A stretch of 64,000 nt of DNA, taken from the NCBI RefSeq assembly GCF_026210795.1, contig NC_089433.1, positions 1,860,001-1,924,000 on the forward strand, written 5' to 3'. Of the stretch, positions 1-64,000 are shown in pieces. The translations under genes were made by a program, and so were the position numbers. How positions within the stretch are numbered: position 1 is the stretch's first letter; each line of letters starts with the position of its first letter. The notes beneath the pieces were generated by a model. It saw only the letters and a list, made by a program, of their open reading frames with translations. It had not been told where the DNA came from and made no database searches. Source of the stretch: Rhizophagus irregularis. Taxonomy: Eukaryota.

Positions 1-129
1 TTTCAGTACAATATTCATCAAAGGTTACTGATATAGACCATAGCGTTTTGATCACATTCTTCTGTAGGATGAGCCATAATATTAAAGAAAAAAAATTTTT
101 GACGTTAAAGAATCTTTTCCATTCTTTGG

Positions 130-413
130 AAGCCCACCCGAACCTAAAAAAGTAAAGAACGGTTATTAGTAACCGTTCATAATAAAAAAAATTAAAAAAA
201 TATATATATAAAAATAAACCAAGATTCGTACTTACAAATCTTGGTTCCTCTTTTCCCAAAAATCAGAAGCCCACCCGAAGCTTAAAAAAAAGAAAGAACG
301 GTTATTAGTAACTGTTCATTAATATTAAAAAAAAATTAAAAAAATTAAACCAAGATTCGTACTTACTTATAAATCTTAGTTTTTCTGTTTTTCAGAACAT
401 GAAAGCCCACCTG
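130..413 (-). repeat. Modular hairpin repeats (GAACGGTTA-TTAG-TAACCGTTC and AAGATTCGTA-CT-TACGAATCTT units), same family as 39490-41330; host sequence of the MITE/LINE composite
   Basis: Motifs aagcccacccgaacctaaaaaa, aagaacggttattagtaaccgttc and accaagattcgtacttac match the interior of the CACTA element at 39109-42431. The last unit is cut at 413 by CACTGGTCAAAAACCA. Confidence 0.8.
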
Positions 414-429
414 CACTGGTCAAAAACCA
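414..429 (-). repeat. Outermost copy of the left TIR end / LINE target-site duplication CACTGGTCAAAAACCA
   Basis: Identical 16-mer at 414, 1687 and 9864. Confidence 0.9.
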
Positions 430-1686
430 GGGTAAACATAGCATGAGCTTGAATTTTATTAATTAATGCCGAAGTAACTTTAGAGAAACACAGAGTGATC
501 TAAAAAGTACCGCAACAAGTGCAGAACTAATAGAAAAACAAAGAACAAATAATCTTCCGAAATTACAAATAAGAAAAGCTAAGATTAAAAACCCCACCCT
601 CTCTATATAAATAACTACGGCTACTCCCCCCAAATATATCTCAAAATGAGTAAAGTCGACTATGCTATACGTAACCCATCCAGCACCGTACCCACTCCTA
701 GAATCGGTAAAGAACCTCCGAGCTACCATTAGCACTATCAAAAACGCCTAAAATTCAATTTCCCCTATTTGACTACATACTATGGATAACAAACCTATTT
801 CACAAAGACCTCCGGGAACTTTTTAGTGTCGTGCAGTCCAGCCGATGGGGAACTTTTTAGTGTCGTGCAATCCCCAAAGGGACACCCACCTCATTTTGAA
901 CGATCCCAAACGGAGGACACCCACCTCATTGCGAACAATCCATCGACCTAAGATCTACCTAGATAAGTCAATCCAATGATAGTCCATCATGTGACCACCT
1001 TGATCGGCATACTACAAAAACTGCGGTACCCAACCTGTCACCCCCCTTATCACCCCAATGATGATCGATTTTGAAAATTGTAACACCAAGCCACCATGAC
1101 GATCAAATTTTCCAGTATCCCCCCACCCCCCAAAGAAAATAAGGTTACACCGAAAAAAGCGACCAAGAAAAACAAAAAGCAAAAAATAAAGACATAAACC
1201 TCAGGAAAACTCGAAGTGCAATGAGAAAAACCTGAGTAAAATTCACCAAACATACACCTCAACTCCGTCTCCTTATTTTAGAAGACTAACTCCCCAGTTA
1301 ACAACATCAACTAGCAAGAAATACGTTGGTCAGGAGCTCCTTCCAAGAAATACCGGTCCGGCCTGCGAACCATTTGGCCAGTTAGACTTTAAAGGCGTAG
1401 GAACCAAGACGCACTACTTTTCAACCTTTCAGAAAGCCCAGGGGAACGTTCGTATGGAACTGCCATCTTACAGTATTATTGGTAACTCCAAGACTCATGA
1501 TAACGGTCCTAACTCAATATAAGCCGTAAGGAGTTCGGGCGAAACTAAAGACCTCAGTAATAGCTTCATATAACGTCGAAAAGTCCTTTTACTATCACTC
1601 AAGGCAAAAAATCATCATATTTTTCATCCATAACTTCATGGGAAAAAATGGGCAGAGCCCAACGGGGGAGAAAGTACGATCATCAT
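430..1686 (-). mobile_element. Divergent ~1.26-kb retroelement (5'-truncated sister LINE or SINE-like element) inserted in the same TIR target
   Basis: Flanked by direct copies of the target 16-mer. Its 3' end (taataaaattcaagctcatgctatgtttaccct) resembles the LINE 3' end (taataaagataaaggctactatgccacatttgcct). It shares the tagcatagt motif ~230 nt upstream of the end. No convincing ORF. Short internal tandem duplications at ~813-875 and ~879-940. Confidence 0.65.
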
Positions 1687-1959
1687 CACTGGTCAAAAAC
1701 CAGGCAAATGTGGCATAGTAGCCTTTATCTTTATTAAATTTATTCGAACTTTACAATTTACAAAAAATAAAAAAGAAAATATAAAAATAAAACTAACTAA
1801 AAACAAAGCTATATAGTCTCCTAAGAAAAAATAAAGTAAAAAATTAATCTAAAAAGAAGAAAAATCGCATTACACTAAATTTCCCCAGATCTTCCCCCTT
1901 GATATATTCCAACCAAAGTAGAAGCAACTATGCTAACAAAATAACGAATAGCGCGCCCA

Positions 1960-4900
1960 CTATAGAAATCGACACTCCATCCTGCAAAAGCTGTTATTAA
2001 GTAGCACCGTTAGACGACCCATAAAACCCGAAAAGTGATTAAACCAAGGCAAACCATATTTCATCGAGTTCTTCAACCAATCGGTTCCGGAGTCACGTGA
2101 ATTGTGTAGGGTCGGAGGTGGTAAAGATGAGTAAGGTATGTACGTTGACAATGGCAAATTAGAAGGCTTCGGAGTAGTTTTCAACTTATAAGTAATATTC
2201 ATCGCGTTTTCCCATCTACTTTTCTCATAAGAACGCGGATTCCAAATTCGTTTTCTGAATTTTTGGACAAAATTATTATGAATAGCAGCGATAACCTAAA
2301 TCGCAGAGATTCTTGGAATAGACAAATCGACTAGGATGTCAATAAAAAGTGTAGGTAAACAACCACGGACAAGGGCGTATGAGGACCAATTTGTAGAAGA
2401 AAAGGACCAGCATGAAAGAGAAGTGAGTTTAGCAATAAAGGGAGTAGGATCAATATCAGCCAATTTTCCAGCTTCTTGAATTTTAGAAATCAAATGATTT
2501 TGATAAGATTGGAGAATTTGTTGCATAGGTAGACGACGTTTTTTGCACATAAAAAGGTGCATCAGGTCTTCCATGCGATCAATACAAGAACGGCAAGTTA
2601 ATTCGTCCATGTATAAGTCTGGTCGAGTCCGCTTAAGCTTTTCCAACGTGGGTAAGTCGTCCAAGAAAAGTTTGAATTTAAAGGTTAAGTGTCTTGAAGC
2701 ATGCTCAAGAGTAAAAGATGCATCATGAGAAGGCTTGAAATTCAAGGTAAACCAAGTTAGTTCCCAGTCGACAATATATTCTATATTAGATAATAATAAA
2801 GAAATAAAGTGAAATCGCGTTAAATTTAACAAATCACGCATTAACTGCGTTTGATAATACTGTTTAAGAAGGTGTCGTGAATTAGTTTCACAAACGGCGT
2901 CATTGTCGTAAGTCAAAACGAAATCATGGGCAGAAGCAAGGTCCATTCCAGAAATCAAAATACTGGATGATGCGGTATGGGCAGTATTGGCCAGGGAGTC
3001 AGCAAAATCGTTCAAATAATTGCCAGAATGAGCTTTAACTTTAACAGGAAGAACTGTCAAATTCTTGGTAAGGATAGTTCATTCAATAATGGCCCAAAGC
3101 TCAAAATTTGTTGTTTTGTAGTAAAGACGGCTATTTGAGTAGACATAGGAAGAGCAACTTCGAAGGCCATCAATGGCAGTTTGCGAGTCAGTATAAATAG
3201 TAACTTCTGAGTCGCGAGGAGAAATGGTTAAAACTGCGTAAATAGCGGCAGCTTCAGCACGAGAAGAAGAAGGGTTATCTCGAATGATGCCATGTGCATA
3301 AGTAGCAATGGAATTAGGAAAACCAGCATCAGGTACGATTTGCATCCAAGACCAGCCCATAGAAACATTAGGAGTGCCTAGATTAATAAGAGACCCATCA
3401 GTAAAAAAGATATAACGTGAGTCTGAAGACACAACCAACGGCGAATTTGCAAAAACAGCAGCAGCTGAGGATTCAATAGTGATAAGAGGAGCGGAAACTT
3501 CAACAATATCGTCAGGAGGAGAGTCAAAATCAAAATCCAATCGACTGTAATAAAGACGGACACCATCTTCTATATCAGCCTAGGTAAAAGGAGAGGATAC
3601 TGCAGAAGTATTACGTCTAATGCGCTCATTGATGGTGGGCAGAATAAGCGAATGTTGTAGAGAAACCGTAGGCGTACAAAGGGTTAAATCAGCATTCCGT
3701 TTTTTGGAAGGAGGCAAAGGAGTATGAGCAGCACAACCAGGGCAAGGAGAGAGTCTAATGAGATCACCAGGCGAAGATTCACAATCAGGAGAGACCCAGT
3801 GAACAATAGAACAAGTACCACGACTTGCTTGAACTAAAAGTTGTTTGCCAAAGATGGGAGAACCGTAGTCGTCTAACGTGACAATCCAATTTTTCGTAGT
3901 GGTAGGAGAGGACAGGCAAGGAGTCAATTCATAAAATGAAGAGTCAATCGTAGGCGTAGTAATGAACTGGGTCAGCAAACGATTGTTGGTGTCAGGAATG
4001 GTAGTAGCTTGCTGGATATCTTTATACCAATAAGGGATACAGCCAGGACCACGTCGTCCAACCAAATTGTCATAGTAGGCTTTCCAAGAAATTAAATGAG
4101 TCCCTTGGGGAGTAACAAGCTGAGATAGATAAAACAAATGCCGTTTTCGCAAAATAGGGAAATAGGCTTTAAATGCTTTAAGTGTCATGCATTCAAATAA
4201 GGGAACGCGTCCATCCATCAAAGTCAGGTTCGGAAGCTTCGAAAGTTGAGTATGAAGCAAACGAAAAGGAGTAGAGGATAAGAGAGCAATAGTGCATGCG
4301 ATATAATCTTTCTTAAAAGAAAAAGAGAAGACCATATAGACCAATCCTTAATTAAAAGGGGAGAAATAGGAATTAAAAAATTATATTGAATCAAACTCAA
4401 TCTATAAATAAAAAGAGATTGAATAAAAGAAAAGGAAGAATTAGCCATTAAAAATAAATTAGTAATATGACATTGTCGTTGATGAGCAAATAAATTTATC
4501 AAGCCCAAGGCTTGAGATAAAAATAAAATGGGATTTGGTAAAGAGCGAGAAAAATTTGCTTTATGCTTTACAACAGATCGTATACTTCTCGTTATTAGGT
4601 GGCAGTCAGATTCAGACAAGTGAGTAACTTGCATCCGGTATTCAAGTTTCGGTATAAGGACAGCATTATGTAAATAAACAACTTGTTTGGATGAGAGCTT
4701 TGCAGGGCGGATGGTTGCAGCGAAGGAGCAACATTCACGTTTGAGTTGCTTTTTGACAAAATCCCGGGAGTTTTTAATGTTGAACCAGACACCTAAAAAA
4801 CGAAAAGAAGTTGTCATGGAAATTGGGGTAATAGTAATGGAAGGAACACTATTTAAAGAGGATAAATCCAAGTTAAAAGTAATAGGGAGTAAAGTGGAAT

Positions 4901-7586
4901 TCGAAGTCAAGGGCAACGAATTAGTAATTAACACATATTTGTTATGATTGGCAGAAGTGTTATTAATTTGATAGAATTCTTCTGTAATGGATAACATAAA
5001 TTCCATGCCAGTCTTCGACGAGGAAATAAGAGTAGAGTTATCCATAAATACTAAATTATTAATCTTCAAATCGGAAGAAGGATTGGGAGAAGCAATTAAG
5101 GATGGTGTAGAAAGAACATAAGGGTCCATCATTTCATGCTTCATGACAGTAAGTAAGGGATCAATATAAATAACCCATAAGAGAGGAGAAATAACTTCGC
5201 CTTGGTCAATACCAATGCGAACCCTATAAGCAGGCGTAGATCCATGAGCAGTGAAAACGCTATTAATGCGTTTTGTGAAAAGGGAAAGAATAAACTTAAT
5301 AGCAGAAGCTGGAAGACGTATTCGTTCTAAAGCGAAACGTAACATTGTCAAATCAACCGAGTCAAAAGCTTTAGAAATGTCTTGAGAGAGAATCCAAAGT
5401 GGGTTTTTGTTGACATCAGCATCATGGATAATAGATTCTAGAGTAATAATAGGGTCGCGGCAAGAACCACCAGGAAGACCAGCGAAGTTACCACCTTTAA
5501 GAACATCATGTGTAGCCATAATAGTAGAAAGGCGATTATAAAAGAGTTTGACAAGAGATTTTCTAATCACTTCAAGTAAAGTAATAGGACGAGTATTTTT
5601 CAATTGACATTTCCATTCGTGAGGTTTGGGAATGGGAAAAACCATTGCCTGTCGCCATAAGTCAGGAATATCAGCTTTGGAAAGGCAAGCTTGAATTAAA
5701 ATAAGGAGTAGAGCCGAGGAACGAGATCCAAGGTGTTTGAGCATTTCATAAGTGATCATGGAAGGACCTGAGGCTTTACCGTTAGGAGTAGAAGAAACGG
5801 TGGTTAACCATTCATCAAGGGTAGGGGGATTCATTAAAGAATCATAGATGGAGGAGGGCACATCATCCATAGGTTGGTAAACAGAAGACCATCTATCAGG
5901 TAATGTATCTACAGATACAGGAGGAGTGGATTTTATAGGTACAAAGTTTTGGAAATGGTTAACAACAGCATCGTCTATATCCTTGGGAGCAGTTAATAAC
6001 TGAGGGCGAGTGGGATGATCAACAAAGACACGATCCAAAGTGATACGGCGGCGGGTGCGAGAAAGCGCTGAATCAATGAAAGAGGAAAGGTCGGTTTCAA
6101 AATTATTGTTCCTATCGTCCAAATGAGCACGAATGGAGGAATCTTGGAATTCTTTTTCTTGAAGTAAATGAAATCCCCGTAAGGATTTTGAAATATTGGA
6201 TAAATCATCAAGAAGTGACTTGAAATCATCTTGTCGACATGATGAGAGAGAAGAGGGCAAAGCAGGAACGAAAGTAAATACATTCTTATATAATTGCAAA
6301 ATGTTTTGAAGTCTGATTAAATGAATAGACCACTTATGTTCATGAGCGGCAGAATAAGTTAAAGGATATTTGCGCAATAAACGTATTGAATGCATAAGGC
6401 GATTTAAAAACCGATAATGTTGGGTTAAAATTTCCAGATCTTTAGGAACCTTAGGAGTATAATTATTGCCAACGGTGAAAGAAGGTAGTGTAACGTTGGC
6501 AGCTTTAAGAATTCGTGATTGGAGATATTCGCACATTTGATTGATATGCCAGGAGGAAAAGGTTGAAGGTGAGACGTCACATAAAGCATCAGCTTTATCA
6601 GCAAAATCCGTCCATTGAATTTCAGTTACAGAATCAAATTTGAAGACGCGACGGGTTCGGCGCTTAAGTTGTCGAGCGCGAGCCAATTTGGTAGAGGCAA
6701 AAAGTAAAGACATATCATAGTATGTTATGACGGGGTTATGATCAGATGTGCAAACATCTTGAGCATTAAAAATGCAAGCAGTAAGAGCAAATCCTTTGAG
6801 AAGAGGGCAGGACCATACATAATCAACTCGAGTAATGTGGTCATTGCGATGAAAGGTACCTAAGGAGTCGGAAAGATTAATAGGAGTATAGTCTTCATAT
6901 CCGTGAGAGAGGAGATGAAAAAATAATCGGTGAATATGTTTTGAAGCAACTTGAGGTTGATTGAAGTAAATAGGGTAATATTTGTCTAAATGCATATTAA
7001 AATCGCCACAAACAGCATGGTAAAAGCCAGCATGTTTAGTAAGGGTAAGTTGTTGAATGAGCAAATCAATAGTATCAGTGCGCAGAACACTTTCAGCAGG
7101 GGGAGGGATATAAATAACAAATATACGCAATTTAATATTGCCTTTGAAATATAAATCAACAGAAAGTAACCGTGAAGAATGCGATTTAAAATCTTGAACA
7201 TGTGAAGCAAGGGAATTTTCTATAAAAAGAGAAACACCACCAGAAGAGAGAATTTGTTTAGAAGTATCCAAATTAGAAGAGAACACAGTATAATTAGAAA
7301 TACGTTTGGATAAAAACTTCATTTGTTTAGGGTGAAGATGAGTATCCACGATACCACCAAAGGAAATATGTTTTAAGGAAAAGAAAGTAGAAATTTCTTC
7401 TAATTTAGTCTGACCATACATTTTAAGGCCATTAACATTAAAGGAAGAAATATTAAATGAATTGGGGATAGGGGAAGTGTTACTGGAAGAGGAAAATAAC
7501 GATTCATGCGAAAAAATTCCAGTAACATTGTCAGGGTTGGGAGGGTTTCGTACAAAGGTATCATAATTAAAATTATTGTTCGACAT
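1960..7586 (-). pseudogene. LINE copy 1 ORF2 (APE endonuclease, reverse transcriptase, RNase H, C-terminal zinc finger), disrupted
   Basis: SFNVNGL, GDFN and SDHNPV (APE); QDISKAFDSV and GIDQGEVISPLL (RT), with catalytic FMDD changed to FMDN; FTDGS, YTDSQ and VKAHSG (RNase H); CRSC..EDLMHLFMC. Split over five ORFs by stops and frameshifts. Confidence 0.93.
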
Positions 7587-7636
7587 TAAAACACAATGAT
7601 ATAAACAGTCGGGGAGTTAAAATTTGAAGAAAGAAA

Positions 7637-9753
7637 TTAATTGGAAGAAGCTGAATCAGCTTGTTCCAGGGGAGCACCACCAAGGGAGCCAATGAATTGC
7701 TTGATATGACCAGTAAGTTGGTCCTATTTACTTTTAATAGCGACACGACTATTTTTGAGATCATTAATTTCTTCTTGTGTGGAGGAGATGGGAGTAAAAG
7801 GAGGAGCATTTGGAGAAAGGTGAGAAGAAGGAGGTGATGTGTCAGGAACAATAGTGAATGTAGGCGAAGGTCGCGTTAAAATACTTTTGGGAGGCAGCGA
7901 AGATTTAGCGGAAGACAGAATATTAAGAGGAACATGAGTTACAGGGGCATCTTCTTGCATGAGGTCCGGTTCAGGTTCATTGGGTATAGGGAGTGGATCA
8001 AGGCCAAGGTGTGATTCAATACGAGTCATCCGTTGGTCAGCAAGTTCAAGAGCGGAGATGCGTTTGTGAAAGTTAGCAACTTCACATTGTAATTCTCGTA
8101 AAAGGTTTAGAATGTTGTTAGCATCATCAGGAGATAATGCAAAGTTAGGAGTTTGTCGGGGTAAGGGACGTGCTGTAGAACGAGAGGAGGAAGAAAAGGA
8201 GACAGATCGTTCTTTACTATTATGGCGGGCACGTTGAGAAGTATTGGGAGGGGGTTTGTTATGATTACTATTATCATTATTAGTGCGGTCATGGGAAGCG
8301 TTATTGGCTCGTCCAGAATTGGAAGCAGATCGATCTTTAGATTTGGAGCGAGATCGAGAGCGAGAACGTGCATTGGCAATATTAGAATTGGAGCGAGGTT
8401 GATTAACATTGAATCGTTCTTTGAGTTTTGCAACAGGGTCGCAAGTGCGGCTTCTACCTCTGGTTTGTTTGAGTGGGCAAAAATTAGGAGCACAACCTAG
8501 TTTGCCACATCTGTGACAAAGTTTATTAGTATTATCGGGGAGGACCAGAAAAGCACTTTGCCTTGGAAGCTAACAGTCTGTTCCATAGCAGCATCCATGG
8601 TTTCTTGGGAGTTGAAGGTGACATAGGCCCATCTTTTGGGTTTGTAGGAATTTAAAGAAAGAGGAACATTGACAGCTTTTGCACCAAAATCGCGTGTAAG
8701 AGGAGCCAAGTTGATATCCTTAACATTGGGAGGAAGTTGAGTGAGGGTGGCAACGTATTGACGGCGCGCAGCCTTTTGATCCACAGTATAGAAACATGGA
8801 GTAATTCGGAGACAGGTGGAGAAACAGTAAACAGCCCATTGGTCGGTAAAACGAGCAATTGAATCGGCGTGATCATACACAATACGGGCTTGCTGGACTT
8901 TAGCATTAGGCCTGGAGAAGAGGCGACAAGAGGTAATATTACCAAATTTTTTGAAATAGGCCATGAGGTTGTCCTTTTTGATAAAGAAAGGGATATCGGT
9001 AACTTGGATAGCCTGGAGATCTTCATTGGATCGGAGTTGGCGAGGGTCATGGGCATGAAAGATTAAGTCAGGGAACTCAGGATGGGTGGAACCAACGCAC
9101 AAATCGCGTGCTTCAGCGGTATGGAAGTGGATAACGAGGCGTTTAGCCTCACCAGAACCTGTCATACAAGCTTTTCCAGTGAATGACTCGTACGTTTCTA
9201 AGAAAAGGTTATTCACAGCCTCAATAAGGGCTTTATTGGTAGGGAATTTCTTGAGTGATTCAGGGGCAGCATTCGGCGCAGCCGCAGCCTGAAAATCATC
9301 TCTGGTTATGGCAAAGGTCACCACTGGATCTGGGGTTTGATCGCCATCAGGAGCACCATTAGTATTCAAATTGGGCGACGCGTTAGGGGGTTGTTGCAAG
9401 TCTTTGTTTGAAGGTGCATGCATGGACGCGTCCACATTTCCAGAAGACGCGACGTGACTGGGCGCAGTTGGCACAGCAGATCTTTTCGGGGAGGAGGCCA
9501 AAGTATTTTCGCCAGAGATATTTTGTTGAGGAGAAGAGGAAGGTCCATCTACTCCAACGTCAGCCGTCTGGTCATCGGCAACGTAGTCTTCTTCCATAGA
9601 ATTTTCGGTAATCGTACGATTACGTTTCTGCTGGATAGTGTTTTCGCCATCGGAGCTTCGAATTATCGGAGTTGTTATTATTTTTCCGTTCTTGACGGGA
9701 AGCTTTCCTACTGTTAGGGTTATGGCTTCCGCGCCTTCTCGCTATTAGGACAT
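7637..9753 (-). pseudogene. LINE copy 1 ORF1 (gag-like nucleic-acid-binding protein), frameshifted
   Basis: Fragments 8497-9597 and 7724-8029 match ORF1 of the plus-strand copies. RRM-like motifs are present. Confidence 0.88.
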
Positions 9754-10107
9754 AGTAGAGGGCTTCGAGTTAATATATAAAATATAAAATTTTATTAGTA
9801 GCTTGTATTATTTTTTAATAATAAAAAATTAATTTCGTCAGAAAATTTCGTTTTTGAAAAATTCACTGGTCAAAAACCAATATATTGGGTAGCAGATATG
9901 TATCAGATATGTACCCGATATGTGTAGTATTAATGCAGAAAATCGGGTACCCGATATGTGTAAGATATATGTAAATATATATATCATATATATATCGGGT
10001 ACCGATATATATATGATATGTAAATAATATGTAGACGATATATATATTTACACATATCTTACATATATCGGGTACCCGATTTTCTGCATTAATACTACAC
10101 ATATTGG

Positions 10108-10863
10108 TAGGGATGGTAAAGTCCTAAGTCCTGGACCTAAAGACCTGGTCCTAGGACCTGGTCTGCAGATCTTTAGGTCCAAATTTTGGACCAGAAGCGG
10201 ACCAGGTCCTAAAAAGTCCTAGCCAATAAGGTTATAAGAGATCTATATGTTTAAATTATATATGTATAATTTGCTGTAAATTTGATTTTAAGTAATTATA
10301 AATTATAAAAAAGTGCACTGCAATATTGCAATACAATTTTTATATTATTAAAATCATATAAAAAATGAGTTGCGATATTGCGATTCACATTTTTATATTA
10401 ATATCAATATAAAAAAGTGAATCGCGATACCGCAACTCACTTTTTTTATATAAAATCAATATAAAAAAGTGAATCGCGATACCGCAACTCACTTTTTTTT
10501 ATATAAAATCAATATAAAAAAGTGAATCCCGATACCGCAACTCACTGTTTTTATATAAAATCAATATAAAAAAGTGAATCCCGATACCGCAACTCACTTT
10601 TTTTATATAAAATCAATATAAAAAAGTGAATCCCGATACTGCAACTCACTTTTTTTATATAAAATCAATATAAAAAAGTGAATCCCGATATCGCAACTCA
10701 CTTTTTTTGTATTTAATTATTACTAAAATTCATAAAATCTATAAATAACTTAGTCAGGACCAGGTCCAGGACTGGTCCTAACAGGACTGGTCCGCAGGTC
10801 CGTTCAATAGGACTTATAGGTCCTAGGACCAGGACCGGATCAGGACCGACCTAACCATCCCTA
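10108..10863. mobile_element. hAT-type MITE (756 bp) nested in the CACTA MITE
   Basis: TIR TAGGGATGGT...ACCATCCCTA. 8-bp TSD catattgg/catatcgg (1 mismatch). Subterminal GGACC/GGTCC motifs. Confidence 0.88.
10340..10710. repeat. Tandem repeat, ~52-53-bp unit, about 6-7 copies, each with an internal inverted repeat
   Basis: Unit tataaaaaagtgaatcccgataccgcaactcacttttttttatataaaatcaa. Confidence 0.9.
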
Positions 10864-10921
10864 CATATCGGGTACATATCTGATACATATCTGCTACCCG
10901 ATATATTGGTTTTTGACTAGT

Positions 10922-13732
10922 TCCCGGGATTTTGTCAAGAAACAACTCAAACGTGAATGCTGCTCCTTCGCTGCAACCATCCGCCCTGCAAAGCTCTCAT
11001 CCAAACAAGTTGTTTATTTACATAATGCTGTCCTTATACCGAAACTTGAATACCGGATGCAAGTTACTCACTTGTCTGAATCTGACTGCCACCTAATAAC
11101 GAGAAGTATACGATCTGTTGTAAAGCACAAAGCAAATTTTTCTCGCTCTTTACCAAATCCCATTTTATTTTTATCTCAAGCCTTGGGCTTGATAAATTTA
11201 TTTGCTCATCAACGACAATGTCATATTACTAATTTATTTTTAATGGCTAATTCTTCCTTTTCTTTTATTCAATCTCTTTTTATTTATAGATTGAGTTTGA
11301 TTCAATATAATTTTTTAATTCCTATTTCTCCCCTTTTAATTAAGGATTGGTCTATATGGTCTTCTCTTTTTTCTTTTAAGAAAGATTATATCGCATGCAC
11401 TATTGCTCTCTTATTCTCTACTCCTTTTCGTTTGCTTCATACTCAACTTTCGAAGCTTCCGAACCTGACTTTGATGGATGGACGCGTTCCCTTATTTGAA
11501 TGCATGACACCTAAAGCGTTTAAAGCCTATTTCCCTATTTTGCGAAAATGGCATTTGTTTTATCTATCTCAGCTTGTTACTCCCCAAGGGACTCATTTAA
11601 TTTCTTGGAAAGCCTACTATGACAATTTGGTTGGACGACGTGGCCCTGGCCGTATCCCTTATTGGTACAAAGATATTCAACAAGCTACCACTATTCCCGA
11701 CTCCAATAATCGTTTGATGGATCAGTTTAATTTTACGCCTACGATTGACTCTTCCTTTTATGATTTGACTCTTTGTTTATCTTCTCCTCCTACTACAAAA
11801 AATTGGATTGTCACGTTAGACGACTACGGTTCCCCCATCTTTGGCAAACAACTTTTAGTTCAAGCAAGTCGTGGTACTTGTTCTATTGTTCACTGGGTCT
11901 CTCCTGATTGTGAATCTTCGCCTGGTGATCTCATTAGACTCTCTCTTTGCCCTGGTTGTGCTGCTCATACTCCTTTGCCTCCTTCCAAAAAACGGAATGC
12001 TGATTTAACCCTTTGTACGCCTACGGTTTCTCTACAACATTCGCTTATTCTGCCCACCATCAATGAGCGCATTAGACGTAATACTTCTGCAGTATCCTCT
12101 CCTTTTACCTGGGCTGATATCGAAGATGGTGTCCGTCTTTATTACAGTCGATTGGATTTTGATTTTGACTCTCCTCCTGATGATATTGTTGAAGTTTCCG
12201 CTCCTCTTATCACTATTGAATCCTCAGCTGTTGCTGTTTTTGCAAATTCGCCGTTGGTTGTGTCTTCAGACTCACGTTATATCTTTTTTACTGATGGGTC
12301 TCTTATTAATCTAGGCACTCCTAATGTTTCTATGGGCTGGTCTTGGATGCAAATCGTACCTGATGCTGGTTTTCCTAATTCCATTGCTACTTATGCACAT
12401 GGCATCATTCGAGATAATCCTTCTTCTTCTCGTGCTGAAGCTGCCGCTATTTACGCAGTTTTAACCATTTCTCCTCGCGACTCAGAAGTTACTATTTATA
12501 CTGACTCGCAAACTGCCATTGATGGCCTTCGAAGTTGCTCTTCCTATGTCTACTCAAATAGCCGCCTTTACTACAAAACAACAAATTTTGAGCTTTGGGC
12601 CATTATTGAACGAACTATCCTTACCAAGAATTTGACAGTTCTTCCTGTTAAAGTTAAAGCTCATTCTGGCAATTATTTGAACGATTTTGCTGACTCCCTG
12701 GCCAATACTGCCCATACCGCATCATCCAGTATTTTGATTTCTGGAATGGACCTTGCCTCTGCCCATGATTTCGTCTTGACTTACGACAATGACGCCGTTT
12801 GTGAATCTAATCCACGACACCTTCTTAAACAGTATTATCAAACGCAGTTAATGCGTGATTTGTTAAATTTAACGCGATTTCACTTTATTTCTTTATTATT
12901 ATCTAATATAGAATATATTGTCGACTGGGAACTTACTTGGTTTACCTTGAATTTCAAGCCTTCTCATGATGCATCTTTTACTCTTGAGCATGCTTCAATA
13001 CACTTAACCTTTAAATTCAAACTTTTCTTGGACGACTTACCTACATTGGAAAAGCTTAAGCGGACTCAACCAGACTTATACATGGACGAATTAACTTGCC
13101 GTTCTTGTATCGATCGCATGGAAGACCTGATGCACCTTTTTATGTGCAAAAAACGTCGTCTACCTATGCAACAAATTCTCCAATCTTATCAAAATCATTT
13201 GATTTCTAAAATTCAAGAAGCTGGAAAATTGGCTGATATTGATCCTACTCCCTTTATTGCTAAACTCACTTCTCTTTCATGCTGGTCCTTTTCTTCTACA
13301 AATTGGTCATCTTACGCCCTCGTCCGTGGTTGTTTACCTACACTTTTTATTGACATCTTAGTCGATTTGTCTATTCCAAGATTCTCTGCGATTAAGGTTA
13401 TCGCTGCTATTCATAATAATTTTGTCCAAAAATTCAGAAAACGAATTTGGAATCCGCGTTCTTATGAGAAAAGTAGATGGGAAAACGCGATGAATATTAC
13501 TTATAAGTTGAAAACTACTCCGAAGCCTTCTAATTTGCCATTGTCATCGTACATACCTTACTCATCTTTACCACCTCCGACCCTACACGATTTACGTGAC
13601 TCCGGAACCGATTGGTTGAAGAACTCGATGAAATACGGTTTGCCTTGGTTTAATCATTTTTCGGGTTTTATGGGTCGTCTAACGGTGCTACTTAATAACA
13701 GCTTTTGCAGGATGGAGTGTCGATTTTTATAG
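10922..13732 (+). pseudogene. LINE copy 2 ORF2 C-terminal half (RNase H, zinc finger), open but 5'-truncated
   Basis: ORF 10913-13732 is uninterrupted. Its apparent start lies in the target sequence. Confidence 0.9.
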
Positions 13733-13990
13733 TGGACGCGCTATTCGTTATTTTGTTAGCATAGTTGCTTCTACTTTGGTTGGAATATATCAAGGGGGAA
13801 GATCTGGGGAAATTTAGTGTAATGCGATTTTTCTTTTTTTTAGATTAATTTTTTTACTTTATTTTTTCTTAGGAGACTATATAGCTTTGTTTTTAGTTAG
13901 TTTTATTTTTATATTTTCTTTTTATTTTTTTGTAAATTGTAAAGTTCGAATAAATTTAATAAAGATAAAGGCTACTATGCCACGTTTGCC
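10922..13990 (+). mobile_element. LINE copy 2, 5'-truncated (~3.07 kb)
   Basis: Starts inside ORF2 directly after TGGTTTTTGACTAGT (10907-10921) and ends before the same 15-mer (13991-14005). Confidence 0.95.
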
Positions 13991-14005
13991 TGGTTTTTGA
14001 CTAGT

Positions 14006-17000
14006 TGACAATGTTACGTTTCGCTTTAGAACGAATACGTCTTCCAGCTTCTGCTATTAAGTTTATTCTTTCCCTTTTCACAAAACGCATTAATAGCGTT
14101 TTCACTGCTCATGGATCCACGCCTGCTTATAGGGTTCGCATTGGTATTGACCAAGGCGAAGTTATTTCTCCTCTCTTATGGGTTATTTATATTGATCCCT
14201 TACTTACTGTCTTGAAGCATGAAATGATGGACCCTTATGTTTTTTCTACACCATCCTTAATTGATTCTCCCAATCCTTCTTCCGATTTGAAGATTAATAA
14301 TTTAGTATTTATGGATGACTCTACTCTTATTTCCTCGTCGAAGACTGGCATGGAATTTATGTCATCCATTACAGAAGAATTCTATCAAATTAATAACACT
14401 TCTGCCAATCATAACAAATATGTGTTAATTACTAATTCGTTGCCTTTGACTTCGAATTCCACTTTATCTCCTATTACTTTTAATTTAGATTTATCCTCAT
14501 TAAATAGTGTTCCTTCCATTACCATTACCCCAATTTCTATGACAACTTCTTTTCGTTTTTTAGGTGTTTGGTTTAACATTAAAAGCTCCCGGGAATTTGT
14601 CAAGAAACAACTCAAACGTGAATGCTGCTCCTTCGCTGCAACCATTCGCCCTGCAAAGCTCTCATCCAAACAAGTTGTTTATTTACATAATGCTGTCCTT
14701 ATACCGAAACTTGAATACCGGATGCAAGTTACTCACTTGTCTGAATCTGACTGCCACCTAATAACGAGAAGTATACGATCTGTTGTAAAGCATAAAGCAA
14801 ATTTTTCTCGCTCTTTACCAAATCCCATTTTATTTTTATCTCAAGCCTTGGGCTTGATAAATTTATTTGCTCATCAACGACAATGTCATATTACTAATTT
14901 ATTTTTAATGGCTAATTCTTCCTTTTCTTTTATTCAATCTCTTTTTATTTATAGATTGAGTTTGATTCAATATAATTTTTTAATTCCTATTTCTCCCCTT
15001 TTAATTAAGGATTGGTCTATATGGTCTTCTCTTTTTTCTTTTAAGAAAGATTATATCGCATGCACTATTGCTCTCTTATCCTCTACTCCTTTTCGTTTGC
15101 TTCATACTCAACTTTCGAAGCTTCCGAACCTGACTTTGATGGATGGACGCGTTCCCTTATTTGAATGCATGACACCTAAAGCGTTTAAAGCCTATTTCCC
15201 TATTTTGCGAAAACGGCATTTGTTTTATCTATCTCAGCTTGTTACTCCCCAAGGGACTCATTTAATTTCTTGGAAAGTTTACTATGACAATTTGGTTGGA
15301 CGACGTGGCCCTGGCTGTATCCCTTATTGGTATAAAGATATCCAGCAAGCTACTACCATTCCTGACACCAACAATCGTTTGCTGACCAAGTTCATTACTA
15401 CGCCTATGATTGACTCTTCATTCTATGAATTGACTCCTTGCCTGTCCTCTCCTACCACTACGAAAAATTGGATTGTCACGTTAGACGACTACGGTTCTCC
15501 CATCTTTGGCAAACAACTTTTAGTTCAAGCAAGTCGTGGTACTTGTTCTATTGTTCACTGGGTCTCTCCTGATTGTGAATCTTCGCCTGGTGATCTCATT
15601 AGACTCTCTCCTTGCCCTGGTTGTGCTGCTCATACTCCTTTGCCTCCTTCCAAAAAACGGAATGCTGATTTAACCCTTTGTACGCCTACGGTTTCTCTAC
15701 AACATTCGCTTATTCTGCCTACCATCAATGAGCGCATTAGACGTAATACTTCTGCAGTATCCTCTCCTTTTACCTGGGCTGATATAGAAGATGGTGTCCG
15801 TCTTTATTACAGTCGATTGGATTTTGATTTTGACTCTCCTCCTGACGATATTGTTGAAGTTTCCGCTCCTTTTATCACTATTGAATCCTCAGCTGCTGCT
15901 GTTTTTGCAAATTCGCCGTTGGTTGTGTCTTCAGACTCACGTTATATCTTTTTTACTGATGGGTCTCTTATTAATCTAGGCACTCCTAATGTTTCTATGG
16001 GCTGGTCTTGGATGCAAATCGTACCTGATGCTGGTTTTCCTAATTCCATTGCTACTTATGCACATGGCATCATTCGAGATAATCCTTCTTCTTCTCGTGC
16101 TGAAGTTGCCGCTATTTACGCAGTTTTAACCATTTCTCCTCGCGACTCAGAAGTTACTATTTATACTGACTCGCAAACTGCCATTGATGGCCTTCGAAGT
16201 TGCTCTTCCTATGTTTACTCAAATAGCCGTCTTTACTACAAAACAACAAATTTTGAGCTTTGGGCCATCATTGAACGAACTATCCTTACCAAGAATTTGA
16301 CAGTTCTTCCTGTTAAAGTTAAAGCTCATTCTGGCAATTATTTGAACGATTTTGCTGACTCCCTGGCCAATACTGCCCATACCGCATCATCCAGTATTTT
16401 GATTTCTGGAATGGACCTTGCTTCTGCCCATGATTTCGTCTTGACTTACGACAATGACGCCGTTTGTGAAACTAATCCACGACACCTTCTTAAACAGTAT
16501 TATCAAACGCAGTTAATGCGTGATTTGTTAAATTTAACGCGATTTCACTTTATTTCTTTATTATTATCTAATATAGAATATATTGTCGACTGGGAACTAA
16601 CTTGGTTTACCTTGAATTTCAAGCCTTCTCATGATGCATCTTTTACTCTTGAGCATGCTTCAAGACACTTAACCTTTAAATTCAAACTTTTCTTGGACGA
16701 CTTACCCACGTTGGAAAAGCTTAAGCGGACTCGACCAGACTTATACATGGACGAATTAACTTGCCGTTCTTGTATCGATCGCATGGAAGACCTGATGCAC
16801 CTTTTTATGTGCAAAAAACGTCGTCTACCTATGCAACAAATTCTCCAATCTTATCAAAATCATTTGATTTCTAAAATTCAAGAAGCTGGAAAATTGGCTA
16901 ATATTGATCCTACTCCCTTTATTGCTAAACTCACTTCTCTTTCATGCTGGTCCTTTTCTTCTACAAATTGGTCCTCTTACGCCCTTGTCTGTGGTTGTTT

Positions 17001-17397
17001 ACCTACACTTTTTATTGACATCTTAGTCGATTTGTCTATTCCAAGAATCTCTGCGATTAAGGTTATCGCTGCTATTCATAATAATTTTGTCCAAAAATTC
17101 AGAAAACGAATTTGGAATCCGCGTTCTTATGAGAAAAGTAGATGGGAAAACGCGATGAATATTACTTATAAGTTGAAAACTACTCCGAAGCCTTCTAATT
17201 TGCCATTGTCAACGTACATACCTTACTCATCTTTACCTCCTCCGACCCTACATGATTCACGTGACTCCGGAACCGATTGGTTGAAGAACTCGATGAAATA
17301 TGGTTTGCCTTGGTTTAATCACTTTTCGGGTTTTATGGGTCGTCTAACGGTGCTACTTAATAACAGCTTTTGCAGGATGGAGTGTCGATTTCTATAG
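14006..17397 (+). pseudogene. LINE copy 3 ORF2 (partial RT, RNase H, zinc finger), open but 5'-truncated
   Basis: 1130-aa uninterrupted ORF with GIDQGEVISPLL, VFMDDS, FTDGS and CRSC..HLFMC. Confidence 0.9.
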
Positions 17398-17653
17398 TGG
17401 GCGCGCTATTCGTTATTTTGTTAGCATAGTTGCTTCTACTTTGGTTGGAATATATCAAGGGGGAAGATCTGGGGAAATTTAGTGTAATGCGATTTTTCTT
17501 TTTTTAGATTAATTTTTTACTTTATTTTTTCTTAGGAGACTATATAGCTTTGTTTTTAGTTAGTTTTATTTTTATATTTTCTTTTTATTTTTTTGTAAAT
17601 TGTAAAGTTCGAATAAATTTAATAAAGATAAAGGCTACTATGCCACGTTTGCC
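14006..17653 (+). mobile_element. LINE copy 3, 5'-truncated (~3.65 kb)
   Basis: Begins within RT. Flanked by TGGTTTTTGACTAGT at 13991 and 17654. Confidence 0.95.
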
Positions 17654-17785
17654 TGGTTTTTGACTAGTGAATTTTTCAAAAACGAAATTTTCGACAAAAA
17701 TAATTTTTTTATTATTTTTAAAAAATAATACAAGCTACTAATAAAATTTTATATTTTATATATTCCCAACTCAAAGCCCTCTACT

Positions 17786-19910
17786 ATGTCTGGTAACTAT
17801 GCCAAGAGAGGCTGTGGAAGTCATAACCCTAACAGTAGGAAAGCTTCCCGTCAAGAACGAAAAAATAATAATAACTCCGATAATTCAAGCTCCGATGGTG
17901 AAAACACTATTCAGCTGAAACGTAATCGTACGATTACCGAAAATTCTATGGAAGAAGACTACGTTGCCGATGCCCAGACGGCTGACGTTGGAGTAGATGG
18001 ACCTTCCTCTTCTCCTCAACAAAATATCTCTGGCGAAAATACTTTGACCTCCTCCCCGAACAAATCTGCTGCGCCAACTGCGCTCAGTCACGTCGCGTCT
18101 TCTGGAAATGTGGACGCGTCCATGCATGCACCTTCGAACAAAGACTTACAACAACCCTCTAACGCATCGCCTAATTTGGATACCAATGGTGCTCCAGATG
18201 GCGATCATACTCCAGATCCAGTGGTGACTCTCGCCATAACCAGAGATGATTTTCAGGCTGCGGCTGCGCCGAATGCTGCCCCTGAATTTCTCAAGAAGTT
18301 CCCTACCAATAAAGCCCTTATTGAGGCTGTGAATAACCTTTTTTTAGAAACATACGAGTCATTCACTGGAAAAGCTCGTATGACTGGTTCTGGTGAGGCT
18401 AAACGCCTCGTTATCCACTTCCATACCGCTGAAGCACGCGACTTGTGCGTTGGTTCCACTCATCCCGAGTTCCCTGACTTGATCTTCCACGCTCATGACC
18501 CTCGCCAACTCTGATCCAATGAAGATCTCCGGGCTATCCAAGTTACCGATATCCCTTTTTTTTATCAAAAAGGATAACCTCATGGCCTATTTCAAAAAAT
18601 TTGGTAACATTACCTCTTGCCGCCTCTTCTCCAGGCCTAATGCCAAAGTCCAGCAAGCCCGTATTGTTTATGATCACGCCGATTCAATTGCTCGTTTTAC
18701 CGATCAATTGGCTGTATACTGTTTCTCCACCTGTCTTAGAATTACTCCATGTTTCTATACTGTGGATCAAAAGGCTGTGCGCCGTCAATACGTTGCCACC
18801 CTCACTCAACTTCCTCCCAATGTTAAGGATATCAACTTGGCTCCTCTCACACGTGACCTTGGCGCAAAGGCTGTCAATGTCCCGCTCTCTTTAAATTCCT
18901 ACAAACCCAAAAGATGGGCCTATGTCACCTTCAACTCCCAAGAGACCATGGATGCTGCTATGGAACAGACTGTTAGCTTCCAAGGCAAAGTGCTTTTCTG
19001 GTCCTCCCCCGATAATACTAATAAACTTTGTCACAGGTGTGGCAAATTAGGTTGTGCTCCCAATTTTTGCCCGCTCAAACAAACTAGAGGTAGAAGTCGC
19101 ATTCGCGACCCTGTCGCAAAACTCAAAGAACGATTTAACGTTAATCAGCCTCGTCGTTCCAATTCTAATACTGTCAATGCCCGTTCTCGCTCTCGATCTC
19201 GTTCCAAATCCAAAGATCGATCTGCTTCTAATTCTGGACGTGCCAATAACATTTCCCACGACCGCACTAATAATGATAATAATCATAACAAACCCCCTCC
19301 TAATACCTCCCAACGTGCCCGTCATAATAGCAAAGAACGATCGGTCTCCTTTTCTTCCTCCTCTCGTTCTACAGCACGTCCCTTACCCCGACAAACTCCT
19401 AACTCTGCACTATCTCCTGATGATGCTAATAACATTTTAAACCTTTTGCGAGAATTACAATGTGAAGTTGCTAACTTTCACAAACGCATCTCCGCTTTTG
19501 AACTTGCTGACCAACGGATGACTCGTATTGAATCATACCTTGGCCTCGATCCACTCCCTCTGCTTAATGAACCTGAACCGGACCTCATGCAAGAAGATGC
19601 CCCTATATCTCACGTTCCGCTTAATATCCAATCTTCCGCTAAATCTCCATTGGCTCCTAAAAGCATTTTAGCGCGACCCTCGCCTACCTTCACTATTATT
19701 TCCGACACTTCTCTTCCTTCTTCTCATCTTTCTCCAAATGCTCCTCCTTTTACCTCTATCTCCTCCACGCAAGAAGAAATTAATGATCTCAAAAATAGTA
19801 GAGTTGCCATTGAAAGCAAATTAGACCAACTTACTGGTCATATCAAACAATTCATTGGCTCCCTTGGTGGTGCTCCCCCAGAACAAGCTGATTCAGCTTC
19901 TTCTGTTTAA
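17786..19910 (+). pseudogene. LINE copy 4 ORF1 (~707 aa; RRM-like domains, zinc knuckle, RS-rich tract, coiled coil), one stop and one frameshift
   Basis: ORFs 17786-18514 and 18495-19910. Motifs MAYFKKFGNITSCRL, WAYVTFNSQETMDAAM, CHRCGKLGCAPNFC, RSRSRSRSKS. Confidence 0.9.
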
Positions 19911-19959
19911 TTTTCTTCTTAAACTTTTACTCCCCGACTGTTTTTATCATTGTGTTTTA

Positions 19960-22900
19960 ATGTCGGACAACAATTTTAAATATGATACCTTTGCACGAAA
20001 CCCTCCCAACCCTGATAATGTTACTGAAATTTCTTTACATGAATCGTTATTTTCTTCCTCCAGTAACACTTCCCCTATCCCCAATTCATTCAATATTTCT
20101 TCTTTTAATGTTAATGGCCTTAAAATGTATGGTCAGACTAAATTAGAAGAAATTTCTTCTTTCTTTTTGTTAAAACATATTTCCTTTGGTGGTATTGTTG
20201 ATACCCATCTTCACCCTAAACAAATGAAGTTCTTATCCAAACGTCTTTCTAATTATACTGTGTTCTCTTCCGATTTGGATAATTCTAAACAAATTCTTTC
20301 TTCTGGTGGTGTTTCTCTTTTTATAGAAAATTCTCTGGCCTCACATGTTCAGGATTTTAAATCCCATTCTTCACGATTACTCTCTGTTGATTTATATTTC
20401 AAAGGCAATGTTAAATTGCGTATATTTGTTATTTATATTCCTCCCCCTGCTGAAAGTGTTTTGCGCACTGATACTATTGATTTGCTTATTCAACAACTTA
20501 TCCTTACTAAACAAGCTGGTTTCTACCATGCTGTTTGTGGCGATTTTAATATGCATTTAGATAAATATTACTCTGTTTATTTTAATCAGCCCCAAATTGC
20601 TTCAAAACACATTCACTGATTATTCTTTCATCTCCTTTCTCATGGATATGAAGACTATACTCCTGTTAATCTTTCCGATTCTTTAGGCACCTTCCATCGC
20701 AATGATCAAATTACTCGCGTTGATTATATATGGTCCTGTCCTCTTTTTAAAAGATTTGCCCTTACTGCTTGCATTTTTGATGCTCAAGACATCTGCACAT
20801 CTGACCATAACCCTGTCATCACATACTATGATATGTCTTTACTTTTTGCCTCTACTAAATTGGCTCGCGCTCGTCAACTCAAGCGCCAAACCCGTCGCGT
20901 CTTCAAATTTGATACTGTAATTGATATTCAATGGACAGAATTCGCTGACAAAGCTGATGCTTTATGTAATGTCTTACCTGCAACCTTTTCCTCCTGGCAT
21001 ATCAATCAAATGTGCGAATATCTTTAATCACGCATCCTTAAAGCCGCCAACGTTACTTTACCTTCTTCTACTGTTGGCAACAATTATACTCCTAAGGTTC
21101 CTAAAGATCTGGAAATCTTAACTCAACATTATCGGTTTTTAAATCGCCTAATGCATTCGATACGTTTATTGCGCAAATATCCTTCATCTTATTCTGTTGC
21201 TCATGAACATAAGTGGTCTATTCATTTAATTAGACTTCAAAACATTTTGCAATTATATAAGAAAGTATTTACTTTCGTTCCTACTTTGCCCTCTTCTCTT
21301 TCATCATGTCGACAAGATAATTTCAAGTCACTTCTTGATGATTTATCCAATATTTCAAAATCCTTACGGGGATTTCATTTGCTTCAAGAGAAAGATTTTC
21401 AAGATTCTTCCATCCGTGCTCACTTGGACGATAGAAATAATAATTTTGAAACGGACCTTTCTTCTTTCATTGAGTCAGCGCTTTCTCGTACCTGCCGCCG
21501 TATCACTTTGGATCGTGTCTTTATTGATCATCCCACTCACCCTCAGTTGTTAACTGATCCTAAGGACATTGATGATGCTGTTGTTAACCATTTCCAAAAC
21601 TTTGTACCTATAAAGTCTACTCCTCCTGTATCTGTAGATACATTACCTGATAGATGGTCTTCTGCCTACCAACCCATGGATGATGTGTCTTCCTCCATCT
21701 ATGATTCTTTAATGAATCCCCCTACCCTTGACGAATGGTTATCCACTATTTCTTCCACTCCTAACGGTAAAGCCTCTGGTCCTTCCATGATTACCTATGA
21801 AATGCTCAAACATCTTGGATCCCGTACCTCGGCTCTGCTCCTCATTTTAATTCAAGCATGCCTTTCCAAAGCTGATATTCCTGATTTATGGCGCCAAGCA
21901 ATGGTTTTTCCCATTCCCAAACCTCACGAATGGAAATGTCAATTGAAAAATACTCGTCCTATTACTTTACTTGAAGTGATTAGAAAATCTCTTGTCAAAC
22001 TTTTTTATAATCGCCTTTCTACTATTATGGCTTTACATGATGTTCTTAAAGGTGGTAACTTCGCTGGTCTTCCTGGTGGTTCTTGCCGAGACCCTATTAT
22101 TACTTTAGAATCTATTATCCATGATGCTGATATCAACAAAAACCCACTTTGGATTCTTTCCCAAGACATCTCTAAAGCTTTTGACTCGGTCGATTTGACG
22201 ATGTTACGTTTTGCTCTAGAACGAATACGCCTTCCAGCTTCTGCTGTTAAGTTTATTCTTTCCCTCTTCACAAAACGCATTAATAGCGTTTTTACTGCTC
22301 ATGGATCCACGCCTGCTTATAGGGTTCGCATTGGTATTGACCAAGGCGAAGTTATTTCTCCTCTTTTATGGGTTATTTATATTGATCCTCTACTAACTGT
22401 TTTGAAGAATGAAATGATGGATCCTTATGTTCTCTCTACACCATCCCTAATTGATTCCCCTAATCCTTCTTCTGATTTGAAGATTAATAATTTAGTTTTT
22501 ATGGATGACTCTACTCTTATTTCCTCGTCAAAAGCTGGCATGGAATTTATGTTATCCATTATAGAAGAATTTTATCAGATTAATAACACTTCTGCTAATC
22601 ATAGCAAATATGTGTTAATTACCAATTCGTTGCCTTTGACTTCGAATTCCACTTTATCTCCTATTACTTTTAAATTGGATTTATCCTCTTTAAATAGTAT
22701 TCCCTCCATTACTATTACCCCAATTTCTATGACAACTTCTTTTCGTTTTTTAGGTGTATGGTTTAACATTAAAAGCTCCCGGGATTTTGTCAAAAAACAA
22801 CTCAAATGCGAATGTTGCTTGTTCGCTGCGACCATCCGCCCTGCAAAGCTCTCTCCCAAACAAGTTGTGTACTTACACAATGCTGTCCTTATACCGAAAC

Positions 22901-25587
22901 TTGAATACCGGATGCAAGTCACCCACTTGTCTGAATCTGACTGCCACCTAATTACGCGAAGTATAAGATCTGTTGTAAAACACAAAGCAAATTTTTCTCG
23001 TTCTTTACCCAATCCTATTTTATTTTTATCTCAAGCCTTAGGCTTGATTAATTTGTTTGCTCATCAACGACAATGTCATATTACTAATTTATTTTTAATG
23101 GCTAATTCTTCTTCTTTTTTTATTCAATCTCTTTTTATTTATAGATTGAGTTTGATACAATATAATTTTTTAATTCCTATTTCTCCTCTTTTAATTAAGG
23201 ACTGGTCTATATGGTCTTCTCTTTTTTCTTTTAAGAAAGATTATATCGCTTGCACTATTGCTCTCTTATCTTCTACTCCTTTTCGTTTGCTTCATACTCA
23301 ACTTTCGAAGCTTTCGAACCTAACTTTGTTGAATGAACGCGTTCCTTTATTTGAATGCATGACACCTAAAGCTTTTAAAGCTTATTTCCCTATTTTGCGA
23401 AAACGTCAATTGTTTTATCTATCTCAGCTTGTCACTCCCCAAGGAACTCATTTAATTTCCTGGAAAGCCTATTATGATAATTTGGTTGGACACCGTGGCC
23501 CTGGCCGTATCCCCTACTGGTATAAAGACATCCAGCAAGCTACCACTATTCCTGACACCAATAATCGTTTGCTGGCTCAGTTTATTGCTTCGCCCGCAAT
23601 TGACTCTTCATTTTATGAATTGGCTCCTTGTATATCCTCTCCTTCCACTACAAAAAATTGGATTGTCACGTTAGATGACTACGGCTCTCCCCTCTTTGGC
23701 AAACAACTTTTGATCCAAGCAAGCCGTGGTACTTGTTCTATTGTCCATTGGATTTCTCCTGATTGTGAATCTTCACCTGGTGATCTCATTAGACTTTCTC
23801 CTTACCCTGGTTGCGCTGCTCATACTCCTTTGCCTCCTTCCAAAAAACGGAATGCTGATTTAACCCTTTGCACGCCTACGGTTTCTCTACAACATTCGCT
23901 TATTTTGCCCACCACCAATGAGCGAATTAGACGTAACACTTCTGAAGTGACTTCTTCTTTTACTTGGGCTGATATAGAAGATGGTGTCCGTCTTTATTAT
24001 AGTCGATTGGATTTTGATTTTGACTCTCCTTCTGAAGATATTGTTGAAGCTTTTACTCCTCCTATCACTATTGAATCCTCAGCTGCTGCTGTTTTTGCAA
24101 ATTCCCCGTTAGTTGTGTCCTCGGACTCACGTTATATCTTTTTCACTGATGGGTCCCTTATTAATCTAGGCACTCCTGATGTTTCTATGGGCTGGTCCTG
24201 GATGCAAATTGTTCCAGATGCTGGTTTTCCCAACTCCATTGCCACTTATGCTCATGGCCTTATTCGAGATAATCCTTCTTCTTCTCGAGCTGAAGCTGCC
24301 GCTATCTACGCAGTTTTAACCATTTCCCCTCGTGACTCAGAAGTTACTATTTATACTGACTCGCAAACTGCCATTGATGGCCTTCGAAGTTGCTCTTCCT
24401 CTGTCTACTTGAACAGTTGTTTGTACTATAAAACTTCTAATTTCGAGCTTTGGGCTATTATTGAACGAACCATCCTTTCCAAGAATTTGACAGTTTTTCC
24501 TATCAAAGTTAAAGCTCACTCTGGCAACTATTTAAATGATTTCGCTGATTTCTTGGCCAACACTGCTCATACCGCACCATCCAGTATTTTGATTTCTGGA
24601 ATGGACCTAGCCTCTGCCCATGATTTTGTTTTAACTTATGACAATGATATAGTTTGTGAATCTAATCCCCGACACCTCCTCAAACAATATTATCAAACGC
24701 AGTTAATGCGCGATGTGTTAAATTTAACGCGATTCCATTTTATTTCTCTATTAACATCTAATATAGATTATATTGTCGATTGGGAACTTACTTGGTTTAC
24801 TTTGAATTTCAAGCCTTCTCATGATGCATCCTTTACTTTAGAGCATGCTTCAAGACACCTAACCTTTAAATTTAAACTTTTCTTGGATGATTTACCCACA
24901 TTGGAAAAGCTTAAGCGGACTCGGCCAGACTTATACATGGACGAATTAACTTGCCGTTCTTGTATCGACCGCATGGAAGACCTAATGCACCTTTTTATGT
25001 GTAAAAGACGTCGTTTACCTATGCAACAAATTCTCCAATCTTATCAAAACCATTTGATTTCTAAAATTCAAGAAGCTGGAAAATTGGCTGATATTGATCC
25101 TACTCCATTTATAGCTAAACTCACTTCTCTTTCATGCTGGTCCTTTTCTTCTACAAATTGGTCCTCTTACGCCCTAGTCCGTGGTTGTTTACCTAAACTT
25201 TTTATTGACTTATTTGTCGATTTATCTATTCCAAGAATCTCTGCGATTAAGGTTATCGCTGCTATTCATAACAATTTTGTTCAAAAATTCAGAAAACGAA
25301 TTTGGAATCCGCGTTCTTATGAGAAAAGTAGATGGGAAAACGCGATGAATATTACCTATAAATTGAAAACTACTCCGAAGCCGTCTAATTTGCCATTGTC
25401 GATGTACATACCTTACTCATCTTTACCACCTCTGACCCTACACGATTCATGTGACTCCGGAACCGATTGGTTAAAAAACTCGATGAAATTTGGTTTGCCT
25501 TGGTTTAATCACTTTTCGGGTTTTATGGGTCGTCTAACGGTGCTACTTAATAACAGCTTTTGCAGGATGGAGTGTCGATTTTTATAG
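19960..25587 (+). pseudogene. LINE copy 4 ORF2 (1875 codons; APE-RT-RNase H-zinc finger), two in-frame stops
   Basis: Single frame from ATG 19960 to stop 25587, with TGA at 20617 and TAA at 21025. All catalytic motifs are recognisable. Confidence 0.93.
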
Positions 25588-26003
25588 TGGGCGCGCTGTT
25601 CGTTATTTTGTTAGCATAGTTGCTTCTACTTTGATTGGAATATATCAAGGGGGAAGATCTGGGGAAATTTAGTGTAATGCGATTTTTCTTTTTTAGATTA
25701 ATTTTTTTACTTTATTTTTTCTTAGGAGACTATATAGCTTTGTTTTTAGTTAGTTTTATTTTTATATTTTTCTTTTTATTTTTTGTAAATTGTAATGTTC
25801 GAATAAATTTAATAAAGATAAAGGCTACTATGCCATGTTTGCCTGGTTTTTAACTAGCAGTGGTTTTTGATTAGTAACTCTCTCCTGAATTTTTCAAAAA
25901 CGAAAATTTCTGACGAAAATAATTTTTTATTATTTTTAAAAAATAATACAAGCTACTAATAAAATTTTATATTTTATATATTCCCAACTCAAAGCCCTCT
26001 ACT

Positions 26004-28127
26004 ATGTCTGGTAACTATGCCAAGAGAGGCCGTGGAAGTCATAACCCTAACAGTAGGAAAGCTTCCCGTCAAGAACAAAAAAATAATAATAACTCCGATA
26101 ATTCAAGCTCCGATGGTGAAAACACTATCCAGCAGAAACGTAATCGTACGATTACTGAAAATTCTATGGAAGAAGACTACGTTGCCGATGCCCAGACGGC
26201 TGACGTTAGAGTAGATGGACCTTCCTCTTCTCCTCAACAAAATATCTCTGGCGAAAATACTTTGACCTCCTCCCTGAAAAAATCTGCTGCGCCAACTGCG
26301 CCCAGTCACGTCGCGTCTTCTGGAAATGTGGACGCGTCCATGCATGCACCTTCAAACAAAGACTTGCAACAACCCCCTAACGCGTCGCCTAATTCAGATA
26401 CCAATGGTGCTCCAGATGGCGATCATACTCCAAATCCAGTGGTGACTCTCGCCATAACCAGAGATAATTTTCAGGCTGCGGCTGCGCCGAATGCTGCCCC
26501 TGAATCTCTCAAGAAATTCCCTACCAATAAAGCCCTTATTGAGGCTGTGAATAACCTTTTTTTAGAAACATACGAGTCATTCACTGGAAAAGCTCGTATG
26601 ACTGGTTCTGGTGAGGCTAAACGCCTCGTTATCCACTTCCATACCGCTGAAGCACGCGACTTGTGCGTTAGTTCCACTCATCCCGAGTTCCCTGACTTGA
26701 TCTTTCATGCTCATGACCCTCGCCAACTCCGATCCAATGAAGATCTCCGGGCTATCTAAATTACAGATATCCCTTTTTTTATCAAAAAGGATAACCTCAT
26801 GGTCTATTTCAAAAAATTTGGTAATATTACCTCTTGCCGCCTTTTCTCCAGTTCTAATGCCAAAGTCCAACAAGCCCGTATTGTTTATGATCACGCCGAT
26901 TCAATTGCTCGTTTTACCGATCAATGGGCTGTATACTGTTTCTCCACCTGTCTTAGAATTACTCCATGTTTCTATACTGTGGATCAAAAGGCTGCGCACC
27001 GTCAATACGTTGCTACCCTCACTCAACTTCCCCCCAATGTTAAGGATATCAACTTGGCTCCTCTTACACGTAACCTTGGCGCAAAGGCTGTCAATGTCCC
27101 GCTTTCTTTAAATTCCTACAAACCCAAAAGATGGGCCTATGTCACCTTCAACTCCCAAGAGACCATGGATGCTGCTATGGAACAGACTGTCAGCTTCCAA
27201 GGCAAAGTGCTTTTCTGGTCCTCCCCCGATAATACTAATAAACTTTGTCACAGATGTGGCAAATTAGGTTGTGCTCCCAATTTTTGCCCACTCAAACAAA
27301 CCAGAGGTAGAAGTCGCACTCGCGACCCTGTTGCAAAACTCAAAGAACGATTTAACGTTAATCAACCTCGTCGTTCCAATTCTAATACTGTCAATGCAAG
27401 TTCTCGCTCTCGATCTCGTTCCAAATCTAGAGATCGATCTGCTTCTAATTCTGGACGTGCCTATAGCATTTCCCACGACCGCACTAATAATGATAATAAT
27501 CATAACAAACCCCCTCCCAATACCTCCCAACGTGCCCGCCATAATAGCAAAGAACGATCGGTCTCCTTTTCTTCCTCCTCTCGTTCTACAGCACGTCCCT
27601 TACCCCGACAGACTCCTAACTCTGCATTATCTCCTGATGATGCTAATAACATTTTAAACCTTTTGCGAGAATTACAATGTGAAGTTGCTAACTTTCACAA
27701 ACGCATCTCCGCTCTTGAACTTGCTGACCAACGGATGACTCGTATTGAATCACACCTTGGCCTTGATCCACTCCCTCTGCCCAATGAACCTGAACCGGAC
27801 CTCATGCAAGAAGATGCCCCTATAACTCACGTTCCGCTTAATATCCAATCTTCCGCTAAATCTCCACTGGCTCCTAAAAGCATTTTAGCGCGACCCTCGC
27901 CTACCTTCACTATTATCCCTGACACTTCTCTTCCTTCTTCTCACTTTTCTCCAAATGCTCCTCCCTTTACTCCTATCGCCTCCACGCAAGAAGAAATTAA
28001 TGATCTCAAAAATAGTAGAGTCGCCATTGAAAGCAAATTAGACCAACTTACTGGTCATATCAAACAATTCATTGGCTCCCTTGGTGGTGCTCCCCCGAAA
28101 CAAGCTGATTCAGCTTCTTCTGTTTAA
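26004..28127 (+). pseudogene. LINE copy 5 ORF1, one in-frame stop
   Basis: ORFs 26004-26759 and 26799-28127 are in the same frame. Confidence 0.9.
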
Positions 28128-28176
28128 TTTTCTTCTTTAACTTTTACTTCCCGACTGTTTTTATCATTGTGTTTTA

Positions 28177-31100
28177 ATGTCGGACAATAATTTTAAATAT
28201 GATACCTTTGTACGAAACCCTCCCAATCCTGATAATGTTACTGATATTTTTTCACATGAATCGTTGTTTTTTTCCCCCAGTAACACTTCCCCTATCCCCA
28301 ATTCATTCAATATTTCTTCTTTTAATGTTAATGGCCTTAAAATGTATGGTCAGACTAAATTAGAAGAAATTTCTACTTTCTTTTGTTAAAACATATTTCT
28401 TTTGGTGGTATTGTTGATACCCATCTTCACCCTAAACAAATGAAGTTTTTATCCAAACGTCTTTCTAATTATACTGTGTTCTCTTCCAATTTGGATACTT
28501 CTAAACAAATTCTTTCTTCTGGCGGTGTTTCTCTTTTTATAGAAAATTCTCTTGCCTCACATGTTCAAGATTTTAAATCCCATTCTTCACGATTACTCTC
28601 TGTTGATTTATATTTCAAAGGCAATGTTAAATTGCGTATATTTGTTATCTATATCCCTCCCCCTGCTGAAAGTGTTTTGCGCACTGATACTATTGATTTG
28701 CTTATTCAACAACTTATCCTTACTAAACAAGCTGGTTTTCACCATGCTGTTTGTGGCGATTTTAATATGCATTTAGATAAATATTACCCTATTTATTTTA
28801 ATCAACCCCAAATTGCTTCAAAACATATTCACCGATTATTTTTTCATCTCCTTTCTCATGGATATGAAGACTATACTCCTGTTAATCTTTCCTACTCTTT
28901 AGGCACCTTTCATCGCAATGACCAAATTACTCGTGTTGATTATGTATGGTCCTGTCCTCTTCTTAAAAGATTTGCCCTTACTGCTTGCATTTTTGATGCT
29001 CAAGACATCTGCACATCTGACCATAACCCTGTCATCACATACTATGATATGTCTTTACTTTTTGCCTCTACTAAATTGGCTCGCGCTCGTCAACTCAAGC
29101 GCCAAACCTGTCGCATTTTCAAATTTGATACTGTAATTGATATTCAATGGACAGAATTCGCTGACAAAGCTGATGCTTTATGTGATGTCTTACCTTCAAC
29201 TTTTTCCTTCTGGCATATCAATCAAATGTGCGAATATCTCCAATCGCGCATCCTTAAAGCCGCCAACGCTACTTTACCTTCTTCTACTGTTGGCAACAAT
29301 TATACTCCTAAGGTCCCTAAAGATCTGGAAATCTTAACTCAACACTATCGGTTCTTAAATCGCCTAATGCATTCGATACGTTTACTGCGCAAATATCCTT
29401 CTTCTTATTCTGCTGCTCATGAACATAAGTGGTCTACTCATTTAATTAGACTTCAAAACATTTTGCAATTATATAAGAAAGTTTTTACTTTCGTTCCTAC
29501 TTTGCCCTTTTCTCTTTCATCATGTCGACAAGATAATTTTAAGTCACTTCTCGATGATTTATCCAATATTTCAAAATCCTTACGGGGATTTCATTTGCTT
29601 CAAGAGAAAGATTTTCAAGATTCATCCATCCGTGCTCACTTGGACGATAGAAATAATAATTTTGAAACGGACCTTTCTTCTTTCATTGAGTCAGCGCTTT
29701 CTCGTACTCGCCGCCGTATCACCTTGGATTGTGTCTTTATTGATCATTCTACTCACCCTCAGTTGTTAACTGATCCTAAGGACATTGATGATGCTGTTGT
29801 TAACCATTTCCAAAACTTTGTACCTATAAAGTCCACTCCTCCTGTATCTGTAGATACATTGCCTGATAGATGGTCTTCTGCCTACCAACCCATGGATGAT
29901 GTGTCCTCCTCCATCTATGATTCTTTAATGAATCCTCCTACCCTTGACGAATAGTTAACCACTGTTTCTTCTACTCCTAACGGTAAAGCCTCTGGACCTT
30001 CCATGATTACCTATGAAATGCTCAAGCATCTTGGATCCCGTACCTCGGCTCTACTCCTCATTTTAATTCAAGCATGCCTTTCCAAAGCTGATATTCCTGA
30101 TTTATGGCGCCAAGCAATGGTTTTTCCCATTCCCAAACCTCATGAATGGAAATGTCAATTGAAAAATACTCGTCCTATTACTTTACTTGAAGTGATTAGA
30201 AAGTCTCTTGTCAAACTTTTTTATAATCGCCTTTCTACTATTATGGCTTCACATGATGTTCTTAAAGGTGGTAACTTCGCTGGTCTTCCTGGTGGTTCTT
30301 GTCGAGACCCTATTATTACTCTAGAATCTATTATCCATGATGCTGATATCAACAAAAATCCACTTTGGATTCTTTCCCAAGACATCTCTAAAGCTTTCGA
30401 CTCGGTCGATTTGACGATGTTACATTTTGCTCTAGAACGAATACGCCTTCCAGCTTCTGCTGTTAAGTTTATTCTTTCCCTCTTCACAAAACGCATTAAT
30501 AGCGTTTTTACTGCTTATGGATCCACGCCTGCTTATAGGGTTCGCATTGGTATTGACCAAGGCGAAGTTATTTCTCCTCTTTTATGGGTTATTTATATTG
30601 ATCCTTTACTGACTGTCTTGAAGAATGAAATGATGGATCCTTATGTTCTATCTACACCTTCCTTAATTGATTCTCCAAATCCTTCTTTCGATTTGAAGAT
30701 TAATAATTTAGTATTTATGGATGACTCTACTCTTATTTCCTCGTCGAAAGTTGGCATGGAATTTATGTTATCCATTACAGAAGAATTTTATCAGATTAAT
30801 AACACTTCTGCTAATTATAGCAAATATGTGTTAATTACTAATTCGTTGCCTTTGACTTCGAATTCCACTTTATCTCCTATCACTTTTAATTTGGGTTTAT
30901 CCTCTTTAAATAATATTCCCTCCATTACTATTACCCCAATTTCTATGACAACTTCTTTTCGTTTTTTAGGTGTTTGGTTTAATATTAAAAGCTCCCGGGA
31001 TTTTGTCAAAAAACAACTCAAACGCGAATGTTGCTCGTTCGCTGCGACCATCCGCCCTGCAAAGCTCTCTCCCAAACAAGTTGTATACTTACATAATGCT

Positions 31101-33802
31101 TTTTTATACCGAAACTTGAATACCGGATGCAAGTCACGCACTTGTCTGAATCTGACTGCCACCTAATTACGCGAAGTATACGATCTGTTGTAAAACACAA
31201 AGCAAATTTTTCTCGTTCTTTACCCAATCCCATTTTATTTTTATCTCAAGCTTTAGGCTTGACTAATTTGTTTGCTCATCAACGACAATGTCATATTGCT
31301 AATTTATTTTTAATGGCTAATTCTTCTTTTTCTTTTATTCAATCTCTTTTTATTTATAGATTGAGTTTGATACAATATAATTTTTTAATTCCTATTTCTC
31401 CTCTTTTAATTAAGGACTGGTCTATATGGTCTTCTCTTTTTTCTTTTAAGAAAGATTATATCGCATGCACTATTGCTCTCTTATCTTCTACTCCTTTTCG
31501 TTTGCTTCATACTCAACTTTCGAAGCTTCCGAACCTAACTTTGTTGAATGGACGCGTTCCTTTATTCGAATGCATGACACCTAAGGCCTTCAAAGCGTAT
31601 TTTCCTATTTTGCGAAAACGTCAATTGTTTTATCTATCTCAGCTTGTCACTCCCCAAGGAACTCATTTAATTTCCTGGAAAGCCTATTATGATAATTTGG
31701 TTGGACGACGTGGCCCTGGCCGTATCCCCTATTGGTATAAAGACATCCAGCAAGCTACCACTATTCCTGACACCAACAATCGTTTGCTGGCTCAGTTTAT
31801 TGCTACGCCTACGATTGACTCTTCATTTTATGAATTGGCTCCTTGCACATCCTCTCCTCCCACTACTAAAAATTGGATTGTCACGTTAGACGACTACGGC
31901 TCTCCCTCTTTTGGCAAACAGCTTTTGGTCCAAGCAAGTCGTGGTACTTGTTCTATTGTCCATTGGATTTCTCCTGATTGTGAATCTTCACCTGGTGATC
32001 TCATTAGACTTTCTCCTTGCCCTGGTTGCGCTGCTCATACTCCTTTGCCTCCTTCCAAAAAACGGAATGCTGATTTAACCCTTTGCACGCCTACGGTTTC
32101 TTTACAACATTCGCTTATTTTGCCCACCACCAATGAGCGAATTAGACGTAACACTTCTGAAGTGACTTCTTCTTTTACTTGGGCTGATATAGAAGATGGT
32201 GTCCGTCTTTATTATAGTCGATTGGATTTTGATTTTGACTCTCCTTCTGAAGATATTGTTGAAGCTTTTACTCCTCCTATCACTATTGAATCCTCAGCTG
32301 CTGCTGTTTTTGCAAATTCCCCGTTGGTTGTGTCCTCGGACTCACGTTATATCTTTTTCACTGATGGGTCCCTTATTAATCTAGGCACTCCTGATGTTTC
32401 TATGGGCTGGTCCTGGATGCAAATTGTTCCAGATGCTGGTTTTCCCAACTCCATTGCCACTTATGCTCATGGCCTTATTCGAGATAATCCTTCTTCTTCT
32501 CGAGCTGAAGCTGCCGCTATTTACGCAGTTTTAACCATTTCCCCTCGCGACTCAGAAGTTACTATTTATACTGACTCGCAAACTGCCATTGATGGTCTTC
32601 GAAGTTGCTCTTCCTCCGTCTACTTGAATAGTCGTTTGTACTATAAAACTTCCAATTTTGAGCTTTGGGCTATTATTGAACGGACCATCCTTTCCAAGAA
32701 TTTGACAGTTCTTCCTGTCAAAGTTAAAGCTCACTCTGGCAACTATTTAAATGATTTCGCTGATTCCTTGGCCAACACTGCTCATATTGCGTCATCCAGT
32801 ATTTTGATTTCTGGAATGGACCTAGCCTCTGCCCATGATTTTGTTTTAACTTATGACAATGATATAGTCTGTGAATCTAATCCACGACACCTCCTCAAAC
32901 AATATTATCAAACGCAATTAATGCGTGACTTGTTAAATTTAACGCGATTTTACTTTATTTCTTTATTATCATCTAATACAGATTATATTGTTGACTGGGA
33001 ACTTACTTGGTTCACTTTGAATTTCAAACCTTCTCATGACGCATCTTTTACTCTCGAGCACGCTTCAAGACATTCAACCTTTAAATTCAAACTCTTCTTG
33101 GATGATTTGCCTACATTGGAAAAGCTTAAACGGACCCGACCAGACTTATACATGGACGAATTAACTTGCCGTTCTTGTATCGACCGCATGGAAGATTTGA
33201 TGCACCTTTTTATGTGCAAAAATCAGCGCTTGCCTATGCAACAAATTTTACAATCTTACCAAAATCATTTGATTTCCAAAATTCTGGAAGCCGGTAAATT
33301 GGCTAACGTTGATCCTACTCCATTTATTGCTAAACTCACTTCTCTTTCATGCTGGTCCTTTTCTTCTACAAATTGGTCCTCCTTTGCCCTTGTCCGTGGT
33401 TGTTTACCCAAACTTTTTATCGACTTACTTGTTGACTTATCCATTCCAAGAATTTCTGCGATTAAGGTTATCGCTGCTATTCACAATAATTTTGTTCAAA
33501 AATTCAGAAGACGAATTTGGAATCCGCGTTCTTATGAAAAATGTAGATGGGAAAACGCGATGAATATCACCTATAAGTTGAAAACTACTCCGAAGCCATC
33601 TAATTTGCCTTTGTCAATATACGCACCTTACTCATCTTTACCACCTCCGACCCTACACGATTCACGTGACTCCGGAACCGATTGGTTGAAAAACTCGATG
33701 AAATATGGTTTGCCTTGGTTTAATCACTTTTCGGGTTTTATGAGTCGTCTAACGGTGCTACTTAATAACAGCCTTTGCAGGATGGAGTGTCGATTTTTAT
33801 AG
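28177..33802 (+). pseudogene. LINE copy 5 ORF2, two frameshifts and one stop
   Basis: Four consecutive ORF fragments reconstruct APE-RT-RNase H-zinc finger. Confidence 0.92.
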
Positions 33803-34079
33803 TGGGCGCGCTGTTCGTTATTTTGTTAGCATAGTTGCTTCTACTTTGGTTGGAATATATCAAGGGGGAAGATCTGGGGAAATTTAGTGTAATGCGATTT
33901 TTCTTTTTTTTAGATTAATTTTTTTACTTTATTTTTTCTTAGAAGACTATATAGCTTTGTTTTTTAATTAGTTTTATTTCTATATTTTTCTTTTTATTTT
34001 TTTTTGTAAATTGTAAAGTTCGAATAAATTTAATAAAGATAAAGGCTACTATGCCACGTTTGCCTGGTTTTTGACTAGT

Positions 34080-36739
34080 TTCCCATCCTGCGTAAACGAA
34101 AGCTGTTTTATTTATTTCAGCTTATTACTCCTCAAGGTACTCATTTAATTGCCTGGAAGGCTTACTATGACAATTTGGTTGAACGACGTGGCCCTGGCCA
34201 TATCCCTTATTGGTACAAAGATATCCAACAAGCTACCACTGTTCCTGACTCCAATAATCGTTTGCTAGAGAAATTTATTACTATGTCTACGATTGATTTT
34301 TCCTTTTATGAATTGGAACCTTGTCTTTCCTCTCCGCCCACTACTAAAAATTGGATTGTCACATTGGATGATCTTGGTTCTCCCATCTTTGGCAAACAAC
34401 TTTTGGTCCAAGCAAGTTGTGGTACTTGTTCTATTGTCCATTGGGTTTCTCCTGATTGTGAATCTTCGCCTGGTGATCTCATTAGACTTTCTCCTTGCCC
34501 TGGCTGCGCTGCTCATATTCCTTTACCTCCTTCCAAAAAACGGAATGCTAATTTAACCCTTTGTACACCTACGGTCTCATTACAACATTCACTTATTCCG
34601 CCCACTACCAATGAGCGGATTAGACGTAATACTTCTGAAGTGACTTCCCCTTTTACTTGGGCTGATATAGAAGATGGTGTCCGTCTTTATTACAGTAGAT
34701 TGGACTTTGATTTTGATTCCGCTTCTGTTGATACCTTTGTAGCTCCTGTTACTCCTGTCACTATTGAATCCTCGGCTGCTGCTGTTTTTGCAAACTCCTC
34801 ATTGGTTGTTTCTCCAGACTCGCATTATATTTTTTTCACTGATGGGTCTCTTATTAATTTAGGCACTCCTGAAGTTTCTATGGGCTGGTCCTGGATGCAA
34901 ATCGTTCCTGATGCAGGCTTTCCTAATTCAATCGCCACTTATACTCATAGTCTCATTCGAGATAATCCTTCTTCTTCTCGAGCTGAAGCTGCTGTTATTT
35001 ATGCAGTTTTAACTATTTCTCCCCGCGACTCAGAAGATATTATTTATACTGACTCGCAAACAGCCATTGATGGTCTTCGAAACTGCTCTTCCTCTGTTTA
35101 CTCAAATAGTCGTTTGTATTACAAAACTACAAATTTTGAACTTTGGGCTATCATTGAGCGAACCATCCTTTCCAAAAACTTGTCGGTCTCCCCTATTAAA
35201 GTTAAAGCTCACTCTGGCAACTATTTAAACGATTTTGCTGACTCCTTGGCCAATACTGCTCATACTGCGTCATCCAGTATTTTGATTTCTGGAATGGACC
35301 TTGCCTCTGCTTATGATTTTGTCTTAATTTATGACAATGATGTTGTTTGTGAATTTAATCCACGATATCTCTTCAAACAATATTATCAAATGCAGTTAAT
35401 GCGTGATTTATTAAATTTAACGCGGTTTCATTTTATTTCTTTACTATCATCTAATATAGATTATGTGGTTGACTGGGAACTTACTTGGTTCACTTTAAAT
35501 TTCATGCCTTCTCACGATGCATCCTTTACTTATGAACATGCTTCAAAGCACCAAACCTTTAAGTTCAAACTTTTTTTGGATGACTTACTTACATTGGAAA
35601 AGCTTAAACAGACTCGACCAGATTTATACATAGACGAATTAACTTGCCGTTCTTGTATTGACCACATGGAAGATTTGATGCATCTTTTTATGTGCAAAAA
35701 TCGTCATTTGCTTATGCAACGAATTTTACAATCTTATCAAACACATTTGATTTCCAAAATTTTAGAAGCCGGTATATTGGCTGACATTGATCCTACTCCA
35801 TTTATTGCTAAACTCACTTCTCTTTCATGCTGGTCCTTTTCTTTTACAAATTGGTCCTCTTATGCCCTGGTCCGTGGTTACTTACCCAAACTCTTTATTG
35901 ACTTATTTGTCGATTTATCCATTCTGAGAATTTCTGCGATAAAGGTTATCACTGCTATTCATAATAATTTTGTCCAAAAATTCAGAAGACGAATTTGGAA
36001 TCTGCGTTTTTATGAAAAATGTAGATGGAAAAACGCGATAAACATTACCTTTAAGTTGAAAACTATTCCGAAGCCTTCTAATTTGCCATTGTCCAAGTAC
36101 ATACCCTACTCATCTTTACCACCTCCGACCCTACATGATTCACGTGATTCCGATACAGATTGGTTGAAAAACTCGATGAAATATGGCACACGTCAAATGA
36201 TCAAAAATAGGCAAAAAAAATGGCGCAAATCGCATAAACTATTCGCAAATTTGTATAAACTATTTACAAATAGTATAGGTTAATTCGTAAATAGCCAAAA
36301 ACAGCCAAGAATAGCCAAGAATAGCCAAGAATAGCCACTGCTTTTCGCGCCATTTTTTTTGCCGATTTTTAGCATTTCGACCTGTGTGGTTTGCCTTGGT
36401 TTAATCACTTTTCGGGTTTTATGGGTCGTCTAACGGTGCTACTTGATAACAGCTTTTGCAGGATGGAGTGTCGATTTTTATAGTGGGCGCGCTATTCGTT
36501 ATTTTGTTAGCATAGTTGCTTCTACTTTGGTTGGAATATATCAAGGGGGAAGATCTAGGGAAATTTAGTGTAATGCGATTTTTCTTTTTTAGATTAATTT
36601 TTTACTTAATATTTTCTTAGAAGACTATATAGTTTTATTTTTAGTTAGTTTTATTTTTATATTTTTCCTTTTATGTTTGTAAATTGTAAAAGTTTGAATA
36701 ATTATTAATAAAGATAAAGGCTACTATGCCATGTTTGCC
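34080..36739 (+). mobile_element. LINE copy 6, 5'-truncated, more diverged subfamily, carries a MITE
   Basis: ORF 34175-36283 is homologous to the ORF2 C-terminus. Native stop at 36481-36483. Target motifs at 34065 and 36740. Confidence 0.93.
36187..36386. mobile_element. 200-bp MITE with CACA termini and 3-bp TSD (CMC-like)
   Basis: Interrupts aaatatggtttgcc of the LINE. TSD tgg/tgg. Imperfect TIR CACACGTCAAATG...CATTTCGACCTGTG. Internal aatagccaag repeats. Confidence 0.85.
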
Positions 36740-37019
36740 TGGTTTTTGATTAGTAGTAGTAACTCTCTCCTGAATTTTTCAAAAACGAAAATTTTCGATG
36801 AAAATAATTTTATATTATTTTTAAAAAATAATACAAGCTACTAATAAAATTTTATATTTTATATATTCCCAACTCAAAGCCCTCTACTATGTCTGGTAAC
36901 TATGCCAAGAGAGGCTGTGAAAGCCACAACCCTAACAGTAGGAAAGCTTCCCGTCAAGAACGAAAAAATAATAATAACTCCGATAACTCAAGCTCCGATG
37001 GTGAAAACACTATCCAGCA

Positions 37020-37263
37020 TAAGGTTGCTTGTCTAAACCTCTTCAAAATCCTACGATTAGTTTCGTCAAAATTTTACTATAGATTTATTATAGTTTCGGC
37101 AGAGTTTCGGCAGTTTCGGCATTTATAATAAGTTTCGGCAGTTTCGCCTTTTTCCAAAGTTTCGCCAGTTTTTTAATATAACTTTAATATAGTTTCGCCA
37201 GAATTTCGCTTTTCGGCGAAACGCCATCTTGCCTAAACCCCTAGGTTTCGGCAAGCAACCTTA
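37020..37263. mobile_element. hAT-type MITE (244 bp)
   Basis: TIR TAAGGTTGCTTG...CAAGCAACCTTA. Perfect 8-bp TSD atccagca. Internal gtttcg[g/c]c motifs. Confidence 0.92.
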
Positions 37264-39489
37264 ATCCAGCAGAAACGTAATCGTACGATTACCAAAAATT
37301 CTATGGAAGAAGACTACGTTGCTGATACCCAGACGGCTGACGTTGGAGTAGATGGACCTTCCTCTTCTCCTCAACAAAATATCTCTGGCGAAAATACTTT
37401 GACCTCCTCCCCGAAAAACTCTGCTGCGCCAACTGCGCCCAGTCACGTCGCGTCTACTGGAAATGTGGACGCGTCTATGCATGCGCCTTCTAACAAAGAC
37501 TTGCAACAACCCCCTAATGTGTCGCCTGATATAGATATTACTGGTGCTCCAGAAGGTGATCATACTCCCGATCCAGTGGTGACCCTTGCCATAACTAGAG
37601 ATGATTTTCAGGCTGCAGCTGCGCCAAATGCTGCTCCTGAATCTCTCAAGAAATTCCCTACCAATAAAGCCCTTATCGAGGCTGTTAATAATCTTTTTTT
37701 AGAAACATACGAGTCATTCACTGGAAAAGCTCGTATGTTTGGTTCTGGCGAGGCTAAACGCCTCGTTATCCACTTCCATACCGCTGAAGCACGTGATTTA
37801 TGCGTTGGTTCTTCTCATCCTGAGTTCTCTGACTTGATCTTTCATGTCTATGACCCTCGCCAACTTCGCTCTAATAAAGATCTCTGGGCTATCCAAGTTA
37901 CCGATATCTCTTTCTTCATTAAAAAGGATAATCTAATGGCTTACTTCAAAAAATTTGGCAATATCACCTCTTGCCGCCTTTTTTCTAGGCCCAATGCCAA
38001 AGTCCAACAAGCTCGTATCGTTTATGATCATGCCGATTCAATTGTTCGCTTTACTGATCAATGGGCTGTATACTGTTTTTCCACCTGTCTCAGGATCACT
38101 CCATGCTTCTATACTGTGGATCAAAAGGCTGCGCGCCGACAATACGTCGCCACCCTCACTCAACTTCCCCCCAATGTTAAGGATATCAACTTGGCTCCTC
38201 TTACTCATGACCTTGGTGCTAAAGCTGTCAAAGTACCGCTTTCCTTAAATTCGTACAAACCCAAAAGATGGGCCTACGTTACTTTCAATTCCCAAGAAAC
38301 CATGGATGCTGCTATGGAACAAACTGTCAGCTTCCAAGGCAAGGTGTTTTTTTGGTCCTCCCCAGATAATACTAATAAACTTTGTCACAGATGTGGCAAA
38401 TTAGGTTGTGCCCCGAATTTCTGTCCACGCAAACAAACTAGAGGACGTACTCGTACTTGCGACTCCGTGGCTAAACTCAAAGAGCGATTTAATGTCAATC
38501 AACCTCCTCGCCGCTCTATTCCCAATGCTGCTAATTCACGTTCTTGCTCCCGATCTCGCTCAAAATCAAGAGATCGATCGGCTTCTGCTTCCAGACATGA
38601 TATTAATAATTCTCAAGACCACAATAACAATATTAATAATAATAATATACCCAATCCCAATACCTCACGACATGCCCGGCATAATAGTAAAGAATGATCG
38701 GTCTCTTTTTCTTCCTCCTCTCATTCTATTACACGCACCTTGCTCCGACAAACTCCAAATTTTGCATTATCTTCTGATGATGCCAACAACATCTTAAACC
38801 TTTTGCGTGAATTGCAATGTGAAGTTGCAAATTTTCATAAACGCATCTCCGCTCTTGAACTTGCTGACTAACGGATGGCTCGAATCGAAACACACCTTGG
38901 CCTTGATCCGCTTCCTTCATCCAATGAACCTGATTTGGATCTCATGCAAGATGATGCCCCCATATCCCATGTTCCGCTTAACATTCAACCCTCTGCTAAA
39001 GCTTCCTTGCCCCCCAAAAGTATTTTAACGCGACCTCTGCCTCTAACCACTATTGTTTCTAACACGTCGCCTCCTTCTTCTCATCTTTCCCCAAATGCTC
39101 CTTCCTTTCACTAGTCGAAAAAGGACAATTCGGCCTAAATTTGACCAGGTCGAATATAGGTCGAATAATGGTCTAACCTGTGTCAAATTGAGGTCGAATT
39201 TTCGGGCGCATTTAGGGTGCCAATCGTCCCAAATTCGGACTAATTATTCGACCATTATTTAGGTTTAAATTGACCAATATTCGACCTTAAAACTTTAAGC
39301 CGAATTATGGTCTAATAACAACCCATTTATTTATGAATTTATTTTGATTTTTTTTATCAAATTTATTAAATAAATGTATTTATTAATGCTTAAATACTTT
39401 ATAATTATATTATTATTATTGCATCTATCTAATTTACAAAAAATATTGCTAATTCAAATACAATTCCACAATTACATGATTCATGTATT

Positions 39490-41330
39490 CGTATATACGA
39501 ATCTTTGATTGTTCTTTAGCAATCCACCCGAACCTATAAAAAAAAGAGAAGAACGGTTAGTAACCGTTCATAATATTAAAAAAAATAAGAAAAAAAACCA
39601 AGATTCGTACTTACTTACGAATCTTTGGTTTTTTCCGTTCTTCAGAAGACACCTGAGACACCTGAGACCTAAAAAGAAAAGAAAAGAACGGTTATTAGTA
39701 ACCGTTCATAATAATATTAAAAAAAAATCAAAAAAATAAACCAAGATTCGTACTTACGAATCTTGGTTCTTCTTTTCCCGAAGGTCGGAAGCCCACTCCA
39801 CCCGATCCTAAAAAAAAGAAAGAACGGTTATTAGTAACCGTTCATTAATATTGAAAAAAAAATCAAAAAAAAATAAACCAAGATTCGTACTTACGAATCT
39901 TGGTTCCTCTTTTCCCAAAGGTCAGAAGCCCACCCGATCCTAAAAAAAAGAAAGAACGGTTATTAGTAACCGTTCGTAATATTAAAAAAAAAAATTAAAA
40001 AAAATAAACCAAGATTCGTACTTACGAATCTTGGTTCTTCTTTTCCCGAAGGTCGGAAGCCCACTCCACCCGATCCTAAAAAAGAAAGAACGGTTATTAG
40101 TAACCGTTCATTAATATTAAAAAAAAAATTAAAAAAAATTAAACCAAGATTCGTACTTACGAATCTTGGTTTTTCCACACAAAAGCCCGCCCGAACCTAT
40201 AAAAAAGAAAGGAACGGTTAGTAAACCGTTCCAAAATGATAAAAAAATAAAAATAAAAATAAAAAATATATAAAGATTCGTACTGTACTTACGAATCTTT
40301 ATCTTTGGGTTTTCGTTCTTCGGAAGCCCACCCGAACCTAAAAAAAAAAAGAAAGAATGGTTAGTAAACCATTCGTAATAATAATAAATAAAAAAGATTA
40401 AAGATTCGTACTTACGAATCTTTGGGTTTTCGTTCTTCGGAAGCCCACCCGAACCTATAAAAAAAAAGAAAGAATGGTTAGTAAACCATTCGTAATAATA
40501 ATAAATAAAAACAAAAATTAAAGATTCGTACTTACGAATCTTTGGGTTTTCGTTCTTCGGAAGCCCACCCGATCCTAAAAAAAAGAAAAGAACGGTTATT
40601 AGTAAACCGTTCATATATTAAAAAAAAAACAAAAAAATTAAACCAAGATTCGTACTTACTTACGAATCTTGGTTTCTTGGTTTTCCTTTCTTCGGAAGCC
40701 CACCAGATCCTAAAAAAAAGAAAGAACGGTTATTAGTAACCGTTCGTAATATTTTTTTTAAAAACAATAAAAAAAAAAATCCAAGATTCTTACGAATCTT
40801 TGGAGATTTCCGTTCTTCGGAACACGGAAGCCCACCCGAACGGCCGAACCTATAAAAAATAAAAGAACGGTTATTAGTAACCGTTCGTAATATTTTTTTA
40901 AAAAAAATAAAAAAAAATCCAAGATTCTTACGAATCTTGGAATTTTCCCGTTCTTCGGAACACGGAAGCCCATCCGATCCTAAAAAAAAGAAAAAGAACG
41001 GTTATTAGTAACCGTTCATAATATTAAAAAAAAATAAAAAAAAATAAGATTCGTACGTGAATCTTTGGGTTTTCGTTCTTCGGAAGCCCTCCCGAACCTA
41101 TAAAAAAAAATACAAGAACGGTTAGTAAACCGTTCGTAATAATAAAAAAATAACAAAAATAAATTAAAGATTTGTACTTACGAATCTTTGGGTTTTCCGT
41201 TCTTCGGAAGCCCACCCGAACCTAAAAAAAAGAAAGAACGGTTAGTAAACCGTTCATAACGATAATATTTAAAAAAAACAAAAAAAAAAAAAAATATTTG
41301 ATTCGTAATACAATACTTACGAATCTTAAA
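39490..41330 (-). repeat. Tandem ~120-135-bp double-hairpin modules (about 14) with intron-like signals on the minus strand
   Basis: Each unit on the minus strand reads ...aagattc|GTAAGTAcgaatctt...gaacggtTACTAATaaccgttc tttcttttttttTAG|gatcgggtgggcttc... Confidence 0.85.
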
Positions 41331-41349
41331 ATACTCTTTCGGAAATCCA

Positions 41350-41870
41350 TCTCCTTTCATTTTACCCTTCCCCTTTCGTTTTCCCCTTTCATTTTCCCCT
41401 TTCGTTTCACCCTTTCGTTTTCCCCTTTCGTTTTCCCCTTTCGTTTTCCCCTTTCGTTTTACCCTTTCGTTTTACCCTTTTGTTTTCCCCTTTCGTTTTC
41501 CCCTTTCTTTTCCCCTTTCGTTTTCCCCTTTCTTTTCCATTTTCCTTTTCCTTTCGTTTTACCCTATCCCTTTCGTTTTTAAGCCCTTCCCCGTTTTTAA
41601 GCTTCCCCTTTCGTTTTTAGCTTCCCCTTTCGTTTTTAGCTTCCCCTTTCGTTTTTAGCTTCCTTTCGTTTTTAGCTTCCCCTTTCGTTTTTAGCTTCCC
41701 CTTTCGTTTTTAGCTTCCCCTTTCGTTTTTAGCTTCCCCTTTCGTTTTTAGCTTCCCCTTTCATTTTTTCGCTTCCCTTTCGTTTTTAGCTTCCCCTTTC
41801 ATTTTTTCGCTTCCCTTTCATTTTTCGCTTCCCCTCTCGTTTTCTCTTCCCTTTCGTTTTCACTTCCTCT
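41350..41870. repeat. Pyrimidine-rich minisatellite (ttcccctttcgtt 12-13-mer, then ttcccctttcgtttttagc 19-mer)
   Basis: Direct reading. Confidence 0.9.
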
Positions 41871-43849
41871 TGAAACCTATAAAAAAACAAGAACGGCTGG
41901 TAAACCGTTCTATAATATTAAAAAAAATCCACTATTCGTAATAATACTTACGAATCTCAGTCACGTCTTGGATCTACAAAAGCAAAAAACGAAAACGTTA
42001 GTAAAACGTTTCGTTAAAAAACAACAAAATAAAATTTGAAGGTATATATATACCTTCGAAATAGGAGTCCGGCCTTCTAAATGGGCGTCTTGGACCTACA
42101 AAAGAAAAAAAAAACTGAGGGACGAAGGGAAAGGGGAAAGGGGAAAAGGATAAGAAAAGTAAAGGGACGAAGGGAAGTAAAAGGAGGGAAAGAGGAACGA
42201 AGGGAAAGGGGAAGGGGAAGAAAGAAAATTAAAAAAAGTTTAAAAAAGAATGCAATAAGATGATCCTTTTTTAAACTTTTAATACGCGTAACGCGTAACG
42301 CGTAACGTTTATTCAACAAGGTTGAATATATGTCTAATCGTAGATCATTACTAATTGAAGTCGAATTTTTTAATTTTAGTCGAATATAGGCCGAATTGTA
42401 TTAAGGCCGAATGTTCCTTTTTCGACTAGTGTTTACCCCATCTCCTCCACACAAGAAGAAATCAACGATCTCAAAAATAGCAGAGTCGTTATTGAAAGTA
42501 AATTGGACCAACTGACTGGTCATATCCAACAATTTATTAGCTCCATTGGTGGTGCTTCCCTGGAACAAGCTGATTCAGCTTCTTCCAATTAATTTTCTTC
42601 TTTAAATTTTTACTCCTCGACTATTTTTTATCATTGTGTTTTAATGTCGGACAATAATTTTAATTATGACACCTTTGTACAAAACCCTCCCAACCTTGAC
42701 GAAGCTACTAAAATTTTTTCGCATGAATCGTTATTTTCTTTCCCTAGTAATACTTCTTTTATCTCCAATTCATTTAATATTTCTTCTTTTAATGTTAATG
42801 GCCTTAAAATGTATGGTCAAACTAAATTAGAAGAACTTTCAACTTTTTTTCTTTAAAACATATTTCCTTTGGTGGTATCGTTGATACTCATCTTCACCCC
42901 AAACAAATGAAGTTTTTATCCAAGCGCATTTCTAATTATACTGTATTCTCTTCTGATTTGGATACTTCTAAACAAATTCTTTCTTCTGGTGGTGTTTCTC
43001 TTTTTATAGAAAATTCCCTTGCTTCACATGTCCAAGATTTTAAATCTCATTCTTCACGTTTGCTTTCCGTTGATTTATATTTTAAAGGTAACGTTAAATT
43101 TCGTATATTTGTTATTTATATCCCTCTCCCTGCTGAGAGTGTTTTGCGCTCTGACACTATTGATTTGCTTATTCAACAACTTACCCTCACCAAACAATCT
43201 GGTTTTCATCATGCTGTTTGTAGCGATTTTAATATGCATTTAGACAAATAGTATCATATATATTTTAATCAACCCCAAATTGCCTCGAAATATATTCACC
43301 GATTATTTTTTCATCTCCTTTCTCATGGATATGAAGATTGTACTCCTATTAATTTTTTTAACTCCTTAGGTACCTTTCATCGCAATGACCTAGTTACTCG
43401 TGTTGATTATGTATGGTCCTGCCCTCTTCTCAAAGGATTCGCTCTCACTGCTTACATTTTTGATGCTCAAGACATTTGCACTTCTGATCATAACCCTGTC
43501 ATTACATATTATGATATGTCTTTGCTTATTGCCTCCACCAAATTGGCTCGCGCTCGACAACTTAAGCGCCAGACCCGTCGTGTCTTCAAATTTGACTCTG
43601 TTACTGACTCTCAATGGACGGATTTTACTGACTATGCTGATAATTTATGTGATGCTTCTCCTTCAACCTTTTTCTCTTGGCATATCAATCAAATGTGTGA
43701 ATATCTCCAATCACGAATCCTTAAAGCCATCAACGCTACTTTACCTTCTTCTACCGTTGGCAACAATTATACTCCTAAGGTCCCTAAAGATCTGGAAATT
43801 TTAACTCAACATTATCGGTTTCTAAATCGCCTTATGCATTCAATACGCC

Positions 43850-46800
43850 CAGTGATGTGCTTGGAAGGCTTCCAATGACTTTTTGTTGGAATTGGAAGGC
43901 CTGTTGGAAGATTTGGAAGTATTGGAAGATTTCAATCTTCCAATAGGTCATGTGCATTGGAAGCTTCCAATCAAAATTTTGTACTATTGGAATTGGCTAT
44001 TGGAAGATCAATACCGCTTCCAATGCTTCCAATACTATTTCGGTAATAGTACAATAAAAAAATTTAATCAACACGTCATTTAATCATCTTTTTCTCACGC
44101 TTTCTAAAATGAGTACTAAAAGAAAATATAAACCAAAAAATCATCGTTTAACACAATATATAAAAGTGCTTGGCAAACAAAATAGTTGGAATAATTATGC
44201 TGTTTGTCTTGCATGTTCTGAAAATTTAGAAGAGAACGAACTGTCAAAGCTTACATTTACAAATAAAAAACCACAAGTAAAAAATCATTTAAAAAATTGT
44301 GCATTTTTTCGGAAAAAAATTGGTAGTCAGGAAGAAGTGGATGCTATTATTAATCTAACAGACAATGAAAGTGAGGAAATCGCAAAGAAAAAATGTTTAA
44401 TAGCAGATTCAGATTCTGGTAAGATTGGAAGAGAAAAGGTGTTAAGATACTTGGAATCTATGCAAAGTAATCTTGATACTGTATTTTTTAAAACAATAGA
44501 AGGAGAAATTTCTTCAGCTCGATCCTTTGCCTCAACATCAACAACGTCATCTAAACGCCACCTTCATCCAGTTAAAACTGGTGATAATGTAATGGGAAAT
44601 ATTCTTGTTCAGACGCCTACAAAAAAAGAGCAACCTGTTTTTGAACGTCTTTTATTAAGAGTAACAGTATCAAATGGATTTCCATTTCAATGGATCGAAA
44701 ATCAAGCAACATTGGATTTATTTGAGTTTTTAAATCCACACCTAATTTTACCAGGACGAAAAGTACTATCAAATCGTATATTGAATAATGAAACAGAAAG
44801 TGTAGATAAATTACGAAATGAAAAATTAAGTAATGATCAGATTGGTGTAACATTAGCGTTCGATGGATGGAAGAATGTATTAAATCAGCATATATTTGGA
44901 TCATTATTTATTACATCTTCGGGTGAAATTTTAATATGGAAGGCATCAGATATTAGCAGTGAAAAAGAACGTATGATTGAAATAATTCCTAAAATTGAGG
45001 ATTTAATTAAAGATGCAGGAGTTGACTTAGGTGCAAAAATAATTGCTATAATTTCAGATAGTGCAGCAGCTTATGCTGGAGCTCGGTAAGAATTAAGTAA
45101 ATTTGATTTATAAACCATCTATAACGCATTTTATATTATTATTACTGAAAAATAACTCATATTTTTTTTTTATTCATCTTTTAGACGACGACTTCGGTTA
45201 GAATATCCTCATATTATTTTCTTACCATGTTTCGCACATCAATGTCAGTTAGCGATCTGTGATATCTTTAAAGAATCACCTACATTAAAAAGTGCATCAG
45301 CAAAAGCAATCACAGTATCAGCATATTTTAAAAATGGAAATAATAGCTATTTTATCGGTAAATTACGTGATATACAAAAAGAATTATATAATAAGTATTA
45401 TTCAATTATGGTTCCATGCGAAACTAGGTGGAACAGCCATTTCTATTGTTTTAAAAGTTTAATTCGATCTAAACAGGCATTAAGGGTAATATAATTTTCT
45501 TAAATTTAATATTATTTGATTCATTCCATTTAGTTAATTTATTATTCTTATTAATATTCTTTAGAATTTGGCAATTCGGCATGAGCGTCCACAATCTACA
45601 CCAGCAGAAGCAAGTACTTCAACATCAAATAATACCAATGAAATTTATTTGAATAAAGACATTTGTAAAATTCTTCTTGATAATGATTGGTGGAATACAA
45701 TAGAATCTTTACAAGAAGTTTTATTACCTTATTGTGGCGTTTTAAATAAGCTTCAAAGTGACAAAGCACGTCTTTTTGAATTACTTCATGCATTAGGATA
45801 TTTTATTCAGTTTTGGAATCAGTTTCCAAATATTGAATTAGGTGAAAAAATGATAGAACGATTAGAAAAATGGTGGAATCAATGGGAGCAGCCATTACTT
45901 TTGCTTTCATTTATGCTCCATCCAAAGTATCGGCTTACATATTTCAATCCTAGTATTGAAAATTTGTCATTTACTACATTGGGACGCTATTTAACATATT
46001 ATTATAAGGCGTGGTTTCAGAAAAGACCAACCCGTTTATTGTTAGATTTTGAGGATTATCGCCAAAAAAATGAACCATTTGATGATGAAACTTTTGGACA
46101 ATTTGGTGGTGATGTATTCAAGTTCTGGAAGTATATTGAAGGTGATTATAAAGAATTAGCCAGTATTGCTCTAAGAATTTTCGGAATCTGTGTAAATGCT
46201 GCTTCAGTAGAACGCATGTGGTCTTCCATGGGATTTTTGCATACGAATCGTCGTAACCAATTGAATGTAAGTTCTATTAATAAATTTTAATAATAGTTAT
46301 TTAAAATTTGCTAATTTAATTAATTTTTTTAGAATGACAAAGTTTTATCAATGAGTAAACTTCGTGCATCTATTAATTTCTCACTTAGGAAAAAAGAATT
46401 GCAAAAAAATGAAGCAGAGTTTTTTGATTTAAATGCTAAACCGGTTGATGATTCTGCAGAAAATTTACAACAAAATCCTATAGATGATGAAGAAATTACT
46501 GGAGATGAAAATATTATAACTTCTGAGCGTTGGGAAAATGAACTTGCTGAATGTGAATCAATGTTAATAGAAGAAGAGATATCCCGATTGGAAGAAGAAG
46601 AAGCCTTAAGAGATAATCCAGGAAGTTTGAGAGGTGACCTTTTGACAGAATATACACATCCGGCAATTGATACTAGGGCAAAATGGGATCTTAAAACTTT
46701 ATTTAGTTCTGTTATTGATATTCCTAAATACTTATCAAACGAATCAATTTAAATAATAATGTTTGTTTTTTCCCATTATTTGTAACAGTTTATATATAAC

Positions 46801-47017
46801 ATAATTTACTAAATAAAATTTAGTTGCTCAAACTTTTAAATGTATATTTTTAAAGTTTTATTAATAAATGTCAATAAATATTTCTATTGGATAAAAAATA
46901 TGTCACGTGAATTAAGTGCTTCCAATCTTCCAATAGAAATCTATTGGCGTTGGAAGGTTTGGAATTGGAAGAATTGGAAGATTCCAATAGCTTCCAATCT
47001 TCCAACGCACATCACTG
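43850..47017 (+). mobile_element. hAT DNA transposon (3168 bp), potentially autonomous
   Basis: TIR CAGTGATGTGC...GCACATCACTG. Perfect 8-bp TSD aatacgcc. Subterminal ttggaa/ttccaa repeats. Contains a transposase gene. Confidence 0.95.
44109..46752 (+). CDS. hAT transposase, spliced: 44109-45085, 45185-45485, 45565-46266, 46333-46752 (799 aa; a further in-frame 81-nt intron at 44419-44499 is possible)
   Basis: BED-like AVCLAC..NHLKNC, LAFDGWKN, IISDSAA, PCFAH, PCETRWNS, ASVERMWS (catalytic E, dimerisation region). GT-AG introns join the exons in frame. Confidence 0.9.
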
Positions 47018-48939
47018 AATACGCCTATTGCGTAAATATCCTTCAACTTATTCTGTTGCTCACAATTATAAATGGTCTATTCACTTGCATAGACTTCAAA
47101 ACATTCTTCAATTGTATAAGAAAGTGTTCACTTCTATTCCCACCTTGCCTTCTTCTCTTTCATCATGTCGACAAGATAACTTCAAGTCACTTCTTGATAC
47201 TTTATCTAATATCTCAAAATCCTTACGAGGACTTCATTTATTACAAGAAAAAGAATTTCAAGACTCCTCCATTCGAGCTCACTTGGACGATAGAAACAAT
47301 AATTTCGAGACTGACCTTTCCTCCTTTATTGATTCAGCGCTCTCTCGTACTCATCGCCATATTACTTTAGACCGTGTCTTTATTGACCATCCTACTCAGC
47401 CTCAGTTATTAACTGATCCTAAGACCATAGATGATGCTGTTGTTAACCATTTCCAAAACTTTGTTCCGATAAAGTCCACTCCCCCGGTATCTATCGAAAC
47501 TCTACCCGATAGATGGTCTTCTGCCTATCGACCTATAGATGATGTGTCATCCTCCATCTATGATTCTTTAATGAATCCTCCTACCCTTGATGAATGGTTA
47601 TCCATCGTTTCTTCCACCCCTAATGGGAAAGCCTCTGGTCCTTCCATGATTACCTATGAAATGCTCAAACACCTTGGAACTCGTACCTCGGCTTTGCTCC
47701 TCATTTTAATTCAAGCTTGCCTTTCCAAAGCTGATATTCCCGACTTATGGTGACAAGCAATGGTTTTTCCCATTCCCAAGCCTCACGAATGGAAGTGTCA
47801 ATTAAAAAATACTCGCCCTATTACTTTACTTGAAGTGATTAGAAAATCTCTTGTCAAACTTTTTTATAATCGCCTTTCTGCTATTATGCTTCACATGATG
47901 TTCTTAAAGGTGGTAACTTCGCTGGTCTTCCTGGTAGTTCTTGCCACGACCCTATCATTACTCTAAAATCTATTATCCATGATGCTGATATCAACAAAAA
48001 TCCACTTTGGATTCTTTCCCAAGATATCTCTAAAGCTTTTGACTCGGTCGATCTGACAATGCTACGTTTTGCTCTAGAACGTATACGTCTTCCTGCTTCT
48101 GCTGTTAAGTTTATCCTTTCACTTTTCACGAAGCGCACTAATCGCGTTTTCACTGCTCATGGATCTACGCCTGCTTATAGGGTTCGCATTGGTATTGACC
48201 AAGGCGAAGTTATTTCTCCTCTTTTATGGGTTATTTATATTGATCCCTTGCTTACTGTTTTGAAGAACGAAATGATAGACCCCTATGTTCTTTCTACACC
48301 ATCTTTAATTGGTTCTTTAAGTCCTTCTCCTGATATGAAGATTAATAATTTAGTATTTATGGATGACTCTACTCTTATTTCCTCGTCAAAAGCTGGCATG
48401 GAATTTATGTTATCCATTACTGAAGAATTCTATCAGATTAATAACACTTCTGCCAATCATAACAAATATGTGTTAATTACAAATTCGTTGCCCTTGACTT
48501 CGAATTCTTCTTTATTTCCTATTACTTTTAATTTAGATTTATCATCTTTAAATAGTGTTCCTTCTATCACTATTATCCCAATTCCCATGACAACTTCTTT
48601 CCGTTTTTTAGGTGTTTGGTTCAACATTAAAAGCTCCCGTGATTTTGTCAAAAAACAACTCAAACACGAATGCTGCTCCTTTGCTGCAACCATTCGACCC
48701 GCAAAGCTTTCCTCCAAACAAGTTGTGTATTTACATAATGCTGTTCTTATACTGAAACTCGAATACCGGATGCAACATTTGCAAATTGAATACGGCGTAA
48801 TATTACAAAAATTTACGCCTGCGAAATACTCCGTAAATTTACATGACCTTCGAAAAATTACGCAACAGTAATATTTCGTAATTTCAACGCAATATTTTGT
48901 AAGTTTACGCGTAATATTTCGTAGAATTACAGTGTAATA

Positions 48940-49465
48940 TTGCCATGTATGTAAATTTTACATCGTAGAATTTCTTAGATTTACGGTGCAATATTTTGAA
49001 ACTTTTCGAAAATGTAATATTTCATAATTTTACGTCATGGGATTTTCGTAGGTTTACGGGTGCAATATTTCGAAACTTTTCGAAATGTAATAAATATTTC
49101 GTAATTTTACGTTGTAGGATTTTCGTAGGTTTACGGGTGCAATATTTCGAAACTTTTCGAAAGTGTAATATTTCATAATTTTACGTCGTAGGATTTTCGT
49201 AGGTTTACGGGTGCAATATTTCGAAACTTTTCGAAAATGTAATATTTCGTAATTTTACGTCGTAGGATTTCGTAGGTTTACGGTATAATATTTCGAAACT
49301 TTTCTGAAGGTATAATATTTCGTAATTTTACATCGCAGAATTTCGTAGGTTTACGGTATAATATTTCGAAACTTTTCCGAAAGTATAACATTTCATAATT
49401 TTACATCGCAGAATTTTGCAGGTTTACGGTACAATATTTCGAAACTTTTCCAAAATATTATTATT
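48940..49465. repeat. Subterminal tandem repeat, ~72-74-bp unit, about 7 copies
   Basis: Unit gtaatatttcgtaattttacgtcgtaggattttcgtaggtttacgggtgcaatatttcgaaacttttcgaaaat. Confidence 0.9.
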
Positions 49466-50076
49466 TCGCGAACTTTTTTCACAAATTCAAGTGATTAATA
49501 TATGTAATTACAAAATAATATTTTTCACTGTAACTTACACGTAATATTTTATAAATTTATGTAATTTTTGTATTTTTATTCAAAATATAGCTACAATAAA
49601 TAATTTGTATTTAAAACTATCATAATATTGCGTTCAATCTCGTCAATAGAATTTTTTTAATCTTATTTGTCGCTCATCTTCATTTATTTGACTTTCGTTC
49701 TTTAACTTTTTATTTTTCAACTTCACTTCTATTTCATCTGTGATTAATATTTTGCTATATCTAATATTATAAAATAAAAGTCATTTGGATAACATTATTT
49801 GTTAATATCAAAAGGATGTGTTGTAAAAACAAATTGTTATTAAAACTTAACCTATAAACATAATTGTAATAAAGTCGTACGAACATTAACGAAATTATGA
49901 AGTACATACCTTCAGTCCTTTTACACTGCTACGTTGATAGCATGCGTTAAATTCATTTCTGCATCAACGAATATTACAAGATCAAAAGTTAGACCAACAG
50001 TTATCATTATGCGTGATTATTAATATTTTTTATAAAAAAAAAGTAAACTTACGAACATTAACGAAATTGTGAGGTA

Positions 50077-51142
50077 CACTCCCCGGTAAAAAGTATCCGA
50101 CCACCCTAAAAATTAAAAAATCTTAAAAAATTCAGTTGGCCCAACAATAAATTTATATTTACTTTACTAAAAATGACCAATTTTTTGAAATATTTTTATA
50201 GACCTAGATACAATGGCTTTCAAAACAATTGTGCAATTATTTTGTAAAATTTTTAAAATATATCAAGATATATTTAAGGTATTTTTGAGATTAAAATATT
50301 AAAATAATATCAAAGTTAATTATATTATAATAATAAAATAATAACAAAAACATTAAAAAATTATTGTGATATTATTTTAAGTTATTTTTATAGACCTAGA
50401 TACAATACAATTACAAAATAATAGCAAAAATATAATAAAAACATTTTGATGTATTAAATGTATTTTTATAGTATTTTAAAATTATTACAAAATCATTTCA
50501 AAAAATTGGCCATTTTTAGTAAAGTATTTTAAAAGTTTGAGACATGAGACACTTTTTTAAAAGTGTTTTTTTAGCTTAATTATTAGTAAAAATTGGCGGA
50601 CATTTTTAATTCTAAAAATGGCAAAATTCTTAACTTTTTAACTAGAGCAGTTACGGCCAAATGAATTCCAGAAATCAATTCTTTGACTAAAAAATAGCTT
50701 ATGTTTAAAAAATCAGAAAGATTGGACTGGTAGTTGCCGAAAAATCCACCACTGAAGATCATAATTTTTATATGTAAAAACGGTAAAATCACCATTTTTG
50801 CCAAATTTTAGTATAAAAATTATGATCTTCAGTGGTGGATTTTTCGGCAACTACCAGTCCAATCTTTCTGATTTTTTAAACATAAGCTACTTTTTAGTCA
50901 AAGAATTGATTTCTGGAATTCATTTGGCCGTAACTGCTCTAGTTAAAAAGTTAAGAATTTTGCCATTTTTAGAATTAAAAATGTCCGCCAATTTTTACTA
51001 ATAATTAAGCTAAAAAAACACTTTTAAAAAAGTGTCTCATGTCTCAAACTTTTAAAATAAATATAAATTTATTGTTGGGCCAACTGAATTTTTTAAGATT
51101 TTTTAATTTTTAGGGTGGTCGGATACTTTTTACCGGGGAGTG
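50077..51142. mobile_element. Fold-back MITE with TA TSD (Tc1/mariner-like target), ~700-bp near-perfect palindrome plus a nested insert
   Basis: CACTCCCCGGTAAAAAGTATCCGACC...GGTCGGATACTTTTTACCGGGGAGTG flanked by TA. The arms 50527-50770 and 50815-51058 are mirror images. Confidence 0.9.
50162..50524. mobile_element. 363-bp TA-targeting MITE nested in the left arm of the fold-back element
   Basis: TIR CTTTACTAAAAATGACCAATTTTTTGAAAT...ATTTCAAAAAATTGGCCATTTTTAGTAAAG. Absent from the right arm, which shows the empty TA site. Confidence 0.85.
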
Positions 51143-53653
51143 TACATACCTTCCACTCCTTCTACACTATTACGTTGAGAACATGCGTTAAATTCATCTC
51201 TACATCAAACAAACATTACAAGTTCAAAAAGTTGGACCAAACAGTTGTGATTATTATTAAAAAGTCGTAAACATACGAACATTAACGAAATTAAGGAATA
51301 CATACCTTCCATCCCTTCTACACTATTACGTTGGGAGCACGCGTTAACTTTATTTCTACAAGTTCAAAAGGTTAAACCAACAGTTTCAATATGCGTGATT
51401 ATTAATATTTTTTATAAAAAAGACGTAAACATACAAACATTAATGAAATCGTGAAGTATATACCTTCCATTTCTTCTACACTACTACGTTGAGAGCGTTA
51501 AATTCATCTCTACATCAAACAAACATTACAAGTTCAAAAAGTTGGACCAAACAGTTGTGATTATTATTAAAAAGTCGTAAACATACGAACATTAACGAAA
51601 TTAAGGAATACATACCTTCTATCCCTTCTACACTATTACGTTAAGAGCACGCGTTAACTTTATTTCTATAAGTTCAAAAAGTTAAACTAACAGTTTCAAT
51701 ATGCGTGATTATAAATATTTTTTATAAAAAAGACGTAAACATACGAACATTAACGAAATCGTGAAGTACATACCTTCCATTCCTTCTACACTACTACGTC
51801 AAACAAACAATTACAAGTTCAAAAAGTTGGACCAACAGTTGTGATTATTATTAAAAAGTCGTAAACCTACGAACATTAACGAAATTAAGGAATATATACC
51901 TTCCATCTCTTCTACACTATTACGTTGAGAGCACGCGTTAACTTTATTTCTACAAGTTCAAAAAGTTAAACCAACAGTTTCAATATGCGTGATTATTAAT
52001 ATTTTTTATAAAAAAAGACGTAAACATACGAACATTAACGAAATCGTGAAGTACATACCTTCCATTCCTTTTACACTACTACGTTGAGAGCGTTAAATTC
52101 ATTTCTGCATCAACGAATATTCAAGTTCAATAAGTTGGGCCAACAGTTATCATTTTATGTGATTATTAATATTTTTATAAAAAAGACGTAAACATACGAA
52201 CATTAACGAAATTATAAAGTACAAATACCTTCCATTCCTTCTACACTACTACATTGAAAGCACGCGTTAACTTTATTTCTACAAGTTCAAAAAGTTAAAC
52301 CAACAGTTCATTATGCGTGATTATTAATATTTTTTATAAAAAAGATGTAAACACATTAACGAAATTACAAAGTACAAATACCTTCCATTCCTTCTACACT
52401 ACTACATTGAGAGCATGCGTTAATTTTATTTTTACTTTATAAGTTCAAAAGTTAGACCAACAGTTATAATTATTAATATTGTATAAAATAGTTAAATTAT
52501 GGAGTATAAATACTTTCCATACCTTTACCATTATATTGTACGCAAAACTTTCCATGAACAATTATTAATATTATGAAATAGTCGTAAACCTACAAATATT
52601 AATGAAATTATGAAATATAAATAACTTCCATACTTCTACTATATTGAAAGTACGCGTTCATTTTTCCAGCAGCTGTTGCAAAGCTTTTTCATGTATAATT
52701 TATTAATATTATAAATATTCATAAAGCCTATGAATATATATAAATACTTTCCATGATACTTCTGCTAGTCTTCTGCTACGCAAATGTACAATGAGCGGTC
52801 CTTGCAAAATAGAGCATATAGAGAATATTAAGTTTGTTTATTTAATTCGTGTTTAGCTATTTTTAGATGATCACATGAACACATGTATATGCCATAATAG
52901 GTTAATTTATCAAATTTATTAGATTTATAAAATTAATTCGTAATCTGTGAGTCAAATTATATGATTTTGGTAGAGTCCTAAAGAATTCTGACCTCGACTA
53001 AATCAAATTGAAATCAGATTTTGATCTATTAAAAAAAAAATTCTTGCATGATAAATATAAAATTAAGAGAAATATGCATGACGTGTTGATAATATATACT
53101 ATATAAATAATATAACAAATAACTAGAGGTTAATTTGTAACACTTTTCACAAATTTATAATTTCTTATGGTCGGCACTTGGCATCAGACTTGATAGAAAT
53201 AAATTTAACTTTCCAAATATTGCGAAAGAGGAACAAAAAAATGAATTTTAACAAAATTGATAAATTTTGTGCGATCAAATTCAAAATAATTTTGTGTTTC
53301 ATGGATAAAAATTCTTTTATTTGTTTAACAGTTATCAGCCAAATGAGAAAAACTCAAATTAATAAAATTTTATATATAAATTAATCACAAAAACGTAAAA
53401 TTTATTGATTTTTTTTTGTTTTTTGAAGAGAGATGCTCTTTTAAATGATTATCAAATAAATTTAATTTATAAAATTTAGAGGAGTGGGGGTATTTTTTTT
53501 TTGAAATTGTACATATCAATTACTAATTCGTAATATTATATATATTATTAATATATTCACCAGTCCTGCCAAACCAATAAAAAAAATAATAAATTTATTA
53601 AAACAAATAAACATATATATAATTATCTTATGCATATAATAAAATTCACCTTA

Positions 53654-54930
53654 TTATACATCATCACATCATCATCTTCATCATCTTCAGTTTCATTTCC
53701 ACTTTCTTCTTCCTCATAGCTATTATCTTCAAAATCAGAATAATTTATGCCCGTTTGATTATTGATTTTTTTCTTTAAAGAATAATATGATTGATTAGCC
53801 ATGAAATGATATTTTATTAAATACTACTACAAAATTACAAACTTACTAAAAATTTTTTAACTTTTTGTTTCATGATATTCTTTTTCAACATTATTTCGTC
53901 ATGATTTGGGTTCAAAATTGTTGAGCAGATCGCAAGAACATATGCGATTTCTGCATTAGAATGGTCATTTTGGAGGACTCCGCTCACTAAAACAATCGAA
54001 GAATTTTTGTCCTTGGGATTCATCTTTGTAAACAGGCTTTCATAACAACTTTTAACCTCGGGTTTTCTTTTTCATTTTGCAATTTCAGACGGCCCGGCAT
54101 TTGTGTTTATAGGTGGTAAACGGGATCCGAATATAGAAAAAATAGCCTCCCTTGATTTTGAGGACAATGTTCCTCTTACGGACCGTACTTGTTTTGTTAA
54201 CTACGAAGAAAGTTAATACTTAATATTTTATTTTATTTTATTAAACATTTTGTTACTATCGAATAAAGACTTACTTGTTTATGTATATTCTCGTTGTAAA
54301 ACGAGATCCAATCGTCTTCAGTAAAATTAGAGAAAAAACTTGCATGGTTCAGTGATAAATATCCTTCAACCGCTCCACAACATTCATCTTTTGTTGGGTA
54401 AATCGATACTTTTATTAATAATTTCGAAACATTTTTCACAACATCCTAAAATTAGTTGAAATTCAAAATAATTAGAATGTAAATAAATAATAAAACTAAA
54501 TATTTCAAAGATATTCTTACCGCTATGAATGATTCTTTAACGCTTGATGTCAAATTTATTTTATCAGAAAGTAAAGTTTTTAACTCGGATTTAAACTCTT
54601 GTATTTCTTTACTTAAAGTATCGATTTTATTTTCAATCTTTGTTAATCGATCTACCACAATTACAATAAATATTAATTAATTACAAGATAATTTTATTAA
54701 TTTCTTAAATATTTGCGAATACCTTCAATTTTTGAATTTACAGGAAGCCATTTCTTAGTCTGAGTAACATAAATTTCGTCATTGATGGTTTCGTTGGTGT
54801 TGATGTTGGTTTTACTGCTGTTGCTTCTACTTCTGATTCGGCCTCTATCACTGCGCTTATGATTCCCTTCGATTAGCAATTCCTCAATTTTCTTACGAGA
54901 GGATTCTCTCAATTTATTTCCTGATTCCAT
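53654..54930 (-). pseudogene. Unknown 5-exon gene, copy A (TGG>TGA in exon 4, indels)
   Basis: The exons match copies B and C. The codon read as AKW in the other copies is aaa tga at ~54072. Confidence 0.7.
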
Positions 54931-55039
54931 AATGATACTTTTGAAAAATGGGATTTCTTACAATTTAAGAAAAAAAGAAATATTTCTGAAGGAAAAAAAT
55001 TGACCATTATTTATGAAAAAAAAAAACTCTTTAAACCCA

Positions 55040-55950
55040 AATCAAGCAATTTTTCGTACCAGTCATTAACAGAAACTTTCGAATACTCAATAATTACATC
55101 ATGCAAATTTTCGTACCAGTCATTAAGCAGAACCGCAGAAACTCTCTTAGTAATAATTATGTCAGTTGAGGAAATAAAAACATATACACATGAACATAAG
55201 GATAAATTCGCATAATTACTCATTATTCTAAACCAGAAAAAGAAACTTTCTTAGTAATAATTATGTCAGTTGAGGAAATAAAAACAAATGCACGTGAACA
55301 TAAGGATAAATTCACATAATTTCGATTACTTACTCATTATTCTAAACCAGGTAATTTTTTCGTACCAGTCATTAAAGTAGAACCGCAGAAACTTTCTTAG
55401 TAATAATTATGTCAGTTGAGGAAATAAAAACACGCACGTGAACATAAGGATAATTTCGATTACTTACTCATTATTCTAAACTAGGCGTACCAGTCATTAA
55501 AGCAGTAACCGCAGAAACCTTCGAATATTCAATAATTATATCACTTTATATGGAAATAAATAATTACGCGTGAACATGAGTTTTTTCCTTGTTATTATTA
55601 TGGATAGAACCGCATGATTTCGATACTTACTCATTATACTAAACCAAGCAATTTTTCGACAAGTCATTAAAGTAGAATCCGCAGGAACCTTGAACCTTCG
55701 AATATTTAATAATTATATCATTGTTATATCATATATGGAAATAAAACATAAACACGTGAACATGAGTTTTATTATTATGGATAGAAATTCGCATGATTTC
55801 GATACTTACTCATTATACTAAACTAAGCAATTTTTCGTACAAGTCATTAAAGTAGAATTTGCAGGAACTGCAGAAACCTTCGCATACTTTGTAGTAATAA
55901 TTATGTCAGTCGTATCTTACATGGAAACAAATAAACATTAAAGTTTTTCT
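55040..55950 (-). repeat. Degenerate tandem modules upstream of the triplicated gene (also 57940-58850 and, expanded, 60790-62200)
   Basis: Repeated gtcattaaagtagaaccgcagaaac, taataattatgtcagttgagg, cacgtgaacat and tacttactcattat motifs. Confidence 0.8.
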
Positions 55951-56564
55951 TTGCACGATAAAAAATTTGTATAATTTCGAACATAAGCATGCATACACAG
56001 AATAAAAAAATCTAATGATACCACTCCTGAGTGAAATAAAATTCCAACTCGATATATATTAGTCAGGGTTGTTTGATCAGCATTTTTGATATTAGTTGGT
56101 GTGATCGATCAGACAATGAACTCCAGTCTAACCAATAAAAAATAGAACAATTTACGAATCAATTGTAACTATGAATTTTAACAAAATTACGATCAAATTC
56201 AAAATAATTTTTTGTGTTTCATGTATAAAAATTCTTTTATTTGTTTAACAGTTATCAGCCAAATGAGAAAACTCAAATTAATAAAATTTTATATACAAAT
56301 TAATCGCAAAAACGTAAAATTTTATTGATTTGTTTTTTGAAGGAGATGCTCTTTTAAATGATTATCAAATAAATGTAATTTATAAAATTTAGAAGAGTGG
56401 GGGCATTTTTTTTTTTGAAATTATACATATCAATTACTAATTCGTAATATTTGTTATATTATTAATATATTCACCAGTCCTACCAAACCAATAAAAAAAA
56501 TAATAAATTTATTAAAAAAAATAAACATATATATAATTATCTTATGCATATAAAATTCACCTTA

Positions 56565-57832
56565 TTATACATCATCTTCTTCATCATCTTCAGTTTCATT
56601 TCCACCTTCTTCTTCCTCATAGTTATTATCTTCAAAATCGGAATATTTTATGGCCGTTTGATTATTGATTTTTTCCTTTAAAGAATAATATGATTGATTA
56701 GCCATGAAATGATATTTTATTAAATACTACTACAAAATTACAAACTTGCTAAAAATTTTTTAACCTTTTGTTTCATGATATTCTTTTTCAACATTATTTC
56801 GTCATGATGTGGGTTCAAAATTGTTGAGCAGGTCGCAAGAACATATGCGAGTTCTGCATTAGAATTGCCACCTTGGAGAACTCTGTCAATAACGCTTGCT
56901 AAAACAATTGAAGAATTTTTGTCCTTGGGATTCATTTTTTTGAACAGGCCTTCAAAACAATCTTTAACTTCAGATTTTCTTTTCCATTTTGCTACTTCAG
57001 ACGGCCCGGCATTTGTGTTTATAGGTGGTAAACGGGATCCGAATATAGAAAAAATAGCCTCCATTGATTTCAAGGACAATGTTCTTCTTATGGACCGTAC
57101 TTGTTTTATTAACTTTACGAAGAAAGTTAAAGTTAATACTTAATATTTTATTTATTTTATTAAACATTTTGTTATCGAATAAGGACTTACTTGTTTATGT
57201 ATATTCTCGTTATAATACGCGATCCAATCGTCTTCAGTAAAATTAGAGAAAAAACTCGCATGGTTCAGTATTAAATATCCTTCAACCGCTCCATAACATT
57301 CATCTTTTGTTGGGTAAATTGATACTTTTATTAATAATTTCAAAACATTTTTCACAACATCCTAAAATTAGTCGAAATTCAAAATAATTAGAATGTAAAT
57401 AAATAATAAAACTAAATATTTCAAAGATATTCCTACCACTATGAATGATTCTTTAACGCTTGATGACAAATTTATTTTATCAGAAAGTAAAGTTTTTAAC
57501 TCGGATTTAAACTCGTGTATTTTTTTACTTAAAGTATCAATTTTATTTTCAATCTTTGTTAATCGATCTACCATAATTATAATAAATATTAATTATAAGA
57601 TAATTTTATTAATTTCTTAAATATTTGCGAATACCTTCAATTTTTGAATTTGCAGGAAGCCATCTCTTAGTTTGAAGAATGCTAACTTCGTCATTAATGG
57701 TTTCGTTGGTGTTGATGTTGGTTTGTTTCTGCTTCGGCTTTGGCTTCTATCACTGCGCTTATGATTCCCTTCGATTAGCAATTCCTCAATTTTCTTACGA
57801 GAGGACTCTCTCAATTTATTTCCTGATTCCAT
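56565..57832 (-). pseudogene. Unknown 5-exon gene, copy B (frameshifting deletion in exon 1)
   Basis: Exon 1 translation departs after RSRN (KPTSTPTK) relative to copies A and C. Confidence 0.7.
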
Positions 57833-59411
57833 AATGATACTTTTGAAAAAGTGGGATTTCTTACAATTTAAGAAAAAAAAATATTTCTGAAGGAAAAAAA
57901 TTGACCATTATTTATGAAAAAAAAAACTCTTTAAACCCAAATCAAGCAATTTTTCGTACCAGTCATTAACAGAAACTTTCGAATACTCAATAATTACATC
58001 ATGCAAATTTTCGTACCAGTCATTAAGCAGAACCGCAGAAACTCTCTTAGTAATAATTATGTCAGTTGAGGAAATAAAAACATATACATATGAACATAAG
58101 GATAAATTCGCATAATTACTCATTATTCTAAACCAGGAAAAGAAACTTTCTTAGTAATAATTATGTCAGTTGAGGAAATAAAAACAAATGCACGTGAACA
58201 TAAGGATAAATTCACATAATTTCGATTACTTACTCATTATTCTAAACCAGGTAATTTTTTCGTACCAGTCATTAAAGTAGAACCGCAGAAACTTTTTTAG
58301 TAATAATTATGTCAGTTGAAAAAATAAAAACACGCACGTGAACATAAGGATAATTTCGATTACTTACTCATTATTCTAAACCAGGCGTACCAGTCATTAA
58401 AGCAGTAACCGCAGAAACCTTCGAATATTCAATAATTATATCACTTTATATGGAAATAAATAATTACGCGTGAACATGAGTTTTTTCCTTGTTATTATTA
58501 TGGATAGAACCGCATGATTTCGATACTTACTCATTATACTAAACCAAGCAATTTTTCGACAAGTCATTAAAGTAGAATCCGCAGGAACCTTAAACCTTCG
58601 AATATTTAATAATTATATCATTGTTATATCATATATGGAAATAAAACATAAACACGTGAACATGAGTTTTATTATTATGGATAGAAATTCGCATGATTTC
58701 GATACTTACTTATTATACTAAACCAAGCAATTTTTCGTACAAGTCATTAAAGTAGAATTCGCAGAAACTGCAGAAACCTTCGCATACTTAGTAGTAATAA
58801 TTATGTCAGTCGTATCTTACATGGAAACAATAAACATTAAAGTTTTTCTTTGTACGATAAAAAATTTATATAATTTCGAAAACATAAGCATGCATACACA
58901 TTATAAAAAATCTAATGATACACTCCTGAGTGAAATAAAATTCCAACTCATTATATATTAGTCAGGGTTGTTTGATCAGCATTTTTTGATCACGAATTTA
59001 TTAGTTGGTGTGACCGATCAGACAATGAACTCCAGTCTAACCAATAAAAAATAGAACAATTTTACACATTCAATTGTAACTATGAATTTTAACAAAATTG
59101 CGATCAAATTCAAAATAATTTTTTGTGTTTCATATATAAAAATTCTTTATTGTTTAACAGTTATCAGCCAAATGAGAAAAACTCAAATTAATAAAATTTT
59201 ATATACAAATTAATCACAAAAACGTAAAATTTATTGATTTGTTTTTTGAAGGAGATGCTCTTTTAAATGACATATCAATTACTAATTCGTAATATTATAT
59301 TATTAATATGAATTCACCAGTCCTGCCAAACCAATAAAAAAAAATAATAAATTTATTAAAACAAATAAACATATATATAATTATCTTATGCATATAATAA
59401 AATTTACCTTA

Positions 59412-60677
59412 TTATACATCATCTTCTTCATCATCTTCAGTTTCATTTCCACTTTCTTCTTCCTCATAGTTATTATCTTCAAAATCGGAATAAATTATGA
59501 CCGTTTGACTATTGATTTTTTTCTTTAAAGATAATATGATTAGCCATGAAATCTTATTTTATTAAATACTACTATAAAATTACAAACTTACTAAAAATTT
59601 TTTAACTTTTTGTTTCATGATATTCTTTTTCAACATTATTTCGTTATGATTTGAGTTCAAAATTGTTGAGCAGATCGCAAGAATATATGCAAGTTCTGCA
59701 TTAGAATGGCCATTTTGGAGGACTTTGTCAATAACGCTTGTTAAAACAATCGAAGAATTTTTGTTTTTGGGATTCATTTTTTTGAACAAGCCTTCAAAAC
59801 AACTTTTAACCTCGGGTTTTTTTTTCCATTTTGCAATTTCAGATGGCCCGGCATTTGTGTTTATAGGTGGTAAACGGGATCTGAATATAGAAAAAATAGC
59901 CTCCCTTGATTTCGAGGACAATGTTCCTCTTACGGACCGTACTTGTTTTGTTAACTACGAAGAAAGTTAATACTTAATATTTTATTTTATTTTATTAAAC
60001 ATTTTGTTATCAAATAAGGACTTACTTGTTTATGTATATTCTCGTTGTAAAACGAGATCCAATCGTCTTCAGTAAAATTAGAGAAAAAACTCGCATGGTT
60101 CAGTGATAAATATCCTTCAACCGCTCCACAACATTCATCTTTTGTTGGGTAAATCGATACTTTTATTAATAATTTCGAAACATTTTTCACAACATCCTAA
60201 AATTAGTCGAAATTCAAAATAATTAGAATGTAAATAAATAATAAAATTAAATATTTTAAAGATATTTTTACCGCTATGAATGATTCTTTAACACTTGATG
60301 ACAAATTTATTTTATCAGAAAGTAAAGTTTTTAACTCGGATTTAAACTCTTGTATTTCTTCACTTAAAGTATCGATTTTATTTTCAATCTTTGTTAATCG
60401 ATCTACCATAATTACAATAAATATTAATTACAAGATAATTTTATTAATTCCTTAAATATTTGCGAATACCTTCAATTTTTGAATTTGCAGGAAGCCATCT
60501 CTTAGTTTGAAGAACGTTAATTTCGTCATTGATGGTTTCGCTGGTGTTGATGTTAGTTTTACTGCTGTTGTTTCTGCTTCGGCTTTGGCTTCTATCACTG
60601 CACTTATGATTCCCTTCGATTAGCAATTCCTCAATTTTCTTACGAGAAGATTCTCTCAATTTATTTCCTGATTCCAT
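59412..60677 (-). CDS. Unknown 5-exon protein (~320 aa; RS patch, coiled coil, acidic tail), copy C, apparently intact
   Basis: MESGNKL..KIE|DRLTKIENKIDTL..FIA|DVVKNV..IHKQ|LTKQVRS..KKFL|..KKINSQ..EDDEEDDV*, joined by GT-AG introns. Confidence 0.65.
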
Positions 60678-62548
60678 AATGATACTTTTGAAAAAGTGGG
60701 ATTTCTTACAATTTAAGAAAAAAAAATATTTCTGAAGGAAAAAAATTGACCATTATTTATGAAAAAAAAAACTCTTTAAACCCAAATCAAGCAATTTTTC
60801 GTACCAGTCATTAACAGAAACTTTCGAATACTCAATAATTACATCATGCAAATTTTCGTACCAGTCATTAAGCAGAACCGCAGAAACTCTCTTAGTAATA
60901 TTTATGTCAGTTGAGGAAATAAAAACATATACACATGAACATAAGGATAAATTCGCATAATTACTCATTATTCTAAACCAGGAAAAGAAACTTTCTTAGT
61001 AATAATTATGTCAGACGAGGAAATAAAAACAAATGCACGTGAACATAAGGATAAATCGCATAATTACTCATTATTCTAAACCAGGAAATTTTTTCGTACA
61101 ATTCGCATAATTACTCATTATTCTAAACCAAGCAAAGAAACTTTCTTAGTAATAATTATGTCAGTTGAGGAAATAAAAACAAATGCACGTGAACATAAGG
61201 ATAAATTCACATAATTTCGATTACTTACTCATTATTCTAAACCAGGTAATTTTTTCGTACCAGTCATTAAAGTAGAACTGCAGAAACTTTCTTAGTAATA
61301 ATTATGTCAGTTGAGGAAATAAAAACACGCACGTGAACATAAGGATAATTTCGATTACTTACTCATTATTCTAAACCAGGCGTACCAGTCATTAAAGCAG
61401 TAACCGCAGAAACCTTCGAATATTCAATAATTATATCACTTTATATGGAAATAAATAATTACGCGTGAACATGAGTTTTTCCTTGTTATTATTATGGATA
61501 GAATCGCATGATTTCGATACTTACTCATTATACTAAACCAAGCAATTTTTCGACAAGTCATTAAAGTAGAATCCGCAGGAACCTTAACCTTCGAATATTT
61601 AATAATTATATCATTGTTATATCATATATGGAAATAAAACATAAACACGTGAACATGAGTTTTATTATTATGGATAGAACCACATGATTTCGATACTTAC
61701 ACATTATACTAAACCAAGCAATTTTTCGACAAGTCATTAAAGTAGAATCCGCAGGAACCTTGAACCTTCGAATATTTAATAATTATATCATTGTTATATC
61801 ATATATGGAAATAAAACATAAATACGTGAACATGAGTTTTATTATTATGGATAGAAATTCGCATGATTTCGATACTTACTCATTATAGTACTAAAAAAAC
61901 TTAGCAATTTTTCGTACAAGTCATTAAAGTAGAATTCGCAGGAACCTTGAACCTTCGAATATTTAATAATTATATCATTGTTATATCATATATGGAAATA
62001 AAACATAAACACGTGAACATGAGTTTTATTATTATGGATAGAAATTCGCATGATTTCAATACTTACTCATTATACTAAACTAAGCAATTTTTCGTACAAG
62101 TAATTAAAGTAGAATTTGCAGGAACTGCAGAAACCTTCGCATACTTAGTAGTAATAATTATGTCAGTCGTATCTTGCATGGAAACAATAAACATTAAAGT
62201 TTTTCTTTGTACGATAAAAAATTTGTATAATTTCGAAAACATAAGCATGCATACACAAAATAAAAAATCTAATGATACCACTTCTGAGTGAAATAAAATT
62301 CCAACTCATTATATATTAGTCAGGGTTGTTTGATCAGCATTTTTTGATCACGAATTTATTAGTTGGTATAACCGATCAGACATGAACAGTCTAACCAATA
62401 AAAATAGAACAATTTACGCATTCAACCGTAACTTTACGGAAATCCATAAAACTTACCTTATCAAAAAAGGAAAAGTAATAGTCATATTTTAGATTTGTAA
62501 CGTTATACAAGATATTAGTATCGCTGTCGTTAAATATAATAAACTTTA

Positions 62549-64000
62549 TTAAAATATGTATTTATTTACAAAATATTCATTTGTTTTATTAAACTGGGGT
62601 ACTATATGTACGATATCTTGTATTGCTTCTATATCAATAAAGTTATAGATTTCAGTAATTTCTAGTAAGGGACACCCATAAAGATGTGGTTGATTTTGAA
62701 ATTTGAAGTCATACCACTGAATTAATGCGAGATTTAATGGAATATTTTGATTCTTAAGTTCTATTTTCGCTATTAATAAAACCTTAATTTAAAAAATCAT
62801 TTTTAAATTAGCAATATTATATAAATATGTAGTATCAAATCAATTAAAAAATTACCTGCCCGTAACAAATGCCTTGATCAGAAGCGTAATCAAATAATTC
62901 ATCAGAATTCATACGAACAGACACATTACTATACCAAGGTCTGCCATAATAACTGTTAGTAGCACGCATTATTGCACCATTTTCTATTATAACTGATCTG
63001 TATATTGTCACTTGGCTTTCATTTGCAATACTTTCGTGATCCATATACAGATTTAAACATTCCAAAAAATTGTCAAATCCAGATCTCATTTTGTGGTCTA
63101 TATTAGCCTGTTCTACAAAAAAATCATGGGCATCTTTTAATAGAAATTTGAAAAGTATTGCTGTAAATTTAAATATACGAGGGATAGTAGCTGAATTTGG
63201 TAATCGATGGGTTATATTTGTTATTGATTGTCGCCGAATCTATAAAAATTAATTTTTTTTAGAAATTTAACATAGTATTGTGTATTTTATATAAATAATA
63301 TTTGCTATTTTCATTATTTGAACTTCAATATTTTTTTTATTACTTAATCGGTAGGGATTCTTAACGTATTCTTTGTGAAGACTTTCGTAAGTCTCCGTAG
63401 TATATCCATTAACTGCACCAAATGATCGAATCGAATCAATTATATGATATGCCCATGAATGCAGTTTTGGTAATTTTAACTCTGAGGGGGACATACATTG
63501 GAGAATTTTGATGAACATTTGAGACCAATTGTTTATAGATTCCTGAAATTATAATTTTAAGTATTAGTGGACAGGCGTTGTTTTATAATAATTATGTAGT
63601 ACATACCCTAAATTTGGCCAAATCACTTTCTTTGAAATTTTCATATCGACTAATTGCATACATTTCATTCCAAGCTTCGTAAAGTTTTGCCAGATCTTCA
63701 TTCTTTACAAAATTTTCATCATCCTCATTATTTACAAACAAATTGTCCACTACAAAAACCATTACTTTCATCAGATTGCGATACTCATTAGCTGTTAATC
63801 TGGCTATTGATTGTATGCCATTTGTAAAGATCTTCAAACCGGGAAATCTTGGTATTGTGGCTAATTGATGATCTACTTCATCAACTAAAGTTTTGCCACA
63901 TTGCGCCCCTAAAAGTTTTTTCGTATAATCGATTTGATAATGAAAGAGGCCTAAATCGAGATGATGCATTCTATCAGGCACTGTGGCTTGATAGATATTT
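62549..64000 (-). CDS. Plavaka/CMC-like transposase, 3' exons (>64000-63607, 63542-~63306, 63239-62856, 62782-62549)
   Basis: PDRMHHLDLGLF, IPRFPGLKIF..RLTANEYRNLMK, LPKLHSW.YHI..SIRSFG..NGYTTETYESLHKEYVKNPYRLSNKK, C-terminal ALIQWY..VHIVP..YFVNKYIF*. These motifs match my recollection of fungal Plavaka-type transposases. One donor reads GC rather than GT. Confidence 0.78.

Follow-up and report, generated by a model that had tools for sequence, protein, structure and literature searches.

The 64-kb window, by which we mean the whole stretch of Rhizophagus irregularis DNA analysed here, contains seven copies of an RRM/APE-RT-RNase H LINE and one non-coding element, which flank both ends of a CACTA-type palindromic MITE (9864..10921) and are arranged head-to-tail with copies of a motif, the last 15-16 bases of the MITE end, between them. 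The MITE ends with CACTGGTCAAAAACCA on the left and with TGGTTTTTGACTAGT, missing the terminal G, on the right, and the complete right allele CACTAGTCAAAAACCA is found at 17654-17669; its arms are ~125-bp inverted repeats, of which the motif forms the end. CACTA/EnSpm elements have a TIR that starts with CACTA or CACTG and a TSD of 2-3 bp, and such a start is present in both the left (CACTGGTCAAAAACCA) and the right (CACTAGTCAAAAACCA) TIR. The 1-kb MITE interval is really a palindromic element of ~294 bp in which a 756-bp hAT-like MITE is nested (10108..10863; ends TAGGGATGG, 8-bp TSD CATATTGG/CATATCGG). A related CACTA element (39109..42431), which serves as a control, has the TIR CACTAGTCGAAAAAGG and a 3-bp TSD, TTT, that is fixed by the surrounding LINE reading frame, and carries no LINE at either end. 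An Rfam search of positions 1-20000 gave 12 weak miRNA-like matches on MITE hairpins, all below the gathering score, and a tRNA search found no tRNA genes.

With up to two mismatches, TGGTTTTTGACTAGT occurs ten times in the window, compared with a mean of 0.33 in shuffled windows, and none of 100 shuffles reached ten matches, which bears out all of the motif positions given in the initial annotation. Three copies are on the minus strand (414/415, 1687/1688, 9864/9865) and seven on the plus strand (10907, 13991, 17654, 25844, 25861, 34065, 36740). The outermost left copy (414..429, minus strand) is the full 16-mer TGGTTTTTGACCAGTG and that between the 3' end of c2 and the 5' end of c1 (1687..1702, minus strand) is likewise a 16-mer, both with the left-TIR allele. 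On the plus strand there are exact 15-mers at 13991..14005 and 34065..34079, a 16-mer at 17654..17669, the TG of which is common to the motif and the LINE 5' end (microhomology), a double target TGGTTTTTAACTAGC-AG-TGGTTTTTGATTAGT at 25844..25875, and a copy with the allele GATTAGT, followed by AGTAGT, at 36740..36754. The flank beyond 414..429 consists of a tandem repeat from inside another CACTA-type element, with 76-411 aligning to 39487-41327. All eight elements (c1-c8) start directly after a motif copy, with short trinucleotide repeats in between for c1 (GATGATGAT) and c8 (AGTAGT), and seven of the seven visible 3' ends stop directly before one, the LINE 3' end ...GTTTGCC adjoining TGGTTTTTGACYAGT(G) and a poly-A tail being absent from all seven. 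The elements point outward from the MITE on both sides, with those on the left on the minus strand and those on the right on the plus strand. The 3' junctions and the orientation are thus as initially described, and so are the eight 5' junctions, except that c1 is not a member of the LINE family and that c1 and c8 follow short repeats.

On the left side, c2 (1703..9863, minus strand) is a near full-length LINE of the young subfamily, with one frameshift and three stops in ORF2. The right-hand copies are all on the plus strand: c3 (10922..13990) and c4 (14006..17653) are 5'-truncated, with ORF2 open from codons ~940 and ~747, respectively, and c4 has the fewest private changes (0.36%). Near full-length c5 (17670..25843) has two stops in ORF2, its ORF1 containing an RRM and its ORF2 an APE endonuclease, RT and RNase H, and c6 (25876..34064) is full-length with the native 5' end AACTCTCTCC, two stops and two frameshifts in ORF2, and a mosaic look in one 500-bp window. 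A diverged subfamily (~12%) is represented by c7 (34080..36739), which is 5'-truncated to ORF2 codon ~1144, contains one nested insertion of ~200 bp near 36187-36388 and is without a stop across 702 codons. Finally, c8 (36755..48775) is a decayed LINE with a full-length start, which harbours a MITE (37020-37263), the CACTA element (39109-42431) and a hAT element (43850-47017), and the 3' part of which is missing after 48775, together with the outer flank of the MITE on the right. The copies diverge by 1.5-12.5%, no pair being more similar than c2 on the left and c4 on the right (98.5% identity). The claim of differing 5' truncation points holds for c3, c4 and c7, which have three distinct ones; c2 and c5 have one 5' junction in common, yet are 7.5% diverged. 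Most of the private changes are synonymous (N/S 0.41-0.86), so that the divergence dates subfamilies and not insertions. Shuffled sequences fold as well as the 3' tails do (z -0.95 to 1.0).

In ORF1 of c2, c5, c6 and c8 the Pfam RRM_1 domain scores above the cut-off. The N-terminus of ORF2 is an APE endonuclease by profile matches to L1 endonuclease structures (E 5e-8) and by atlas features (0.96 with Exo_endo_phos clusters), with Pfam endonuclease scores of 18.7-25.2 bits, under the cut-off of 27.4. The APE motifs are largely retained, and the residue at the position of L1 E43 (L1 numbering) is presumably Asp, as read by eye from VDTH. RVT_1 matches ORF2 with an E-value of 2.6e-21, and the top RT structure matches are L1 ORF2p and R2, where the scores of human L1 (95 bits) and R2 (91 bits) do not place the clade; a link to the Tx1 clade is not supported. 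By its ORF1 domain, APE, RT, fixed 3' end, variable 5' truncation and TSD, the element is an APE-type non-LTR retrotransposon. Its best relatives are R. irregularis proteins, and among the 120 matches listed every named one is from Rhizophagus, two JGI records being without an organism. The Tx1 clade is described as found in animals in the available text of PMC4494074, whereas the present LINE is fungal. The same text requires of Tx1 a target preference for repeats or transposons in >20% of flanks (PMC4494074); here, 3' ends adjoin the motif in 7/7 cases in the window and at 2/2 other gene-model loci, while off-motif contigs occur in 4/4 sequencing runs.

On the outer left, c1 (430..1686, minus strand) is a non-coding element that resembles the LINE only in the last ~45 nt of its 3' tail. 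Compared with c5, c1 gives no blastn match and weak tblastx/tblastn matches (E 0.13 or worse), its longest internal ORF is 110 aa, and no tblastn match at E<=1e-3 was obtained from 331 gene-model proteins. Its initial annotation as a LINE is therefore not upheld; c1 is likely a non-autonomous partner or an unrelated 3' UTR and, with its similar tail, would probably use the LINE machinery.

The motif alleles follow the TIR of their own side. All three left copies read GACCAGT, and the seven right copies read GACTAGT (four), GATTAGT (two) or AACTAGC (one), the left allele being found in none of them. With the left-TIR allele in every left copy despite the 98.5% identity of c2 and c4, the motif behaves as a target-site duplication. 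Going outward, the subfamilies are ordered c3,c4 / c5,c6 / c7,c8, which has a chance of 1/90 under random order for classes that were set after the tree had been seen, and the nested insertions over c3-c8 number 0, 0, 0, 0, 1 and 3, plus a break. Younger subfamilies are nearer to the MITE, but the array did not grow in a strictly polar manner: a model of strict polarity is weakened by the alleles at 25844 and 36740, which are unlike those of their upstream partners.

The same junction is seen at other loci. Five of 331 gene models, representing two loci, cross the 3' junction in open frame, all reading GYYA(T/M)FA-WFLTS into a 5'-truncated LINE with truncation points that are not present in the window. 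Gene models can cross the junction only when a frame lies downstream, which favours tandem copies; runs of consecutive accessions among the family gene models (possible isoforms) were left out, and models that did not differ from c6 or c3 in the compared stretches, which are possibly the same locus, were not counted as independent. Together with the left/right allele test, these junctions support the earlier proposal that the target is regenerated at each insertion. Two more loci are informative. At one, P0178/P0220 begin within the core of the MITE and run on into a truncated LINE of the young subfamily; at the other, P0026 starts in an arm of another CACTA family, which shares only GACTAGTG and a T-run, and continues in a sister LINE. 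We infer that these models join a MITE end and another CACTA end, respectively, to the LINE by splicing, because the single non-native residue at the join would in both cases fit the last bases TG of the TIR, provided that the AG of the TIR closes the intron. Searches for junction peptides gave 46 proteins in one case, none crossing the junction, and no proteins in two others; the LINE 3'-end pattern was absent from the metagenome, viral and prokaryote collections, none of 16 distantly related metagenome contigs had the motif at <=3 mismatches, and no related loci were found in the genome contigs collection.

Contig junctions were counted in 24 of 260 loose-end rows. At least three, three and four contigs in runs X2, X6 and X14, respectively, agree with the window up to and including the motif and diverge beyond it, and an X3 contig has an independent doubled motif junction similar to 25844..25875. 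At least eight, four, four and seven contigs in four sequencing runs leave right after GTTTGCCT (at GCCT) and continue into unrelated A-rich sequence, with A as the consensus next base at low agreement; among the 24 of 260 rows listed these form the largest single loose-end class in each run. They are copies, or relatives sharing the tail, at other sites. Their presence in 4/4 runs speaks against exclusive targeting of the motif, and the TIR end is probably a preferred target.

We favour, with a probability of roughly 0.7, the reading that an RNase H-bearing APE-type LINE inserts 15-16 bp inside the ends of a CACTA-type MITE, builds outward arrays and thereby remakes its target. The LINE would likely arrive by target-primed reverse transcription at a cut made 15-16 bp in from the end of the transposon, where its endonuclease would nick the bottom strand between ATATAT and TGGTTTTT, and the top strand would be cut at the outer edge of the transposon or one base before it. 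The 15-16 bp between the two cuts would become duplicated, so that each insertion would leave a new site, and the arrays would point away from the MITE because its two TIRs are inverted. The MITE-adjacent site is apparently favoured, since the younger subfamilies lie inside, with probable use of regenerated sites as well. Transcription of full-length RNAs probably begins upstream and takes in a target copy at the 5' end, which would give doubled junctions; at least one motif copy of the double target at 25844..25875 likely came with the RNA 5' end of c6.

It is unlikely that the LINE instead borrows the CACTA transposase, as a tether or for nicks at transposon ends, with its own endonuclease responsible for no more than the inner cut. 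On its outer side the duplication does end, to a precision of one base, where a transposase cuts the transposon, and in P0026 a sister LINE apparently adjoins an end of another CACTA family, but regenerated sites 3-26 kb away from the subterminal repeats of the MITE (25844, 36740) were apparently used, the related CACTA element is unoccupied at both ends, and the LINE has largely retained its APE motifs. Quite improbable is an origin of the motif in the ends of the LINE RNA, with arrays formed by self-targeting or template jumps and a secondary match to the MITE TIR: the extra 5' motifs of full-length c6 and of the X3 contig, with alleles unseen in this MITE, are in its favour, whereas the left-TIR allele of all left copies, the motif preceding truncated copies as well, the contigs with a tail but no motif, and the position of the motif as the terminal part of a ~125-bp inverted arm of the MITE argue against it. 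As little credence is given to a LINE of loose preference that piled up by chance, the array being a hotspot that selection maintains locally, while the majority of copies lie elsewhere; the abundance of off-motif contigs among the listed rows and the density of nested transposons in the region would suit it, but the base-exact junctions at all visible 3' ends in the window, at both other gene-model loci and in contigs with other flanks would not. Segmental duplication, unequal crossing-over or an assembly artefact, to which the junction common to c2 and c5, an 11.9-kb self-alignment in the window and the mosaic look of c6 might point, is very improbable and largely refuted by distinct 5' truncations that all adjoin the motif. 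Public gene models with this type of junction at further truncation points, the divergence and the opposite strands likewise argue against it, in support of the independent retrotranspositions initially proposed.

Insertion by the LINE at the terminal repeat read by the transposase predicts direct competition or cooperation of the two elements. CMC-EnSpm elements of R. irregularis are reported to be recent and expressed in the available text of PMC8647823. Tentatively, and with more doubt than confidence, different LINE subfamilies of a radiation may track different CACTA families via the transposase-recognised end, the array either disarming the transposon or becoming cargo that the transposase can move. 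If this is true, an intact 16-bp end is displaced outward with every insertion, the inner end may be clipped, and the retrotransposon rides the DNA transposon that it parasitises. Such targeting would account for the nucleation of multi-kilobase LINE arrays in arbuscular mycorrhizal genomes, and the left and right TIR alleles allow the history of every array to be read. As one subfamily is young and almost intact and has a defined target of 15-16 bp, APE endonuclease specificity becomes testable outside animals, and the LINE might serve as an insertion tool in a fungus without one.

Head-to-tail arrays are also formed by HeT-A/TART and R2, the 5' ends of which include sequence from upstream or from the target as a result of read-through transcription; these elements sit at chromosome ends or in rDNA and belong to different clades, whereas the fungal LINE sits at a transposon terminus. 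Co-transcription of R2 is mentioned in the available text of PMC4494074. In Mucor circinelloides, the pericentromeric Grem-LINE1 has a zinc finger, AP endonuclease, RT and zf-RVT (bioRxiv 10.1101/706580) and, compared by description only, is like the Rhizophagus LINE an L1-like, clustered element with two ORFs in an early-diverging fungus; RNase H, RRM and a sequence target, all present in Rhizophagus, do not figure in the part of that description available. The initial annotation knew of no description of such targeting for an RNase H-bearing fungal LINE; the general strategy has more precedents than it assumed. In Xenopus laevis, Tx1L and Tx2L, APE-type like the fungal LINE, insert at a fixed site of the non-autonomous DNA transposons Tx1D and Tx2D, and their specificity was shown to lie in the endonuclease (PMC4494074, PMC1950540, PMC6719617); Tx1D and Tx2D are of piggyBac type and outward arrays on both termini are not described in the available portions of these sources, whereas the fungal target is of CACTA type with arrays at both ends. 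Tx1-9_AMi similarly targets related DNA-transposon families, the Harbinger transposons, at an internal site that lies ~300 bp from the 5' end and not at the terminus (PMC4494074). Most similar in arrangement are the Tx1-Mar LINEs and SINEU-3 of crocodilians, a LINE and a non-autonomous partner that prefer the non-autonomous DNA transposon Mariner-N4_AMi and stack by sequential tandem insertions sandwiching a 16-bp TSD, target preference ranging from 13% to 90% by family and 5' extensions derived from the target suggesting an upstream transcription start (Kojima 2015, PMC4494074). Their hotspots lie at ~240 and ~830 of Mariner, terminal repeats being unmentioned in the available text, whereas the fungal LINE, which contains RNase H, uses the last 15-16 bp of a CACTA-type TIR at both ends; in the literature searched, no fungal LINE using the terminal repeat itself at both ends was found. 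With this array, transposon-on-transposon targeting, known from vertebrate Tx1 elements, comes to include a fungus and a site of a new kind.

Ten copies of the motif TGGTTTTTGACTAGT, the end of the MITE's TIR, are found in the window at up to two mismatches, compared to a mean of 0.33 and a maximum of 3 copies in 100 shuffles, and all ten lie where the initial annotation had placed them. The three left copies (414, 1687 and 9864, minus strand), each a full 16-mer CACTGGTCAAAAACCA, enclose c1 (430-1686) and c2 (1703-9863), both on the minus strand, while c3-c8 follow to the right of the MITE on the plus strand. It had also been proposed that all elements start directly after a motif and that their visible 3' ends directly precede one, which holds for 8/8 starts and 7/7 visible 3' ends (c8, which stops at 48775, has no 3' part in the window); all seven of these ends lack poly-A. 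The MITE itself (9864-10921) forms a palindrome of ~294 bp whose arms are almost the same over about 125 bp, and it is split by a 756-bp hAT-like MITE with an 8-bp TSD. Its ends belong to the CACTA type. The left and right TIR differ by one base, and the left allele GACCAGT is present in all three left motif copies and in none of the seven right ones (GACTAGT in four, GATTAGT in two, AACTAGC in one). Since c2 (left) and c4 (right) are 98.5% identical, yet GACCAGT is carried by the left copies alone, the motif tracks the place and not the element.

This junction geometry can be read directly from the array, and the stacking is best explained, with a probability of about 0.7, by target-primed reverse transcription with a 15-16 bp duplication that renews the target. 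An inferred cutting agent would nick the bottom strand between ATATAT and TGGTTTTT and cut the top strand at the transposon end or one base short of it, such that the 15-16 bp between the cuts would be duplicated and each insertion would leave a new target site. Because the outer cut falls on the end of the transposon, assistance of the insertion by the CACTA transposase is the main rival, which we consider improbable. Segmental duplication fails to account for the different truncation points of c3, c4 and c7 (ORF2 starting at codons ~940, ~747 and ~1144, each directly after the motif), in agreement with the independent retrotranspositions claimed initially.

The copies c2-c8 belong to a single LINE family, with an RRM in ORF1 and an APE endonuclease, RT and RNase H in ORF2. 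Structures matched by an alignment profile are those of human L1 ORF2p (95 bits), R2 (91 bits), RNase HI and, at E 5e-8, the L1 endonuclease. Over residues 200-700 of its ORF2 fragment, c5 shares 93-97% identity with many proteins of Rhizophagus irregularis and about 56-76% with relatives from R. clarus. By contrast, c1 had been counted as a LINE copy, an assignment that fails: no real homology to c5 was found, no ORF in c1 exceeds 110 aa, a search of 331 stored gene-model proteins against it gave no match, and only the last ~45 nt are common to c1 and the LINE. We interpret c1 most readily as either a passenger that is non-autonomous or a 3' UTR unrelated to the LINE. The LINE 3' UTR (17400-17560 and equivalents) is unusually conserved, R. 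clarus gene models translating nearly the same peptide. Separately, the first 250 positions of a metagenome contig (L007) join a G+C-rich, bacterial-looking start to an AT-rich distant LINE relative, and this contig is possibly chimeric.

DNA scans of three collections (metagenome, viral and prokaryote) for the LINE 3'-end pattern gave no match, and public gene models stood in for genomic sequence, a sample that for junction-crossing models is biased toward tandem copies. The 3' junction is crossed in an open frame by five of the 331 stored proteins, from two loci on a 4.32-Mb contig. All five contain the peptide GYYA(T/M)FA-WFLTS, the translated tail plus motif, followed by a 5'-truncated LINE with truncation points absent from the window. 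Two further proteins from one locus on a 2.01-Mb contig (P0178 and P0220) start with a MITE-core peptide and continue into a LINE that is young, truncated and shares 98% identity with c2 and c4. Another protein, P0026, starts with the outward-read arm of the other CACTA family and continues into a sister LINE (82%, RT region), suggesting that in another record this sister is joined to the end of the family represented at 39109-42431. At the P0178/P0220 locus and in P0026 the join includes a single residue foreign to the LINE; this residue would be encoded by TG, the last two bases of the TIR, if the intron closes with the AG of GACTAG directly before TG. These joins are deduced from gene models rather than read in DNA. 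In R. clarus, two gene models with the ORF2 end fused to ORF1 sequence suggest head-to-tail LINE copies there too.

Contigs from four of 24 listed public sequencing runs (at most three studies) were compared with 17350-17950. Among the 24 of 260 loose-end matches listed, at least 3, 3 and 4 contigs in three runs match up to and including the motif before diverging, and at least 8, 4, 4 and 7 in the four runs depart right after GTTTGCCT, where the next base has a consensus A with low agreement; the runs may share loci and the counts give no on-target fraction. One contig of run X3 has its own doubled junction. Contigs in 4/4 runs speak against exclusive targeting of the motif, and their ends at GTTTGCCT show that the element does not need the motif as one of its parts. 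Stacking on the TIR is real and independently supported at other loci, and the motif is a preference and probably not an exclusive target.

Private substitutions amount to 0.78, 0.36, 1.51, 1.41, 6.4 and 7.4% in c3-c8, respectively, and nested insertions to 0, 0, 0, 0, 1 and 3, plus a break in c8; in the tree c5 pairs with c6, and c3/c4 with c2. The outward order of three age classes has a chance of 1/90 if random, with classes defined post hoc. The private changes are mostly synonymous, and therefore the divergence ranks subfamilies rather than insertion dates. The motif alleles at 25844 and 36740 are unlike their upstream partners; taken with the X3 contig, they suggest a copy of the target at the 5' end of full-length RNAs and a possible entry of c6 at a distal site that had been regenerated. 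We read array growth as biased toward the MITE-adjacent site, with strictly polar growth disfavoured. About 7000-7500 nt into the alignment, the divergence of c5 from c6 reaches 10.8%, as compared to 3-5% elsewhere, suggesting recombination or conversion between subfamilies.

Nested in c8 is a related, non-autonomous CACTA element (39109-42431; TIR CACTAGTCGAAAAAGG) with ~130-bp internal tandem repeats and a 3-bp TSD, TTT, set by the LINE reading frame; the LINE is at neither of its ends. Its internal repeats are matched by the first 400 bases of the window (76-411), and therefore the MITE had inserted into a CACTA copy; the window starts inside a second copy of these repeats. Also in c8 are a hAT element (43850-47017) with DUF659 and dimerisation-domain matches, apparent introns and the 8-bp TSD AATACGCC, and, in ORF1, a 244-bp MITE (37020-37263) with TAAGGTTGCTTG ends and the 8-bp TSD ATCCAGCA. 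Near the end of the c7 ORF2 lies a ~200-bp insertion (36187-36388) with short inverted ends CACACGTC...GACCTGTGTG. Further along, an element (50074-51145) inserted in a ~155-bp tandem repeat has 93-bp inverted ends (99%) and holds a 264-bp 97% palindrome (50525-51059), and a ~2.9-kb AT-rich tandem unit with shorter repeats inside is present in about three copies (53241-62433).

R. irregularis has been reported to contain LINEs and recent CMC elements, targeting not being mentioned in the portion of the report available (PMC8647823), and Grem-LINE1 is pericentromeric (10.1101/706580). The openly accessible literature searched, mostly at the level of abstracts, contained no account of a LINE that uses CACTA termini or of the target of this Rhizophagus family, although the family could be described in Repbase, subscription journals or supplements. 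Tx1L targets the piggyBac-type Tx1D and Tx1-9_AMi targets Harbingers (PMC4494074); the endonuclease specificity of Tx1L (PMC1950540) and the targeting strategy (PMC6719617, PMC8869645) have been described. Tx1-Mar LINEs and SINEU-3 sit in Mariner-N4_AMi with a 16-bp TSD that is sandwiched by tandem insertions, with a target preference of 13% to 90% and hotspots at Mariner positions ~240 and ~830 (Kojima 2015, PMC4494074). The Rhizophagus LINE works like Tx1-Mar, but is not classed as Tx1. LINE stacking on DNA transposons is already known from Tx1-Mar, and the use of CACTA termini is a new variant of it.

Follow-up and report, generated by a model that had tools for sequence, protein, structure and literature searches.

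The 64-kb window analyzed here, meaning the whole 64,000-nucleotide stretch of Rhizophagus irregularis DNA, contains seven copies of a LINE arranged around a short DNA transposon, with a motif repeated where one element meets the next. The question raised by this locus is whether that motif is part of the LINE or a duplicate of the target into which the LINE was inserted. The original prediction posed these as strict alternatives and favored a target-site duplication (TSD) carrying the allele of the local terminal inverted repeat (TIR). The features of the locus are as follows; percentages give identity to the abundant protein P0003.

414-429, minus strand: leftmost motif (C allele), which still directly adjoins what is presumed to be the original flank
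430-1686, minus strand: element B, 1257 bp, multi-copy, non-coding, with a LINE-like 3′ tail
1687-1702, minus strand: motif duplicate with the C allele, serving copy 1 as 3′ junction and element B as 5′ junction
1703-9863, minus strand: LINE copy 1, near full length (10 nt missing at the 5′ end), young subfamily; 97.2%
9864-10921, no strand assigned: core non-autonomous CACTA/EnSpm-type DNA element, 1.06 kb, with TIRs of about 60 bp
9864-9879, minus strand: left TIR tip, which is the target motif, C allele, and the 5′ junction of copy 1
10907-10921, plus strand: right TIR tip, which is the target motif, T allele, and the 5′ junction of copy 2
10922-13990, plus strand: LINE copy 2, 5′-truncated, 3069 bp, young subfamily; 97.6%
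13991-14005, plus strand: duplicated motif, T allele
14006-17653, plus strand: LINE copy 3, 5′-truncated, 3648 bp, nearest kin copy 1; 98.1%
17654-17669, plus strand: T-allele duplicate of the motif that includes a complete CACTA end
17670-25843, plus strand: LINE copy 4, near full length, middle tier; 93.4%
25844-25875, plus strand: doubled motif (AACT variant, CAG, GATT variant)
25876-34064, plus strand: LINE copy 5, full length, middle tier, 3′ part mosaic; 93.3%
34065-34079, plus strand: duplicated motif, T allele
34080-36739, plus strand: LINE copy 6, 5′-truncated, old tier, with an insertion of about 200 bp; 86.2%
36740-36754, plus strand: motif, GATT variant, followed by AGT repeats
36755-48775, plus strand: LINE copy 7 (old tier), interrupted by three inserted DNA elements; 90.3%

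The core element carries TIRs with CAC..GTG termini: its left end reads CACTG, its right inner tip lacks the last base, and a complete CACTA end is found at 17669. Such termini are common to the core and to the fungal EnSpm/CACTA (CMCT) elements covered in the available part of PMC12730594, whereas the core has no transposase; no cognate EnSpm transposase was found within the 64-kb window. Contigs from three runs placed multiple copies of the core TIR beside unrelated flanks, indicating dispersed copies. The outer right flank of the core is not in the window, and the 3-bp TSD figure is that of a sibling CACTA element (39109-42431), whose tip is related yet different. LINE arrays point outward from both core tips, forming mirror-image stacks.

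Copy 1 encodes an ORF1 with an RRM and an ORF2 with an APE-RT-RNase H arrangement, and is broken by three stops. Pfam detected Exo_endo_phos_2, RVT_1 and RNase_H in ORF2. The APE endonuclease and reverse transcriptase (RT) predicted in ORF2 place the LINE among the APE-type non-LTR retrotransposons. ORF2 of the Tx1 clade is not known to carry RNase H, and assignment to that clade was not made because ORF2 here has this domain. The endonuclease model was of low confidence (pLDDT 56, and below 50 at residues 197-261, the region of the specificity loop) and has no bearing on specificity; top Foldseek matches of this low-confidence model were to the human L1 endonuclease. By sequence, the endonuclease domain had one weak match only in the PDB. 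Among RT matches in the PDB, human L1 and R2 scored alike, and atlas matches named no clade. The 3′ part of copy 7 and the outer right motif are absent from the window. All six retained LINE 3′ ends coincide, and copies 2, 3 and 6 begin at three different internal points.

Minus-strand motifs reading TGGTTTTTGACCAGTG have their plus-strand starts at 414, 1687 and 9864, and the motifs at 10907, 13991, 17654 and 34065 read TGGTTTTTGACTAGT; all seven coordinates and alleles of the original prediction were thereby confirmed. A search for TGGTTTTTGAYYAG with one mismatch allowed recovered 10 copies, compared with 0.14 expected, and none of 100 shuffles reached 10. The three additional copies all lie on the right arm (25844, AACT variant; 25861 and 36740, GATT variant) and have T at the diagnostic position, giving C at 3 of 3 left-arm motifs and T at 7 of 7 right-arm motifs. 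The three left-arm sites had been grouped together as junctions; their C allele stands, but the motif at 414 ends the non-coding element B.

Copies 1, 2 and 3 share the same diagnostic residues (65 diagnostic sites in 2456 ungapped columns) and adjoin different alleles, as had been predicted. Copy 1 (left arm, C) diverged by 1.18% from copy 3 and by 2.65% from copy 2, both with T, whereas copies 4-6, on the same arm as the latter two, were 8.1-12.7% from copy 3 or 2. The divergence ranking was unchanged in the 700 columns beside the motif. Because copy 1 (C) is closest to copy 3 (T), the allele follows the arm and not the LINE tree. Element B, which is unlike the LINE, also has C on both sides on the left arm. 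Since 9864 and 10907 are the TIRs themselves, the independent 3′ junctions number two on the left and five on the right (Fisher p 0.048, one locus; p 0.17 for the main LINE family alone, one versus five, one locus). Such p values from a small sample would also fit a motif that is the 3′ end of the LINE, copied from the donor, with the arm pattern produced by chance or by different donors. The GATT variant points the same way, recurring with a single type of LINE 5′ end: in the two cases where that end is full length, it follows the LINE end type and not the arm. A LINE-borne motif is nevertheless very improbable given that copies 1 and 3 are sisters with different alleles, that two unlike left-arm elements both match the left TIR, and that, in contigs, the motif forms the tip of free-standing TIRs and LINE 3′ ends without it exist.

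The contig evidence came from several runs. TIR tips abut other sequence at 9861-9864 in 3 of 3 runs (at least 7 rows among 18 of 33, at least 14 contigs, with multi-contig consensus rows agreeing only 0.54-0.85), and 3 of 3 single-contig flanks of the TIR tip had no match to the LINE or element B of the window. LINE 3′ ends leaving the motif at 1702 were found, among 24 of 464 loose-end rows, in at least 2 contigs of run X1, at least 4 of X2 and at least 4 of X4. Within the window, 7 of 7 3′ ends lie at the motif, and motif-free ends occur in at least 3 of 4 runs; targeting of the motif would be preferential, not absolute. Further joints between a TIR and a LINE 5′ end were present in runs X1 and X15 (at least one contig each). 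The left junction at the locus was bridged in X1 and X2, and the lack of a bridge among the matches listed for X15 is uninformative. Summed contig depth, which is not a copy number and was used as a hint only, was about 20,000-44,000 (X1), 184,000-438,000 (X2) and 141,000-277,000 (X15) over the TIR at 9875-9924 and 1,357, 7,500-22,800 and 4,300-6,000, respectively, over the LINE 5′ end, hinting that most TIRs are without a full-length LINE. Collectively, the arm-specific allele, the LINE-free tips elsewhere and the motif-free LINE 3′ ends indicate that the motif is target DNA and not LINE DNA. On these sequence grounds, it is most likely a TSD.

Flanking repeats of 14-17 bp were present at all six copies with both ends (three with one mismatch). 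Shared repeat lengths were 16, 17, 16, 15, 14, 14 and 15, blurred by 1-3 bases of microhomology with the LINE, and a fixed stagger of 15-16 bp, as first proposed, was not supported by lengths that run from 14 to 17. The proposed position of the first nick, just inside the TIR, held at 7 of 7 3′ junctions to within 1 base; it can be fixed only to that precision, the first T being retained in motif-free 3′ ends as well. Second-strand cleavage at the TIR tip was not borne out as stated: the site duplicated by copy 2 had already lost its terminal G, so that the second cut looks to be set by its distance from the first nick. The duplication ends at the tip or at most 2 bases from it.

The closeness of the duplication to the tip would also fit breaks made at the CACTA tip by transposase and repaired by capture of LINE cDNA, with the transposon enzyme picking the site, and the available part of PMC2881922 mentions priming that starts from free DNA ends independently of an endonuclease. 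Such an origin is hardly credible here. The joint is constant 15-16 bases inside the tip, the tip is duplicated and not lost, and insertion went on after loss of the terminal base. Both P0003 and copy 1 retain intact APE motifs (GDFN and SDH), and the LINE is absent from both ends of the sibling CACTA element, which has a different tip.

None of the seven 3′ ends (six LINE ends and that of element B) has a poly(A) or simple-repeat tail, a feature that many but not all APE-type LINEs have, and the joint is identical at all of them. A complete 5′ end is present in copies 5 and 7 only; the GATT version of the motif adjoins both, and the motif of copy 5 is doubled. As judged from sequence, the 5′ junctions of these two copies may carry donor-derived motif, and the second motif of the doubled pair (25844-25875) is possibly donor-derived. 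Target duplication remained the most likely origin of the motif, but the strict either/or did not stand, since donor motif may be carried at 5′ junctions. The uniform, tail-less joints would fit a modification of the TSD explanation, in which LINE RNA would extend into the motif, anneal to the nicked target and set the RT start, itself remaining uncopied. Complete 5′ ends bordered by a GATT motif or by AGT repeats likewise suggest flanking target in transcripts, and retrotransposition of R2Ol is raised by read-through RNA annealing to the target, according to the accessible portion of PMC6530143. Against this, an AATAAA 25-30 bases upstream of the LINE 3′ end fits ordinary processing, and motif-free LINE 3′ ends exist. 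Read-through-guided priming is thus a possible but tentative addition; the putative read-through RNA may enter the motif at the 3′ end without altering the local DNA allele.

Outward along the right arm, identity to P0003 was 97.6, 98.1, 93.4, 93.3, 86.2 and 90.3%, the values for copies 6 and 7 being measured on different parts of the element. Copies are younger the closer they are to the core (rho -0.89, exact p 0.017), and merging copies raised this p value to 0.033-0.17. CpG per copy was lowest in copies 6 and 7, by small differences that were not relied on. Mosaic tracts were found in copies 5 and 2, given which the right-arm copies may not be independent insertions, and the neighboring copies 4 and 5 are only 3.8% apart over the 5′ 5.2 kb. 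Both observations would be expected if unequal crossing-over or gene conversion within the arms had made the arrays and homogenized the motif, with few junctions representing insertions. This history is improbable: the truncations of copies 2, 3 and 6 fall at three separate positions, right-arm sequence adjacent to the motif is not homogenized (copy 3 is 7.4% from copy 6 and 1.4% from copy 1), and the left-arm neighbors are unlike elements. Integration of LINE circles by crossover in the motif was rejected on account of the three different 5′ truncation points.

Element B has stops in all three sense frames, and tblastn against 122 proteins gave only two weak matches (E 3.5e-4 and 6.7e-4). It is multi-copy: among the matches listed, each of the four runs has numerous divergent contigs spread along it. 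When its 35-nt tail was compared with the LINE tail, 0 of 976 background windows scored as high; for longer tails, 1 of 969 (60 nt) and 0 of 943 (150 nt) did so. From its sequence, element B is likely a non-autonomous partner of the LINE, although it may be the long 3′ UTR of an unseen LINE family. Its head had no Rfam match up to E 1 and no tRNA. It was not filed as a classical SINE, having no RNA-gene-derived head, and PlavakaB was rejected because the ends do not read CATCA..TGATG.

Collectively, these data show a Rhizophagus APE-RT-RNase H LINE and its likely non-coding partner stacked at CACTA tips, quite probably because the LINE endonuclease nicks the TIR about 15-16 bases in from its tip and the tip, with its local allele, is then duplicated by target-primed reverse transcription. 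The anatomy, the allele pattern, the unvarying 3′ joint, the 5′ truncation at variable points and the flanking repeats of 14-17 bp are direct observations, the allele evidence coming from one locus. The bottom strand would be nicked at AAAAACC^AATAT or one base further in, and priming would occur at the tail-less LINE 3′ end. The top strand would be cut 14-16 bases downstream, by distance and not at the tip, with 5′ joining via 1-3 bases of microhomology. This geometry matches the downstream second nick given as a route to TSDs in the accessible text of PMC2881922. The core-adjacent motif, whose inner neighbor is TIR and not LINE tail, would be preferred, pushing older copies outward, and element B would be mobilized in trans via the 3′ tail it has in common with the LINE.

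Several known systems bear comparison. R1Bm and R2 differ from the present case in that their target is rDNA; R2 uses a restriction-like nuclease, and R1Bm reportedly uses read-through-assisted priming, whereas read-through RNA here is putative. Tx1L is not known to have RNase H and reportedly inserts internally in Tx1D. Precise tail-less 3′ joints at a fixed target are shared with both R1Bm and R2 (for R2Ol, in the accessible portion of PMC6530143). Xenopus Tx1L targets the non-autonomous piggyBac element Tx1D (cited in the available parts of PMC4494074 and PMC6719617) and is an APE-type LINE whose specific target, as is probable here, is a DNA transposon of the non-autonomous kind; the host superfamily differs, and ORF2 here has RNase H. 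Crocodilian Tx1-Mar LINEs and SINEU-3 target Mariner-N4_AMi, as described in the available part of PMC4494074. That system likewise comprises a LINE and a non-autonomous partner in an abundant DNA transposon, with an expected TSD of 16 bp, tandem insertions that sandwich the TSD and, as would hold here, an incomplete preference. It belongs to the animal Tx1 clade, with an snRNA-derived SINE head and many insertions near Mariner position 240, whereas the present system has a fungal host, insertion at the TIR tip at both ends, mirror-image arrays and an element B without tRNA or Rfam head.

No description of the system was found in the literature searched; Repbase, the curated library of PMC11075540 and subscription journals lay outside that search and may describe the family. 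The Rhizophagus transposable element papers PMC11075540 (with its supplement) and PMC8647823 do not mention it in their accessible parts. A scan of viral contigs gave 0 matches. Two metagenome matches and one genome match were rejected, being bacterial coding sequence rich in GC that showed no similarity to the window by BLAST.

This locus is likely a fungal case of a mobile element using the ends of another as a landing pad. If a LINE of an arbuscular mycorrhizal fungus prefers a particular sequence, large mirror-image repeat blocks would be explained as insertion records kept in order, and a new APE endonuclease would be at hand whose target is a defined stretch of 15-16 bases. With C in one TIR and T in the other, the locus offers a natural marker that distinguishes target-derived from RNA-derived junction bases, and both the site at which the second strand is cut and read-through priming are therefore testable from genomes alone. 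Tip insertions likely also alter the mobility of the host DNA transposon. A more far-reaching proposal, which we regard as doubtful, is that the LINE and its partner are specialists for one very abundant CACTA family and its TIR tips, reading the TIR interior, inserting always innermost, using read-through tip RNA as a guide, and disabling the host element by detaching the outer 16 bp of its end from the remaining TIR and shortening the inner end. If this were true, the arrays would be an ordered, readable record of LINE subfamilies, and, in a genome that has long been clonal, one transposon would hold another in check.

The core, a non-autonomous CACTA/EnSpm-type element, carries outward-directed retroelements at both tips of its terminal inverted repeats (TIRs), their 5' ends facing the core. 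From the core, the left arm consists of LINE copy 1 followed by element B, and the right arm of LINE copies 2 to 7, the last interrupted by insertions and 3'-incomplete.

The core and neighbouring elements (TSD, target-site duplication)
9864-10921: core, non-coding, 1.06 kb; TIRs of ~60 bp, starting CACTG at the left and [C]ACTA at the right
about 36187-36388: insertion of ~200 bp in copy 6; CACAC ends
37020-37263: TIR element of 244 bp with an 8-bp TSD, in copy 7
39109-42431: second CACTA-type element, inside LINE copy 7; tip CACTAGTCGAAAAAGG, related to the core's; perfect 16-bp TIR and 3-bp TSD
43850-47017: hAT element with DUF659 and Dimer_Tnp_hAT domains and an 8-bp TSD, inside copy 7

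Fungal EnSpm elements are described as having CAC..GTG ends and a 3-bp TSD in PMC12730594; by sequence, the ends of both CACTA-type elements and the TSD of the second fit this description. The second element contains a 131-134-bp satellite and has a LINE at neither end. Since the left flank of the array (76-411) is the same satellite (75-85% identical), the core itself was probably inserted into another CACTA-type element. It may now be immobilised, because the terminal base is absent from its inner right TIR (10921-10922) and its outer left tip lies 9.4 kb from the rest of that TIR. Copy 7 ends abruptly at 48775, and the AT-rich tandem arrays downstream (48776-64000; 73, 158 and 187 bp, and a ~2.9-kb duplication) yielded no remainder of the LINE, core or satellite.

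The TIR-tip motif that brackets each copy occurs 10 times in the window against 0.14 expected; two occurrences are the TIRs themselves and one is a further motif adjoining the 5' end of copy 5. The original prediction, that left junctions carry C and right junctions T, was correct in all seven of its junction coordinates and held across 3/3 left and 7/7 right motifs, including three right copies that it had omitted (25844, 25861 and 36740). Counting independent 3' junctions at this one locus (2 left, 5 right), the association of allele with arm gave a Fisher p of 0.048, and 0.17 with the main LINE family alone. At 9864-9879, the motif with the C allele forms a short palindrome (TGGT-N5-ACCA), which gains a further pair at LINE junctions; with the T allele, one of its pairs becomes a G-U wobble.

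Over 2456 aligned columns, copy 1 (C) diverged by 1.18% from copy 3 (T) and by 2.65% from copy 2 (T); copies 4 and 5 lay 7.9-9.0%, and copy 6 12.6-12.8%, from copies 1, 2 and 3. The 700 motif-adjacent columns ranked the copies identically. Because copy 1 is nearest to copy 3, with the same ranking next to the motif, the allele in these alignments follows the arm, across the LINE tree. The motif thus tracks the local TIR allele rather than LINE phylogeny, as predicted, sister copies 1 and 3 differing in allele. Element B, whose resemblance to the LINE is confined to the tail, is flanked by the C allele at both junctions. Tracts in copy 5 (~32700-33400) and copy 2 (~11300-11600; both approximate, from alignment columns) group apart from the copies to which they are otherwise closest, a pattern suggestive of conversion between LINE copies or of template switching.

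Logan contigs were compared with 380-1900 from 4 of the 24 listed runs and with 9810-9945 from 3 runs. Among the best 18 of 33 rows, TIR tips adjoin other sequence at 9861-9864 in at least 7, in 3/3 runs, and further TIR-to-LINE-5' joints occur in runs X1 and X15. Three single-contig tip flanks were tested; all are absent from the window and are therefore not pieces of its LINE or element B. Among 24 of 464 rows listed, LINE 3' ends depart from the motif after its first T in X1 (2 contigs), X2 (4) and X4 (4), with none in X15; a further X4 row, built from 4 contigs with an agreement of 0.63, has the element B tail followed by a motif variant. Judged from these contigs, then, each occurs without the other: tips free of the LINE, and LINE ends free of the tip. 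The allele distribution across the tree, the free tips and the motif-free LINE ends uphold the proposal that the 3' motif is duplicated target DNA, not LINE sequence, which we consider probable.

The 3' joint is identical at 7/7 ends, none with poly(A), and the first T of the motif may belong to the LINE. Shared flanking lengths were 16 for element B and 17, 16, 15, 14, 14 and 15 for copies 1-6, three of these repeats having one mismatch; the final 1-3 bases could be LINE-derived in copies 1-4 and 6. This 14-17 range does not sustain the proposed fixed ~15-16-bp stagger, nor does a second cut at the TIR tip stand, since copy 2 duplicated a site that had already lost its terminal G. The first nick would instead be fixed and the second fall 14-16 bases off, set by distance. 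PMC2881922 presents a downstream second nick as the way in which a TSD arises and calls its placement mostly unknown.

The complete LINE 5' end starts AACTCTCTCCTG, with AGT-type bases in front in contigs. Copies 1 and 4 are ten 5' bases short and joined via a shared TG. The complete end is present in copies 5 and 7, in both with a GATT motif adjoining it; the motif is doubled in copy 5, and copy 7 has three AGT units. These junction sequences suggest that full-length transcripts can carry donor motif to the 5' junction, although GATT at these two copies, the only cases, may reflect independent C-to-T changes.

Element B is non-coding, no coding capacity having been found, and its head gave no tRNA or Rfam match. 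It is multi-copy in 4/4 runs, and its last 35 bases are closer to the LINE tail than any of 976 background windows. The two tails each fold into a 3-bp hairpin in matching positions, where one pair differs between them in both of its bases, a similarity weak alone. Element B is likely a trans-mobilised partner of the LINE, judging by sequence, although it may instead be an extended 3' UTR from a different LINE family.

The long ORFs in the window belong to the LINE: ORF1 contains an RRM domain, whereas APE endonuclease, reverse transcriptase and RNase H domains are encoded by ORF2. The nearest database protein, P0003 (97% identical, in a cluster of 113), has Rhizophagus irregularis as its named source, and R. 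irregularis or R. clarus was the source of every match among 120 listed of 145. These matches place the window in R. irregularis or a very close relative. Divergent ORF2 families (51-80% identity) are present in both species among the matches listed. Several ORF2 homologues have identical longest-contig sizes, for example 2,006,788 bases, hinting at clustered arrays in the reference strain.

From the core outward, right-arm identity to P0003 was 97.6, 98.1, 93.4, 93.3, 86.2 and 90.3% (rho -0.89 with distance, exact one-sided p 0.017); merging copies, whose independence is weakened by the mosaicism of copies 2 and 5, lifts p to 0.033-0.17. The innermost left-arm copy, copy 1, matches P0003 at 97.2%, and nested insertions sit in old-tier copies. 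The TIR interior would improve the target, because equal motif targets would give random order. The innermost position of young LINE copies and the stacking of LINE and partner at both TIR tips, as read from the array, are the larger finding.

In mode of action, the LINE and element B are like Tx1-Mar and SINEU-3: both of these use Mariner-N4_AMi as their target, the TSD expected there is 16 bp long, and tandem insertions enclose a TSD between them (PMC4494074). The LINE is also like Tx1L, which inserts into Tx1D (cited in PMC4494074 and PMC6719617). The likeness is one of behaviour; Tx1 membership is not assigned because L1 and R2 score alike among PDB matches and ORF2 carries RNase H. L1-Tx1, SINE and CMC families are listed for R. 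irregularis in PMC11075540, the accessible portion of which makes no mention of targeting, and the literature searched, mostly at listing level, yielded no description of LINE targeting of CACTA TIR tips. The stacking of a LINE and its partner at the two TIR tips of a fungal element, the youngest copies lying inside, is a new form of a known strategy.
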